Source: Chiloscyllium plagiosum
Lineage: Eukaryota
Length of the DNA stretch: 64,000 bases
Direction of reading: 5' to 3'
NCBI RefSeq assembly: GCF_004010195.1
Contig: NC_057718.1
Coordinates: 92,552,540-92,616,539, forward strand
Positions 1 through 64,000 of this stretch are shown here, one piece after another (the stretch's first letter is position 1; the number at the start of each line of letters is the position of its first letter). The translations under genes and the position numbers were made by a program. Below the pieces are notes generated by a model. The model searched no databases. It was not told the origin of the DNA and worked only from the letters and a program-made list of their open reading frames with translations.

Positions 1-530
1 TCTTGAAGAAAACTTGCAGGTTGGGTCAGTAGTTAGGAAGGCAAATGACATTTGGATGGGATTTATTTTGAGACAACATGAATATAAAAACAGGGGTGTA
101 CCTCTGAGGCTATATGCTCTGGTCAGGCATTTGGAGTATTATGTGCAGTTTAGGGTTCCATATCTCAGGAAGGATGTACTAGCCCTCGAGCCTGTTCAGA
201 GTAAATTCACAAAAATGGTCCCAGGAATGAAAACCTTAACGTATGAGGAATATTTGAGGACTCTGGGTCTATACTCGGAGTTTAGACGAATTAGATGGGG
301 GGAATCCAATTGAAACTTACAGAATACTGAATGGCCTGGACAGAGTGGATGTTGGGAAGATGTTTCTGTTGGTAGGAGAGACTTGGACTCGAGGGCACAG
401 CCTCAGAGTAAAGGGAGCACCTTTTAGAATGGAGATAAAGAGAAACTTCTTCAGCCAGAGAGTGGTGAATCGATGGAATTCATTGCCACAGAAGGCTGCG
501 GAGGTCAGGTTTTTGAGTATATTTAAGACT
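1..530 (+). mobile_element. CR1-type LINE 3' fragment, degenerate
   Basis: ORFs 14..313 and 345..536 give LEYYVQF..PYLRKD, TRGHSL and FFSQRVVN.WNSLP (CR1 ORF2 C-terminus). Confidence 0.85.
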
Positions 531-1079
531 CTATAAAAACAAATCTAATGGTTTGATTGTTAAAGTTTAATGGGATGCTGTTGTGCTATAAAGATGTAAG
601 GTGTTCATACTTTGAGAAAATGGTGGCAACATCAGTGTTTACTGTGTTAGACCACCAGTCTCAAAAATCCTGGGAGGGTGGTGAGGATGGCAAGTGGTCA
701 TATTATATTTCAAACTGTCCACTTGCTTCCAAAATAAAGGAGAGTTAGGGTCTCAAGGACAGCCAATCAGGATTTCTGCATGGATACGTGAATCTTGTAA
801 TTCATTTTGATGTGGAGACGAGTTTTCAGAATTTGTTTATAGTTCATGGATACAGGTAATCTGCCAGCATCTCTGTGGAAGAGACTAAGACAGCTACAGA
901 CCAAGAATCCTTTGGATGAGGGCACATAGAGAATGCAGATAGGGGATTTGCAATCAGATTAAATAGACCAAGAGCTGAATTTTCTCAGCCCCTGAACGAT
1001 GTGGGCAATGGCAATTTAGTTGGGAAAATATGGTGAGATCAGAAAAATTAGATTTCTAAAATTAAGAAACAAGTCTGAT

Positions 1080-1590
1080 TTACATCCAAGGTTTCAACCT
1101 TGAGAATCTATGTGCCCTCTAAGTTTTCTTGCCATTGATTGGACTTCCAGAACTGGAAGTCAATGGTCCTCATGCCAGACAGTGAGCACGTGCCCTCTGA
1201 GTGGCTGAGGGAACATGACTCACCACTGAGTAGATGCTGATGCAGAATATCAATACAATGCAGCCCAATTTTCAATCAGAGCCATTGAGGAATGGACCAT
1301 AGGTTCCCCAAGATGGGATTCTGATGTTTGGATTGGCTTGGGATGTTTTGCAGCACAGACCAGACAGAGTGGTATTGCATAATTCTTGCATATTGTGCTT
1401 TACGTAACTGGAATGAGCAAAGAGGGGATCTGGTGGATGCTAAAGAGCTGGGAGAGCAGCAGCAGTCTTCAAAGGAGGAAGATGGAGATATTGAGCAGGA
1501 GAAATATCACCTTCTGCATGATAGATCCCTGCAGCATTGGGTGCTACAAGCCAGACAGGACTTAATTGATACCCGATTCCAGTAGATGAG
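1080..1590 (+). mobile_element. PIF/Harbinger (HARBI1-like) transposase remnant
   Basis: Frameshifted translation YNAA..IRAIEEWTIG..KMGF.CLD..IILAYCALRN..ARQDLI..RF matches the Harbinger DDE C-terminal pattern (YNxAH..R..IERxIG.LK.RF.CL..IIxACCxLHN). Confidence 0.6.
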
Positions 1591-1659
1591 AATTGAGTGC
1601 AGTGACAGCTCCTTGACTGTAAACACAGCATATACTCTCTTTGCCTGCTTTATACAACA

Positions 1660-1980
1660 TAATCACAAGGAACAAGAGCAGGCCATTTGGCCCTTCCAAA
1701 CTACTCATCATCCAATAAGATGATGGCTGAGCTGATTTTAAGCTCATTTCTACATTTCTGCATACCACTGATAATCTTTTATCCCCTTTGTGATCAAGAA
1801 TCTCTTTACTGGTGCCTGAAAAATATTTTTAAAAGATTCTGCATTCTTTTTGAGGAAGGGAATTCCAAAGAAAACTCTTTCCCCATCTCTAATTTAAATG
1901 AGAATGCCCTTATTTTAAAGTTATGACTCCTCATTTTAGATTCTCCCACAAGAGGAAACATCTTTTCAACATCCACCTTG
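1660..1980 (-). mobile_element. CR1 LINE 3' end
   Basis: Reverse complement of the typical CR1 3' UTR and tail. Confidence 0.6.
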
Positions 1981-3111
1981 TGCTGGTATGGGATTCATGA
2001 AGCATGATGCAGTATAGCAATATGTCCACCTTCTTTCTGACGCCTGTTGACAACTGTAACAAGCTGCCTGGCTTTCTGTCTGCAATAAGTAGCAAGGCAA
2101 GACAATGTACTGTGCACCTATAAGTCTTGGTTGAGAGAGCAATGCACAAAGAAAAACAAGGCCAGGCAAGGAAAGGAGTGTCATGAGCTTGGGAGCAGGC
2201 ATAAAGTGAAAATGTGCTAAGACAGTGAGCAAGGAACCACGAAATACATACTGCTCCAATCCTTGTCATTGGTATCTCCCCTTGAGCACAAAGTGTCCTG
2301 GCAGCTGCATTAAACATGCTAGTGCACTCCATGGTGCAACATTAATGTACTGAGTTGTCTTGCAAGTTGGTCAGAAATGTACCACAAGTGCATGGTGGGT
2401 TTGTTGCCAATGGAGCATGCCCTGAGATTTTGGGACCCTCTGTCCAAGTTGGAGGCTTGGAGGAGCAAGCGTTGAGCTGCACTTGTCTGGTAAGCCTGCC
2501 TTTGCTGACACCAAAGCACAAATGTAATATGCTGTAGGGAGACACCTGCTCATGCTGGCGATTGGGATCTGGGAGGAGGGGGCGGCAAAGGCAGCAGGAT
2601 TGGTGGGGAGCAGAGGTGGTTGAGATCACGATCCAGGAGGAGGGGGTAGTGGAGTAGAATGGGAGAAGCCCCTTTAGTATCCCCATGACCTAGGCATTAC
2701 TGCCTCCCCCATCCAGTCTGCTCCCAAACCTTTCTTCAATTCCACCTGCGCCCAATACACTTGGAGGTCTTTCCCACCACCAAATTCAGCACAATGCACA
2801 CTTTGCTCATGATTCAATGGTGTAGAAGCTGGAACCTTGCATCTTGTATGTCCACATGAGCGCACAGACACAGTTGCTCCAGAGCCAGCAGTCATTACAA
2901 CCAGCTCACTGCTCCGACAGTAATTTTGGGAATTATTGCCATCTACTGGTGGAGCCAGGTTCAGTTGAAGCATTCAATGGATAATTATTTGGATAGAGAT
3001 AATGTGCAAGCAGGCGAGATGAGTACGTGGGAGATTAGCACTAAGTAATGGTACTCATATAAAGAGTTGGTGCAAGCACAATGGACCAAATGGCCTCCTT
3101 CTCTGCTATAA

Positions 3112-4760
3112 CAGTCATAGAGCTGTACTGCATGGAAACATACCCTTCGGTCCAACTCCTCCATTCCAACCATAGAGTCATAGAGATGTACAGCATGGAA
3201 ACAGACCCTTCGGTACAACCCGTCCATGCTGACCAGATATCCCAACCCAATCTAGTCCCACCTGCCAGCACCCTGCCCATATCCCTCTAAACCCTTCCTA
3301 TTCATGTACCCATCCAAATGTCTTTTAAGTGGTGCAATTGTACCAGTCTCCACCACTTCCTCTGGCAGCTTATTCCATACACGTACCACCCTCTGTGTGA
3401 AAACGTTGCCCCGAGGTCTCTTTTATATATTTCCCCTCTCACCCTAAACCTATGCCCTCTAGTTCTGAACTCACCAACCTCAGGGAAATGACTTTGTCTA
3501 TTTATCCTATCCATGCCCCTCATGATTTTATAAACCTCTATGAGGTCACCCCTCAGCCTCCGACACTCCAGGTGAAACAGCCCCAGCCTGTTCAGCCACT
3601 CCCTATAGCCCAAATCCTCCAACCCTGGCAACATCCTTGTAAATATTTTCTGAGCCCTTTCAAGTTTCACAATATCTTTCCAATGGGAAGGAGACCAGAA
3701 TTGCATGCAATATTCCAAAAGTGGCCTAAACAATGTCCTGTACACTCGCAACATGACCTCCCAACTCCTGTACTCAATTGTCTGACCAATAAAGGAAAGC
3801 ATACCAAATGCCTTCTTCACTATCGTATCTACCTGCGACTCTACTTTCAAGGAGCTATGGACTTGCACTCCAAGGTCTCTTTGTTCAGCAACACTGCCTC
3901 GGATGTTACCATTAAGATCCTGCTAAGATTTGCTTTCCCAAAATGCAGCACCTCACATTTATCTGAATTAAACTCCATTTGCCGCCTCTCAGCCCATTGC
4001 CCCATCTGATCAAGATCCTATTGTAATCTGAGATAACTTTCTTCGCTGTCCACTACACCTCCAATTTTGATGTCATCTGCAAACTTACTAACTATACCTG
4101 TTATGCTCACATCCAAATCATTTGTATAAATGACAAAAAGTAGTGGACCCAGCACCGATCCTTGTGGCACTCCACTGATCACAGACCTCCAGTCTGAAAA
4201 ACAACTCTCCACCACCACCCTCTGTTTTCTACTTTTGAGCCAGTTCTGTATCCAAATGGCTAGTTCTCCCTGTCCTCCATGAGATCTAACCTTGCTAACC
4301 AGTCTCCCATGGGGAACCTTATTGAATGCCTTACTGAAGTCAATATAGATCACATCTACCACTCTACCCTCATCAATCCTCTTTGTTATTTCTTCAAAAA
4401 ACTCAATCAAGTTTGTGAGACGATTTCCCATGCACAAAGCCATTAATCCAGTCCCATTTGCCATCATTTTGCCCATATCCCTCTCAACCCTTTCTATTCA
4501 TATAGCCATCCAGATGCCTTTTAAATGTTGTAATTGTACACCCTCCCCCACTTCTTTTGGCAGTTCATTCCATATACACACTACCCTCTGTGTTAAAAAG
4601 TTGCACCTTAGGTCCCTTTTCAATCTTTCCCCTCTTAACTTAAACCTATGCCCTCTAGATTCGGACTTCCCTACTCTGGGGAAAAGATTTTTGGCTTTTC
4701 ACCTCATGAACTTATGAACTTCTATGAGGTCACCACTCAGTTTCCGATGCTTCAGCTCTT
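3112..4760 (-). mobile_element. CR1 (HER1-like) LINE, 5'-truncated, with duplicated 3' terminus and a second 3' end at about 4440-4760
   Basis: ORFs 4018..4476 and 3302..3868: DFSKAF, GVPQGSVLGPLLF, KFADD, RPLLEYCMQFWSP, TRGHRF. Confidence 0.92.
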
Positions 4761-5494
4761 TGCGATAATGTGATAGTTTCTATACAGCAGGTGGGAGAAT
4801 GAGAAATTGTATATAAATCAGATGAGATAAACAATAATGAGATGTTCATGTACACTCCTATTGCCCCTCACTAGTGAGAATCTCATCTCACCTTGGTTAG
4901 AAATCCGGACTTTGTGTTTTTCATGTTAAGAAGCTCGTCAGCGTCCGTCTGACGTAAATCGCCCAACATTCCTGCCAATGCCCATGTAGTTCAATTCCTG
5001 AGAAGATTCTGACCCATGTGCTTCAACCAAATGGCATGGCCTGAAAGTCAAAGGGGACAAGTACTTTATGAGGTTGGGTGGAAATATGGCCAGTCAGGGG
5101 TGTCACCACAGTCAGTCAAAAGGCTTATCTCATTACAATGCAGAGTGTTGGCTACAGTCAGTCAATCACAAATATTTGGCCATCATTTTCTTAGCTGTTA
5201 GGGGATTGGGACATGATCAGTGCAGCAACTGATATCCAGTCCTGGGATTATAGGCACAAAAGTTGGGGACATGTGGAAATATCCAACTTGGGGTTGGGCA
5301 ATGAACAGTTGGGGCTGTCACCACAAGTCAGTGCAGGGGATGGGCACAGTCTATCCTGGAGTAATGATTAAGGATCCTGTTAGGCTGAAGTCCATGTTGG
5401 GGTAAGTGGAAAACTCAGGTCAAGCGATGGGCTGCATTATGTTGTGATACCAAGGGAACTATAATAGCAAGAGCTCACCAGGTTAATGTACAAA

Positions 5495-6690
5495 ATAAAG
5501 TTGGAAAGCAAATAGTGACGATGACCCAACAAGTTCACAAAGGGATATAAACAGGTTATATGACTGGGCAAAAAGCTTGGCAGATAGAATCTAATTTGGG
5601 AAAGTGTAAAATTATGCACCATGCTAGGAAGAATACAGAAACTGAATACTATTGGTGGGGAAAGATTGCAGAAAGCTGCAGCACAGAGGGATTTAGATCT
5701 TTCTGCATGAATCACAAAAGTGAACATCCAACTTCAGGTCACAGGGAAAGCATTGGACTGTTGGCCTTTATTTCAAAGGGAAGAAAGTAGAAATGTAGTG
5801 AGGTCTTGATAAAACTATACAAAGCACAAATACCCATGCCTGGAATACGGTGAATACTATTGGTCCCTTTTTGTAAAGAAAGATATACTCATATTGGAGG
5901 CAGTTCACAGAATGTTTGTAAGGTTACTTCCAGATATGGAGGGAATTCATGACAAGAGGGTGAGTAGGTTGGGCTTAACCTCATTGGAGTTAAGGGCGGC
6001 ACGGTGGCTCAGTGGTAAGCACTGCTGCCTCACAGCACCAGGGATCCGGCTTTGATTCCAGCCTTGGAGTCTGTGTGGAGTTTGCACATTCTCCCCATGT
6101 CTGCGTGGGTTTCCTCCAGGTGCTCTGTCTTCCTCCCACAAATCAAAGATGTGAAGATCAGGTGAATTGGCCATGCTAAATTTCCCGTAGTAGTAGGTGC
6201 ATTAGTCAGGGGTAAATATAGGGTACGGGAATGGGTCTGGGTGGGTTAGTCTTTGGAGGGTCGGCGTGGACTTGTTAGGCCAAAAGGCCTGTTTTCATAC
6301 TGTAGAGAATTTAATCTAATCTAAACAAGAATAACAGGAAAGATTATTGAAGTATGAAAGTTTCTTAGCTGACTCGACAAGGTAGATTTAGAAAGGTTGT
6401 TTCCCCCTTGTGAGAGAGTCCAGGACCAGAGGGAATAATTTGAAGATGCTGTCCATTTAAGACAAAGATGAGGAGGAATTTCTTCTCTCAGACAGTAGTC
6501 AATCTATTAAATTCTTTATTGCAGAGGGTGGTTGAGGTTGAGTTTTTAAGTATATTAAGGACTGAGACAGATTTGTAATCAGTAAGGGAATCAAGGGTTA
6601 TGGGAAAAAGGCAGGAAAGTGGATTTAAGGATTATCGGATCAACAATGATCTAATCATAAGTCAGAGCAGACAAAATGAGCCCAGAATGA
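5495..6690 (+). mobile_element. CR1 LINE 3' fragment interrupted by a SINE
   Basis: WAKAWQ..KCKIMH motif and CR1 3' UTR; sequence resumes after the SINE. Confidence 0.8.
5994..6324 (+). mobile_element. tRNA-derived HE1/V-SINE-type SINE
   Basis: A-box TGGCTCAGTGG, B-box-like GGCTTTGATTCC, V-domain-like GTGTGGAGTTTGCACATTCTCCCC, CR1-like tail ending (AATCT)n. Confidence 0.85.
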
Positions 6691-6880
6691 GATTTCAACT
6701 CCGACATCTTGTTTTTCTGCTATATCTTGAGCTGCTCACACACTCACAGTGGGCAAAGTGAGGTTTATTTCTGGTCTGTGGTGGCAGGATGAACATGTTT
6801 GTGATTTGAGGAACTGGAGGGGGACGTTTGTTTCAATCAAGCATCATACATTTAGTGATGCCACATATCTGCCATCAAGC

Positions 6881-7290
6881 GAGAGGTGGGGAAGAAGATT
6901 GCAGGTTAGGAAGGCGGTGCTGAGTTCGATGGATTTGACTGAGACAAGGTATTTCCCCTCCCCCCACCTTGTCTCAGTCAAATCCATCGAATTCAGCACC
7001 GCCTTCCTAACCTGCAATCTTCTTCCCGACCTCTCCGCCCCCACTCCCGTCTGACCTATCACCCTCACCTTGACCTCTTTCCACCTATCACATTTCCGAC
7101 GCCCCTCCCCCAAGTCCCTCCTCCCTATCTTTTATCTTAGCCTGCTGGACAAACTTTCCTCATTCCTGAAGAAGGGCTTATGCCTGAAACGTCGATTCTC
7201 CTGTTCCCTGGATGCTGCCTGACCTGCTGCGCTTTTCCAGCAACACATTTCCAGCTCTGATCTCCAGCATCTGCAGACCTCACTTTCTCC
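6881..7290 (+). mobile_element. Penelope-like element 3' end (pLTR) with 70-bp inverted 5' duplication
   Basis: Arms 6881-6950 and 6966-7035 are reverse complements; ends in the repeat seen at 8981, 30809, 43433 and 54949. Confidence 0.85.
7166..7193 (+). ncRNA. Minimal hammerhead ribozyme core in Penelope pLTR
   Basis: CTGAAGA-A-GGGC-TTAT-GCCT-GAAAC-GTC. Confidence 0.7.
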
Positions 7291-8980
7291 TCAAGTATTC
7301 ATGACCTTTCCATTGTTTATAACAATTGAATCCTCACTATCTTTGCAAGGCTGGTATAATCACAGTTGAGCTTACCGGTTATCTGTGTTCATCAATTTGC
7401 AAACAAATTCCACAGGTTTCATTGGTACACAGCACCATGGAGCTGCTATCTTCATTCACTGAAGCATGTAAGAACATAGTCACTTATTGTGAATTTCTTC
7501 AGTGCATTTGGGAGAGGGAGGAGAATGAAGGTATACCCCTTCTACTCATTTTAAGAAATTTCCATACACATACAAATGGATACACAAAGAGATGAGACAA
7601 GACAGAAATATTTCAGGTGGGGAGGAACAAAATAAAGCCAGTGAAGCACAGTTCTGGCACCAGTCCTGATTATCGGCATATATGAGATATTTACCTTCAG
7701 TTCTTGGTTCTTTGAGGAGAACATGAGGTTGTGGACTGACCTATTCTCACCCCGGCAGTCACCTGTTGAGGATTCACCCTTTCACTGTCTCTGAAGGTAG
7801 TTTCTCTTTTACTTTCAAGAAGGGAATTTGCATACAAAGAGAGTAACTAATTGCTTTTACTTCTCCAGCCGGGAGACAGTGAGAAGGAGAGAGGTGTTTT
7901 TTCCTTCACAGACTGGACATTTCTGCTGTAGGCATTTGCCCAAGAACCAATCAAGAAATTGTTACCAGGCTGAGTACTATTGAACATGCACAACTGGTGA
8001 GCAAACCTAGCCTGGTCTCTCACCTATGCAGCCGAGGTGTCTCGGATGCTGTCCCACTGCTTGAATAAGGCAACACTGTAGGTACACAAGTTCTGGTAAC
8101 TCTTCTTTTTTTCAGATAAAGAAGTATCTTCTTCCACAGTCATTTGGTTTAAAGCAGTAATGTTCTCCAGTTTTTAGTCCATACTCCAAAAAATAAAAGT
8201 TGTCTTTACAGAATTAAGTTGCCCTCCTGGGAGGCCTCTATGCATGATGTATCATGGTCTATGATGAAGCATCATTTCTGTTTTGATATGTTGCTTAACA
8301 ACCACATCACTGAGAAATTGTTCTGGTTCTGATACCCCCACATAGCACAGATACACCCGTCTGGAACAGATCATTCAACAACTGCTTCTGTGGTTCCTGA
8401 CACAGCCCTACATAGATAACACAGCTGGAGGATCAATGACAAGGGTATCTGCAAGCCCAGGAACAGCAACGACTTCCAACCTCCTGAGGGAGAAGAAGTA
8501 GGAGAGGATCCCTTCTGGATGAGGAGGAGGATGAGGAGAGCCAGAATCTATTGTTCATGCTGTAGTTTCCTCAGACATCCAAAGTTCAGTGCTTCAGTAT
8601 GCTTCATTACTACACTTTTAGCATCATTGCCCACATGAGCAATGCTTAACGAGGCAGACTTTGGGAGTAAATAGAGCACTGGATATCACCCAGCCTTGAA
8701 TGAGTGGGCACTCTCTTGTAAAGTGCTTGATAGAATGAGCCTTTTCGTACAGAGATGCATACATTCATGAATGATCACATAGTGACACACACATAAGTTG
8801 GCATTGTGTGGAACGTGAGTAGAGGCCAGGCCCTGCATTCACACTACAACACCTCAGCAGCATTCATGAATGTAAAGACTGAAGGATTCCTGACATCTAT
8901 TGCCAACTTGGATACTTGTCAGAAATGAGTTTCAAACAGTACTTGGAATATATGAAGAGGTTGCTTAACTCTGACATGGT

Positions 8981-9108
8981 GGAGAAAGTGAGGACTGCAG
9001 ATGCTGGAGATCAGAGCTGAAAAATGTGTTGCTGAAAAAGCACAGCAGGAGAGGCAGCATCCAAGGAGCAGGAGAATCGACGTTTCGGGCATAAGCCCTT
9101 CTTCAGGA
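8981..9108 (-). mobile_element. Solo Penelope pLTR terminus with intact hammerhead core (9079-9106, minus)
   Basis: Flanked by 14-bp duplication AACTCTGACATGGT (8967-8980, 9109-9122); minus strand reads CTGAAGAAGGGCTTATGCCCGAAACGTC. Confidence 0.85.
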
Positions 9109-9609
9109 AACTCTGACATGGTAGCCACTTAAACAGGTCCCACAGCTACGTTCACAGAAGATCAAGCATGAAGATGGAAATGCATATATAAACAGATCTG
9201 AAAGTCTCTTTGCAATGATGTCTGTCCTGTGTTACCTATGTCTCCTCAGTGAGGGGGTTTTCATCCGTAACCTCCCACGATATCTAAGTACAGTCCAGGG
9301 ATCCACATTCTGGGTTGGAAAGAACCTCTTTTCTGGATGACATTTTGGTAAATGTCCCTGAGGATATTTATGGCTACAGCATCCATATATGCTGAGAGTG
9401 TACTGCCCAGATGCAGGCTCATCTCTGTTCAGTTGCAACTTTCACAGAGTCTCGGATCACAGGCCGCTGGAAAAATCACCTAATTGAATAAAAAAAACTG
9501 AACTTTCCCAGTCATGACTTAGTCTCAATGCATCAACAGATCTATACAGAGTACAGAAAAGCCAATGCAGTAACAAATAGTTGAAGGGAGTTTCTGGAAA
9601 TGGAGAAAG

Positions 9610-10620
9610 GTAACCAGTGCTGTTCCACAAGGATCAGTGCTTGGGTCACTGTTGTTTGTGATATACATAAATGATCTGGAACAGGGCATCGTTGATCTGA
9701 TCAGTAAGTTTGTAGATGATACGAAGATTGGTGGAATAGCAGAAAACGTAGGGGACTGTCAAACAATATAGGAAAATATAGATAGACTGGAAAGTTGGGC
9801 GGAGAAATGGCAGATGGATTTCAATCCAGGCAAGTGTGAGGCAATACATTTTGGAAGGTCTAATTCTAGAGCGAACTATACTGTAAACGGAAGAGCCTTG
9901 GGAAAAGTTGATGAGCAGAGAGATCTGAGAGTTCCGGTCCATGGTATCCTGAAGATGGCTGCACAGGTGGATAGAGTGGTCAAGAAGGTATAAATATGCT
10001 TGCCTTTATCAAATGGGATATTGAGTACAAGAGCTGGCAGGTCATGTTAAAATTGGACAAGACTTTGGTTTGGCCGCATTTAGAATATGTGTACAGTTCT
10101 GGTCGCCACATTACCAAAAGGATGTGGACACATTGGAGAGGGTGCAGAGACGGTTTACGAGGATGTTGCCTGGAATGGAAGGTGCTAGCTATGAAGAGAG
10201 GCTGAGTAGGTTAGGCTTGTTTTCATTAGTAAAAAGGAGATTGAGGAGGGACCTGATTGAGGTCTACAAAAGGGTATAGACAGGGGTGGATAGAGATAAG
10301 CTTTTTCCCAGGGTGAGGGATTCAATATCAAGAAGTCATGTGTTCAAGGTGAGAGGTGAAAAGTTTAAGGGGGATACATGCGGAAAATACTTTACACAGA
10401 GGGTGGTAGGTGCCTGGAACGTGTTGCCAGCAGAGGTGTAGAGGCAGGCATGGTAGATTCATTTAAGGTGCGCCTGGATAGATGCATGAGTAGGTGGGGA
10501 GCAGAGGGATACAGATCTTTAGGAATTGAGCGATAGGTTCAGGCAGTGGGTTTGGATCGATATAGACTTGGAGGACTGAAGGGCCTGTTCCTGGGTTGTA
10601 AATTTTCTTTGTTCTTGTTC
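9610..10620 (+). mobile_element. CR1 LINE 3' part
   Basis: [41 protein letters not shown] motifs. Confidence 0.9.
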
Positions 10621-10850
10621 TTTCTTAAATGCGGCCTCCTACCTAATTACCTCTTTAGAAGATTATATTCATACAGTTGAAAGTGCAGTCCTCATCTCAT
10701 TAGTGACAAAATAGTATCACGGAGGTGCTCCCTCCCACATATCTGCCTGCATTTCTATTTAAACATAAAAGGAGGTATAAATCCCAGCAGCTCTCATACC
10801 ACAAGCTCACCAACGTTTCATTACAATCAAGAGACTGTACACACATGATA

Positions 10851-11020
10851 GGCAGCATCCAAGAAGCAGTAAAGTTGACATTTCGGGCAAAAATCCTGAT
10901 GAAGGGCTTTTGCCCAAAACATTAATTTTCCTGCTCCTCCACAGCCTGGCCTGCTGTGCTTTTCCAGCACCACTCTCATCTCGGCTCTAATCTCCAGCAT
11001 CTGCAGTACCCACCTCTGCC
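10851..11020. mobile_element. Fold-back Penelope pLTR mini-insertion with mutated hammerhead core (10896-10920)
   Basis: Inverted pLTR halves; CTGATGA-AGGGC-TTTT-GCCC-AAAAC; degenerate flanking duplication. Confidence 0.7.
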
Positions 11021-12890
11021 CTATACACACGATAACTGTTCACGAAACTTATGCATGGGCCAAGGTCACAGCCATAAAAGATGGGCTTTTGAACTGAGCC
11101 CCTTTTGAATTCATCTCAATTATTTAGCCCAACCAGATTTATTGGCACCAACCAGTGTGGTTTCCTCTCTTGTGGAGGCTTGTTGGCCCAGTCAGGTTTC
11201 CTCCCTAACACTAACTGTTTTACAACAAGCCATTGCCTTTGACTGACACTTCTCAAAGGCTAATAAACCTGCAAATATTCACCCCTAATATTAACTATTT
11301 ATGGAAAGAAGAACCTTGGTGTGAATGAGTTAACTAACATTGGAGCTTGAAAGGAATTTACCTCACTAGATACATGCTTCATATATAAATATAGGCTTGT
11401 GAACACACATTTCCCAATTTTTGCCTCACAAGATTTTCACTTTTAAAGCAGCAAAAGAGAATCTTCCATTTACGCAGCTGGTTGACAAACTGGCTGTATC
11501 ACAAGTTGTTTCTGATCTGAACAATTAAAAGACCAGAACCATGAAAGAGAATGCAGATCTGAAATCAGAACCTGAATCTGATGGTTCAAAGGTTGTATTT
11601 AAAAGTCGACATCCTGTTGGCAATGCCGTTTCTAGGGTAGAACAAAGGTTCATTCTGAAATTGGATGAGCAAAATAAAGAGGAATGAGGATAGAAAATTC
11701 TGTTTCAATTTAGTGATTGCACCGAATGGAATTTGAAAGTCACGGGGATTGTCTGCAAGCCATAGAGTTATAATTCACAGAAACGGAATTTTCAGTCCAA
11801 CTCATCAATGCCAACCAGATATCCTAAACTGATCACATCCCATTTGCCAGCATTTGGCTCATATCCCTCGAAACCAAATTACTGTGGGTTTCTTGACAAA
11901 TTTTCTCAGATTGATTTGACATGGAGATCTAATGCAGGTGTGGAAACAGTGGTATTTCTTGACAGCAGCAAGGAAATTTACTCTGATGCATAACTGGTGG
12001 GTTTTGAGAGTTTAAAATTTCTAAGAATGCCATATTATCGACATCCTGAAGGACTACCATTGGCCAGAAACTGAACAGGACAAACTATACAAATACTGAG
12101 GTTACAACAGCAGGCCAGCGGTTAGGAATCCTGCCACAAGTAACTCACCTTCTGGCTCTCTAGTACCCCATTAAGATCGCACATTTTAGACAGAAATGAT
12201 GTGAAATTTCCTTCTTTCAGAGGTTTGTGAATCTGTGCAATACTTTACCACAGAGGACTGTAGAAGCTGGATCATTAAGTATATTCGAGACTGAGAGTAA
12301 CAGATTTTTAATCAATAAGGGAATCAAGGGTAATGGGGAAAAGTTAGCAAAGTGGAGTTGAGGATTATCAGATCAGCTGTGATCTCATTGAGACTGTTCT
12401 GCCATGCAATGGGCTGAATGGTGTACTTCTGCTTCTACATGGTCTTATCCCTGGTTGCCCTTCAGAAGATTGTGCTGATCCACCTACAAAGAAACCGTTG
12501 TAATTCTTGGGATATAGGTAGACCCATGGATTACACCTCTTCCCACCCTACATCTTGCAAAAATGCCATCCCGTATTCCCAATTCCTCCACCTCCGCCGT
12601 ATCTGCTCCCAGGAGGACCAGTTCCACCATAGAACACACCAGATGGCCTCCTTCTTTAGAGACCGCAATTTCCCTTCCCACGTGGTTAAAGATGCCCTCC
12701 AACGGATCTCATCCACATCCCGCACCCCCGCCCTCAGACCCAACCCCTCCAGCCGCAACAAGGACAGAACGCCCCTGGGGCTCACCTTCCACCCTACCAA
12801 CCTTCGCATAAACCAAATCATCCGCCGACATTTCCGCCACATCCAAAAAGACCCCACCACCAGGGATATATTTCCCTCCCCACACCTTTC

Positions 12891-13179
12891 NNNNNNNNNN
12901 NNNNNNNNNNNNNNNNNNNNNNNNNNNNNNNNNNNNNNNNNNNNNNNNNNNNNNNNNNNNNNNNNNNNNNNNNNNNNNNNNNNNNNNNNNNNNNNNNNNN
13001 NNNNNNNNNNNNNNNNNNNNNNNNNNNNNNNNNNNNNNNNNNNNNNNNNNNNNNNNNNNNNNNNNNNNNNNNNNNNNNNNNNNNNNNNNNNNNNNNNNNN
13101 NNNNNNNNNNNNNNNNNNNNNNNNNNNNNNNNNNNNNNNNNNNNNNNNNNNNNNNNNNNNNNNNNNNNNNNNNNNNNNN
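12891..13179. other. Assembly gap (289 N)
   Basis: Run of N inside the Penelope element. Confidence 1.
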
Positions 13180-13349
13180 CTTGTCGGACCTGCCCAGCTC
13201 CTTTTCCACCTATCCACTCCACCCTCTCCTCCCTGACCTATCACCTTCATCTCCTTCCCCACTGACCTATTGTACTCTATGCTACTCTATCCCTACCCCC
13301 ACCCTCCTCTAGCTTATCTCTCCACGCTTCAGGCTCTCTGCCTTTATTC

Positions 13350-13377
13350 CTGATGAAGGGCTTTTGCCCGAAACGTC
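13350..13377 (+). ncRNA. Minimal hammerhead ribozyme core, intact
   Basis: CTGATGA-A-GGGC-TTTT-GCCC-GAAAC-GTC. Confidence 0.75.
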
Positions 13378-13635
13378 GATTTTGCCTGTCCTCGGATGCT
13401 GCCTGAATTGCTGTGCTCTTCCAGCACCACTGATCCAGAATCTGGTTTCCAGCATCTGCAGTCATTGTTTTTACCTCGTTTTTACACCATTGTTTTGTAT
13501 GGGAGGAAATTCAAGAATTTTGACTAAGCAACAATGAAGGAATGGTGATATATTTCCAATTCAGGATGGTGTCTGACCTGGAATGGAACTTGCAGGTGGT
13601 CATGTTGCCACGCATCGGCAACCCTTGTTCTTGAT

Positions 13636-14428
13636 GTTTTTGAGCAAAGTACAGTGTAACTCTGCAAGTATAAATTCATCCCATAAACATATATATATAT
13701 GTGTGTGCCTGTTGGGTCTTTGTGTCTGTGTGTCTGCACACACATAAACACTCTCTCTCGCAGTCACTCACAATCCCCCACCCCAGACACACACACACTC
13801 CCACATGCACTCCCTCACAGACGTAAGACACTCTACACTCACATACACACACATATACACTCTCTTTCACACTCACAACTTCCCAACCCAGACAGACAGA
13901 CACACAAACACACACAAAGACCCACATGCACACATATACATATATGTTTGTGGGGTGAATTTGTACTTGTGGAGTTACATTGTACTTTGTTCAAAAACTG
14001 CATGAATTCATGTAAAACTCTGTTATCTCACTTTTTAGATTAGAATCAATCTAAACATCATGGCACAGACAGAGAACACAGGGGGCTAACACCTTCAACA
14101 TATTGTCGAGCTAACACCAATTGTTACAGTTAACTTTTAAATAAAAGTTTTGTGATTTACACATGAAAGAAGTGAAACTATCATGGTATTCCAATAAATG
14201 AAAGACTCAACAAACAATCAAGGTATTTTTCAATGAATAATTTCAGTTACATCACACTGTAAACGTTTGCTATAAATTCTGTGCCTCACATTGTGTCCTC
14301 CACAATCACCTGATGAAGGTGCGGCACTCGGAAAGCAAGTTTGCTTCCAATTAAACCTGTTGGACTATAACCTGGTGTTGTGTGATTTTAACTTTGTACA
14401 CCCCAGTCCAACACCGGCATCTCCAAAT
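13636..14428 (+). mobile_element. Second Penelope family 3' end with CA-rich UTR, inverted 5' piece and degenerate hammerhead (14307-14342)
   Basis: About 13636-13740 is the reverse complement of about 13890-14000; CAC-CTGATGA...GAAAGC; flanking duplication CTTGTTCTYGAT (13624-13635, 14429-14440). Confidence 0.75.
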
Positions 14429-14879
14429 CTTGTTCTCGATTGTAGTGACCGTGAGTTTAGAAGGTGCTGCCTAAGGAGTCGATAGTTATGCATCTGAAAC
14501 GGGTTGGATCGTTGGTTAGTTCGATTCTCTTATTTGAGGAGATCATTGCCTGACAGTTGGGTGGTGTGAATATTACTTCGAGTTTATCTCTCCTATGTAA
14601 AAGCCCAAAATATTGTAACTGTTTCTGGACGATCATCCACAAAAGGTTATCTCGTGTGCCTGCTTTCCTCAGAATTTCTTCATTACTTGTATGCGATTGT
14701 GTCTCATTTTCATCTTATGTCCCAGAAACTGCATATCCGTTGCCTTTATTTTCCATTGTCTAACTTCTGTTCCAACTTTTGGATCCATATAGTAATATGA
14801 CAATTTCGTAATCGCGTTCCCTCTTATCATAAGAGATGTTCCCAGTTCTGTATTCATGAAGCTCTTAATTACTTTTGCG

Positions 14880-15720
14880 TATCATGTATTGGTGCAGCCC
14901 AGCTAGCGAAGAAAATTGCAAACGAGAAGCGAAACGATTGTTTCCACGAATCGCCTGCGCGACTAACTCCCTTTACCCGACAATTTTTCACGCCTCAAGC
15001 AACCTGACAAACCTGAAAACAAGGGAAAGACCCGCGGATGTAAAAAGCACAGAGATTGCTGGAGAAACCCAGCAGGTCTGGCAGCCTCTGCGGAGAGAGA
15101 AAGCAGAGTTCACAAGTCAATTCCGGCGACCGTTCTTCCGACCTCGAAGGGGCCCTTCCAGAGTAGGAGCGGGGAGGTGAAGCATGCGGAAGGCGGACTT
15201 CCGGTTGAAAGTGACCTCTGACTCCAAGTGACGCGGCCAGAAAGTGGTGTATGCGAGTGACCAGCGGCGGAAGTCGTGTTGGGGAGGGGCTGGGTCCTCG
15301 CCGTCCCATTGGTTGGAGGGGGCGCGAGACGAGCAGGGGGGCCGCGGCGCGTGCGCGCTGCCCGGGTTTGGCTCAGCAGCGCGAGGCGGCTCGGTCACCC
15401 TCCCCCACCGCTGACGCTGTCGGAGCCGAGACTGAGACGGAGGGAAAACGCTCGGTGGGGAAGCAACAGCTGCGGCGCTCACCCAGGCAACTAACCGACC
15501 CAGGCCACAAGGATGGGTGTCCCGGCCTTCTTCCGCTGGCTGAGCCGCAAGTATCCGTCCATCGTGGTGAACTGCGTGGAGGAGAAGGTGCGTGTTGGTC
15601 GAGGCTGCGTGCCGGGCCTAGTGTGTCCGTATGCATTTGGGAAACTAGGCCTGAAGCCAACCCGCTCTCTCCCCGCAAATCCTCCCTTCCTGACCACCGC
15701 CGTTGCCCCCTGATTCCCAC
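14880..15720 (+). promoter_or_regulatory. XRN2: CpG-island, TATA-less housekeeping promoter / 5' region of XRN2
   Basis: Sharp local rise in CpG and GC around the start codon in an otherwise CpG-poor window. ETS motifs ACTTCCGG (15197-15204) and GCGGAAGT (15267-15274), inverted CCAAT ATTGG (15308-15312), NRF1-like GCGCGTGCGC (15347-15356), and a strong Kozak context (A at -3, G at +4). Confidence 0.85.
15513..15587 (+). CDS. XRN2: XRN2 coding exon 1 (MGVPAFFRWLSRKYPSIVVNCVEEK)
   Basis: Diagnostic XRN N-terminus MGVPAFFRWL; donor AAG|GTGCGT; 75 nt, phase 0. Confidence 0.97.
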
Positions 15721-16609
15721 AGAGGGAGAGTGGAAAGCTGAAAACCTCGAGGGGAAGGTTTGCATTTGAATTGTTTCCCCCCCCCCATGAAACCGATTGA
15801 GTCAAGTGGGAAAACGAAAGTCAGTGTCTTCTTTCCCCACACACTTCCCCTCCCCCCCCTCCCCAAACTTGGTTCTGTGTCGATGACTTTTTGGAAATTC
15901 GAATCTTGCATTTTCATGTTCGCAAAAGCATCAGCGATTATAAAGCGTTTCCGATCCGAGGTTCATGATGGTGGGGATTTGTGAGTTTGCTCCGTAATTC
16001 TCCAAGCGTTGTGATCCTCTCTGTGGTAGGCTGGCCTAACTCCCTCTTGTATAGCTACTTTGGATCTTTAAAGATCTTTGAGGTAGATTCTTGCTTAGTA
16101 AGAGGAGAAGGCAGGAGGATGGAGTTGAGAAACCTATGATCGCATGGTAGAGCAGACTCGTTGGGCTGAATGGTCTAATTCTGCTCTTATAATATTTTGT
16201 TTGCGGTAGAAGCAAAACGCCTGCTGTGAATTTGAAGTGCAGTCTCTGGGCAAGGAGGAGTAGAAAAGCAGTTGACAGGTTGGGTCAATCAATGGGGAAA
16301 GTTAACAGGTTTTGAACAAAAATAGAAGCAAGGATATGGGATGAGGAAATGAACAGAATGTGATGTCTGTGACTGAGTTGAAATCAGATTTAATGATAAC
16401 AAGAATGATGAATCATCAAGGTAGAAGGACATGGTAATGGGAACACAGAATCAAAACATTTATCTAGCAGATGTGTAAGTGGGAATAGAAGAATCACCAG
16501 CTTTTACCGAAAAAATACAGATTGAGGTTATGATCTGAAATTTGGAACTTCGTTCAGTTTACAAAGCTGCGCAGGACCTAATTGGAACTTGTGATCTGTT
16601 CCACTGACT

Positions 16610-16950
16610 GTAAGATTTGGACTTGTATTCCAGAGGCTCAGGCTAATTAATGATGTGTTGAGACAGGTTCACATCATATCCAACTATTGATGGAATTCGA
16701 ATTCAGTTAAAATTTAGAAGTTAAGCTTTCATTAATTGTTGTAAAAACTGATTTCATTCAGGAAGGAATCTGCTGTTCATAGAGAGTTGGGTCTGCGTGT
16801 AATTTCAGATCCACAGCAATGAGTTGACTCTTAACTGTCCTCTGAAATGGCCCTGCTCCTCTTAAGTTCAAAGGTAAATAGAAATGATCAAATAAAATTA
16901 GCCTTGTCAGTGCTGTCTGCATTCCATGAAAAAGAATGAAGAAAAAAAAA
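16610..16950 (+). mobile_element. Old SINE-like element with A-rich tail
   Basis: Recognised repeat segment CCACAGCAATG.GTTGACTCTTAACTG.CCTCTG followed by GAATGAAG(A)n. Confidence 0.45.
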
Positions 16951-18032
16951 GTCACGGTGGTCACAAAAACAGCACGTAGGTGCATTCAGCTGTCATTCGT
17001 GTCAGCTCTTTGGAAGAGCAACCTAGTAGGTCCTAATCCCTTATTTATACGCCATAACCCTGAAACCCTTTTCCCTTTTGAAAGCTACAGTTGAATTGCC
17101 TATAAAACCCAGGATCCTGGATGTCTTTTTGACCATTTTCTCAACCTGCCCTGTCTTTTTCAGCAATCTATCCCCCTTTACCCCAGAGAGTCTCTGTTCT
17201 TGCATTCCCCTTAGGATCATACCATTTTGTTAATTGTTGGTGTCTTCCTCGGTCAAATGTGTCATTTCACACCTCTTTGTATTAAATTTCATCTGTCATG
17301 TGTACATCAGTTCCAGCAGCCAATGTTCTTCTGAAGTCTCAGTTCACAATTCCATGTTTTGTCATCTGCAAATTTTGAAATCCATTACATATCAGAGTAT
17401 AAGTATAGATCAGGATAAACAGTGGCCTGTGTTGACTCCTGTGGTATCACTCTGTACCTGTGCTGTGTTTCCGATCGATGTTCTGAATTTTTAATCCATT
17501 ATGTCTCTATCTCTTCTATTCAAAGACTTCAACTTTGCTGCAAACTTATTGTTTGGCACTGCTATCAAATGGACATGATGTGAGCTACATTACCCTCATC
17601 AGCGATTATATCATTAAAAACTTGATAAAATTAAACATGGTTCACCTTTACATGATCCATGCTGACTTGCTGTCTAATTGATTTAATCTGCATTTAGTGT
17701 CCACACTAAAGGCGATGTTGTCATGAGAATGAATACAATATGTGAGATTGAAAGCAATTCAAGTAAACTGCTTTTCTTTCTTGGAAAGGAGTGTTTGTGT
17801 TATACAGTCTTCTAGCAGAGAAACAGACCCTTCGGTCTCACCAGTCCATGCAGAACACAATCCCAAACTAAACTAGTCCCATGTGTCTGCTCTTGGCCCA
17901 TATCCCTCAAACCTTTCGTATTTATGTACTTATCCAATTGTCATTGTATTGTGCCCACATCCACTACTTCCTCAGGAAGTTCATTCCATGTGCAAACCAT
18001 CCTGCTGTGTTTAAAAAAACAAATTGCCCTCA

Positions 18033-18038
<6 letters not shown>

Positions 18039-18112
<74 letters not shown>
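18039..18112. repeat. (TC)37 microsatellite
   Basis: Perfect dinucleotide run. Confidence 0.97.
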
Positions 18113-18115
<3 letters not shown>

Positions 18116-18712
18116 ACCTTAAAAATGTGCTCCCTGGTCTTTAAATCTCCCATCCTAGGAGAAATATACTTGCCATTAATCCTATCTGTACCCCTCATGT
18201 ATGGTCACCTCTCACAACCTCCTGCATTTCAGTGAAAGAAGTCTCAGCCTATCCAGACTTTCTCTTTAACTCAAACCTTCCATCCCTGGCATCATCCTGG
18301 TAAATCTCTTCTGAACCCTGTCCAGCTTACTAATACCTTTCCTATAACTTGTCACAGTATTCCAGAAGAGGCCTCACCAATGTACGGGGCAACCTCAATG
18401 TGACTTCCCACCTATATTCAAAAGAACTGAGCAAGGAAGGCAACCATGCTAAACACCTTCTTAACCTGTCTATATGTGATGCAAACTTCAAAGAACTATT
18501 GACCTGAAATCCTAGATTCCTCTCTTCTACAACACCACCCAAAGCTCTACCATCAATTGTACAAGTTCTACCTTGTGTGTTGTACAAAAATACAATATCT
18601 TTCATTTATCCAGATTGAACTCCATCTGCCATTTTTCATCCCATTGACCCATTTGATCAAGATCCCTTTGTAATTTTAGAAAATCTTTTTCACTGTCTAC
18701 AATGCCACCAAG

Positions 18713-18830
18713 GTAAAAACAAGGACTGCAGATGCTGGAAACCCTGATGAAGGGCTTTTGCCCAAAACATCAATTTTCCTGCGCCTCGGATGCTGCCTGA
18801 CCTCCTGTGCTTTTCCAGCACCACTCTAAT
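18713..18830. mobile_element. Penelope pLTR mini-insertion (inverted terminus plus mutated hammerhead at 18744-18771)
   Basis: Duplication CTACWATGCCACCAAG (18697-18712, 18831-18846). Confidence 0.8.
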
Positions 18831-19895
18831 CTACTATGCCACCAAGTTGAGTCGTCCTCAAACTATTCAACCATTCCCTCTATATTCTCATCCAAATCTT
18901 GTATAGAATAACAAACAAAAGTGGACCTAGCTCTGATCCCTGTGGAACACCCCAAGGTGACAGGCTTCCAATCTGTAAAGCAACAACTCTGTCTATTCGT
19001 TTAAGCCAATTATGTATCTAATTAGCAAGGTTACCCTCAATCCTATGTGATCTAGCTTTACTAATTAGTCTACTATGCAGAACCCTGTCAAAGACTCTGC
19101 CAAAGTTCATGTAAACAATGTCGACTGCTCTGCCTTTGTCAATCTTTTTGATAACTTGCTCCCGAAAACTCAGTCAAGTTTGTGAGATGCTATTTTCCTC
19201 GCCGAAACCAAGCTGATTATCCCTGGTCAATTTTTGCCTCTTCAAATGTCTATACTTTCTACCTTTTTAGAATCGATTCCCAACTATTTACCTACAACCA
19301 AAATCAGACTCGGGTCTGTAGTTCCCTGGTTTCGTCTTACAACCCTTCTTAAACAAAGATACAACGTTAGTTATCCTCCAGTCATCAGGCACCTCATTAG
19401 GAGTTATTGGTGATGCAAATATTTCTGCAAGGAGCCTCGCAATTTCCTCCCTTTTACTTCTCACAAAGTTCTAGGTTACATTAGATCAGATACTGGCAAT
19501 TTATCCAATTTTATATTCTCCAAGACCCCCTGAGCTTCTCTTCTGTAATGTGAAAGTAAGTATTTATTTCCCTGAATTCTCCAACCTCTTCCTTTTTCCA
19601 CAGTAAAAACTGGTGTGGAATATTCATTTAGTATCTCTCCCATCTCCTGGATGTTCTTGGATTGTAAGAGTGCAGGAGGCTTAAAAAAAAACAGCCTTTT
19701 CATTTCCTGCACTTGGATGGTAAGCAGTATTGGAGGAGTGGTTTTGCAACATGCTAAGAAGTCTGAAGGAATGGTGAGGTTGGGATAGATATGATTGGTG
19801 ACATTATATTGGCACAATAAATATGCAGGGAGGCTTGAAAATGATGACAACAAAGGAACTTCATTGTGATTCTGGGAAGCAATAAACTTCAAGTA

Positions 19896-20083
19896 CAGTC
19901 GTCCCCTCCATACTCGCAGGGTATATGTTTTAGGACCTACTGCAGAAGCCCAAAATCGCGGATAGGAGTGAACCCATTCAATTAAATGGGAAACATACCT
20001 TCCTAGTCCCTGGGTTCCAGAATGTTCCCTATAATATGTTCTGGCCGCGGAAAACAATTCTGCAGATAACAGAGGTTGTCTTG
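19896..20083. mobile_element. Tigger/pogo-like MITE, degenerate
   Basis: TA-CAGTCGTCCCCTC left end, weak inverted right end followed by TA. Confidence 0.5.
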
Positions 20084-20649
20084 TACTGTGTTTTCTAGAA
20101 TTCAACCTTACCATTGTCATTTCAAATCTTTTTTGGTGAACCTAGCAGATCCCTGCATATTTATTATACCAATATAATGTCACCAAAAAATTCAAGTTTT
20201 CACTGAGCTCCACCAAACAAGGTGGGAAGTAGAGAACAGAGTTCCGACTTATGATGCAGAGGTGCTGGTGTTGGACTGGGTGGACAAAGTTAAAAAGTCA
20301 CAGATGACTTAGGCAGACAATTAAAACGTCAAGCTACTGAAAATTTAAGGACAGACAAGGACTGAAGAATGTCTTACTATAAAGCCCAATTTGCAATTGG
20401 TCTCCCCAGTTCAAAGGAAATGTCTTTCCTGCACTTGTGTAAGAGGAGATATGATTGTTAGGGGTGACTGAAGAACATACCAGGGTACCACAGAAGTAAC
20501 AGTAAGTTGGAACTCAAAGAGGGGACAGAAAGATGCAATTAGCACAATCTAACTTTGAAGGCTGCGGATTGAAGACCACCAGATGATACACAGTAAGTGT
20601 CAAACTTGGAAACAATGGTTGTGTTCAGGCATTGGGTCGCAGTCCAGAT

Positions 20650-21650
20650 GCAACATCCTTATAAATCTCTTCTGAATCTTCTGAAGTTTCACAAAATCCT
20701 TCCAATAGGAGGGACACCAGATTTACACACAATATTCCAAAAGTGGCCTAACCAACGTCTTGTATAACCACAACATGACCTCCCAACTCCTATATTCAAT
20801 GCTCTGCCCAATAAAAGAAAGCATACCGAATGCTGCCTTCACTATCCTAACTGCCTACGACTTCACTTTAAAGGAGTTATGAACCTGCACTCCAAAGTCT
20901 CTTTGTTCAGCGACACTCCCCAGGGTCTTACCATTAAGTGTATAAATCTTGCTATGATTTGCCTTTCCAACATACAACATCTCGCATTTATCTAAATTAA
21001 ACTCCATATGCCACTCCTTGGTTCATTGGCCTATCCGATCAAGATGCCATTGTACTCTGAGGTAACTGTCCACTACACCTCCAATTTTGGTGTCATTTGC
21101 AAACTTACTAACTATACCTCTTATGTTCCAATCCAAATCATTTATATAAATGATGACAAAAGTGGACCCAGCACCGATCTTTGTGGCACATCACTGGTCT
21201 CAAGCCTCCAGTCTAAAAGGCAACTGAGAACCACCACCACCCTCTGTTTTCTACCTTTGAGCCAGTTCTGTATTCAAATGGCTAGTTCTTCCTGTATTCC
21301 ATGAGATCTAACCTTGCTAACCAGTCAACCATGAGGACTTGATGAATGCCTTACTGAAGTTCATATAGATCACGTTCATCACTCTGCCCTCATTAATCCT
21401 CTTCATTACTACTTCAAAATCTGAATGAAGTTAGTGAGGCATAATTTCCCGTGCACAAAGCTCTCCCTATTCAGTTCTTGTCTTTCCAAATATATGTAAA
21501 TCCTGTCCCTCAGGATTCCCTCCAACAACTTGACCACCACCGATGTCAGACTATACAGATGCGTAATTCCTTACCGCTTATCTTAAATAGTGGGACCACG
21601 TTAGCCAACTTTGTCTTCTGGCAGCTCACCTGTAACTACCAATGTTATAA
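20650..21650 (-). mobile_element. CR1 LINE fragment
   Basis: Same family as 3112-4430; RT motifs on the minus strand. Confidence 0.88.
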
Positions 21651-22419
21651 ATAGGTTGAGAAATTTCTTTTCATGGCAAGCTACTGGGCAAGGCATGTAG
21701 GAAATGATCAAGACAGAATATTTTGTAGGAACGTTTTGAATATTTTTAGTTTCAATATTTGTCGTAGCATCTTCTTCATGGGAGAATCAGATAATTGTAC
21801 CTGCAACAAATGCTGGGAGTCTGTTTGGTTTAACTACCTAATTGATTTGGAACATGAAGTCTAAATGTGATCTGAGTGCAGTTTAAACTTAAGTTTGTAA
21901 ATGATTGTTCTATCATAACCAAATCGCATATGTAGAAATGTTATCAGCATTGTCTACTAAGTGAAAGTGTTACTTTTTGAATAACTGTGACCAGTGTTCC
22001 TCTTGGTTATTTAGCCACTGAAAAGACTGGCATGAATTGTGTCCGAATCACTTCCATCACACTACTATGTGTGGAGCCAAGTAACAATAATTGTAGAACC
22101 CGCGTACTCGAACCAATTGTCTGTGTGTTGCTAATGTATTTTAGATGATGTGTTTGTTGTAACTTTGGTGTTAATATAATTGAACGTAATTTTGATTTCA
22201 TAAGAATTGAAGCTCTTCAAAATTATTTTGTGCATCAAGCATTGTGTAAAGTGTTATGCCATTGTTTCTGTATTACCGTGCAGTCATGACTTGAAATCAG
22301 CTTCGTTAAGAAAATAGCCTTGAACTTATTATGTTCTTTATGAACCAATACTGGTAAGGTTAGGGAAAATGATCTTGTCAATGAAGATGAATAAGAAGGG
22401 GGTGATCAGTTTGATGGGA

Positions 22420-23835
22420 TAGTCAGCAGAAAATTGAGGAACAAATGGGTAGGGACATCGCAGATAACTTTATGAATAATAGGGTTGTAATAATTGGGAA
22501 TTTTAACTTGGACTCCAACTGCCATAGTGTTAAGGGTTTGAATGGGGAGGAATTTGTGTGTTCAAGAAAATTTTCTCTATTAATGTGTAGATGGCCCTGC
22601 TCGAGAAGGAGCAAAACTCCATCTCCTCTTCGGAAAAAGGGAAGCTAGATGACTGTCAGTGGGGGAGCACTTTGGGACCAGTTCCCATGGTTCTGTTAGC
22701 TTTTAAATAGTTATAGGAAAGGCCTGGTCCACAAGATAGAGTTCTATACGAGGGCAAGGCCAATTTTGATGGTAATAGACAGGAACTTTCAGAAGTTGAC
22801 TGGGGGAGGCTATTTGCACGTAAAGGAATGTCTGGCAATGGAATACTTCGAAAATTGAGATAATGAAGGTCAGGGGCAGCATGTTCCTGCTGGTGTGAGG
22901 GGCAAGACTGGCAGGGGTAGGGAGATGAGAATACAGGAGGTATGGTTAGTAAGTTTGCAAATGACACCAAAATTGGAGATATTGTGGGCAGTGAGGAAAG
23001 TTATCTAAGAGTAAAATGGGATCTTGATCAACTGGGCCACTGGTCTGAAGAATTGCAGTTGGAGTTTAAATAAATGGAAGGTGTTGCATTTTGGTGAGAC
23101 AAACCGGGCAGGATGTACACAGTTAATGGTAGGGCCCTGGGGAGTGGTCTCAAACAGAGAGATTTAGAGGTGCAGGTGCATTGTTCCTTAAAAGTCGCAT
23201 CACAGGTAGGGTGATGAAGAAGGCACTTGGCATGCTTACTTAAATCAGTAAGAGCTTTGAGTGTAGGAGGGGACATCATGTTATGGCTGTACAATACGCT
23301 GCATTTGGAGTACTGCGAATAATTGTCTTTGACCTGTTATAGGAATGATGATATTAAACTGGAAAGGGTGCTAAAATTCGTTACAAGGATGTCATCGGGA
23401 CTGCAGGATTTGAGTTACAAGGGCAGCTTAGATAGGCTAGGACTTTATCCCCTGAAACATTAGCTGCCAAGGGGTGAGCTTATAGAGGTTATTAAAATTG
23501 AGGGGCACAGAAAAGGTGATTAGCCAAGGTCTTTTCCCCAAGGTAGATGAGTCCAAAACTAGAGAGCATATGTTTAAGGTGAGAAGGGAAAGATTTGCAA
23601 GGGACCTGAAGGGCAACGTTTTCACATAGGGTGGTGCTTATGTGGAATGAGCTGCCAAATGAAATGTTAGAGACAAGTACAATTGCATTTAAATTACATT
23701 TGGACAGATACATGAACAGCAAAGGTTTAGAGGGATAAGAGCCCAGTGCAGGCAAATGGGACTTATTCAGTTTAAGAAACCTGGTTGGCATGGATGAGTT
23801 GGACCAAAGGATTTGTTTCCATGCTGTATGACTGA
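22420..23835 (+). mobile_element. CR1 LINE (endonuclease remnant, internal deletion, RT and 3' tail)
   Basis: RVVIIGNFN (APE-endonuclease GDFN motif), SKFANDTK, CR1 tail ending CTGTATGACT. Confidence 0.88.
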
Positions 23836-23979
23836 CCCAGTGACTCCTTGATTATGCCTCTTCCTACATTAATATATCAGTCCAGATATTTAATCTTAAC
23901 ATTAGAGAATCAGTGGGACAGTTTGCCTTTTTCTGTTATGTCAAAAAATATTGTATTTCATTAAAATATAAAGAAAAAA

Positions 23980-24185
23980 TTGGAGAAGCTGTTCCTGATA
24001 TCTTGACCAATACCTATTTCTCAGGTCAGTATATTGAAAGCAGATGATCCGATTGCTTGCTGCACAGTTGGTTTTCAGACTCTTTGTGCAGTCATTGGTT
24101 GCCTCATTTCCTATAATGCAACTATGCAGAAGCCATTTTGGGATTCCTTGAGATCATGAGAAGTGTTACAAAATGCAAGTTTTTT
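23980..24185 (+). mobile_element. Ancient DeuSINE (AmnSINE1/SacSINE1-like) fragment
   Basis: Degenerate match by eye to Deu-domain and tail motifs (..CCAATA.TTAT..CTCA, CAGATGATC, TTGG.TGCC..TTTCC, TTTGGGA...AAATGCAAGT). Confidence 0.5.
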
Positions 24186-24997
24186 GAGTCCACCACTTCT
24201 TTTACAAATGCGGAGCAATTGCACAGTTTGGGTTTAAAAGCCAAGGTTTTGTGACTTGTGAACACCAATATGGGAAAAGTATTAACCCTCCTTTGAGTCT
24301 CAACGTAGAAAATTACTTATGGTCCCGACAAAGTAGATGCTGAGATAATGTTTCCACTGGGGAGTTGAGAATTCAAGGTCACACTATTAGAATAAGGGAT
24401 GATCATATCTGGCTGAGATTGGCCATTTAGGACTAAGGCCAAAAATATTCCTTACTGAGAAGATTGTGAATTTTTTGGATTCAGTAGTGCAGGAAACTGG
24501 ATGCTCAGCTGTTGAACATATTCACGTCAGACCTCATGAGGCTTTTGGTTAGCAACAGAATTGGAGTGCCTGGAAAGTTGTAATTGAGGTACAGCAGTTC
24601 TAATTTTGAAGTTTTACTTTCTTGTTTACCCGAAGAAATAGTTTATTTCGATCCCCCCATTTAATCCTTCAAAAACAAATCTATTAGGAATCATCTTGTA
24701 TTCTAGAGAATATAAATGTAAGTCCAGCCTATACAACTTCTAGTTCATTCTTGTTAGCCACAGTCTTATTCTGGTAAATCTGTGCTATTTCCCCTCCTCC
24801 CAATCTCTGCTGCAAAGGATGGGATATTTTTCCTGATAGCCATGTGACAAGCTCAAGTGATTTGCAAGTACTTATTGGATATGGTCTGTCTTCTCTTGCA
24901 CATTGGTTGCTATTGCACCAAGGCTGTGATACTTTACCTGTGTGTTTAAAACCGTAGTTTGAGCAGTTTATTTCCTATATTTATTTTTAGGAATAAC

Positions 24998-25292
24998 TCG
25001 GTGGCTCAGTGGTTGGCACTGCTGCCTCACAGTGCCAGAGACCCGGGTTCAATTACCGGCTCAGACGACTGTCTGTGTGGAGTTTGCACATTCTCTCCGT
25101 GTCTGCGTGGGTTTCCTCCCACAGTCCAAAGATGTGCAGGTTAGGTGAATTGGCCATGCTAAATTGCCCGTAGTGTTAGGTGAAGGGGTAAATGTAGATG
25201 AATGGGTCTGGGTGGGTTGCGCTTCGGCGGGCAGGTGTGGACTTGTTGGGCCGAAGGGCCTGTTTACACACTGTAAGTAATCTAATCTAAAA
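24998..25292 (+). mobile_element. HE1/V-SINE-type SINE
   Basis: A-box TGGCTCAGTGG, B-box GGTTCAATTACC; homologous to 5994-6324; (AATCT)n tail; ends about 70 bp before exon 2. Confidence 0.88.
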
Positions 25293-25365
25293 AGGTTCAG
25301 AGGTTTAATTGCAAGAGCTTTATTTATATGTTATGACTGTATTTTTGATTTTCAACCCTATGCAG

Positions 25366-25493
25366 GCTAAAGAAGTCGATGGAGTTAAAGCCCCTGTGGA
25401 CAGCAGCAAGCCTAATCCAAATGAAGTGGAGTTTGATAATCTGTACTTGGACATGAATGGCATTATTCATCCATGCACGCATCCAGAAAACAA
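25366..25493 (+). CDS. XRN2: XRN2 exon 2 ([42 protein letters not shown])
   Basis: Catalytic [13 protein letters not shown] motif; TGCAG| acceptor, |GTAATA donor; 128 nt. Confidence 0.97.
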
Positions 25494-25577
25494 GTAATAT
25501 TTCTCTTTTTAGAATAACTCTTTGTTCTTTTGTCAATTCAGGAAAAGTTCTGATTCAATTTTGAATGAATTTTGCAG

Positions 25578-25689
25578 GCCAGCTCCCAAGAATGAGGATG
25601 AAATGATGGTGGCCATATTCGAATATATTGATCGATTGTTTAATATAGTTAGACCCAGGCGTCTACTTTATATGGCAATAGATGGAGTG
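25578..25689 (+). CDS. XRN2: XRN2 exon 3 ([37 protein letters not shown])
   Basis: YMAIDGV motif; CAG| and |GTAAGT; 112 nt; frame continuous. Confidence 0.97.
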
Positions 25690-25829
25690 GTAAGTACCTA
25701 TTTATAGACATTAAAGTTAGTCAGATGAATCTTGAGCGTTTTTAAACAGGATAATTGGATATAGTAACCTATATATAATACGTGTACCATTGAGTTAATT
25801 TGGTGCATTTGTTTTGTTGCCCAAGAATA

Positions 25830-26590
25830 CAGTCATAGGGAAGTACAGCATGGAAACAGACCCTTCGGTCCAGCCCGTCCATGCCGACCCGATATCCTAA
25901 CCCAATCAAGTCCCACCTGCCAGCACCTGGCCCATATCCCTCCAAACCCTTCCTATTCATATACCCATCCAAATGCCTCTTAAATGCTGCAATTGTACCA
26001 GCCTCCACCACTTCCTCTGGCAGCTCATTTTATACCTGTACCACCCTCTGTATGAAAACCTTGCCCCTTAGATCGCTTTTATATGACCTCCCAACTGTAC
26101 TCAATACTCTGACCAATAAAGGAAAGCATACCAAATGCCGCCTTCACTATCCTATTTATCTGTGGTTCTATTTTCAAGGAACTATGAACCTGCACTCCAA
26201 GGTCTCTTTGTTCAGCAACACTCCCTAGGACCTTACCATTAAGTGTATTAGTCCTGCTAAGATTTGCTTTCCCAAAATGCAGCACCTCGCATTTATCTGA
26301 ATTAAACTCCATCTGCCACCTCTCAGCCCATTGGCCCATCTGGTCAAGATCCTGTTGTAATCTGAGGTAACCCTCTTCGCTGTCCACTACACCTCCAATT
26401 TTGATGTCATCTGCAAACGTACTAACTGTACCTCTTATGCTCGCATCCAAATCATTTATATAAATGACAAAAAGTAGAGGACCCAGCACCGATCCTTGAG
26501 GCACTCCACTGGTCACAGGCCTCCAGTCTGAAAAACAACTCTCCTACCACCACCTTCTATCTGTGAGCCAGTTCTGTATCCAATTTATCC
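25830..26590 (-). mobile_element. CR1 LINE fragment with internal deletion
   Basis: ORF 26079..26516 TSGVPQGSVLGPLLFVIYINDLD..FADD. Confidence 0.92.
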
Positions 26591-26831
26591 AATCTATCAT
26601 TTTGTGTTAAGGAGCTGTTTGAACTGCAGAATGACAATTTTGTTCAATGTATTTTTGTGTAGATAGGCAGTCCACAAGTATACTTACTTGTAAATTGTAG
26701 TGAGCGTTAGGAGGTGAACATTTTGGTGGGATTTTAAATTTTGCAAGTATTCATTTCCTGCATCAATGAAATGTTTATTATATAGAATGTCAATAGCTTA
26801 ATTATATGTATTTAATTACCTAACTAAAGTA

Positions 26832-27158
26832 TAGGTGCACAATTCTTTATCCAAAATGCTTGGGACCAACTGGTTTTCGGAATTCAAAATTTTTCAAATT
26901 TCAGAATAAGTGACAGTTTGATGGTGAAATTTTAAAGAAATCTTACCAACCAGCAGACTCACTGTGAATAAAACAGGTCCTGAAACAGAATTGAGGCCTG
27001 CTAGGGCTGGGCCCCATGTCGCTTCTGAGTGACACACATCAAGTGGGTGTAGAGTTGGGTTAACTGTTTGCACGCCAAACAACCGTGTTAATGAGAAATA
27101 AATTTAATGAAGAAACATTCGGATTTCGGAGCTTTTCGGATAAAGGATTGTCTACCTG
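26832..27158. mobile_element. Tc1/mariner (pogo/Tigger-like) MITE, 327 bp
   Basis: 25-bp TIRs TAGGTGCACAATTCTTTATCCAAAA / CAGGTAGACAATCCTTTATCCGAAA (20/25 identical); TA on both sides. Confidence 0.8.
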
Positions 27159-27866
27159 TATTGTAGATTTGTAACGTCTGCCAAGATACAAATCAGTGCT
27201 CCTTTGTACAAAGATGACCGCAGAGTTTTGCTCAGAATAGCTTAGCAGCACCAAGTAAGAGTGCAAAGCATGAAAACATAACTTGTAGTGGTCTGTATAT
27301 TGCCATGGAAATGTGCAAATTGCAAAAAAAAATTGGCAAATATAAAGTGATCATAATATTCTCTCAAGTTTTAAGAAATATTGTGGCTTTTTGAAATTTC
27401 ATTTACTAGTTAGTTCATATTTTAATGTCTCATTCATGTTCAGTCATTTAAAAATAAATCTGCCAATGTTACAAATATGATACCAAAGCACAGATACTAA
27501 CCTGCCACATAATCTGTAATTGTCATTTTCACCTAACTTTGCACATGTATTGGTGGTAGAGATTTGTATACATTGCACACTGATGTTTTTCTGACCGGTT
27601 CTTCAATGATTTTGGCATAGAAACAGCAATTTAACTGTTTGGATCCATTTCGGAACTGTATTACTTTGTAAGCTGTTGGCTGTCAAAATTCAATTTATAA
27701 TATGTCAAAGATTTTATTATGAAATAATTTTCATAATAGCCAAAAATACATGCCAGTAGTTAGAAGTAAAGATAAAACATGAGTATGTAAATATTATCCA
27801 ACATATGGCCACATAATGAGAAAGAGAAGTCAAGTATATAAGCAACAAATGTATTGGATATTCTAG

Positions 27867-27978
27867 GCTCCTCGTGCCAAAATGAACCAGCAGCGATCTC
27901 GACGGTTTCGTGCATCCAAAGAAGGACTGGAACTGGTTGAAGAAAAGAGACAAATGAGGGAAGAAGTGCTTTCTAAAG
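27867..27978 (+). CDS. XRN2: XRN2 exon 4 (APRAKMNQQRSRRFRASKEGLELVEEKRQMREEVLSK)
   Basis: APRAKMNQQRSRRF motif; CTAG| and |GTATGA; 112 nt. Confidence 0.97.
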
Positions 27979-28192
27979 GTATGATATATTTGTATTATGG
28001 CATTTATTTCTCTTCCCAATTCATAATGTTGGAAGCAACATTTGATGGACATCCTCTCTTGGTAAATCATGAATCAAAATGTTTGACTAAATTTAATATG
28101 AATTATGTAGCATTTCTAAGAAATTATATATAGATTACCTTTTTGCTTCTGTACTTATTCTCCACTGTGAAACTGGCCTTCCTATTTTGCAG

Positions 28193-28251
28193 GTGGATTT
28201 CTACCCCAAGAAGAGGTCAAAGAGCGGTTTGATAGCAACTGCATTACTCCT
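28193..28251 (+). CDS. XRN2: XRN2 exon 5 (GGFLPQEEVKERFDSNCITP)
   Basis: FDSNCITP motif; GCAG| and |GTAAGT; 59 nt. Confidence 0.96.
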
Positions 28252-28357
28252 GTAAGTATTAATCATTTGAAAATGGATATGTGAAATTCCAATCTGTTTT
28301 GTGTCACTTGTGGTTGCAAAATATTATTATTGAATTACTCCTTTTGATTTATTCAAG

Positions 28358-28447
28358 GGAACTGAATTCATGGATAACTTAGCAAAGTGTCTTCGGTACT
28401 ATGTTGCTGATCGCTTAAACAATGACCCCGGATGGAAATCCTTAACT
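28358..28447 (+). CDS. XRN2: XRN2 exon 6 (GTEFMDNLAKCLRYYVADRLNNDPGWKSLT)
   Basis: GTEFM continues ITP|GTEFM; AAG| acceptor, |GTAAGT donor; 90 nt. Confidence 0.95.
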
Positions 28448-28829
28448 GTAAGTGTCAATTTATTTCTCACTCTTAGCATCTAGAGTATGAGTGAGGGAGA
28501 AACATTCAGCCTATTTTGTCATACTGTAAATCTGGATGCTCAGTGGTATTCTGGTTACGCTGTTATACTCCTTGCTGAGTCAGGAATGAAACTTTTTCTC
28601 TTCAACTCTTTGAAATTCCTCACCAGTTGACTGCATTAGATACTGGACTGTTTTGTAAATTATGTCCTTGCATGCTAGTTTGCACAAATTGCTCTTTTCT
28701 TGAAAAAAAAAGTGATATTCTGTATTCCTGTCAGCATTTTTTACTGTAGTGAAAAAATATTTGGCAATTTTGGTGTTTTTATTGGTAACAAATATTTAAA
28801 ACAGAAATATCATGTATTAAAAGAAGTGG

Positions 28830-29560
28830 TTAGTGGTATAGTTTGTGCATTGGTTTTAATTTTCCAAAATTCTCTTGAACCTGGAGAAGGTTCCCTTGAT
28901 TAGAGAATAGTGAATACAACTCTTATTCAAAACGTGCGGTAGACACCTCTTACAGGAAAAATGTGGAGTTGATTATTAAAGATGTCGTAGGGGGGCATTT
29001 GGAGATGTTCAAGGTGATTGAACAGAGTTGACAAGCTTTTATTCAAGGCAAGTCATGTTTAACCAACTTATTGGAGTTCCTTGCAGAAGTGCATTTGGTG
29101 TGGTTAAAGGAGAACCAATGGATGGACTGCATATAGATTTCCAGAACACAATTAATGAAGAATCACGTCTGAGTTTATTGCAGAAAATAGGAGTTCATGA
29201 TATAAGAGCTATGTAGTGTCGTGGTTGGAAGATTGGCTCGTTAACAGGAAACATTAGACAAGATGGGTAATTTTCTGGTTGGTAAGACAAAATGAGTGGT
29301 GTACTCAAGGGCTTTGTGCTGAGGACTCAACTTTTTGCAGTTTATATAAATGACATGGATGAAGGGACCAAAGGCGTGATATTGAATTCGCTGATGACAT
29401 GGAGACAGGTGGGAAAATCGGTTGGGAAGAGGTTAGAGGAGGCCACAAATATTGATATGTTAAGTGAATGAGCAAAGATCTGGCAAATGGAGTATACGGA
29501 GGAACATACAAAATTGTTCTTTTGACAGGAAGAGTGAAAATTTGACATGTTAAAATTGTG
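28830..29560 (+). mobile_element. Old CR1 LINE fragment (resumes at about 32235)
   Basis: SGV.QG.VL, YIND.D, F.DD and WQME remnants. Confidence 0.75.
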
Positions 29561-30808
29561 GAGTTTGCAACCTGGAGTATGAATTTTGGGAACTACGGAA
29601 GAATCTCCTACTCGCCACTGCTACAAGATTATCTAAATCATAGCTAAGCACCTTCAGCCAGTCTCTGAGGAAATTGCTCCTGAAACCAGTGTGGCTTCAG
29701 TCCAAATTGTGGAATTATGGGTATGATTTTCACTGTTTGGCAACTCCCAAGAGAAATGCCAATAACACCAAGCACCCTGCATGGCCTTCATTGTTCTGAC
29801 CAAGGCCTTTGATTCAGTCAGTTGGTATGTGCTGTGGAAGACCCTGGCAAAGGCTGGATGTCCAGAGAAATTCATCGACATTCTCTATTTTCCACACAAG
29901 ATGTTGGTGACAAGCATCGCTGATGGGGTCTAAAATTACAATCCTTTGAGGTCAAGACAGGAATCAGCATGGAATATGTTATAGCACCTGCCCTTTTCTC
30001 CACTGTCATTGCCACCATTGTTTTTGTTGAGAACAAGCTTCCTAATGGTGTGGACCTTTTTTCAACTGGTTGAAATCCACGAAGAAAATGACACCAACCT
30101 CACTGTGGAACTTGAGCACTCGTGGCTGGCCATGTCATTTCTTGCACTTGTGGAAGAGGATCATCAAGACTCACAAACACCTTTGCAGAAGCATACCAAA
30201 GAATTGGTCTCCACCACAACCTCAAGAAAATTTGAACCCATTATCGCCTAAGTTCCAGACCATCCCTCCATTAAGATCAATCAAGGAATTCTCCTAAACT
30301 TGGGACATTTCCCTTCCCTGGGGTGCCACACCTCATCTAAAACTGACCTCGATGTGGAGATCCAAACCCCACAGCTAATCTGCGAGTGGCGCCTTCAGGT
30401 GCTTAATGATGTGACATTAAGATCCTTGTGTATAAGGCAGTCGTCCTGCTAACTCTTCCATATGGCTCTGAAACATGGACCATGTATAGGCGTCACCTCC
30501 AGACCCTTGAGAAGTATGATCAATACTATTTGAGATAGATTCTCTGTCATCTGGGAGGACAGACATTGAGGCTGTGATCACCTGCAACTAACTCTACTGG
30601 GGCGGCTACATGCTTGGGATGCCTGAGTTCTGACTGCCAAAGCAAATTATCTTCGCCTAGCTAAAGGGCGGCTTTTGAATGAGAGGAGGATAAAGGAAAC
30701 TTTTCAAAGAATACTTAAAGGCTTCTCTCCAGAAATGCAACATCAAGGTCAATATGGGAGACGTTCCTTAGAAGAAACCGATTTGGAAGGACTGCTGTAT
30801 GAAGAGAG

Positions 30809-30990
30809 CTGAAAATGTGTTGCTGGAAAAGCGCAGCAGGTCGGGCAGCATCCAGGGAACAGGAGAATCGACGTTTCGGGCATAAGCCCTTTTTATGCCC
30901 GAAACGTCGATTCTCCTGTTCCCTGGATGCTGCCTGACCTGCTGCGCATTTTCAGCTCTGATCTCCAGCGTCTGCATACCTCACTTTCTC
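30809..30990. mobile_element. Fold-back Penelope pLTR mini-insertion
   Basis: 55-bp inverted arms 30831-30885 / 30893-30947; 17-bp duplication CTGCTGTATGAAGAGAG (30792-30808, 30991-31007). Confidence 0.88.
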
Positions 30991-31172
30991 CTGCTGTATG
31001 AAGAGAGACAATTCTTTGAGAACACTTGTTGGCAAGAGGAAGTATGGAAAAGGAACCAGGGAAAGGAATGCCAGAGATCTCAAGGTCAAGGAATAGTTAC
31101 ACCTCCTGGAAACACCTGCCAACTCTGATGAGAGATTAGGCTCTAGGATTGAACTCGTCAACCTCACAAGGA

Positions 31173-32085
31173 CTGTTTAAAAAGTGGAGGTCGACACCCC
31201 CTATGATAATCAAAACCAAAACACCCAGAGAGGAGCACCTCACCTTGCAAACTTATAGTGTGACAAAGGGTATAACCTATTGCTCACTCCCCAATCAGTT
31301 AAAAATGAAATGAAATGGAATCCTTTCACCCACTCTATAATTAACAAGTAACAATTTATTTATGTAACTCCAACAGTGAACAAAATAACAAAACAACTAA
31401 CAAACTGGAAAATCCCTCTCTAACTACCTTTCCATATAAAACAAGATTCTATTGGTATGCTGTTTCAGTAACACAGTTCCCACTTATATAAATCTAGATA
31501 ATAAGAACAATAAAAATTAGTCTCTCAAAGTTCACAGACTGCGTTTTCCAGAATGCTGTGTGATTCTGCTGTTGGGGATGTTTTCTCTGTAATTCTTCTG
31601 ATCTGAATGCCTCCCTCTATCGAATTCTTCTATCCGAAATACCTTCTCAATCGTTTTCTGGTGTCAAGAATATTCACTAAATGTGCCATGTACCATTATA
31701 GATGGTGCTTTTTAGAGAGCGTGGAGATTTCTTGTGAGAGCTCGGTGTTTCTTTCTTAGATGATGGGTTTGCTGTCCCTTCAGATAACAGTTGGCTCTCC
31801 GCTCTCTGACATTTGCCTCTCTGTTATATAACCCCTATGACAATTTGAATTCTTATAATATGATTGGTTTCAGGTTGTCAGCGCCATCAGATTTGAATTT
31901 AATTGGTTCTTAGTCTCCAAGTGCCTTTTTAAATTAATTGGCTGAATTTATGCTGCTTGGGCCTGCAAAATGAATGACGTTTTGATACATTGTGTCAATT
32001 CAGAGCACCTGCAGCTCCTTAACCACTTACTTTCATTTTTAAATTTCTAAGCAGAAAGAACACCAGCTTTTAAAGAGGCGTCACA
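31173..32085 (-). mobile_element. Solo-LTR-like element
   Basis: TG...CA ends. The minus strand shows CCAAT boxes, TATA (GGGGTTATATAAC, about 31825) and AATAAA (about 31356) in U3-R-U5 order, with an adjacent purine tract. Confidence 0.6.
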
Positions 32086-32299
32086 ATGCTTCCCCATTTT
32101 ACAATTTTACCATTTTTTTTACACGCCAACTTGTGACAAGGGGCCACAAAACTCATGAACAGTAACACAGAATTTCTTAGGTGGACAATTCATACTCATT
32201 AGTGAGTTATGGATGATGAGAGCATGAATTGCCAAAGACAGGTACAGAAAATAATTAGGAAAGCTATTTATGTGAATGGAATTGGATGCAAAAGTTGGG

Positions 32300-33510
32300 G
32301 GGGCATAGGCTATTCAACTAATCAAGCCTGATTAGCTTGCCCAATCTAGATCATGGCTGATCATCTCAATGTCATATTCTCACATTATCTCCAGACCCCT
32401 TAATATTATAGTCACCTGTTGTCAATTCCTACCTTGAATCTGCATTCTGAGCTTTCACAGCCTCCTAGGGTAGAACATTCCAAAGATACTCCACTCAGTG
32501 AAAAATTCCTCCTCATCTCAGTTTTAAATAGGTCGATTCTAGTCCTGAGATTATGTTTCCAGGTTTGACAATTATCAGCTGGAGGAAGCATCCTAACTAG
32601 ATCAAAAAAACCTGTTGTGGCCTGTTTTAAAAAGAAATCCTTGAGATTACTCTCATTTTTCAAAGCATTAGAGAGTAGAGGCTCAGTTTCCTCAAACTCT
32701 CCTCTTAAAATAATTCCACCATCCAAGGGATTAATCTGGTGAACCTCCATTGCACTCCCTCTGTGGCAAGTCTGACCCTCCTTGAGTAAGAAGACTAGCA
32801 CTCCGCACAGTAATCCAGATGAGATCCGACTAAAACTCTATACAATTGTAGCAATACATGTTGATTTCCTTGCTCAAATTCCCTGTACTTCAGCTCTAAA
32901 GAGCATTGATGAGATCACATCTAGAGTACTTGCACAGATGTGGTCTCTTTATTTAAGGAAGGATGTTAATGCATTGGAAGCAGTCCAGAATTCTTACTAG
33001 TCCAGTAACTGGAATGGGCAGGCTGAGTTAGGAAAGGATAGACAGACAAGGCTTGTGTCCACTGAAGTTTAGAAGAGTAAGAAACAAGTTAATTGAAAGG
33101 TGTAAGATCCTGGGGGGCCATGACACGATGAATGTGGAGTGGATGTTTCCTCTTGAGAGATTCTAGAACTGGGATCATGTTTAAAAATAAACTGTGCTGT
33201 ACGTTTCAGGTATCTGATTTGGAGAGAACTTGAGTGTGTTATTCTGGAACGTGTAGCATGAGGTTGTATTGCTTTCACTGGGTAGGGGTGGTGGCGGTGC
33301 ACCTTGTGTCCCAAACTGATTGGGAAGTCAGAGTCATACAGTACAGCAACAGACTCTTCAGTCTAACTCGACCATGCTGACCAGCTATCCCAAATTTCAC
33401 TAGTCCCATTTGCCTGCATTTGGTCAGTGTCTCTGTCGACCTTTTCCATTTCATGTAACTGTCCAAGTGTCTTTTAAACATTGTAATTGTACCCATCTCT
33501 ACCACTTCTT
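32300..33510. mobile_element. Cluster of CR1 3' fragments in both orientations
   Basis: Minus 32300-32860 (FKTEMRRNF), plus 32880-33200 (WSLYLRKDVNALEAVQ), minus tail 33330-33510. Confidence 0.75.
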
Positions 33511-35430
33511 CTGGTGGGTGGTGATGTTAAGATCCAGAGGAGAATGGGGGGTGGTCTAAACTTTAGTCCTAGGTACCTAAACGCACAACCAGCCACAATG
33601 GAATGGTGAGGGGATGAGCAAAGAGTTGGAAGAGTACAGAAATCGGGAGGCTGCTAGACTGGGAGGTTGCAGGTAGGGCAGGAAGCCAAGAAGGGAACTT
33701 AAAGCAAAGGTGATTTTCTTATAGAAAAGAGGAATATGTAATTCAACTAATGTAGCAATGAGAGTTGGATTTGAATTCCATTACTCCCCACCGAATGCAT
33801 TTTCACGTACTGTGCTTATGCAGAGTACAAATGTGAGTTGGAGAGCAAGGTTAGGAACTGACTATTTATCCCAAAATTAACTCCCATGAGCACGGAATTG
33901 CTTAACCCAAGATTTTGTTTCAGCTCAATAGCAGCCATGTTTTTGACCCAGCACCTAATTACATTTTAGGAAGCTGCAATTGTAGAGTAAGAACCTACAT
34001 TATGAAAAGCTGTGGAGTGCAGGGAACTTCTGTCAACACTGGAGCAGACTCTTCCTGCGTTCAGCAAGTTAGCAATCTTTCAAGTTCCTAAGAACTTTGG
34101 AAAACTAACCGCTTAAAGCAAACTATTTGGCTCCTGAAAGTTTATTTAGTAGACTATAAAATTCTAGAAGCATTGTAAGATTAATGAAGGCCATTTTACT
34201 TTCAAAACTTGGTTTGATAAATGACCAAGTCAAGGGACTATAAAGGGTTATTTTTAAAAATCATAAAATTGCAGATAATTGATGCATTAATTGGAGAAAT
34301 ATTTTTGGTGTCGTAATTTAACTTAATTCCCTGGGTGACAGGAACATTGATCACAGATCAAATTTCTGATCCCAACCAAGCAACAAGTGGTTACAAAAGG
34401 ATGCAGCAGCAGAAAAGGTACTCCCTAATTTCTTTACTTGACCAATTACTTGACTTCTATGATCCCAATTATTGACCTTTCTGGTATTAGGAATAGTCCC
34501 CTCCGAATCACCTACATAGCTGCCTCAGTCTTAATTAAATCTTCGTTCAGCCTTCTCTTTTCCAAGGAAAAAAAACTGCAGTATTTTCAATCTTTTTTTA
34601 TTTAAAATTCTCTATCCCTGGGAATGTCTTTGTCAATCTCCTTTGGATTCTGTCAAATGAAATTGCATCTTTCCTGTTATGCAGTGAGCATAAAGCTAGA
34701 GGTCTATACATTCTAGCATAACTTCATGCTCTTATACTTTGTGTCTGTAAATAAACTAAGGTATTGTATATGACTCCTTAATACCTTCGTCTACATGAAT
34801 GGTTATCTTCAGTGGTCTCAACAACCTTCATTTTACACTTCTCAAGATGCCCATCCTTTCATTTATTCCATTCTGTGTTGTCCTCCCCAACTACGTCACT
34901 TTCCCTCAGTTAATTCTCTGGATAGTTTTCATTTTCCACTTATATGCACCCCCGTCCAGTCCGCTTTTATTTAGCTACAGTCTGCATTTTTCTTCTTGTC
35001 AGTTTGCATATTATCACCATATTAAATATGTCCAAATTAGAAACAGGAGCACCTCAAAACTGCTTGCCATTTAATAAGATCATGATACACCATATTCCTG
35101 CTTACCCTTGAAAAAAAATCCTGTTTTGTTAATAAGAAGCTATTTACCCCTGCTTTTTAAAACATTTTTCAGCTTCTGCCTCTAGTACCTTTCCAGGAAC
35201 AGAGTTCCAAAGACTCATGACACTCTGGTGAAAAAAATTCTCTTTTGTCTTTGGTGCTGTTAGATCTTTGACTTGGGCCAATTCAGGCTAGATAGGGAAT
35301 TATAGGTATAGAATTTGCATTTATTAAGTGGAGAACACTCTTTGAAGTGGTGATATTTATAATGCTGTCAATATGGAAATTAGTTTCGATCACAATAACA
35401 TAATAAATTTGCTTTTTAAAAATTCACTAG

Positions 35431-35503
35431 GTTATTTTGTCAGATGCAAGCGTTCCTGGTGAGGGTGAACACAAGATCATGGATTACATAAGAAGGCAAC
35501 GAG
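35431..35503 (+). CDS. XRN2: XRN2 exon 7 ([24 protein letters not shown])
   Basis: Catalytic PGEGEHKI motif; CTAG| and |GTATGT; 73 nt. Confidence 0.97.
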
Positions 35504-35597
35504 GTATGTGTGCTATATTTGATTGGAAGATGGATTGGGGTGCTGAGGGGTCAGTTGACAGTAATCTTTTTTTTAAATGTTCATTTTTACTTTGCAG

Positions 35598-35648
35598 CTC
35601 AGCCAAACCACGATCCAAACACCCATCATTGTTTATGTGGAGCTGACG
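35598..35648 (+). CDS. XRN2: XRN2 exon 8 ([17 protein letters not shown])
   Basis: [12 protein letters not shown] motif; GCAG| and |GTGAGA; 51 nt. Confidence 0.96.
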
Positions 35649-35792
35649 GTGAGAATTTATCTTTATACTATGAGCCGTGTAGCTCTTGGGGAAGTTAGCT
35701 TTCAGTATCTTTTAACTTGTTAAAGATTGCTTTTGTTTCAGAATCTTGACTGCAATTATGTGGCATATAAATGCCTACTTTCTTTTCAACAG

Positions 35793-35950
35793 CTGATCTT
35801 ATTATGTTGGGATTGGCAACTCATGAACCAAACTTCACTATAATCAGGGAAGAGTTCAAGCCCAACCAGCCTAGGCCATGTGCTCTTTGTAATCAAGTTG
35901 GCCATGAAATCAAAGAATGCCAGGGTTTGCCAAAGGAAAAGCAAGGAGAG
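35793..35950 (+). CDS. XRN2: XRN2 exon 9 (ADLIMLGLATHEPNFTIIREEF...CALCNQVGHEIKEC...), includes CCHC zinc knuckle
   Basis: DADLIMLGLATHE motif; the CX2CX4HX4C knuckle is characteristic of XRN2 rather than XRN1; ACAG| and |GTACGG; 158 nt. Confidence 0.97.
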
Positions 35951-37233
35951 GTACGGTAATAAAAGCTGTAAAATGTTGCTGTTAACTACTTTCAGCAATA
36001 TTAATATCACTTCTGAAAATAAAATGAGATTTCTTCTTTTCTGGTCAAATGGGGAGGCATTTGACTTGTATTACTTGGCAATATGAGGGTGAAAACACCT
36101 GACTCTTTATCCTGTAGATATTGAAGCATTGCTTGAGAAACCAAACCATTTAAACAGTGCTTTAATTCATAGTGCAAATCGATTAGCAGGAGTGTCAGCC
36201 ATAGATTTCCAACATTTAACTTGACGCTCATTTTTATGGCACTTCATGCTCAGCTCACGGATGTGGACATCAAATAAAAGTTTATCTTTAACTTGCAAGA
36301 GCAAAAATATGTGTTTTGTTTACTCTGCATGGTTTAACTCCTTAACTTTCCTACACCTCTTCCCAAAAAGCCCACTTTACAACAGAGAAACACTTGACGA
36401 GCAAAGGTTTTTCAGCTTCGAGTTATTAAACCTGAATCCCTGCAGCCTATTGGTCAGCAGCAACCCATATTTTGAAGCACATCACTTCAACCTTCTTCAT
36501 TGCAACATTGCCAGGTTTAAACACTCAAATTGCTAATGCTTTCTCACCATCATTTTACACTCCTCACATTTTTGTTTATTCTTCTCCTGCAGCAAATGCT
36601 GACTCAACACTGATTTTTTTGTAAATTGAATGCTAGTAAAATTTGCTTTGAGCACACTGCACATCACTATTATTTATTCCCTTAAGAATGGTTCATTACT
36701 GTCTTTTAAGAGTGGCATTTAAGGAAAAGTAATGCTAGATTCAGATTTTACATTTGCTTCTACTGTGCTAATGGGAATGCGACAGCTCTGTTATAGCCTG
36801 CAAGGCTAAGCTTTTTGTGCCACATAATGCAGCTTTCCAAATAGGTTCATACTGTTACAGTAACATTGCCCTATTACCATTACTCCAAAAATAGCGATTC
36901 TTTGGCAGATTGCTTACCTTGTTTACTTTGTGTGTCATTCAGTGCAAAGATGCAAAGCAACCAAATAGCTATTTGGTAATTCTGAACTGGAGGATTACTG
37001 AAAAAAAGTGCATTTTGTCAAAGCTTTTTGACTTGCACGCATCTACAATTTGCAAGAATACCAAATCAAACAAAACCACTGTTTATGCTAGTCAGAGAGA
37101 TATGAGCTAATTCATGGGCAAGTGAACTCTGCCATGGCAACACTACTAATTATGTTAAACATTCCATCCATTTATTACTGTAATTTCATGTTGTATAAAC
37201 TTTGTTTTCCCCTTGAGTTGGTCATCGTGCAAA

Positions 37234-37269
37234 TTGTCCTGATGAATCCGTTATGAAAACCTTTGACAA
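37234..37269 (+). ncRNA. Degenerate hammerhead-like motif (another Penelope-type remnant)
   Basis: TTGTC-CTGATGA-ATCCGTTAT-GAAA-ACCT-TT-GACAA: 5-bp helix I closes the core, stem II is weak. Confidence 0.45.
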
Positions 37270-37329
37270 AATGTGTCAGCAATAAATAATGACATTGAAG
37301 TGCCCTCAAATAAACTAGATATGCTTACT

Positions 37330-37500
37330 GTGTTCATAAGGAAAGATTAGGATAGCCGTCCAAAGGCTTGTTCAAAGTGGTAGACCTTTAAGAAAAGTTT
37401 TAAATGAGTTCAAGATGTTAAGAAAGGTGTTCCAGAGCTTGGGTGCTGAGCAGCTGAAAACAATATCAAGTAATGGAGATGAGAAAAATCGTGGTGTGGT
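37330..37500 (-). mobile_element. L2-like LINE 3' remnant
   Basis: Degenerate TTCCAGAGCTTGGG..GCAGCTGAA segment typical of reverse-oriented L2 tails. Confidence 0.4.
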
Positions 37501-37860
37501 AAAATGTACAGGCAGTTCACCAGGTTACGAATGGGTTCTGTGTTTTGACTCCATATGTAAGTCTGATGCAATGCAGGACAATATAAAGTAACTGCTTGTA
37601 AGTACATGAAATGTTTGTCAGATCTTTAAAATTAAATCCCAGTAAAGGATCACATTCATAAGCATGGGTGCTTATAGCCAAATGTTCATATATTGGGGAG
37701 CCCTGTACTTTGCTGCTACACAATGGAGATATTCTGTTGGGTATAAATGTAATAACGGTAAGTGTATTCTTTGTTTTTTTTTAAAAAAAGTTGTTGGTAT
37801 TAAGATTGGCGAGTTTTTCACAGTCAAAATTATGATATTTTTCTTCCTTTCTTCCTTTAG

Positions 37861-37938
37861 TTTGATCAATTAGGAAGTAATCCTCCAATTGGCTCAGAAG
37901 TGGAATTCATATTTATTCGACTAACTGTATTGCGTGAG
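37861..37938 (+). CDS. XRN2: XRN2 exon 10 (FDQLGSNPPIGSEVEFIFIRLTVLRE)
   Basis: EFIFIRLxVLRE motif; long pyrimidine tract TTTAG|, donor |GTGGGT; 78 nt. Confidence 0.94.
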
Positions 37939-38016
37939 GTGGGTTGATCTCAAAAAATTGACTGTTAAAATGTTTGTTTGGCATGAACAAAACATTTTTT
38001 TTTATATTTTAACCAG

Positions 38017-38150
38017 TACTTGGAAAGAGAATTAACTATGGCAAGCCTCCCCTTCAAGTTCGATTTTGAGAGGAGCGTTGATGACTGGGTTTTTATGTGT
38101 TTTTTTGTGGGAAATGATTTCCTCCCTCATCTACCATCGCTGGAAATTAG
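38017..38150 (+). CDS. XRN2: XRN2 exon 11 ([45 protein letters not shown])
   Basis: [17 protein letters not shown] motif; CCAG| and |GTATGC; 134 nt. Confidence 0.97.
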
Positions 38151-38784
38151 GTATGCTAATTAACTTTATTATTTCAATGTTGTTTGACATTTTTCTGTAC
38201 ACTTTGGAATACTTGAAGATATATTGTTTAGATCATCAATACCTTTCTGAAAATCTCAGCTTTTCACTTCTTCAGTGTTGAGTTTCATTGTTTATTTTTT
38301 TAAGAAAATAAATATGGCTACCTTGATTTTTCCAGTTTAAAATGCTTTTGTTCAGTAAATTCTAACAACTTCTAGAAAGTTAACCTAAAAGAGTTGCAGA
38401 GCAGATTGGTGAAGCTGAATTTATTTGATACTTTCATGAAAAGCAGTTGAAATTTACAAGAGTTCTTGTTATTCTAAGGTGAAAACAAGGTCAATGTTGG
38501 CTTATTTCCTGCCAGCTATAGAGGGGGATTCTTTGTGCTGGAAACTAGACAGTTTCAAACAACAGAGACTCAGGCTTGCAGTGCAATGATGCTACCTTCT
38601 GATAACTGGGTTTTAATTGACTTCAGTGCATTCTCACAATTATGCTTTAAGTTAATTGTTCTGCATTTTCAAGATTCTAAGCTGCAAACCTTGTTCAGAA
38701 ATGTTAATAAATAATGCTTGCACACTTGCAAAATAGCATATTACTGGACTTAAAGTGCATTTATCTGAATACGACATATAGATT

Positions 38785-38930
38785 ATGTCAGTTCTGAGGA
38801 AGGTTCACCAGACTTGAAACGTTAACTTTGATTTCTCCTCTCAGATGCTGCCAGACCTGCTGAGCTTTGCAAGCAACTTCTGTTTTTGTTTGTGATTTAC
38901 AGCATCTGCAGTTCTTTTGGTTTTTACCAT
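38785..38930 (+). mobile_element. Penelope pLTR terminus (third family) with hammerhead 38790-38827
   Basis: AGTT-CTGAGGA-AGGTTC-ACCA-GACTT-GAAAC-GTT-AACT (helix I AGTT/AACT); downstream GATGCTGCCAGACCTGCTGAG and CAGCATCTGCAG shared with the other pLTRs. Confidence 0.75.
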
Positions 38931-39782
38931 TTATAAGTTTTGTTCAGACTTGAGACATGGAGAAAAAATTTCAGTCCCTGATATTTGTGAACTATGTGAA
39001 TGGTAGAAGCTCTGAAGCCCAGGGATTTGAGTGGGTTTCATTATTGGTTCATTGGGCGGCTGATCCCATTAAAAATAAGAAGCAGTATTAATAGGTAGGA
39101 GGCTGAAGGTGCTTTTGCTTCTCCTGGCCCAAAAGAATTGCTCTAAAACACAGTAATTTTTTTAAGTCTGTCAGCTCTCCCTTGCATTTTGTTTTTGGTT
39201 TTCGAGAGCTTGTTGGTAAACTTGTAAGGCTCTTAGTAATGTCATGAACTAAATAACAGAATTCTTTCTGTTCATGACATGTAATCCTCCCCCCTCATGA
39301 TGTAGCGATGTAAAAGGATTGCAGCAGCATACCTACTGAGTTTGGAATATGTTCACTGAATATTTTTAACTCTGCCCCAGTCAGTTATTAAAGACTGGGA
39401 ATTGTACAGGGCAGTGCAGAACTTAGCACAAAAGAGAGTTTTTTTCAATAAGCATGAAGTAATGAGAGTAAATTTAAGGTGTTTCAAATTTACCTTTGTG
39501 AAAGTCGTTGCTTGTGAATATTGGATAAATCATGGTAAGTTTTTTTTGTTAAAAAATAGTTATGCAATTAAACTTGAGTGGGATGAACATTTGTTATACT
39601 GTATTTCCACGCACTGTGTGCAGTTCAGTGTTTTGTGGGCTGCATTGTTTTATAAAATGTGTGACTTGTGTATTGCAACCACTCATAATATACAGTAGTT
39701 CCATATGAACAGAACTGATGACAAAAAGTTTGACCGTGTCATTTCATTCTTGAAGCTGACTTGTGTGCTGTGTTTTTCTCAG

Positions 39783-39840
39783 GGAGGGTGCAATTGATCG
39801 ACTGGTTGGCATTTACAAGAACGTAGTACACAAGACAGGG
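39783..39840 (+). CDS. XRN2: XRN2 exon 12 (EGAIDRLVGIYKNVVHKTG)
   Basis: TCAG| and |GTAAGT; 58 nt; frame continuous. Confidence 0.95.
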
Positions 39841-39924
39841 GTAAGTGATGTGAATCGCCTTGCCAACCTGTGTATTTAACTCCAAAAAAAATCTAATAAA
39901 CGACAATGCTTTTGTTTTCTTTAG

Positions 39925-40032
39925 GGTTATCTTACGGAGAATGGTTTTGTCAACTTAGAACGAGTGCAGATGATTATGGCTGCAGTTGGAGAAGCTGAAG
40001 ATAACATCTTTAAGAAGAGAAGAGATGATGAT
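39925..40032 (+). CDS. XRN2: XRN2 exon 13 (GYLTENGFVNLERVQMIMAAVGEAEDNIFKKRRDDD)
   Basis: GYLTE..VNLERVQ motif; TTAG| and |GTAAGC; 108 nt. Confidence 0.96.
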
Positions 40033-40628
40033 GTAAGCTCTCTCTGGTTTTGCAGCCTGCAGGCATATGTTCAAGAAATGATACTTAACACTGTGTTTGT
40101 AGTTAAAGATGAAGTTACTTATTATTAATCACTCGAGGTAAGTTATTCAGGTTTTGTCATTTTGTCATAAAATTTGACAAGTAAATATCCATTTTCCATT
40201 AGTTACCATTCAAAACTAAAAGCACACTTAAAACTTGTTGAAGGCTGTATGAAACAGCTAAGTTGTATAATGGGGGAGGGGGGTGGTTAACATTGTTTTT
40301 ACAGTACAAGTTTGCAATCAGCCTAGTTTCACGTTGCTGAAGTTGTGGAGTGTAAAAGGTTGTCAAGACTGAACTAACTCCCAAGTTTAGTTGAGACTGC
40401 TATCTCAAGGGAGTCTTGCTCCTCTTTGCTCTCCACCTGGATTCTGGCCTGTATTTGTGTTTCAGTTACATTGTGGTGTCAAACTAGAGGAAATGTTCCA
40501 CAGTATTGCTATAGACAGTGTGAATGAGCCCCTATGGGATAGTACTTCATGAAACTACAGTAAATAGCTGCTTTTAATTGATCTTTTAAACATGCAAGTA
40601 AGACAATTGGCATCTACTTCTTTCGCAG

Positions 40629-40673
40629 GTGTCATTTAGAAAAAGGCAAAAGGAAAAAAACAAAAGGATGAAA
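40629..40673 (+). CDS. XRN2: XRN2 exon 14 (VSFRKRQKEKNKRMK), basic putative NLS
   Basis: GCAG| and |GTAAGT; 45 nt; resembles the basic SFRRRQKEKRKRMK segment of vertebrate XRN2. Confidence 0.92.
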
Positions 40674-43432
40674 GTAAGTCATTCCCTAATTCTGTTATAG
40701 AGATTAATCTTAACAGTTGTAGGAATTTCCAATATTTTATTCATTTTAATGTGAGAACAAACTTTCATTCAAATCTATATAACTGCGGGTGAATTACTTT
40801 TTTTTTGCTTATCTGAGCAAACATCCATCAACTTGTTTGACTTCTGTGCCATTCAATTGAATTGATAGAATTTCTTTCAGCAGATGTTTCATTTCAGATG
40901 AGGGAAACAGAGTGACACTTAATGTTGCCCTACCTGCACTTGCTAATGTCAAGCCATTGTCCATTTCTGCCTTTTTGTAAGTTTGATCCAGACGAATCTA
41001 ATTTTTTATTGAATGTCTGTGTTTCAATTGGTCTGGAAAAGAAAATGCACAGATTAGAAGGTATAGATCCACATATGTAATATGGATTTGTTATTTGCTC
41101 TGTTTCTGCTTTTACTTTTGATGCTTGATTTGTTTCAGTTTTCTTAAAGATAATGTACAGTTCAAGAGAAATGTTGGGACTTGTATAAAAATGGAAGTGT
41201 AATGATTTCTGAGGTGGAATTTGGAAGTGAAGCTGCAGTTGACTGGCTTAGAGGCCCCAAGTTTCTATTGTTTCATAAATTGAAAGTATTTCATAAATAC
41301 TTTCCCATTTAAAAAAAATAAGCTAAGCATCAATTAACCTCAGAAATGGCCTCCTCCCCCAGTATTATTATTCATTTTAATCTCAAAATCATGGGAAAAC
41401 AACAATTGGCTCATTCACTGGAGCTGGCCCTTCCAGGTAGGCTGAGGATCGCTAACCAAACTTTATAATGTGCTTGTTTCAAACTGAAATTTTTTTGTAT
41501 CATGATAATATGAAAGGCAAAGTTAACGTATTAGAAAATATCAGAACATTTGCTTTGTAAAAAGCTAAATTGAGTTTGCATAAATAGACTTTTAAAATTT
41601 GTATTAAGTTTTACTGAAGTAATGTATATAGATTTGCTGTGTTAATCTATAATGTGTAGAAACTTCCCATAAATGTTCATTTCATTTTATTTGGGTTACA
41701 GTTGAAATGGAGGCTCTGGGACAAAATTTGCCTCCTAAAGATTTATTATTCTGTGTTGGTTTGGTCTGTCTACTACAAACAATAAGTGGGTGTAGACCAT
41801 GCCATCCCTCTCGAGCCTTGTGCCCCACTCAACTCGATTGTAACTGATTGTCTTCATTGTCACTTTTCGATACGCTTCCCATATCCTTTAATTCCCTTTA
41901 AAGACCAATTAAATTTTAAGTTTCAGTTTGCTGAACAGTAGAGAATTCAATCATGTGGGTGCCCAACTAAAGATTCTTGACTTCTGTGTGGAATAGTTTA
42001 TTTCAGTCTAAATCCTAAAATGATTGTCTCGTTAATCCAAGATTTTGCTGCCATGGTTTACCTTTCCAAGCCAACAGAAATAATGTCTCAGTGCATATCA
42101 ATCCTCTTTGGAACCATAAATGGTTCACTGAGTTAACCCCCATTATACTAACATTTATTACCTTGTGGCTCATGCATTTAACCTGTTTATATTGCCTTTG
42201 TCGGCTCTATCATTCTCATTGTTTGCATTCCAATCTAGGTTTGTGTTGTCAGAAAATCCACATAGATTATACTCGTTGTCTTTTCAAATTGCTGTTGCCC
42301 CAGCATTAATCCTTTTAGAATCTACTGTTTTGTCACCAGGTTGAAAATGCACTATTCGTCCTTGCTCTTAACTCCCTTTCTGTTAACTCTTCTCCCTTTC
42401 ATGCTAATTATTATCTCCACTCAGGAGCTATTATCCTGGTTACTCATGTTTTGTGTGACACCTTTTGAAATACCTACCTTTTGGAAGTCTTTGTTTACTA
42501 AGTTTACTGACTCCCCTTTATTCCTCTTTTTATTGGTTAAAGACTATTTTTCTTTTTGATTATACTATTTCTTTTAGTGTATTATTAAGGATTCCTTAAT
42601 AATATCCTCCTGATGGTTCAAGTCATGCTAAATGTCCAGGAGTTCCTGTTTTCCCAGTTCTCTGACTGCACCCTTCCCCTCATCCCATCCCACCACCACC
42701 ACTAAATGATGATATTATATAGGCTAATTTACAGTCTGTTGAGGCCACTATAAAATCCAGGCAGTCATGGAAAATCTTTTTCATGCATCTACTATCTACT
42801 TTAGACTCATAGTATGTGTGGCATTAAATCATGTAGAGTTGTTTGTTTTTAACTGCTGAAATCTTTCAAAACTTTTCTCATGCTTATTACTCTCTCAATT
42901 CTCATATCTGCCTGATATGCAGTTTGTATACTCAGCTGTGAAAACAATCAGCAGATTTGTTCAACTCCTCACCCATTTTCATGATTCCTGTGATAATCTC
43001 TCCCACCTCTGCCCCTAAAAGACCAATGTTTCTTTCCTTTCTCACATACATTGTGCTAAAAAATACATTTTGGAAGTTGCCTTTTAAAATAGGGGTAGAT
43101 GGATGCGGTTCATTTGTGTGAAGGTTTTTTTTAAACTGGTAAGAAAGTATTTTGGATCAGTAATCTACATGTATCAATAGAAAGTATGTCACTGCATTCA
43201 ACTGGCTGGGCAAAGCTTTTTGCTGTTTACAGATGGAATGTTTTTATTACAGCATCTACAACAGACCAGAATGCTATTAGTTTAGCTTTGTCTTCAGAAC
43301 AGAACTTTCAGGATCTCTGTTCATTTCAAAAAGGAGAAAGATTTCTTTGAGCAAGAGAATCAAATGTTAGTTTAGAAGAACGATTTGCCTGAGCTAAACT
43401 GTTGTGAGTTTGTGCAACTTCCAAGTTGGGAG

Positions 43433-43651
43433 CTGGAAATGTGTTGCTGGAAAAGCGCAGCTGGTCAGGCAGCGTCCAAGGAGCAGGAGAATCGATGTTT
43501 CGGGCATGAGCCCTTCTTCAGGAATTCCTGAAGAAAGGCTCATGCCCAAAACGTCGATTCTCCTGCTCCTTGGATGCTGCCTGACCTGCTGTGCTTTTCC
43601 AGCAACACATTTTCAGCTCTGATCTCCAACATCTGCAGTCCTCACTTTCTC
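43433..43651. mobile_element. Fold-back Penelope pLTR mini-insertion with two back-to-back hammerhead cores
   Basis: 95-bp arms 43430-43524 / 43525-43619 centred on GGAATTCC; 15-bp duplication CTTCCAAGTTGGGAG (43418-43432, 43652-43666). Confidence 0.9.
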
Positions 43652-43999
43652 CTTCCAAGTTGGGAGATCTTGTATAGCAGTCTTTTTAAGTTGTTAGAAT
43701 TGAGAAAGTTTAGGCCATCAGAACTATGAGAGGTTCATGACATTGGATTCAGGAAAGAATCATAAAATTGTCTCGACAGTTCAAGGAAAAGAAACTGGGA
43801 GTGGTTAGTTTTTACTCGCTGTAAATGTTGAACGGGAGTGAAATTTCTCTGAAAGGAAATATCTGTAAAATGATGATTTTGGAGAACGCGTTGAAACTTT
43901 GTAGCACCTTTCAAACTGTCTTAAAATATATATCTTTATCATGCAAAAGGAAATGCAATGTTCCTTTTGATTTTTAAAAAAATAATTTTGGCCATCTTT

Positions 44000-44232
44000 A
44001 CCGTTTGTCGTGGTTGTCGTTATGCTTGCCGAGCTGGAAAGTTGATTTACAGACGTTTCGTCCCCTGTCGAGGTGGACTGTGTCTGTATTGTACAGCAGC
44101 GCTTCACAGAAGGCTCCAAAGCACTGAAGATGTCACCTAGGCAGGGACGAAACATCTCCAAATCAACTTCTCAGCTCAGTGAACATACCCACAACTGGCA
44201 CCCAAGCTACAAATCTTTACACAACCTTGAAC
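44000..44232 (+). mobile_element. Poseidon-type Penelope pLTR with inverted 5' piece; hammerhead 44121-44156
   Basis: Homologous to 47150-47275; GCA-CTGAAGA-T-GTCACCT-AGGC-AGGGAC-GAAAC-ATC; partial inverted copy at 44049-44078. Confidence 0.8.
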
Positions 44233-44970
44233 ATTTGCTGTTTGTTAAAGTATCCCAGTGCTACAATTCTTTGTGACATTTTAAGCCTATTTTAAACATG
44301 TAATTCGATGTTTAATTTCCCTTGTAAGCCATAATTTGGATATATCACACTGGATTTGTTTTTTAATGGCATGTATTTTTGTTAAGTATTTCAAATTGTT
44401 TCTTTAAGGATACCAACTGTTTGTTTACTGCCATATCTTCTAGTTTACTTGCCCAATTAATGTTGGCCAGTTCTCCTGTTTATATCAACATAATTGGTTT
44501 TGTTTAAGTTGAGGGGTCTGCTTTTGGAGTTGGAACATGTTGCTTTCAAACTTAAGATGAAATTGAATTATACTATGATCATCTTTTTCCAGAGATTCTT
44601 TTGCTATGGGATTTATAATTAGACTTGCCTCATTGCGGAACACTAAATCTAAAATCACCTAATTCCTAGTTGGTTTCTCAATGTGATCTAGGAAACTACT
44701 GTGGAGTTTTACTTGTCCATTTGATTTGTCCAGTCTCTATGAAAATCACGTCCCATAACAACTGTGCCTGATTGGATTTTTTTTTCAAATGAAACTTACA
44801 TTTTCCATTTTTATTTGGTTTGTTATGCAAATAGTGTTTCTTTTTCCCTTCTGTTATTTTCTATTGATTTATCTTGAGACTCTTCTTGACTGGTAGTTCA
44901 TTGCATTGATTAGCGTCTTTTCACTTTTTAACTATTTTAAATATGCCTTTTTTTTTTATTCTTTCATTAG

Positions 44971-45117
44971 ACAGAAGCAGCATCTTTTGTTCCTGGTGGG
45001 CAACTTGCCCCACAACCTTTGGGCCAACGGAGTGGTGGAAGTAAACCACAACCCCTCCAGAATGCAAGGCAAACTGCTTATGAAATGAGAGTACAAGGTA
45101 GAGATCAACAAAATAAG
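44971..45117 (+). CDS. XRN2: XRN2 exon 15 (TEAASFVPGGQLAPQPLGQRSGGSKPQPLQNARQTAYEMRVQGRDQQNK), linker
   Basis: RQxAYEMR motif; strong pyrimidine tract TTAG|, donor AAG|GTGAGA; 147 nt keeps frame with exon 16. Confidence 0.88.
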
Positions 45118-45849
45118 GTGAGACAGTGGTAGACTTTAGGTGCCAAAGACATGTTTATGACCAGATATAAATATATGTTTCTTTATTAACAAATGATGTT
45201 AAAACTGTTAAATTAAAAGATGACTTTTATAATCATGTTCTAAGATGTTGCAGTTCTTGTATAATTTACAATGCTGCTTCAAGTTTAAATATAATATGGT
45301 GGAAATGTTTTTGTTTTTGTTTCCAAAAATCAAATGTGTGCTATATTTTATACGAGAATGTACCTCATCAACAGCATTTAGATTTTAGACATTAAGTTCC
45401 TTTACAAATTTCTGGAAGCATCCTTTTGAACAACCATTGAATAGGCTATAATTGTTTGCTGATCTCAAATTTTAAGTGTGTCTGCAATTTAAAAAAAGAA
45501 ATGTTGAACATTGCCTTTAATCCAGCATTCTCATTGAAGGCCACTTCCTCCAACTGCACTTTATCGCTGTACATTCATTTCATTCCACATCTTATGTAAC
45601 GAAAAGCTTTACAGGGTTGTTTGAAGGAAATCTGGATGGCAAGGTTATTCTAATCTTGGGGAGAGTGATCTGAGCAGAGTAGGAATCCTTGACTCCTCAT
45701 ATTTTCATTTAATAATTTTGTTAGTTTAAAGTGCTAGCTTTACAGTAGCAGACTTCTTTTCATGTCTAAGTATGAGAAGTTCTGATTATTTCCCTTTTAA
45801 TTAGACCACATCTTAGAAATTTTCTTGAGGTTTTTCTGCATACAAAATT

Positions 45850-46530
45850 TGAGGAAGACTGTTTTCATTGGTTGCGAGCCAACAGTGGCGATTAAGACCT
45901 ATCTGATTGGTCGGTTCTGCTATACTGGTTACTGTTGAAGGTGTTGCCACTCCTGGGGGCAATTAGATCTATTCTTATCCTTTTCTCATTGATACTGTCT
46001 TTTTGCTCCGTCTCAAAAATGTCAATGACACTCCTGATATAGAGTCTTTTGGAATCATGTTCTGTAGCATGCTATTCCCATTAGTAATGGTTGATTTAGC
46101 ACACTTCTTCAGGGGGTCCTTAAAACGTTTGCACGGAGTCCCACTGTTCCATTTGCCAATGTTCAGCACTTTGTACAACCCAAACGTGGGCAGTATATTT
46201 GACCCACCCAGTGCAGAAGGATGTCTTTGATACTGGTGTTAGCTATTTCTAAGACTTCAATGTTTGTGAATCAGTCCTACCAGTAGATCCTGAGGATGTA
46301 GCAGAGGCATCGGTGATGGAAGCACTCTAGATGGCGTAGATGATGCCACAGAACCAATGACTCTGCAATATATAGCATGATGATGAGGGCTGTGACTTTG
46401 TAAAGAGTTTGTTCTGTATGCTGGAACTGCACGTATTTATCAAGTCTTTTGGCTGCATTATTTGCTTTTGAAGGTTGATTGTCTGCTTTCTTGATGATGG
46501 CATTAAACAAGGTAATTCATCAAAGTTGAA
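45850..46530 (-). mobile_element. RTE LINE 3' fragment
   Basis: YKV....MLY.AES..L.HHLRHLECFHHRCL..ILRIYW and GK..GTP.KRFKD.LK motifs. Confidence 0.65.
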
Positions 46531-46569
46531 TTTTACATCTGTTGCAGTTCTGGTGTACTGCAGTATGTA

Positions 46570-47275
46570 CCGCGCAATTTTATCAACAGAAACTTAAGGG
46601 AAAGACAACGGAATGAGGACATGCCGCAACCCAAAGGACTAGTCACACTACCATACATCAAGAGCATTTCCAAACTGACGGCCCGACTACTGCGACCACT
46701 AGGACTCATAACAGCACACAAACCAACAGCCACTCTCAGACAACTCATCAGAACGAAGGACCCGATACCCAGCATGAGCAAAAGCAATGTAGTGTACAAA
46801 ATCCCATGCAAGGACTGCACAAAACACTACATAGGACAAATAGGAAGACAGCTAATGATCCGTATCCATGAACACCAACTAGCCACGAAACGACACAACC
46901 AGCTATCCTTAGTAACCACACTCTCAGATGACAAGCAACATGAGTTCGACTGGGACAACACTACTATTATAGGACAAGCCAAACAGAGAACAGCCAGGGA
47001 ATTCCTAGAGGCATGGCATTCATCCACAGATTCAATCAATAAGCACATCGACCTGGACCCAATATACCGGCCACTGCAGCGGACAGCTGGAACTGACAAC
47101 CGGAAGCGGCAGATACAAATCACTATAAATGCTGGAGGAAACATCACAGAAGCGCTTCACAGGAGGCTCCCAAGCACTGAGGATGTCACCTAGACAGGGG
47201 ACGAAACATCTGCAACACAAATTCCCAGCTCGGCGAACAGAACCACAACAACGAGCACCCGAGCTACAAACCTTG
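46570..47275 (+). mobile_element. Penelope (Poseidon-type) 3' fragment encoding GIY-YIG endonuclease, plus pLTR
   Basis: ORF 46621..47193: TLPYI, NVVYKIPCKDC..HYIGQ.GR.L..RIHEH, FDWDN, R.FLEAWH. Confidence 0.92.
47174..47213 (+). ncRNA. Hammerhead ribozyme core in Poseidon-type pLTR
   Basis: GCA-CTGAGGA-T-GTCACCT-AGAC-AGGGGAC-GAAAC-ATC-TGC (helix I GCA/TGC). Confidence 0.72.
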
Positions 47276-47289
47276 AATACCTATCTTCA

Positions 47290-47785
47290 CTGACTGCGAG
47301 CTATGGGTCCAAAAACTGAAGATCCAGTTCTAGAGCGTGGACATGAGGCCAAGGTCACAGTTTTGAGATCAGTCTGGAAGGGATAATGATGTTGAAGGCG
47401 GGGGTGTAGTGAATGAGCAGGAGTCTGTCACAGTTGTCTTTTTTGTCCAGATGTTTCCGGGTAAGTGCAGGTCTTGGGATATAGCATCCGCTGTGTACCT
47501 GCTACATTATAGGGGATTGAGGCAGGCTGGCAAGATTGGAGCTAATGTCAGTCATGACCAGCCTGTCAAAGCACTTGTAATTGTGGAGGTCAGAGCAACT
47601 GGGCGATAGTCATTAAGGCACATTGCATGTGCTTTCTTAGGTAAGGGGAGGATGGTCTTCTTGAAGCAGGTGGGGACTTTGGCTTGTAAGAGGAAGAGGT
47701 TAAAGATGTCAATGAATACCTCCGCCAGTTGGTCCGCACAGGATCAGAGTGGTCGGCTGGGGACACTGTTCGGGCCCATCACAGA
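47290..47785 (-). mobile_element. Rex1/Babar-like LINE RT fragment
   Basis: Minus strand [34 protein letters not shown] (frameshifted). Confidence 0.7.
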
Positions 47786-50700
47786 GTTCGAATAAACTTT
47801 GTTTTCAATCTCTCAAGTTAGAAAAGTCTAGGAACCACGTTTTTAGTTTTGGAGTATACAGTGGAAAATGGAAGTTGAGCACAGTTATATAACTTAAAAC
47901 GTAAAATTCTTTTTGCAACTTCAATTAAGTGGGATTGTGTGATGTACATGTTGAGTGCTTGTTACTTTCAGCACAGCGAATTTGATACTTTGCAGGATGT
48001 GTTTCTATCAGGAATCTGTTGAGTTAAAGAGAAAAACTGCCTTGTAATGGACAATGGATTTGCTTTGTAAGCTGCAGTTTTCACAGATCCTGTAAGGCAG
48101 GGTATTTAGACAACAGAAGCCTGCAGTGAAGAATTGTTTCTCTCTCCTTCTCGCCGACTGAAAAAGGCAATATTTGAACAAGCTGTAAGAAGAGAGTTTG
48201 AGCACAAGGCGAGACCCAGGTCAATCTAGTTGGCTATTGAATCAAAAGATTTATCATTGCACCGCAGGTGACATTGTCCCGTCACTGTTTTAAAAACAGT
48301 GAAAATTTTGTGAAAGACATCTTGTCCCATACTTGGACTCATGAACTGTAGAGTTTGTTTTTCTGTCTGTTTTATTGTTCTTAGAATTTGTGTAAAGTTT
48401 CCTTTTCTGGTTGTATTTGTGTATGACTGTGCATTTGAGGTTTGAAAGGAGTATAGGTTAAATTGCATAGTAATTTAGTTTTTTTTTGCCCTTCTGAAAG
48501 AATGTTTTGTTTTCTACAAATTGTGGTGTTTTCTGAATATTGAAACCTGATATGAGTTATTTTTGTCATAGAAAGCAATTGAAGTCAGACAATTTGAACA
48601 TAGTGGTTTAATTGGTGATTTATGCACTTATAACAGCTTGTAGAATGATGGGGCTCAATTGTTGCTGCACTCTTTCCATTTGAGTGAGAACAGAGATTGG
48701 TGAAATAATTTTGTACAACTTGAAGTCTTCAGTTGATACTTTGAGAGTTGGTGGTTCACTCCGAAGACTTTGATTCAACTCCAGACCAATGGAATTTTTT
48801 TCTCTGAGGCTGCAACAGGAGTTTGATTTAGGAAGACTCAATCTAGTCCACTTAAGCAGGCTTGTTTCACCAAATTGTACTTCATTCCATATTAATCTGG
48901 CAATCTCATTTCTGGGTAGAGGTGTTATGCTTCACTGTCCACCACCTGACCTTACAGTACTCAATATTGAAGATGGTGTGTCTGAAATTAGAAAATTCCC
49001 CACCTTCCAGCAAGGGTACCTGTCACTTTGAAGATTTAATGATTGATTATCTGTAATAAACTGAAGAGTAAATTTCTTACAGCCATCTGATTTAAGATGG
49101 GCAGTCAGGTAGTTATGCAACAAATGAATTTTCTTTCCAAATTTCATAGTTTTTACTTGTAGGTGTTAGTGGTAAAGAATCTTTGCTTAAAATTTTATTC
49201 ATACTAGTAGTTAGCATCTCATCTGAGCACCATATCTTGCCCATAGGCTGCTTGTATTATAAAATTCAATCTTCTGGCATTCAGTTGAGAGACACCTGTT
49301 TAGTTCAATTAACAGTACATTTTACTTTGACTCTTGACTTTTTGACTCTAATCTCCAGCATCTGCAGCACCCACCTCCGCCCCTTTGGCACAGGTGGTCA
49401 GACCACATGTGGAAGCCCCTGCGCTGAGCTACTGCAATGTAATGTTTACTTGATTTTATTTTCATCTGACATACCAACCCTTTAAAGTCTTATTTCTGAC
49501 CTATTCTTTAAGTACTGTAAAATAATGCAATTACTTTTCTTCTTCTTCTTTGTATCTAAGATCTGTACCTAGGTATGTGTACCTAAGTTGGCGCCACAAG
49601 AGGCAACATTGTAAAATCTTTCACTGTACTCCTGTATTTTTGTCCTTGTGTACTTAAGCACATGTGACAGTCAGCAATATTCTATTCTAAGGTTCCAAAA
49701 GGGAAAAGTGAAAACTGATATTTGATACTAAGCTATAGGTTTACATTAAAAACCTTGTAAATCTCCCAGTCTTTAGTGGCCTAATCCTGGATATGGATCC
49801 TGGTGTGATAAACAATGGACACCCTCCTCTTAACCCACACTGAGCCCACTTCCTTAAACAGTGCAGCTTTTGTTTACCCCTATCTGGCTGCTCAGACTTT
49901 TCCCATTGGGGTTTGATGTTCTGCCTTCCCTACCACTTGAGCTCCTTCCAGCAAGTTGCCTGTTTATTTCAATATGGTTATTTCTGATTGTTGTGTAGCC
50001 ATGCACACGTAAGAGGGAAAATTAATGGTGTCCATGGCCTGTTGTTTCATTCATTTCTTTTTTTACTCCAGAAACAAAATGCTTAAATTTTAAATTAATT
50101 CATTGGGCATGGTTGTAACATATAATAGGATCCAAAGCTTGAGAGATTTGTTAACTCTCTTTCTCCACAATCAGCATTAAAATTGCTTGCTGAGGCATTT
50201 GAGATCAGCTAAACTGAACAGTGTATGGATTGAACCTACATCATCTCCCCCCAACCCTAATTGGCTCGAATTGGCTTTTCAGTGCCAACTAACCAGCTGT
50301 TTAATAGAGAGTTAGTTTCAGCTCTACCATCTTGGAAATGACAATTGTTTTACACATCTAATTCAAGCAATTCAAATTGTCATACCACAAATATTAATAT
50401 TTATTGAATCAGACTGCATTTCACTCCAAAAAAAAATCAATCTTGGCACTTCATTATTAGGGGATATACTTGAAACAATTATTGGTGTATCTTTTGTTCA
50501 ACTTTTGCTTTTTGTAAACTGCAAACACCTGGTACTGACTTTGATCTGGTGGCTATCAGTGGAAGGAAGAAATCTTAAACACTTTTAGTTTTAAAAAATG
50601 AAATGCAAGGACATATAAAATTGATAAAAGATTATGTTCTCAATGATTGGATTCCAATTTCAAAATATTGTGAAAGGAAACGTTCCAGAATGAAAAAATG

Positions 50701-51013
50701 ATGTGCGAGTCTTTGTCTAAAATCAAACTCCTCTTCATCAGTTCAAGAAGGCAGCATTAGATCTCACTAACTGAAGTGTTACCTGTCGTTTATAGGTACT
50801 GTTTTGATTGTGGACTCGTAAGCCTTTTTTGATTTGTCAGATCAGTGACATTTCATATGGAGATGCATTTCTGTGACTTGCTGATTTATAATAAGTATGT
50901 ACGGCTGGCAGCATTTCACATTAAGCTGTGATTTTAGTGACATGACTGGTACAAGGCTACCTCTACAGTTTTTACAAAGGAATGCTTCAATCCTTTTCTC
51001 TTTAATTTTGTAG

Positions 51014-51123
51014 ACATCAGCCCACAGTAACAGTTCTAATTCAGATGGAAGCCCAGTGCCTCTAGGAACGAAGAGGAAGAATGGGGATAATGATGATGAC
51101 GATGAACCACCAGATAATATCAG
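51014..51123 (+). CDS. XRN2: XRN2 exon 16 (TSAHSNSSNSDGSPVPLGTKRKNGDNDDDDEPPDNIR)
   Basis: SDGSP..KRK..acidic..DNxR pattern; GTAG| and |GTACTG; 110 nt. Confidence 0.9.
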
Positions 51124-53869
51124 GTACTGTTATTGGCTCATTGCCTTATTTAGCTGTTCAGCAAATTCCTAAAATAGATGCACTAATTAATACCACTTAA
51201 TTTGAAGGAAAGAAATCATCTTTTCCATAACAGCTTTTCTGTTTATCGAGTAGTAATTAATGTGGAGGCATAGGAACGCTTAACAAAGTGTTTTGAGACA
51301 TTGGAGCTGTTGATTGAGGAGGGAAATTAGTTATCAAGTAGGTTGTCCTATTAAAAGTCCCTTCTGCCTCTGAGATCAAACTGTAAATTAGACATCTCTT
51401 TTTTTAATGTATTTTTGAGTATTCAATTTGAGTGCCAGTACAGAACATTAACCAGTTCCTTCCACTTCATTTTTGTGGTAGTAATTGGGAACTACAAAAA
51501 GCATACAGTGCACTTTTTTTGCTGGGGGTGGAGGGGGGCTTGGCTGAAGTTTGGGGAAGAATACTTTAACGTGAAGTATTATGAAATGTGGTTGACCTTT
51601 AAGCAGCAATACTAGCTTTAGTTTAAAATAATTGACAGCATTAATGGCTAAAATAAAAAAAGTAGTGTTATTGTATACCGATGGCTCAATTTGTACTTAC
51701 TATTTTACCGTGGGTGTACTCCAGTGATAAGCGCAGATTGTTAGGAGCTGACTATTCCAAACTAGGCATTACTCCAACTGATTGTGATAATCTCTTAAAA
51801 TGAACAGTACTTTGTTATTGAAGGAACGTGTTGAGACATTTTTCAAACTTTGCTCTCTGAAACTTGCTATTATACCCTCTATCTATTGGTTTGAGTGTTG
51901 AAATTTGATATTTCTACAAATCTAGTCTGAAAATTAAGATGGACGTTGTTTGGAGTTGGGGGTATGTCCATGAAACATTGTCTTAATTCTTTTCTACATT
52001 TACTTTAAATATTCACACACTTAATATACTTTTAAATCTGATTACTTTCAAATATCATATGGGCTAGAACGAATGTTCATATAATTACTGACCATAAATA
52101 CTGACCATAAATAGGTTGTTCACCTCAAGTTCGAGATCCAATCAATTTATGCGTGTCTACGTGGCTCATATTTTATTTCTTAATCTCCTGTAATTAGCCT
52201 GGACCTGAAATTCTGATAGAGTGACGTTGTATAATTAAACACCCGACCAAATCTTGCATGACCACCACAAATGGATTTAGAGCAGCATAGGTACAGAGGC
52301 CCTACCAACTTTTGGCAAAAATTTTCCACCGCAAACATTTTTATAAAATATTGAATGAATTCAGGTTGAAGATAATTCTAGAAATAATTTTTATTTATTG
52401 AATTGAGACCATGTTAAAACCTTACATCTTTGAACATCACTTTGTAATCCAAAAAAATTAATCAAACAAATGTTTATGAAGGAATTTAACACTTAAGTCA
52501 TGCTCAGTCCAGGTAATGAGGTTCTGCTTAGTACTTCCTGCATATTTGAGAAATGATCTGTCTTGAACTATATTCATTTGTAATATCAAGGAGAAAATTA
52601 ATAAAGTCAGTAATTTATGCAACAGAAGGAAACCAATTTGTCTGTCGAGTCCGTAATTCCAGAACAATCCAGTCAGCCTTGCTCCCGTACTTGATCCCGA
52701 GAGCATTTCAAGTTCCTATCCAATTTTTCTTTTGAAATCATTGATTCTATTTCCACCAACCTCATGGTGGCATGCTGCAGGTCATTATCCCTTGAAAGTT
52801 TTTCTTGATTTCCCCTGCATCTCTTGCAGTGTGTCTGCAGTCAGATGGCACTTTTAAGCAGGGCCTTCCTGGTATGGTTGTCATGCTCAACTGTTTGATG
52901 ACTTTTCTGCATTCACTATTGCAATTTCAACATGAGTGACCTTCAAGTATTTCATTGATTAGGACAGCTTAATTCGTGTGGGAGATGTGGAAGGTGCAAA
53001 TACGTGGGCAAGTTCATATTCTCTTCCTCTCTTGACTTATTCTTGTTGTTGCCTTCTCCTCTCATATTGACCAGCTTGCCTTCTCAATTTTATTTTTGTC
53101 TGTTTTCTCTCTCTCATTTGTGTCACTTTCTTAAAAGATTGTTTCAGTCAGTATGCTCTGTCACAGTAGCAGCATTTGTTTCTAATGGGGTTCAAAAACG
53201 CACAAAACAAATCATTAAACTGAGAATATTGTCAGCACAAAGGTCACCAGTTTAGCTTGTAGTCAGTGTCTGGAATGTGTATAGAGTGCTGTTTGTACTG
53301 ACTGGGTTTCTTTCAAACCAGTGTTTGGGTAGATGATTGGTTTCTTGGGGCTTTTTCTAAGAACTGTTACATCATTTTCCTTGGAGAGGCATTAAACTGC
53401 TAGAGGTGCAACAGGCTGGGACTTATGACTAGATTGCTTGTGTCGCAACTGACACAAATCTTGGGGTTAAGTACATTTTCATTACAAAAGTGGACACAAC
53501 TTTGTTAGCAGCAGTGCAAGGTCTCCTACTTGACAGGTTTCTGAGTTGGGTCTTGTTAAATGCACAACAGGCCAGTATGACTGGATGCATGATCTTCATT
53601 TGTGAGTTCCCCTTCCATATGTGGTTCCTGCTTATACCATAGCAATCTGACTTGAATTGCATTTGTGAACTTCCCTCATGTATTGCGCATGCAGTCCAAG
53701 AAGGCCTGACTGGTGTAGGTCAATGGCAACAACTGGTGGAACTTTCTGGGCAGTGAAAGGGAAAGCAGGGCAAGTAATTCTGCCCCTTCTGAAAACCCTC
53801 AGCATGATAACTGAATGCACTGGTGATCATGGATCATGAGCAGAGAATCCGACTCTTGTTTGGTTCCAC

Positions 53870-54078
53870 ACAGGGTGGTGTGGGCTGCCAGAGGAAGTGG
53901 TAGAGACTGGTACAATTGCAACATTTAAAAGGCATCTGGATGGAATATGAATAGGAATGTTTTAGCGGGATATGGGCCAAGTGCTGGCAAATGGGACTAG
54001 AATAGGTTAGGATATCTGGTTGACCTGGACAAGGTGGACCAAAGGGTCTGTTTCTTTGCTGTACATCTATGACTCTAA
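53870..54078 (+). mobile_element. CR1 3' tail
   Basis: LPEEVVE.GTI.TFKRHLD and the characteristic 3' UTR. Confidence 0.8.
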
Positions 54079-54326
54079 TTGTCTCAGGATGCACTTGCAA
54101 ATAAGATGAGTGAAAGCAAGATCAAAGTGTCTTGGTTTCAATGACTAGATTATGAGGGAGTGCAGCTTGGACCTGCTTTTAATATATGCTGGGGATAAAC
54201 TGCATATGAAGAGTAAGGGAAACTGAAACGCAATTGCATTTCTTTCGGCATTTTAACTCTGGTTGTTTCCCAGCAAGTAGGATGTGCTTTATTGCATTTT
54301 TTAAAAACCTTGTTTTTATATTACAG

Positions 54327-54462
54327 GCTTTGGGAAGAAGGCTGGAAACAGCGTTACTATAAGAACAAGTTTGATGTTGATGCTTCTGATGATAAATTCC
54401 GCAGAAAGGTTGTGGAATCATATGTTGAAGGTCTGTGCTGGGTTCTTCAATATTATTACCAG
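54327..54462 (+). CDS. XRN2: XRN2 exon 17 ([45 protein letters not shown])
   Basis: Conserved region 2 start; ACAG| and |GTATGT; 136 nt. Confidence 0.97.
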
Positions 54463-54759
54463 GTATGTGACCTTTTTGTTCATGATCTATTTTTATCAGA
54501 ATTCAATTGCAGCACATGATAAATTCCAACTTGAGTGTTCTTGTGGACATCAAAGGGGAGGGAATACATTTGGGGAATTGAGCATTTCCCTTTTCTCCCC
54601 TAAAATAACTCATTAGAAATGGCATTTTTACAATATCAGGTTGGGCAGTGTATTTCTATTACATTCCGCTGATGGTCCACATAGGCAGGCAGGATTAAGA
54701 AAAACCCCAAAGTGTTCTACATTTGTGTGAGGCACAACAGGATGGCCTGAGTGAGGGTA

Positions 54760-56612
54760 GGGCCAATCTATGATAGTGGAGGGAACTTGTGCCTGGAATC
54801 GGAGGAGGTAGGGGACATCTTTAATGAATACTTTGCTTCAGTATTCACTCGTAAGAGGGAACTTGTTTGTGAGGACAGGTTGATGTTAAGAAGGAGGATG
54901 TGCTGGAAATATTGAAAGACATAAGTCCCCTGAGCCAGATGGGATATAGAGGAGAAAGTGAGGTCTGCAGATGCTGGAGATCAGAGCTGAAAATGTGTTG
55001 CTGGAAAAGTGCAGCAGATCAGGCAGCATCCAGGGAACAGGAGAATCGACGTTTCGGGCATGATTCCTGAAGAAGGGCTTATGCCCGAAACGTCGATTCT
55101 CCTGTTCCCTGGATGCTGCCTGACGTGCTGCGCTTTTCCAGCAACACATTTTCAGCCCAGATGGGATATACTTAAGGTTATTACGGGAAGCAAGGGAAGA
55201 GATTGCTGTGCCTTCGGCGATGATCTTTGCAGCCTCACTGTCCACTGAAGTAGCAGCAAATGATTGAAGAGTGGCAAATGTTATTCCTTTGTTCAAGAAG
55301 GGGAATAGGGACTATAGACCAGTCTATAGACTGGTCTATAGTCCAGTCAGTCTTAAATTGATAGTGGGCAAATTATTGGACAGGATTCTGAGAGACAGGA
55401 TTTGTGATTAGAGAGTCAGCATGGCTTTGTGAGGGGCAGGTCCTGCCTCACAAGCCTTATTGAATTCTTTTGAGGATGTGATAAAACACATTGTTCAAGG
55501 TAGAGCAGTGGATCTGGTTTATATGGATTTTAGCAAGGCATTTGGTAAGATTACCCATGGTAGACTCATTCAGAAAGTAAGGAGGCATGGATATAGAATT
55601 GGCTAGCCCATAGAAGACAGAGGGTGGTGATAGATGGAAAGTATTCAGCCTGAAGCTCAGTGACCAGTGGTGTTCCGCAGGGATCTATTCTGAGACCTCT
55701 GCTATGTGATGTTTATAAATGACTTCGGTGGGGAATTGGAGGGGTGGGTTAGTAAGTTTGCCGATGACACGAAGGTTGGGGGAGTTGTGGATAGTGTGGA
55801 AGGTTGTTGTCGATTGCAACGGGATATTCACAGGAGGCAGAGCTGGGCTAAAAAGTGTCATACAGTGTTCAACCAGGTAAAGTGTGAAGTGATTCATTTT
55901 GGAAGGTCGAATTTGAATGCAGATTATAGGGTTAAAGGCAGGATTCTTGGCAGTGTGGAAGAACATGGGGATCTTGGGGTCTCTGTCCATAAATCCCTCA
56001 GAGTTGTCACCAAGTAGATAATGTTGTTCAGAAGGCATATGGTGTGTTGGCTTTCATTAGCAGGGGGATTGAGTTTAAGAACCGTGAAATTATGTTGTAG
56101 CTCCATAAATTCCTGGTTAGACTGGTCACCTCATTATAAGAATGAAGAAGAAGCTTTAGGGAGGGTGCAGAGGAGTTTTGCCAGGTGATGCCTGGACTGG
56201 AGGGCATGTCTTATGAAGGAAGGTTGAGAGAGTTTGGGCTTTTCTTATTAGAGTGAAGAATAATGAGAAGTGAATTAATAGAGTGTACAAGATGATAGGC
56301 GTGGATAGCCAGAGATATTTTCCCAGGGCAGAAATGGTTATCATGAGGGAGCATAATTTTAAGGTGATAGGAGGAAGGTTTACAGGAGCTGACAGGTAGG
56401 TTCTTTACACAGAGTGATGGGTGTGTGGAACGTATTGCCAGCGGTGGTAGTGGAGTCAAATACATTAAGAACATTTAAGTGACTCTTGGATAGGCACATG
56501 GATGATAGTAAAATAAAGGGTATGTGGTTAGTTTGACCTTAAAGTAGGAAAAAGTTTGGCACAACATCGAGGGCCGAAGGGCTTGTACTGTGCTGTACTA
56601 TTCTATGCTCTG
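54760..56612 (+). mobile_element. CR1 LINE (RT to 3' tail), degenerate
   Basis: ANVIPLFKKG, YRPVSL, DFSKAF, SGVPQG, FIND..KFADD motifs. Confidence 0.92.
54949..55156. mobile_element. Fold-back Penelope pLTR mini-insertion with intact + strand hammerhead core (55067-55094)
   Basis: 76-bp arms 54986-55061 / 55081-55156; 14-bp duplication CCAGATGGGATATA (54935-54948, 55157-55170). Confidence 0.9.
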
Positions 56613-57006
56613 TGATCCAAGTTAGAGGGAGTGTCCCAAACATTCCATTGCAAGCATCAGGAAAAGGGTAAGAAAAGACTTGAGAGCAATCAGGAGTAAC
56701 CCTTTCCATGAAAACTGTACTCCAGGCTTAAAAGTCTGTATTCTCAATTGTTAAAGCAATTTCTTATGCACTTTTTTGGCCTTTGGAATATTCTGAGCTT
56801 GTGGTAACTGCTGTTTACAATGTCACAAGTCCGTGCATGTTTTGGAATATGTGCCCCAGGAGAAGCCAAAAATGGTGAATGGTTCAATTTCATGATCTAT
56901 GCAGTAGGTTTTAAGAAATGGGACCGTGTATCATAAATAAGCTGCTTCTGTTGAACTAGATTTCCTATGAATTTTTTTTTAATTATGAACTAAATTCTAT
57001 TGACAG

Positions 57007-57114
57007 GGCTGTGCTTCCTGGAAATGGTTCTATCCATTCCATTATGCACCATTTGCTTCAGACTTCACAGACATTAAAGACATGCCTTCCACATTTGAAA
57101 AGGGAACCAAACCG
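57007..57114 (+). CDS. XRN2: XRN2 exon 18 ([36 protein letters not shown])
   Basis: [16 protein letters not shown] motif; ACAG| and |GTAAGA; 108 nt. Confidence 0.97.
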
Positions 57115-57871
57115 GTAAGATTCAACACTCAGGAATAAGTGAGTGCTGCACTTTATGGTAACATATGGTCTACCATGTTAACTACTTTCTCAAAAGCTTA
57201 TAGCCTTGAGCTATGCAAGTCAACAAACTCTGCAATTCCCAAGTGTAACAATTTGGTCTTTAAGTGTGATTGAAGGAATTCTTAGTATTGCTACATAAAA
57301 ATTAAGATTTTTTTTCTGTTTATTTCATCCCCTCTGTATACTAGAATGAAAATGATTGTGTTTCTGTTATTGTATGTTGAATGTTTCTAGGTCATAATGT
57401 TGATATGCAGATAGCCAGACATTGCAGAATTGTTACAGTAATTCGCATTGTATTTGAGAAAATGGGCCTGGACATTCTGCTGTCCAGAAGTCATTTCAAC
57501 ATATATTAGAGTTGGAAATGTGGACCCTACAGAATTCCCATCATCGCAGGCTCCAGAGGAATTACATGTGAAATGAAAGATTCCGCTACTCCTGGAACCC
57601 TGCCAAAGTATCTACTCGAATCAGACAATTCAGAGGGTTTTGATGAAATTTACTAAGTTGTTAGTCAGGAGACATTAGACAGTTAAAGACTTAGTCTGAC
57701 TCTAGAGTAACTATTCAACTATCCCTGTTTTTATGTCTCACATCACCAGCCAAACCTCCTCAGACACCCTACACACTCAGCTTGATACATTTCTCTGCTC
57801 CATCAACAGAAAAGATTTCTCCTACTCAACAGACCAGGTTCTTCCTATCCATGTTGATCTACCTTGAACCC

Positions 57872-58749
57872 TGTGATACAATTACTAGGTTAGCACACTG
57901 ATAATCAAGGCCTGATGTTCCCAGAATTGTGACAAAGGTAATTTACCTGGTTTTTTTTTGAGGAAGGTTGACAGAAAGCACAGACCCCATGTTTCTGAAC
58001 ATAACAAGCTTTACTATTTATTACAAGCAAATAGACTCCAGCTGCAGGTAAACAATTATGAGCTGTTGGCAAATAGCTCTACTGGTTAAAGTGCTTATCC
58101 TCTTACTAGCCTCCCTTAAACATGCCTATAATCGGACACAGAAAAATGCATGGGTGTTATGGGCAGAGGGAAAACAGTTTAGTGGTCTTTGTTGACAGAA
58201 TCTGCTGAGATGATTCTTGCGCCGGTCAGAATGCTGCTGTCGGTCCTGGATGTTTTCATTGGTGATTGGTTCAAAAATGTATCCAGGTTCTCTGACATGT
58301 TAATTAAAAGTCACAGCTTAAAGTAACAGGAAAAATAAACTGGCTTAGGCTTAAATGGCTTTTTACTGCAGATAACAGCCTTTACTGAGCTGATGGAGAC
58401 TGGTTGTCTTCTCAATCTCTTGTTCATAAGCTATCTGGCACCCAATCATATAGTTGTTGGTAAGCAGAAGGCCTTCATAAGTCTGTGGACGAGTGTCCAG
58501 TTACCAATCAGCTACTTGTGCTGGCTTGCAATCCCTATTTGTAAGCACCCTTCGGCTCCAGGTTGCCTTCAAGCTAAACTTCAACTACTGTTTGAACAAG
58601 TAGCTGTGTAAATGGTGCTTGCATTGTGTGTCAAGTTACTTGCTTTCCAAACACTCAGTAATCTTTCAGCAGTCTTTTAATGTTTAGAAGTTATTTTCCC
58701 ATTTAAGTCTACAGTCCAAAATACTGAAAAAAAAGATAACCTCATCACT
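57872..58749 (-). mobile_element. Solo-LTR-like element
   Basis: TGTGAT...ATCAC ends; minus-strand AATAAA near 58016; shares TGATAATCAA and TGTGACAAAGG words with the 31.2-kb element. Confidence 0.5.
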
Positions 58750-59252
58750 CACCCTTGCCACCTTACACTATGGCATCCTGCCTACTTGGTACTGTAACCA
58801 CAAGACACCTTGTCACCTACCCACCTGACATTCTACCCTCTCCCCACCTAGCACTGTATCTACCTGGCTTATTAACTGAATAAGCAGTGCAGCACTATTC
58901 AGAGCTTACGTAAGGTTGCAAGTTTGATGCTTGAATTGGATAGGTAGACATTTGCGGTGAATAATCTTCATACACAATATTTAGTTCCAATTTAAGCTTT
59001 ACATTTTCATAACCACTTCCAAGCACCACCCCTATTCCCAACCATCAGTGAGCTGGATTTCAGCACTTGTTAAGCGTTTACTCTCTATTGCTGTCTTCTA
59101 CTATCGTTTCTTATTTTCCTTTCACATGCCCCCAGCTCCTCCTCTTATACAGAAGATTACACTTTTTGTTAGCAGAACATTTTGTCAGGTGAGTATGTAC
59201 TGTGTTGTTCTCAATCTTTACACTTAAACATAATTGAATCTTTTGTTTGCAG

Positions 59253-59342
59253 TTCAATCCACTGGAACAGTTGATGGGAGTGTTTCCTGCAGCAAGTGGC
59301 AACTTCCTCCCTAAAACATGGCGAGCCCTGATGGAGAATCCG
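59253..59342 (+). CDS. XRN2: XRN2 exon 19 (FNPLEQLMGVFPAASGNFLPKTWRALMENP)
   Basis: PLEQLMGVFPAAS motif; GCAG| and |GTGGGT; 90 nt. Confidence 0.96.
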
Positions 59343-60039
59343 GTGGGTTTTTTCAAATAATGAAATTGTGGCATGAGTGTAATTCAGAATGGATATTTTG
59401 TATGATCTGCCTATGTAAATATATACATGTATGAAAAGCGATGAAAATTTGTATTTCAAATTTACCATTAGATTTAAAAATTGATTAATTTGTGATGGAA
59501 AGAATGGAATTTGGTGCTCTGACAGTGACCACTTTAAAACAAACTTATTTCGTTACTTGACCTTTATGTCCAAATGACAATTTTCATTCTCCATTCCACA
59601 TTAAAGTTAAGTGTACAATGTAATCAATCAATTGTGAGAATAGTCGAACCAAATAACAGCTTGCAGTGTATTGTAAGGTGAGAGGTTTAGATGATACAAA
59701 TAGTGATGTACTTACTGTACTTCTCTAAGAGGGGTTATGTAATCTGGCTTTTGCTAGCATGCAGCTCATCAAAAATAAATGCTGTTGGCTTGACTTAATT
59801 GCAATAAAATTTAACATGTAAATACAGAAAACCCAAACCATGCACAAATAAGAATTGTACATTTTCTTTAAACAATTCTCAGCTCATATGGGTTGCAGCT
59901 AACAATCACTCATTTCAAAGCTAACAATGTAAGAGAATTAATGCTGAGTTTTGTTCAAAAAGGCTCAAGGACTATTGCAAGTACAACATGTAATATCCCT
60001 AGAACTATGATTTTTCTCATCCTAGTTACCATTATAGTA

Positions 60040-60980
60040 GTCGTAGAGATCGACAGCATGGAAACAGACCCTTCAGTCCAACTCATCTATACCGACCAGA
60101 TATTGTGGATAAATCTAATCCCATTTGCCAGCATTTGGCCCCATGTCACTCTTCAACCCTTCCTGTTCACATACTCGTCCAGATGACTTTTAAATGTTGT
60201 AATTGTACCAACCTTCACCACTTCCTCTGGCAGATCATTCCATATATGCACCACCCTCTGCATGAAAAGGTTGCCCTTTTGGTCCCTCTTAAATTTTCCC
60301 CCTCTACCTTAAATCTGTGCCCTCTAGTTTCAGGCTCACCCCCCATCCCAGAGAAAATACCCTGTCTATTTACCCTATCCATGCCCTTCGTGATGTTATA
60401 AATCTCTATAAGGTCACCCTTCAGCCTCCAACGCTCCAAGGAAAATAACCCCCACCTATTCAGCCTCTCCCCACAGTTCAAACCCTCCAACCCTAACCAC
60501 GTTCTTGTAAATCTTTTCTGAACCCTTTCAAGTTTCACAACCGCTTTCCAACAACCGGGAAACCAGAATTGCACACAATATTCCAAAAGTGGCCGAACCA
60601 ATGTCCTGTACAGCCATGACATGACCTCCCAACTCCTTTATGCACTGACCGACAAAGGAAAGCATACCAAACGCCACCTTCAAAATTTACCTGCAACTCC
60701 ACTTTGAAGGAACTATGAACCTGCACTCCAGAGTCTTTTTCAGCAACACTCTCCAAGACATAACCATTAAGTGTATAAGTCCTGCCCTGATTTGCTTTTC
60801 CAAAATGCAGCACCTCAGATTTGTCTAAATTAAACTCCATCTGCCATTCCTCGGCCCATTGGCCCACCTGGTTAAGGTCCAGTTGTAATCTGAGGCAATC
60901 TTTTTTGTTGTCCACTACACTTCTAATGTTGATGTCATCTGCAAAGTTACTAATCATACCTCTTATGTTCACATTCAGAT
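60040..60980 (-). mobile_element. CR1 LINE 3' part
   Basis: ORFs 60535..60972 and 60215..60622: FADD, LVRPLLEYCVQFW, TRGHRF. Confidence 0.92.
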
Positions 60981-61441
60981 GATTTCAGTGTGGCTGACCT
61001 AATAAACTACTGTACTCTATTTTCAAACTGCTTGAACCAAAACCCGAAATTCTGAGATGGGAAAATTGTTGAATGATGGTTTTTGTTTTTTGCATGTGAA
61101 GCACTTTTAATTTTAATCGTAATTTGCAATTCTTTAGTCATTTGATTTTCTTAGGAAAATAATAGACCTTGTGGACAAAATGCTAATGCATCTTAACGAG
61201 AACAAAGGTTGGTATAAATAGTAATTTTAAATGCATATTTCTGATAATTGCTTGACAAATGGGCTGAAAGTAGACAGGAATATATTGTATGATTCCTCAC
61301 AAAATATAACCTGTATAGACCATGAGTTTTTTTCTAATCTGCTTCATGTATCAATATAAAGTTTCTTTTGTGGGATGAGGGGAGAAGGCAGGTTGAATTG
61401 CATGAGTGTATTTGTATAATTTAAGTTTTTTTTTAAAATAG

Positions 61442-61514
61442 GACTCTTCAATCATTGACTTCTATCCAGATGATTTTGCTATTGATTTAAATGGAAAGAA
61501 ATATGCTTGGCAAG
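61442..61514 (+). CDS. XRN2: XRN2 exon 20 ([24 protein letters not shown]); gene continues beyond the window
   Basis: [19 protein letters not shown] motif; ATAG| and |GTAGGA; 73 nt. The expected next exon (GVALLPF...) was not found before 64000. Confidence 0.96.
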
Positions 61515-62079
61515 GTAGGATTTCAGCATATAGTCTATTATCATAAAATACTTCTGAATATTGCGATATTAAATGTAAATTGAAGACAGCTGTGTTTTGC
61601 AGGCATCTGCACAGAAAGCTTTAAGATATGCATGACCCAGTTTTCAGATTAAAAGCGGAACTAGCTTTGAGGAAAGGTGTCTACTTGTGAAAGTAATTTG
61701 ACTGTTATGATTCAGGAGCAGAACAAGGATCAACAATGAGAGTATGATTATGGCTGGTATTATTGACAGATGAATGCGAATGTAATGGACTAATTCTTTT
61801 TCTGCTGTTCTTTATTTGACAGGGCTATTATAATTGGAATTTTAATTTTTTTTTCTCTCTATATCTAGATATTTAGCTAAAAGCTCAGAAATAAATATTA
61901 AGCTCATTGGTGCACAATTCAAAACTAGATTATTGAATCTCTAAGTTTCAGACATGACGGAATTTCAGAACACTGAATAGTTCTGGTTTCCAACTTATAA
62001 AAGAAAATGTAGAGTCAACAGAGAGTGCAGAAAAAAATTGCTGGGAAAGTAATATAACTAACAAGTTGCATCTATTGAG

Positions 62080-62470
62080 AAAGTTTGACCAGGCTGGAGT
62101 TCTAACCTTGTAAGAAGTCAAGACTGAAATGTGACCTGTTCAAGGTCTCCACGATTGATTGAAGAGTAAGTGTAGAGAAGATGCTTGTAATTGTGGGCAA
62201 GACCAGAACTTTTAGGTCATAAATTTAGTCGCTGATAAATCCTGTAGGGAGCTAAAGAGAACTTTTTTACCCAGCAGCAGGTGTATGTGTAGTACTCGAA
62301 ATGACAAGGAATGGTTAAATTGAATAGTATTGGTACATTCATGGGGATCTACACAAATAAGAGGAAGCAAGAATGACAAGGATATGTTGGTGGGGCTGGA
62401 TGAAAGGGGTTTGTGTAGAGCGTAAACAATCACACAAACCTGTTTGGCTCAACGACCTGTTTCTGTGCTG
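62080..62470 (+). mobile_element. Old CR1 3' remnant
   Basis: Degenerate RL..DL..V.K / TR..H segment and tail. Confidence 0.55.
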
Positions 62471-63299
62471 CACAAGCATTCATTTTATACAATCAAAAGA
62501 AATGTGCACAGTGGACATGCTTGAAAATGTTCAAGTGGTTTTTCAAATTCTCGGCTTCTGTTGTAACTTATTTCCTATTGCAAGTCACAACCGGTATGGA
62601 TGACAGTATTATTTCTTTTCCATGGTTGATTGGAATGAGCTGCTGTTATGATAGTTAATGGACAGATTTGTGTCTTTGTGTGCAGTAATGACAGTCTGTA
62701 CTGAGCATGTGTTTATGGAGCTTTCTCACGTTTCTGTATCTTTTTGCACTGCTCTAATTTTATTTTCATAGCATACTTGATAATTTTGCCTGACTTGGTC
62801 ATGCAGACCTCATTACGGAAACTAGGACAGACTAAGCAAATTTAATTTGGCTATCATTGCACTTCAGTGTCACTGTTTCCAAGAAGAAAAATGTGAAAAA
62901 CTCTAAAAGCAGGTACGACTTTGTCTGCAACTTCCTGATCAGGCATTATCTAAACACCTGGTTGTCAAAATACACTTCTAAAAGTGAAGTGACTTTCTTT
63001 ATTCCATGCCGGCTTACTACTTCACCAATGTACATTGATTCTTAGTCAGTTTATTGATCTGGTACACATGAAGTCAGATTCTTACACAGGTAATGGATAA
63101 CCTGTAAAGAATTGTTCCATGCATTAGAGCAACTATACATTTCTGCAAGATGCAAACACTTAATGGTCAGTCAGCTGTGGCTAACAAAGGAAGTTCACGG
63201 TTATATCACAATAAAATAAACTACCTATAAAGTTTCCAAAAATAGCAGTAATTCTGACGATTGGACAGTTAATAGAAAACAATAAGTGGCTAGGGAGAA

Positions 63300-64000
63300 T
63301 GAGGAAGGAAATTTACATCAGTAAGAAGATCGTACTGGAGAAATGAATGGAGGCTGATAGTTAATAAATCCCTAAGACGTTATGATGTACATTCCAGATC
63401 ATTGAAGGAGGTGGCCATAGAGAGTCCATGCATTAGTGACCATCATCTAAAATTCAATAGATTCTGGAACATTTCTGTAATTTGAAGATTCAAAATGTAA
63501 TCTTACCATTTAAGAAGGGAATAAAAGAGGAAATCGAGAACTACAGACCTGTTAGCCTTACACAGTGCTTGAATCTGTTATCAAGGATGGGATAAATAAA
63601 CACTTAGTTTATAATCTGATAGAACAGCAGCATCATGGATTTGATAGAACAGCAGCATCATGGATTTGCAAATGGGAAATTCGTGTTTAGTGAACTTGGC
63701 AAAGTCAATAAACATTCTATTCTTAGATTAGCTGATGGCTTTTGGTGAAGTCCCCAACAGGAAGTTGGTTAGAAAAACAACCATATGAAATAGGGAGTAC
63801 AAATTGGCATGGATTAATAATTGCTAACAGACAGAAAATACAGGAGGAAGAACTGGGTTATTCTTGCATTGGAAGACTAATAAGATGTTGCAGGGATCAG
63901 TGCTTAAGGCCCCAGCTTGTTTATATCAGTGAAATGTAATACTTCCAAATTTGCAGATAAGACAAAGCTAAGTGGCAATGTGTGATTTGAGGAAAATGTA
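63300..64000 (+). mobile_element. Old CR1 RT fragment running off the window
   Basis: ENYRPVSL, QHGF, QGSVL.P and SKFADKTKL remnants. Confidence 0.75.

Follow-up and report, generated by a model that had tools for sequence, protein, structure and literature searches.

The closest described relatives of the RNAs considered here are the minimal hammerhead ribozymes that Cervera and de la Pena (2014; PMC4209133) described in the pseudo-LTRs (pLTRs) of metazoan Penelope-like elements (PLEs). Cartilaginous fish are not named in the sections of that paper covered here, and shark examples may stand in its supplements or in Lunse et al. (PMC5785218, cited in PMC6765202). Three neighboring bodies of work also matter. 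Penelope of Drosophila is described as having a TATA-less internal promoter within its pLTR (PMC2377424); a Cys linker is reported as present in the Neptune and Nematis clades and absent from Penelope and Poseidon (bioRxiv 2021.04.23.441226 / PMC8557442); and the non-LTR retrozymes of animals, whose type-I hammerheads are, like those here, related to PLEs, are credited with up to 120,000 copies in the axolotl (PMC7229834; bioRxiv 2026.07.22.740005).

In this paper, we ask what such motifs are doing in one 64,000-nucleotide stretch of the Chiloscyllium plagiosum genome (the window), where the original prediction had placed about 13 minimal hammerhead cores from roughly five Penelope families, spread through the XRN2 locus. 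In other words, are these motifs real, and if they are, what do they record? All 13 are real, mostly decayed copies of hammerhead RNA known from Penelope-type elements, and their architecture supports assigning them to the minimal type-I hammerheads of PLE pLTRs as PMC4209133 presents them. We consider it very probable that they are end pieces of PLEs, namely their pseudo-LTRs, that cutting by the known hammerhead is likely confined to RNA of the element itself and that the copies dispersed in and near XRN2 are likely inert passengers. The motif class was already known; our additions are the count of cores, a pile-up of 5' ends and U6 joins at the predicted cut, and a literature search returned no paper on this copy number, on hammerhead-side 5' ends or on U6-pLTR joins.

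A hammerhead-like core is present at all 13 of the predicted coordinates, although the two minus-strand sites, which are real, had been listed by their low coordinate (C3 lies at 9106 and 43521). The two core boxes alone are weak evidence (16 matches in the window vs. 5.8, maximum 14, in shuffles). A strict descriptor that combines the core boxes with a stem II of at least 3 bp, a palindromic helix III and a helix I of at least 2 bp gave five matches in the window, against a mean of 0.03 (maximum 1) in 100 dinucleotide shuffles. The motifs are real, but only 5 of the 13 pass this descriptor as minimal cores (7166, 9106 on the minus strand, 13350, 38794 and 55067). An invariant nucleotide is gone in four others (G12 in 10896, 18744 and 43528; U16.1 in 14310), and the remaining four keep the core with a broken helix-III palindrome (37239, 43521 on the minus strand, 44124 and 47177). 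The CUGANGA and GAAA boxes, U16.1 and H17 occur in all five family patterns and in 9 of the 13 window copies. Eight further fragments, mostly inverted partner arms, had gone unlisted and bring the window total to 21 matches. Rfam gave no hammerhead family among its 19 window matches at E up to 10; the miRNA models that it did match coincide with inverted repeats, among them several of the head-to-head pairs.

The count of five families was right: A has 8 of the 13 sites, B has 14310, C has 37239, D has 38794 and E has 44124 and 47177. The claim that the cores are spread through XRN2 stands for the eight that are intronic; the other five lie upstream of the coding region, because coding exon 1 is at 15513-15587 on the plus strand (further plus-strand exons fall in the intervals 25402-25689, 27864-28453, 35425-35854, 38056-40029, 54325-54468 and 56989-61516). 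Upstream, an intact A2 core with G.U at 10.1-11.1 (7166-7193, plus) belongs to a long copy with more than 200 nt of upstream pLTR, and a second intact A2 core (9079-9106, minus) belongs to a short copy that begins ~3 nt before C3. A family A core at 10896-10923 (plus) has lost G12, has a broken helix III and is accompanied by a partial inverted arm (10844-10897, minus). The intact A1 core at 13350-13377 (plus), with its predicted cut after 13377, follows a 5'-truncated A1 PLE ORF remnant (12526-13236, plus) that covers the RT thumb region and then runs into an assembly gap; relatives of this remnant have the Cys linker and GIY-YIG. The family B core (14310-14338, plus) has lost U16.1 and has a mismatched stem II, and the TATAAA of its pLTR is at 14271-14276 (plus), 39 nt before C3. 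A decayed family D copy that had not been listed occupies 15040-15144 (minus), with the start codon of XRN2 ~370 nt downstream of it.

Within the gene, a sense intronic family A core at 18744-18771 (plus) has lost G12, and an unlisted head-to-head A2 pair at 30808-30969 is without the 5' core box. The old family C core (37239-37264, plus) retains its 5-bp helix I with a decayed stem II and palindrome; a family C TATAAA is at 37194-37199, and a second decayed copy is at 36965-37054 (minus). The family D core at 38794-38823 (plus), in a short sense intronic copy, has an intact core, a weakened stem II and a 4-bp helix I. Two further A2 pairs are head to head: 43420-43648, with a predicted hairpin of ~95 bp and arms at 43494-43521 (minus, helix III broken) and 43528-43555 (plus, G12 lost), and 54956-55178, for which the prediction places the intact core 55067-55094 (plus) inside a hairpin of ~90 bp. 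Family E is represented by a core with decayed helices I and III (44124-44156, plus; inverted partial arm 44006-44075, minus) and by one whose helix III was broken by CpG decay (47177-47210, plus). The latter overlaps the 3' end of a family E PLE ORF encoding a GIY-YIG-like endonuclease (46516-47193, plus; TATAAA at 47124-47129), and an ATG begins at its A9, as in the anole element PAc.

The architecture of these cores is that of the minimal hammerheads of PMC4209133, as described there: a type-I core without a real helix III, a palindromic 15.2-16.2, an unpaired base after A9 and a G10.1-C11.1 pair. The last two features are found in families A, B, D and E; family C has a stem II of 2 bp without the extra base, which departs from that description, as does helix I in family A. 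Around the cut, helix I has 2 bp plus one pair in A, 3 bp in B and E, 4 in D and 5 in C. Helix III had been predicted to be reduced to a palindrome, and it is, but the predicted ACGT (the remnant in A, D and E) is kept in only 6 of the 13 copies, and the palindrome is AGCT in family B and AAGCTT in family C. Of the proposed cut triplets GUC, GUU and AUC, the last has to be dropped, AUC being CpG decay of a family GUC. The set proposed for cleavage assays (13350, 38790, 47174 and 55067) is partly ill-chosen for three of its members: helix III is broken in 47174, stem II is weakened in 38790, and 55067 is predicted to be hidden within its hairpin. In monomer folding, stem II forms in most copies, and a closed helix I with an open core forms only in some (55067, 47177).

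Covariation had been offered as evidence of a true ribozyme origin, and compensatory pairs do occur both between and within homologous families. Between families, the stems differ; within D, E, A and B, the compensatory changes amount to a few independent events. Family D has G-C 19, A-T 23, G-T 14 and A-C 4 at 10.2-11.2 and T-A 37 and C-G 5 at helix I.2, and family E has C-G 12, T-G 9 and T-A 5 at 10.3-11.3. An unrelated family D column covaries with 10.2 almost equally (p 0.0016 vs. 0.0011), and therefore, the pair counts reflect descent and amount to a few events. This covariation reflects selection on master retroelements and not a function of the dispersed copies.

The attribution to Penelope holds for families A, B, D and E, which adjoin PLE RT/GIY-YIG remnants (four of five families directly 3' of protein remnants). 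Family C is unassigned, with no adjoining PLE ORF in the 22 old copies or loci examined; its pattern has only 10 exact copies. Family E relatives encode an RT that shows the DKG and YVDD motifs (PF00078, E 7e-12), a family A relative has a GIY-YIG above cut-off, and an ORF piece is followed by a same-strand core in 15 of 20 family A loci. An order of RT and then C-terminal GIY-YIG in a single ORF upstream of the pLTR can be pieced together from fragments in A, B, D and E; no gap-free full-length PLE copy was found among four long-frame family E candidates, all of which were assembly gaps. Relatives of A, B and D have the Cys linker, in the form CX2-5CxxC before GIY-YIG that Craig et al. 2021 describe for EN+ PLEs of the Neptune/Nematis type, and it is absent in E, a clade comparison by motif. 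Those elements are also described as a pLTR, an adjacent inverted 5'-truncated copy and an optional tail of 30-40 nt, and inverted 5'-truncated arms are common here: of 405 intronic matches, 160 belong to head-to-head pairs whose junctions lie within the core or next to it. PMC4209133 likewise reports several families in one genome, a predominance of single dispersed copies and close pairs on opposite strands.

Family E resembles the Poseidon element PAc of Anolis as reported by Frangieh et al. 2024 (PMC11167929): its ORF starts at the beginning of stem II, the cut would lie 28 nt into this frame, compared with 26 nt in PAc, and its two discrete 3' ends, ~40 nt apart (+73 and +113), fit the PAc tail produced by internal RT initiation. 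Uncut RNA is described as the main template of PAc, and we suggest the same here. Tail-primed reverse transcription would run off the uncut 5' end to give short promoterless copies, which would often fold back to form head-to-head pairs; the source of the longer copies that retain ORF remnants would be tandem read-through or circular RNA; a 5'-OH end would occasionally be joined to U6 and then copied into DNA; and CpG deamination after insertion, at G12 and in helix III, would disable many cores. It is possible, with a likelihood we place just below even, that the hammerhead forms the first 30-40 nt of a capped transcript, that the short copies represent cDNAs run off from uncut RNA, that the ribozyme also cuts in the germ line, as the U6 joins would suggest, and that cleavage acts as a switch. 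Such a switch would strip the cap and leader (in family E, the start codon too) and leave a ligatable 5'-OH end.

Where do the copies begin? In a first set, 57 of 146 5' ends are at -10..+1 and only 5 of 160 are within 3 nt of the cut, so that the idea of ordinary 5' ends piling up at the cut was rejected. In fresh sets of A2, B and D, 54 of 90 ends fall within 10 nt of the core, 10 at 11-59 nt and 26 at 60 nt or more, a pile-up near a start predicted ~30 nt past a TATA-like box. TATAAA is at -38/-40 in family B (13 of 14 long copies, one as TATAAT) and at -31/-33 in family D; A2 has only a TTTTAT motif, and no TATAAA was found in the A1 reference. Most A2 and D copies are ~100-140 nt long. 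A similar pile-up for family E, hinted at by 3 of 14 copies, was not confirmed in 30 more, of which 5 end at -20..-31 (a palindrome fold-back in two cases, the border of a gap in a third) and 15 extend at least 143 nt. We lean toward a pLTR promoter whose transcripts begin, in A, B and D, 4-10 nt ahead of the core; neither a hammerhead-side pile-up of 5' ends nor a TATA-type promoter is described in the passages of Craig et al. 2021 (PMC8557442) covered here.

The same ends could, with a real but minority chance, mark an RT stall, a fold-back or an endonuclease cut at the structured hammerhead in place of a transcription start, with the PLE identity unchanged. In favor of this are the 160 of 405 matches in head-to-head pairs and their junctions at the core; the family E cluster sits on a palindrome, and the limit in family A coincides with the 5' strand of helix I and with an ATT triplet, the cut preference reported for anole PAc (PMC11167929). 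Family B ends, however, reach ~-8/-9, past the 3-bp helix I, and the limit in B and D tracks the position of TATAAA by ~30 nt. Of the A2/A3 copies, 8 of 13 have a non-templated G just before the start, as do 4 of 4 B copies, but since only 5 of 14 A1 and 3 of 8 D copies have one, it lends a cap-derived G, and a transcription start, weak support.

Does the ribozyme cut in cells? Four of 40 U6 loci continue with family A sequence from the first base past the predicted scissile bond, the join being base-exact in all four family A pLTR joins, with four different tails and none starting at -10..+1; in one chimera elsewhere in the genome (L377), the continuation matches 13378-13476 at 99%. A single family E join, L389, is ambiguous. 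These chimeras resemble the U6/LINE-1 pseudogenes attributed to RtcB ligation (Moldovan et al. 2019, PMC6789731) in having a full-length U6, a T-tract end and a retroelement partner. Unlike those, whose L1 partners are described as variably truncated by an unknown nuclease, all four joins here fall on one predicted bond. The four joins likely record hammerhead cutting in living cells, and it seems probable that a fraction of the element RNA cuts after position 17, as a palindromic-helix-III dimer and/or with PLE protein. For PAc, by contrast, the ribozyme is reported to cut only with protein, and no RNA ends are reported to have been seen in vivo (PMC11167929). In the RNA reads of run X19, a loose-end peak at 13346 was set aside as confounded by subfamilies with differing upstream sequence.

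It is unlikely, in our estimate, that there is no cutting in vivo and that the U6 joins are template switches at a pause at the base of helix I. In vitro activity is reported as low (PMC4209133), anole RNA-seq is described as without reads ending at the cut (PMC11167929), and the X19 reads, a weak test from a poly(A) single-cell library, cover the cut with no pile-up of molecule ends. In this genome, U6 is often fused to a different short repeat at that repeat's start; 18 of 40 U6 loci are joined to another short repeat and 2 of 40 to a PLE ORF interior; therefore, U6 joins need no ribozyme. Yet ordinary copies seldom end at the cut, at which all four family A joins lie to the base, and RtcB is reported to join U6 to 5'-OH ends (PMC6789731), the type of end that a hammerhead leaves.

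Could the short copies be a separate non-autonomous family of retrozyme or SINE type, with a hammerhead plus its tail as the unit that spreads? The small size of most A2 and D copies would suit it, and one chondrichthyan among those sampled is reported to have retrozymes (bioRxiv 2026.07.22.740005). Retrozymes are described as tandem repeats, with canonical hammerheads in PMC7229834, however, and the copies here are pLTR stubs, dispersed or inverted, whose cores are minimal: no retrozyme-type tandem array was found among the 21 window matches, only 19 of 405 intronic matches have a same-family, same-strand neighbor within 500 nt, 5' ends and inverted junctions vary from copy to copy, the short copies are without a TATA-like box and the helices differ in size from the canonical 6/4 bp. 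We regard this as very improbable.

The XRN2 copies are best seen against the rest of the genome, in which a pattern search found 172,512 intact cores (~48 per Mb) and 1,047 for the control, well above the ~4,000 of coelacanth and ~9,000 of Xenopus given in PMC4209133, although search descriptors differ. The predicted density of about one copy per 5 kb is typical: other introns, 1.163 Mb in all, hold 247 copies that span the core, or 1 per 4.7 kb. These are 119:128 sense to antisense overall, 58:60 if core-intact and 46:41 if the palindrome is intact too, in a strand test without a positive control, the CR1-like pieces being just as unbiased at 56:67. Between the arms of 83 inverted pairs, differences at A/T sites are equal in core (24/331) and flank (167/2096; p 0.74), and mismatch in these families (C excepted) ranges over 0.08-0.55 at the CpG sites of the core and helix III vs. 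0.04-0.08 at non-CpG core sites. The dispersed copies likely behave as passengers, decaying mostly like their flanks, and an effect of the 13 copies on XRN2 is unlikely. That the dispersed cores serve the host as a regulatory layer by cutting XRN2 or other pre-mRNAs is barely credible, since, although seven of the eight intronic XRN2 cores originally listed are sense (two of them intact, 38794 and 55067) and core sites seem better conserved than flanks against subfamily consensuses (81/1516 vs. 811/8096, p 1e-9, a comparison confounded by subfamilies, the core filter and base composition), density and orientation are neutral in other introns, the arms decay equally, dimer-capable neighbors are as few as counted above and 55067 is predicted to lie inside a hairpin.

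The interest is thus in the family as a whole and not in the 13 copies. The base-exact U6 joins are indirect evidence for cutting in vivo by PLE minimal hammerheads and name the bond to assay, and the 5' pile-up predicts a transcription start for three families. The ~170,000 intact cores, which exceed the 9,000 copies reported for Xenopus and the up to 120,000 retrozyme copies reported for axolotl (the searches differ), offer a large natural set of variants.

The original prediction placed 13 hammerhead-like motifs, from about five families, within the XRN2 locus. All 13 sites are there in the window sequence, and a profile search sorted them into five repeat families, which we call A (with subfamilies A1, A2 and A3) to E, and found 21 family fragments in all. 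Pfam exon matches and a best match to structures of 5'-3' exoribonuclease 2 identify the host gene as XRN2. Its coding sequence opens with an exon at 15513, and therefore 5 of the 13 copies are upstream of it. A strict hammerhead descriptor matched the window five times, against 0.03 times per shuffle (100 shuffles), and the two core boxes alone matched 16 times, against 5.8 in shuffles; an Rfam search of the window gave no match to a hammerhead model. Of the 13 copies, five are intact (7166, 9106 on the minus strand, 13350, 38794 and 55067). Another four no longer have G12 or U16.1, and the remaining four retain the core with a disrupted helix-III palindrome. A decayed family-D pseudo-LTR (pLTR) with a broken core (15040-15144, minus strand) sits in GC-rich sequence, some 370 nt before the start codon of XRN2. 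The long A2 copy carries, at its 5' end, an inverted repeat (6880-7036; arms of some 70 nt) that fits the inverted 5' arm of insertions of Penelope-like elements (PLEs). The window also holds 3' fragments of what we take to be a CR1-like LINE family (3170-4635, 20650-21153, 25821-26544 and 60033-61072, with an RT match).

What are these repeats? The proposed Penelope origin stands for families A, B, D and E, which have PLE ORF remnants; in C, a PLE ORF lies upstream in none of 22 loci. Relatives of the ORF remnant preceding the 13350 core have the RT thumb region, Cys linker and GIY-YIG, and a same-strand core lies downstream of the ORF piece in 15 of 20 such family-A loci (the window's own counted); the endonuclease-like ORF preceding the 47177 core has relatives that carry an RT with DKG and YVDD. 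PLE ORF pieces lie upstream on the same strand at 4 of 24 family-B loci, inverted at 2 of the 24, and at 4 of 24 family-D loci. The Cys-linker rule, as given in Craig et al. (bioRxiv 2021.04.23.441226 / PMC8557442) and applied to the linker alone, would make A, B and D Neptune/Nematis-like and E Penelope/Poseidon-like. The architecture of the window families is that of the PLE minimal hammerheads in Cervera and de la Pena (PMC4209133), and family E is like anole PAc (PMC11167929) in start codon and tail; the hammerhead motif and its PLE link are already in print. No parent element of family C was found in the 22 loci. This family (L022-L034 and L233-L241) is old, with CCAAT-like and TATAAA motifs upstream, and its hammerhead has a 5-bp helix I, a 6-nt palindrome and a stem II of only 2 bp.

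Across the 3.56-Gb genome, taken to be that of a cartilaginous fish, exact matches to the general core pattern number 172,512, compared with 1,047 for a reversed control, and the family patterns have 48,069 (A), 11,393 (B), 8,645 (E), 291 (D) and 10 (C). Our intron sample, 1.163 Mb between CUB-domain exons of four long genes, holds 405 fragments, of which 247 span the core; its 14 A-pattern matches, with 15.7 expected, make it representative for A. From the genome-wide and sample counts, therefore, the window is ordinary for the genome in core content.

Stems do differ between families and still pair, as predicted, and double changes also occur within homologous families (D 10.2-11.2, D helix I.2 and E 10.3-11.3); in family A, the loop differs among subfamilies and the stem is constant. 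The claim of covariation survives in this form. Because covariation with D 10.2 is nearly as strong for an unrelated column as for the pairing partner, the D and E changes are a few events in master elements, passed on by descent, rather than many independent ones.

The dispersed copies are probably inactive. Taking the sampled DNA as intron with one gene per region, core-spanning copies are 119 sense to 128 antisense, and those with intact core and palindrome are 46 to 41 (95% interval 0.42-0.64); CR1-like pieces are unbiased as well (56:67), and so this strand test is without a positive control. Core and flank decay alike in 83 head-to-head pairs whose arms are assumed to have been identical when inserted (A/T sites, core 24/331, flank 167/2096); a consensus-based test, which is confounded, went in the opposite direction (core 5.3%, flank 10.0%). 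The most mutated core sites are in CpGs, namely G12 in general and the helix-III palindrome in A, D and E. Of the 405 intronic matches, only 19 lie within 500 nt of a partner on the same strand; inverted pairs include 160, and folding predicts long hairpins for those in the window. In XRN2 introns, head-to-head pLTRs make three nearly perfect hairpins, some 85-95 bp long (30808-30969, 43420-43648 and 54956-55178), which account for spurious Rfam miRNA matches and would form double-stranded RNA in the pre-mRNA.

The 5' ends of copies could be mapped for 160 of 401 non-C intronic matches (at least 88% identity to a young subfamily, at least 60 nt). Among the A, B and D copies, 57 of 146 start at -10 to +1 from C3; starts no more than 3 nt from the predicted cut are seen in only 5 of the 160. 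In fresh sets picked on core sequence alone (n = 90), 54 start at 10 nt or less, 10 at 11-59 nt and 26 at 60 nt or more. Long copies carry TATAAA about 30 nt ahead of the 5' limit (-38/-40 in B, -31/-33 in D); in A2 there is just a TTTTAT, at -36. Family E has no sharp limit, and an extra G at the copy start gives weak evidence. We take the short copies to be run-off products of those transcripts that begin just ahead of the ribozyme and stay uncut, given internal RT initiation in the PLE tail (PMC11167929). The rival is that the pile-up comes from a stall or fold-back at the hammerhead structure rather than from run-off.

Hammerhead cleavage leaves a 5'-OH end. RtcB ligates U6 to such ends (PMC6789731). 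An Rfam search for U6 gave a list of 48 scored matches, and the 40 loci that we examined hold 42 of them, six top-scoring matches in two clusters being left out. At 4 of the 40, U6 with its T tract runs into family-A sequence that starts at the base immediately 3' of the predicted cut; the four tails all differ, and in one chimera the family-A part matches window 13378-13476 at 99%. None of the 40 continues from -10 to +1, where ordinary copies start. One join to family E is ambiguous, two loci join U6 into a PLE ORF and 18 into another short repeat. That repeat (U6 loci L366-L399) is abundant, is joined mostly near its start and is also in the window, near 5978-6156 and 24999-25158. One locus, L387 (G000:C31:9507200-9507780), is a head-to-head pair with U6 joined to a family-A pLTR at the predicted cut in both arms; in another, L363, U6 is followed by what looks by eye like a tRNA. 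It is possible that template switching made the U6 joins, without ribozyme cutting. In one RNA sequencing run (X19), reads cover the cut sites and their ends do not pile up, a weak test given the many passenger copies and a library not from the best-matching organism. The position of the joins, at the predicted bond, is indirect evidence that points to hammerhead cutting. Literature searches of main texts found no publication on the copy number, the start-site pile-up or the U6 joins; in the whale shark paper, Penelope appears once and the word ribozyme not at all. The U6 joins offer a testable handle on hammerhead cleavage in vivo.

Follow-up and report, generated by a model that had tools for sequence, protein, structure and literature searches.

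Fold-back insertion stubs of Penelope-like elements in a shark genome, with ends clustered just before a hammerhead motif

The window is a 64,000-nt stretch of contig NC_057718.1 of Chiloscyllium plagiosum, and it holds a set of short fold-back elements without an open reading frame (stubs), together with solo, longer and parent-type copies of Penelope-like elements (PLEs). Positions within a copy are counted from the core C of the hammerhead motif as +1, with the predicted cut after the GUC at +28. The features, with their target-site duplications (TSDs), are as follows.

6880..7291, + strand: longer copy, used as coordinate reference, that retains about 200 nt of 3' UTR upstream and carries an inverted arm of 79 bp (6880-6958)
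7160..7166, + strand: initiator-like TCATTCC; its A, at 7162, also forms the 5' edge of helix I of the hammerhead
8981..9108, - strand: solo tailed copy that starts at -3/-2, with an intact minimal hammerhead at 9106-9079 and an exact TSD
10851..11020, no strand assigned: older fold-back of the CTGATGA subfamily with a decayed TSD
12526..13480, + strand: parent-type copy of the CTGATGA subfamily, with ORF fragment, N gap, 3' UTR, hammerhead and tail
18713..18830, no strand assigned: tail-only inverted arm and tail-less arm, TSD with one mismatch
30809..30990, no strand assigned: fold-back stub, TSD 30792-30808/30991-31007
38790..38930, + strand: old copy of a third family that starts at about -4, helix I AGTT/AACT, possible decayed TSD
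43433..43651, no strand assigned: fold-back stub, TSD 43418-43432/43652-43666
about 44000..44230, no strand assigned: fold-back of a different PLE family, read by eye
46543..47275, + strand: 3' end of another PLE family, a C-terminal ORF fragment ending in a hammerhead at 47177-47210
49337..49381, + strand: fragment of the tail region only
54949..55156, no strand assigned: fold-back stub, TSD 54935-54948/55157-55170

The earlier note had described the stubs as two head-to-head copies of one terminus of about 130 bp. The head-to-head terminus is there, but the arms are unequal: at 30809, 43433 and 54949 one arm bears a 35-37-nt tail and the other ends at about +90. Each stub has one arm that ends at an outer site (+125..+127), and in four of the five the second arm ends at an inner site (about +90). 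The reference copy shows a tail-less end at about 7255 and a tailed end at 7290-7292, and loose read ends at 7290-7292 and 7247-7250 form two 3' end classes.

At 30809 the inverted arm (30809-30893) has no tail and a 5' end at +4 to +7, the sense arm (30894-30990) has the tail, a 5' end at +13 and a 14-nt internal deletion, and neither arm keeps a complete hammerhead core. At 43433 both arms extend to -4, sharing the AT at 43524-43525; the + arm bears the tail, and the cores (43528-43555 on +, 43521-43494 on -) carry one substitution each. At 54949 the tailed arm lies on the - strand with its 5' end at +15, and the tail-less arm runs on the + strand from -4 (55063), with a G in front and an intact minimal hammerhead at 55067-55094. 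The older element at 10851 joins a short inverted arm (+13..+55, about 43 nt) to a tailed sense arm from about -2. The element at 18713 does not consist of two copies of the terminus: the inverted arm holds nothing but the tail (about +98..+126), the arm it is joined to starts at -1 and has no tail, and the two do not overlap, as expected of two primers on one RNA.

Two fold-backs were absent from the earlier note. The reference copy at 6880 belongs to the same family, inverts about 200 nt upstream of the ribozyme and has a candidate TSD of 5-7 bp only. The fold-back at about 44000 has, by eye, a tail-less inverted arm from stem II and a tailed sense arm from about -36. In this element and in 10851 the tailed arm extends further 5' than the tail-less arm.

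The positions of the stubs and the duplications claimed for them were confirmed, with exact TSDs of 17 bp (30809), 15 bp (43433) and 14 bp (54949). These exceed chance: the longest exact repeat flanking 1988 random 200-bp spans was 10 bp, reached by three spans. The solo copy at 8981 has an exact 14-bp TSD (8967-8980/9109-9122). At 18713 the single mismatch is as claimed, but the duplication is 17 bp long and not 16 (18696-18712/18830-18846), and the degenerate duplication at 10851 is 13 bp with two mismatches (10838-10850/11022-11034). ATT is absent from the TSD edges.

The hammerhead was found by pattern, and no Rfam model matched it; the 12 matches of an Rfam search of the window were all below gathering scores and none was a hammerhead. 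By pattern the motif has the features of a minimal type I hammerhead, namely the core, a nucleotide between 9 and 10.1, the G10.1-C11.1 pair and a palindromic 15.2-16.2. Helix II has 4 bp. In both subfamilies, CTGAAGA and CTGATGA, as well as in the third family (38790), helix I has 4 bp ending at -4, and it is weak (three pairs and a U-U). Cores are intact at 7166, 9106, 13350 and 55067, and substituted at 10896, 18744, 43521 and 43528.

The link to PLEs comes from the copy at 12526..13480, which holds a PLE ORF fragment (12526-12891), a gap of 289 N and a hammerhead at 13350-13377. The ORF piece is 89-91% identical to the Chiloscyllium-labelled proteins P0001 and P0002, which have RVT_1, a DKG motif and a weak GIY-YIG match (21.7 bits against a cut-off of 22.6). 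Judged by its sequence, the stub family appears to be a Neptune-type PLE: P0001 contains a CX4CXXC linker that P0157 lacks, and a CX2-5CXXC linker between reverse transcriptase (RT) and endonuclease (EN), which Nematis also has, marks Neptune (PMC8557442). The CTGAAGA type is tied to PLEs by about 81% identity of the ends, and its ORF is absent from the window. The ORF fragment at 46543..47275 is 86% identical to P0157 (precomputed PF00078). The ORF-linked end, the tail and the duplications together bear out the Penelope origin and the retrotransposed insertion that had been proposed.

A Pfam search of the window's own PLE fragments found no family for either of the two, a PDB search gave no matches, and the window holds no full-length pLTR-ORF-pLTR element. 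A representative-sequence search gave 2534 matches from which nothing further was learned. No matches came from motif scans of collections of viral, metagenome and prokaryote sequence. Another 22 and 10 loci were dropped as chance, with alignments of at most 30 nt among the 20 longest, and matches to miRNA hairpins were set aside as generic fold-back.

The copies at 7162 (in 6880..7291), 8981, 30809, 43433 and 54949 belong to the CTGAAGA subfamily, and those at 10851, 13346 (in 12526..13480) and 18713 to the CTGATGA subfamily. Copies 7162 and 13346 differ at 24 of 129 positions, and upstream of the motif the two subfamilies match at 106 of 159 positions. The arms of one element are of the same subfamily in all five cases and have variants in common. 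Only 3-4 of 83-112 positions separate stubs 30809 and 54949 from the long copy 7162, and the five junctions in the window all differ from one another. Four head-to-head joints appear among the 15 joints displayed of 57 from the reads, all different, and two displayed joints are each found in two contigs, with a depth several times that of a single copy; contigs end where a palindrome is perfect, and some joints in run X1 are uncounted.

As the earlier note had suggested, breakpoints are non-uniform and cluster at the hammerhead. Seven of 15 arm 5' ends fall at -4..-1, within a 6-nt window before the core (p<1e-4, uniform nulls of 130-300 nt), and the solo copy at 8981 does begin near the core, at -3/-2. 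Another three of the 15 lie in loop II (+13..+15), so that "in or beside the core" holds for nearness to the hammerhead but covers two separate clusters. None of the 15 lies at the predicted cut (+28/+29), about 30 nt downstream of the main cluster.

A family-wide depth step was seen in read contigs, where summed depth is not the same as copy number. From 7158 to 7170 depth rises 2.56-fold in X1, 5.78-fold in X13 and 3.61-fold in X21, or 2.3- to 4.8-fold without CTGATGA-type reads, and by depth 57-79% of the CTGAAGA-type signal at 7170 is gone at 7158. Subfamilies with different upstream sequence may explain part of the step. Depth climbs on to 7230, so many ends lie further 3', and across the predicted cut at 7193 it changes 0.99-, 0.75- and 1.25-fold (X1, X13, X21), which is no step. 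The family is abundant, with 81,510 matching contig records in X1 and 58,810 in X13. The read survey found no site where many molecules begin or end, so the ends are spread and not single-base sharp; none of the 18 loose ends displayed (of 827) lies at 7162-7165, and one of the joints displayed exits at 7196, close to the cut. In the RNA reads of X21 the family appears on both strands, without a start and with most reads continuing into unlike sequence, as those from copies embedded in host transcripts would.

In all three displayed joints that enter at 7162 (12 of 83 shown) a G stands before A(-4), as it does at 55062; it is absent at 43433 and 38790. This sample is tiny, an unseen subfamily may template the G, and at 54949 the G may belong to the other arm. 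The initiator consensus is YYANWYY, and A(-4) matches it in both subfamilies; there are five matches in 6966-7291, one of them at 7160..7166, against 2.3% per position in shuffles. The alternative that -4 is a 3' splice site was rejected, as neither 7162 nor 13346 has an AG in front.

The stubs are very probably two-arm insertion products of PLEs, and the best overall explanation, which we hold to be somewhat better than even, is that they are dead-on-arrival insertions of Neptune-type PLEs. In vitro, the PLE protein nicks and extends both target strands, and reverse transcription starts at two internal RNA sites whose spacing equals the "tail" (PMC11167929). In the shark, one cDNA would have been primed by each target strand, and the pair would then have been joined head to head at their 3' ends, as the AT overlap at 43433 and the non-overlapping arms from one RNA at 18713 suggest. 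The least certain step is that -4 would be the capped 5' end of a transcript from an internal pseudo-LTR promoter. An RT primed on the first pseudo-LTR would then run off after about 95 or 130 nt, so that the stubs would represent the RNA leader in full; where an arm ends at +13..+15 or further 3', synthesis would have stopped earlier or the palindrome tip would have been trimmed later.

Run-off at the transcription start is the preferred reading of the -4 ends, although we put it slightly below an even chance. In D. virilis, the pseudo-LTR of Penelope contains an internal promoter of the Inr/DPE type (PMC2377424), and hammerhead cleavage is unneeded for insertion in vitro, where no reads ended at the cut (PMC11167929). 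Against run-off, the read survey saw no RNA 5' end at -4, and the initiator match is weak. PMC2377424 and PMC4209133 place the D. virilis start some 120 nt before helix I, a distance made up of 46 bp and a 75-bp intron that runs up to the helix, and hence not at helix I itself, which speaks against a start there. The inversions of 6880 and 44000 at other places also count against the reading, as do the further 5' reach of the tailed arm in 10851 and 44000 and the many ends that lie further 3'.

The idea that the ribozyme sets the end can mean two things. If the hammerhead cleaved the template and RT ran off at the cut, the copies should lack the core, yet they carry it; a motif with published minimal-hammerhead features (PMC4209133, in part) and the joint at 7196 would fit, but the arm ends are not at the cut and all three informative runs lack a depth step there. 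Ribozyme cleavage therefore does not define the main end cluster; this part of the claim is largely refuted, and a cut RNA end is extremely unlikely. The other meaning is a structural stop on a long template, with RT or repair stalling at a folded or dimerised hammerhead or a bound protein, and leaving ends at the edge of helix I and in loop II. The position of -4 at the last pair of helix I in three families, the three ends in loop II and the gradual rise of depth through the motif would suit it, as would the view, in parts of PMC4209133, that minimal hammerheads act as dimers. RT would, however, come to helices I and II from their 3' strands and presumably undo the fold before -4, helix I is weak, copies 7162 and 13346 read through, and the G before -4 is left unexplained. 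We regard this stop as improbable, though it is the main rival of run-off.

The stubs might also be a self-propagating non-autonomous family, SINE- or MITE-like, in which one or a few short masters from -4, solo or fold-back, are mobilised in trans. The very large numbers of records in X1 and X13, the loss of CTGAAGA-type signal at 7158 and the two recurring joints would agree with this, and non-autonomous PLE derivatives exist (excerpts of PMC8557442 and bioRxiv 10.64898/2026.07.22.740005). But window junctions and displayed joints all differ, stubs 30809 and 54949 are so near to 7162 that they form no separate lineage in the window, the same end occurs in at least three sequence families, and the outer ends track RT start sites on both arms, which re-copying of a fold-back would not require. 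Such a family is unlikely. The MITE-like class of the earlier note does not hold up either, with differing junctions, unequal arms with a one-sided PLE tail and varying TSD lengths, and its other option, recurrent truncation products, is the better one. Snap-back self-priming on one cDNA or antisense template, followed by asymmetric deletion of the tip, or endonuclease trimming at ATT (-4..-2), is less likely still. Copy 6880 does look like snap-back, since its sense arm starts further 5' and leaves a loop of about 18 nt, and self-priming has been proposed for PLE palindromes (PMC3846280); in Anolis, the PLE endonuclease has a preference for ATT within the element's own ORF-pLTR junction (PMC11167929). 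However, snap-back predicts neither a second arm at the inner RT start site in four of five elements nor the tail-only arm of 18713, nor that a solo copy, 8981, should share the 5' end. Without later deletion it could give neither 30809 nor 54949, in which each arm holds sequence that the other lacks, nor the loop-less centre of 43433. Trimming is at odds with the absence of ATT from TSD edges.

The stub architecture itself is already known. In L1 twin priming both target strands prime cDNA, and an inverted 5' piece is joined by microhomology; the non-overlapping arms of 18713 are like this, whereas the arms of the other four elements cover nearly the same sequence, a layout that calls for strand displacement or two RNAs, and stub priming is at fixed internal sites. 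MITEs are short, non-coding, palindromic, abundant and TSD-flanked, with equal terminal inverted repeats and a fixed TSD length; the stubs instead have unequal arms, TSDs of 14, 15 and 17 bp, variable centres and a retroelement parent. A fold-back with a one-sided 30-40-bp tail is described for PLEs in parts of PMC8557442 and PMC3846280. Passages of these and of PMC11167929 give EN+ PLE insertion units a head-to-head inverted copy, one-sided tail, TSD, heavy 5' truncation and a hammerhead in the terminal repeat, all as in the stubs, which differ in having no ORF or second direct repeat. TSDs in the rotifer PLE examples are 8-10 bp, compared with 14-17 bp here, and the PLE passages do not report a clustering of 5' ends such as that at -4..-1.

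Metazoan PLE hammerheads, in the passages of PMC4209133, share with the stubs the CUGANGA core, the extra nucleotide before G10.1-C11.1, the palindromic 15.2-16.2 without a helix III loop, the 4-bp helix I and a mostly dispersed, single occurrence. The same passages ascribe opposite-strand pairs 100-700 bp apart in Schistosoma to truncated PLEs and give helix II 7-8 bp there, compared with 4 bp in the stubs; they do not name sharks, and in the stubs the cut site does not mark copy ends. Non-LTR retrozymes (bioRxiv 10.64898/2026.07.22.740005, in part) are also non-coding, derive from a PLE pseudo-LTR, carry a type I hammerhead and occur in a chondrichthyan, but they are head-to-tail tandems, whereas the stubs are dispersed head-to-head or solo copies with their own TSDs. 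No head-to-tail tandem hammerhead pair is found among the window copies. A literature search, with most subscription papers and Repbase/Dfam outside its reach and so no proof of absence from print, found no prior report of a shark Penelope with a hammerhead, of an initiator start beside a PLE hammerhead, or of a link between an extra G and cap copying.

How inverted PLE pseudo-LTRs are made and what the hammerhead does are treated as open questions in passages of PMC8557442 and PMC11167929. As ORF-less copies with clean TSDs, the stubs are the simplest products of the PLE reaction, and they argue that, in vivo, the end of the template is not determined by ribozyme cutting and both strands of the target serve as primers at the two start sites. 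Within the known pattern, most stubs stop shortly before the ribozyme motif and not at its cut site, which may mark the RNA start. A bolder and doubtful proposal is that transcription of Neptune-type PLEs in sharks begins at an initiator directly next to the hammerhead, and that an RT dimer, priming both target strands at two start sites of the first pseudo-LTR, copies only the 95- or 130-nt leader to the cap. The stubs, in their hundreds, would in that case preserve a fossil record of RNA start, cap copying and two-primer integration, and promoter-bearing stubs could seed further rounds as a PLE family that is neither tandem nor autonomous. A capped start at -4, if that is what the end marks, would explain genomes full of solo minimal hammerheads.

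The repeated unit of the fold-back stubs is the 3' end of a Penelope-like element (PLE). A minimal type I hammerhead opens the unit, with the features given in PMC4209133 (CTGAWGA plus one additional base, GAAAC-GTC, and helices I and II of 4 bp each); a search of the window with Rfam returned no hammerhead model among 12 matches. Positions are counted from the core C (7166) as +1, with the predicted cut after +28. All six copies named in the earlier note, five stubs called by their window start (30809, 43433, 54949, 10851, 18713) and the solo copy 8981, were found in the window, together with the following.

Further PLE copies in the window
6880-7291: related copy, containing the longer CTGAAGA-type copy 7162
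13346-13480: related copy, CTGATGA type
49337-49381: related copy
38790-38930: related copy from a third, old family; its helix I sequence differs, yet it too starts at about -4
about 44000-44230 and 47150-47275: second PLE family

The CTGATGA-type end at 13346 lies 3' of an ORF piece, with an N gap between. Close relatives of that piece have a reverse transcriptase (RT), a DKG motif, a CX4CXXC linker and a weak GIY-YIG match, and this points to Neptune (or Nematis). The gap, a run of 289 N (12892-13180), covers the endonuclease part of this parent-type copy. Proteins labelled Chiloscyllium punctatum match the PLE ORF pieces of the window at 86-91% identity, which suggests a bamboo-shark-like fish as the host.

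The target duplications claimed around the stubs are exact at 30809, 43433 and 54949 (17, 15 and 14 bp). At 18713 the one mismatch stood while the length, given as 16 bp, was measured as 17 bp; the duplication described as degenerate at 10851 is 13 bp with 2 mismatches, and solo copy 8981 has an exact 14-bp duplication. Around random 200-bp spans the longest exact repeat was 10 bp, in 3 of 1988. The outer ends of the unit take two fixed positions, about +90 and +125 to +127. Each is used by one arm in 30809, 43433 and 54949, with 1-4 nt common to the target, and the 35-37 nt between them form a tail on one arm only. The inverted arm of 18713 is the tail alone and its other arm is without it; the short arm of 10851 starts at +55. 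For the Anolis PLE, PMC11167929 describes a tail between two internal RT start sites, nicking and extension of both target strands, a predicted protein dimer and dispensable hammerhead cleavage. Given this published tail and two-strand scheme, the stub architecture is already known.

Family-wide sampling used four sequencing runs matched to 6962-7411, three of them informative: X1 (contigs), X13 (contigs of a second organism) and X21 (raw RNA reads). Loose read ends fall in the same two outer-end classes (7290-7292 and 7247-7250). Tail-to-tail joints of a tail-less and a tailed end on opposite strands (7250-7290 and 7259-7292) turn up repeatedly, in 7+2 X1 contigs and 3+1 X13 contigs; PLE copies may insert at one another's ends. 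One joint steps back 36 nt, a tail duplication, and another goes from 7294 to 7162.

In families with this unit, 7 of 15 arm 5' ends, set partly by eye where arms overlap, lie at -4 to -1; the others lie at about +5 (one), +13 to +15 (three), +80 to +98 (two) and far upstream (two). The proposed clustering of breakpoints at the hammerhead is borne out: the 6-nt cluster exceeds a uniform null (p=7.5e-5, range -30 to +100), and with insertions counted once it holds 6 of 8 (p=1e-5, uniform null). A ribozyme-defined RNA end, also proposed, finds no match, with 0 of 15 ends at the predicted cut. Read depth rises from 7158 to 7170 by 2.56-fold in X1, 5.78-fold in X13 and 3.61-fold in X21, a step limited by the fact that depth added up over contigs does not give copy number and that subfamilies with different upstream sequence would yield an equal one. 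No other of the 11 intervals is as steep in any of the three runs, and without CTGATGA-type reads the rise is still 2.3-4.8-fold; depth climbs on to 7230. Over the predicted cut (7185-7204) it changes 0.99-, 0.75- and 1.25-fold in X1, X13 and X21. The run results contain no single-base start, and among the best 18 of 827 loose ends none lies at 7162-7165. Three arms (10893, 30894, 55061) end in the 4-nt helix II loop (+13 to +15), a possible second hotspot, e.g. a nicked cDNA hairpin. In X21, one expressed host locus with a stub shows up at 7158 in 87 RNA reads, whose shared flank (agreement 0.84) meets the element at about -8.

Helix I has its 5' edge at position -4, and the base there is also the A of an initiator-like TCATTCC or TTATTCC, scored against the initiator consensus; the element has five such matches, at 2.3% per position by chance. 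An extra G is a sign of RT copying a cap. Three joints with inserted letters (among the 12 listed of 83) enter at 7162, and all three inserts end in G; a G also precedes -4 in 54949, though ambiguously, and 43433 and 38790 are without it. The literature search for extra-G or cap copying found no supporting paper. In D. virilis Penelope, PMC2377424 places an internal Inr/DPE promoter in the pseudo-LTR, but the start, going by PMC2377424 and PMC4209133, precedes helix I by about 120 nt. A structural stop would explain the coincidence of -4 with the edge of helix I, and seems unlikely. Because of the initiator-like A, the inserted G and the D. virilis promoter, RT run-off at a capped RNA start is tentatively preferred to such a stop.

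Both arms of 43433 reach -4 with AT common to both, and two cDNA ends may have annealed through this 2-nt palindrome. In 30809 and 54949 each arm holds sequence absent from the other, and simple snap-back could account for this only if the tip had been trimmed afterwards. The arms of 18713 do not overlap, a geometry that two primers on one RNA would give; X13 joints share it (7171-7256 on opposite strands; 7256 to 7162). In element 6880-7291 the fold-back is looped, 79 bp long and placed about 200 nt 5' of the hammerhead, and the candidate duplication measures only 5-7 bp; it looks like self-priming, a second inversion route within the same family. Arms within one element share subfamily variants (1/62, 3/76 and 7/93 differences).

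Independent mobility, raised in the earlier note, was sought as identical junctions, and all five window junctions differ. Stubs 30809 and 54949 resemble long copy 7162 as closely as they resemble each other. The four head-to-head contig joints among those listed all differ, each in 1-2 contigs; since perfect palindromes are invisible in contigs, junctions could still recur. The stubs do not have the makings of the suggested MITE-like class. Tried as retrozymes, they did not fit that class.

The second family has a fold-back at 44000-44230 with the same tail asymmetry and ends not at -4; its centre holds about 13 nt outside both arms, and it has a possible 8-bp duplication. The family would be Penelope/Poseidon-like, its protein relative P0157 being without a CXnCXXC linker. 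Pieces of its ORF lie inside annotated shark host-gene isoforms, and are either exonisation or gene-model artefacts.

Isoforms with second-family ORF pieces
P0160: MAP3K7
P0162: 5'-nucleotidase domain protein
P0168: CUEDC2
P0170: EYA3-like

The window as a whole is vertebrate-like DNA of 40% G+C with LINE fragments, presumably CR1/L2-like (3100-4700, 20600-21150, 25800-26550 and 60000-61070; RVT_1 match on 26082-26543). Several open frames overlap in the G+C-rich stretch 14995-15801, which is probably either a first exon or the CpG island of a promoter.

The fold-back stubs are real and of a known kind. The hammerhead-edge cluster of 5' ends, not found in the literature searched (Repbase, Dfam and subscription papers lay outside the search), is a modest, testable addition.
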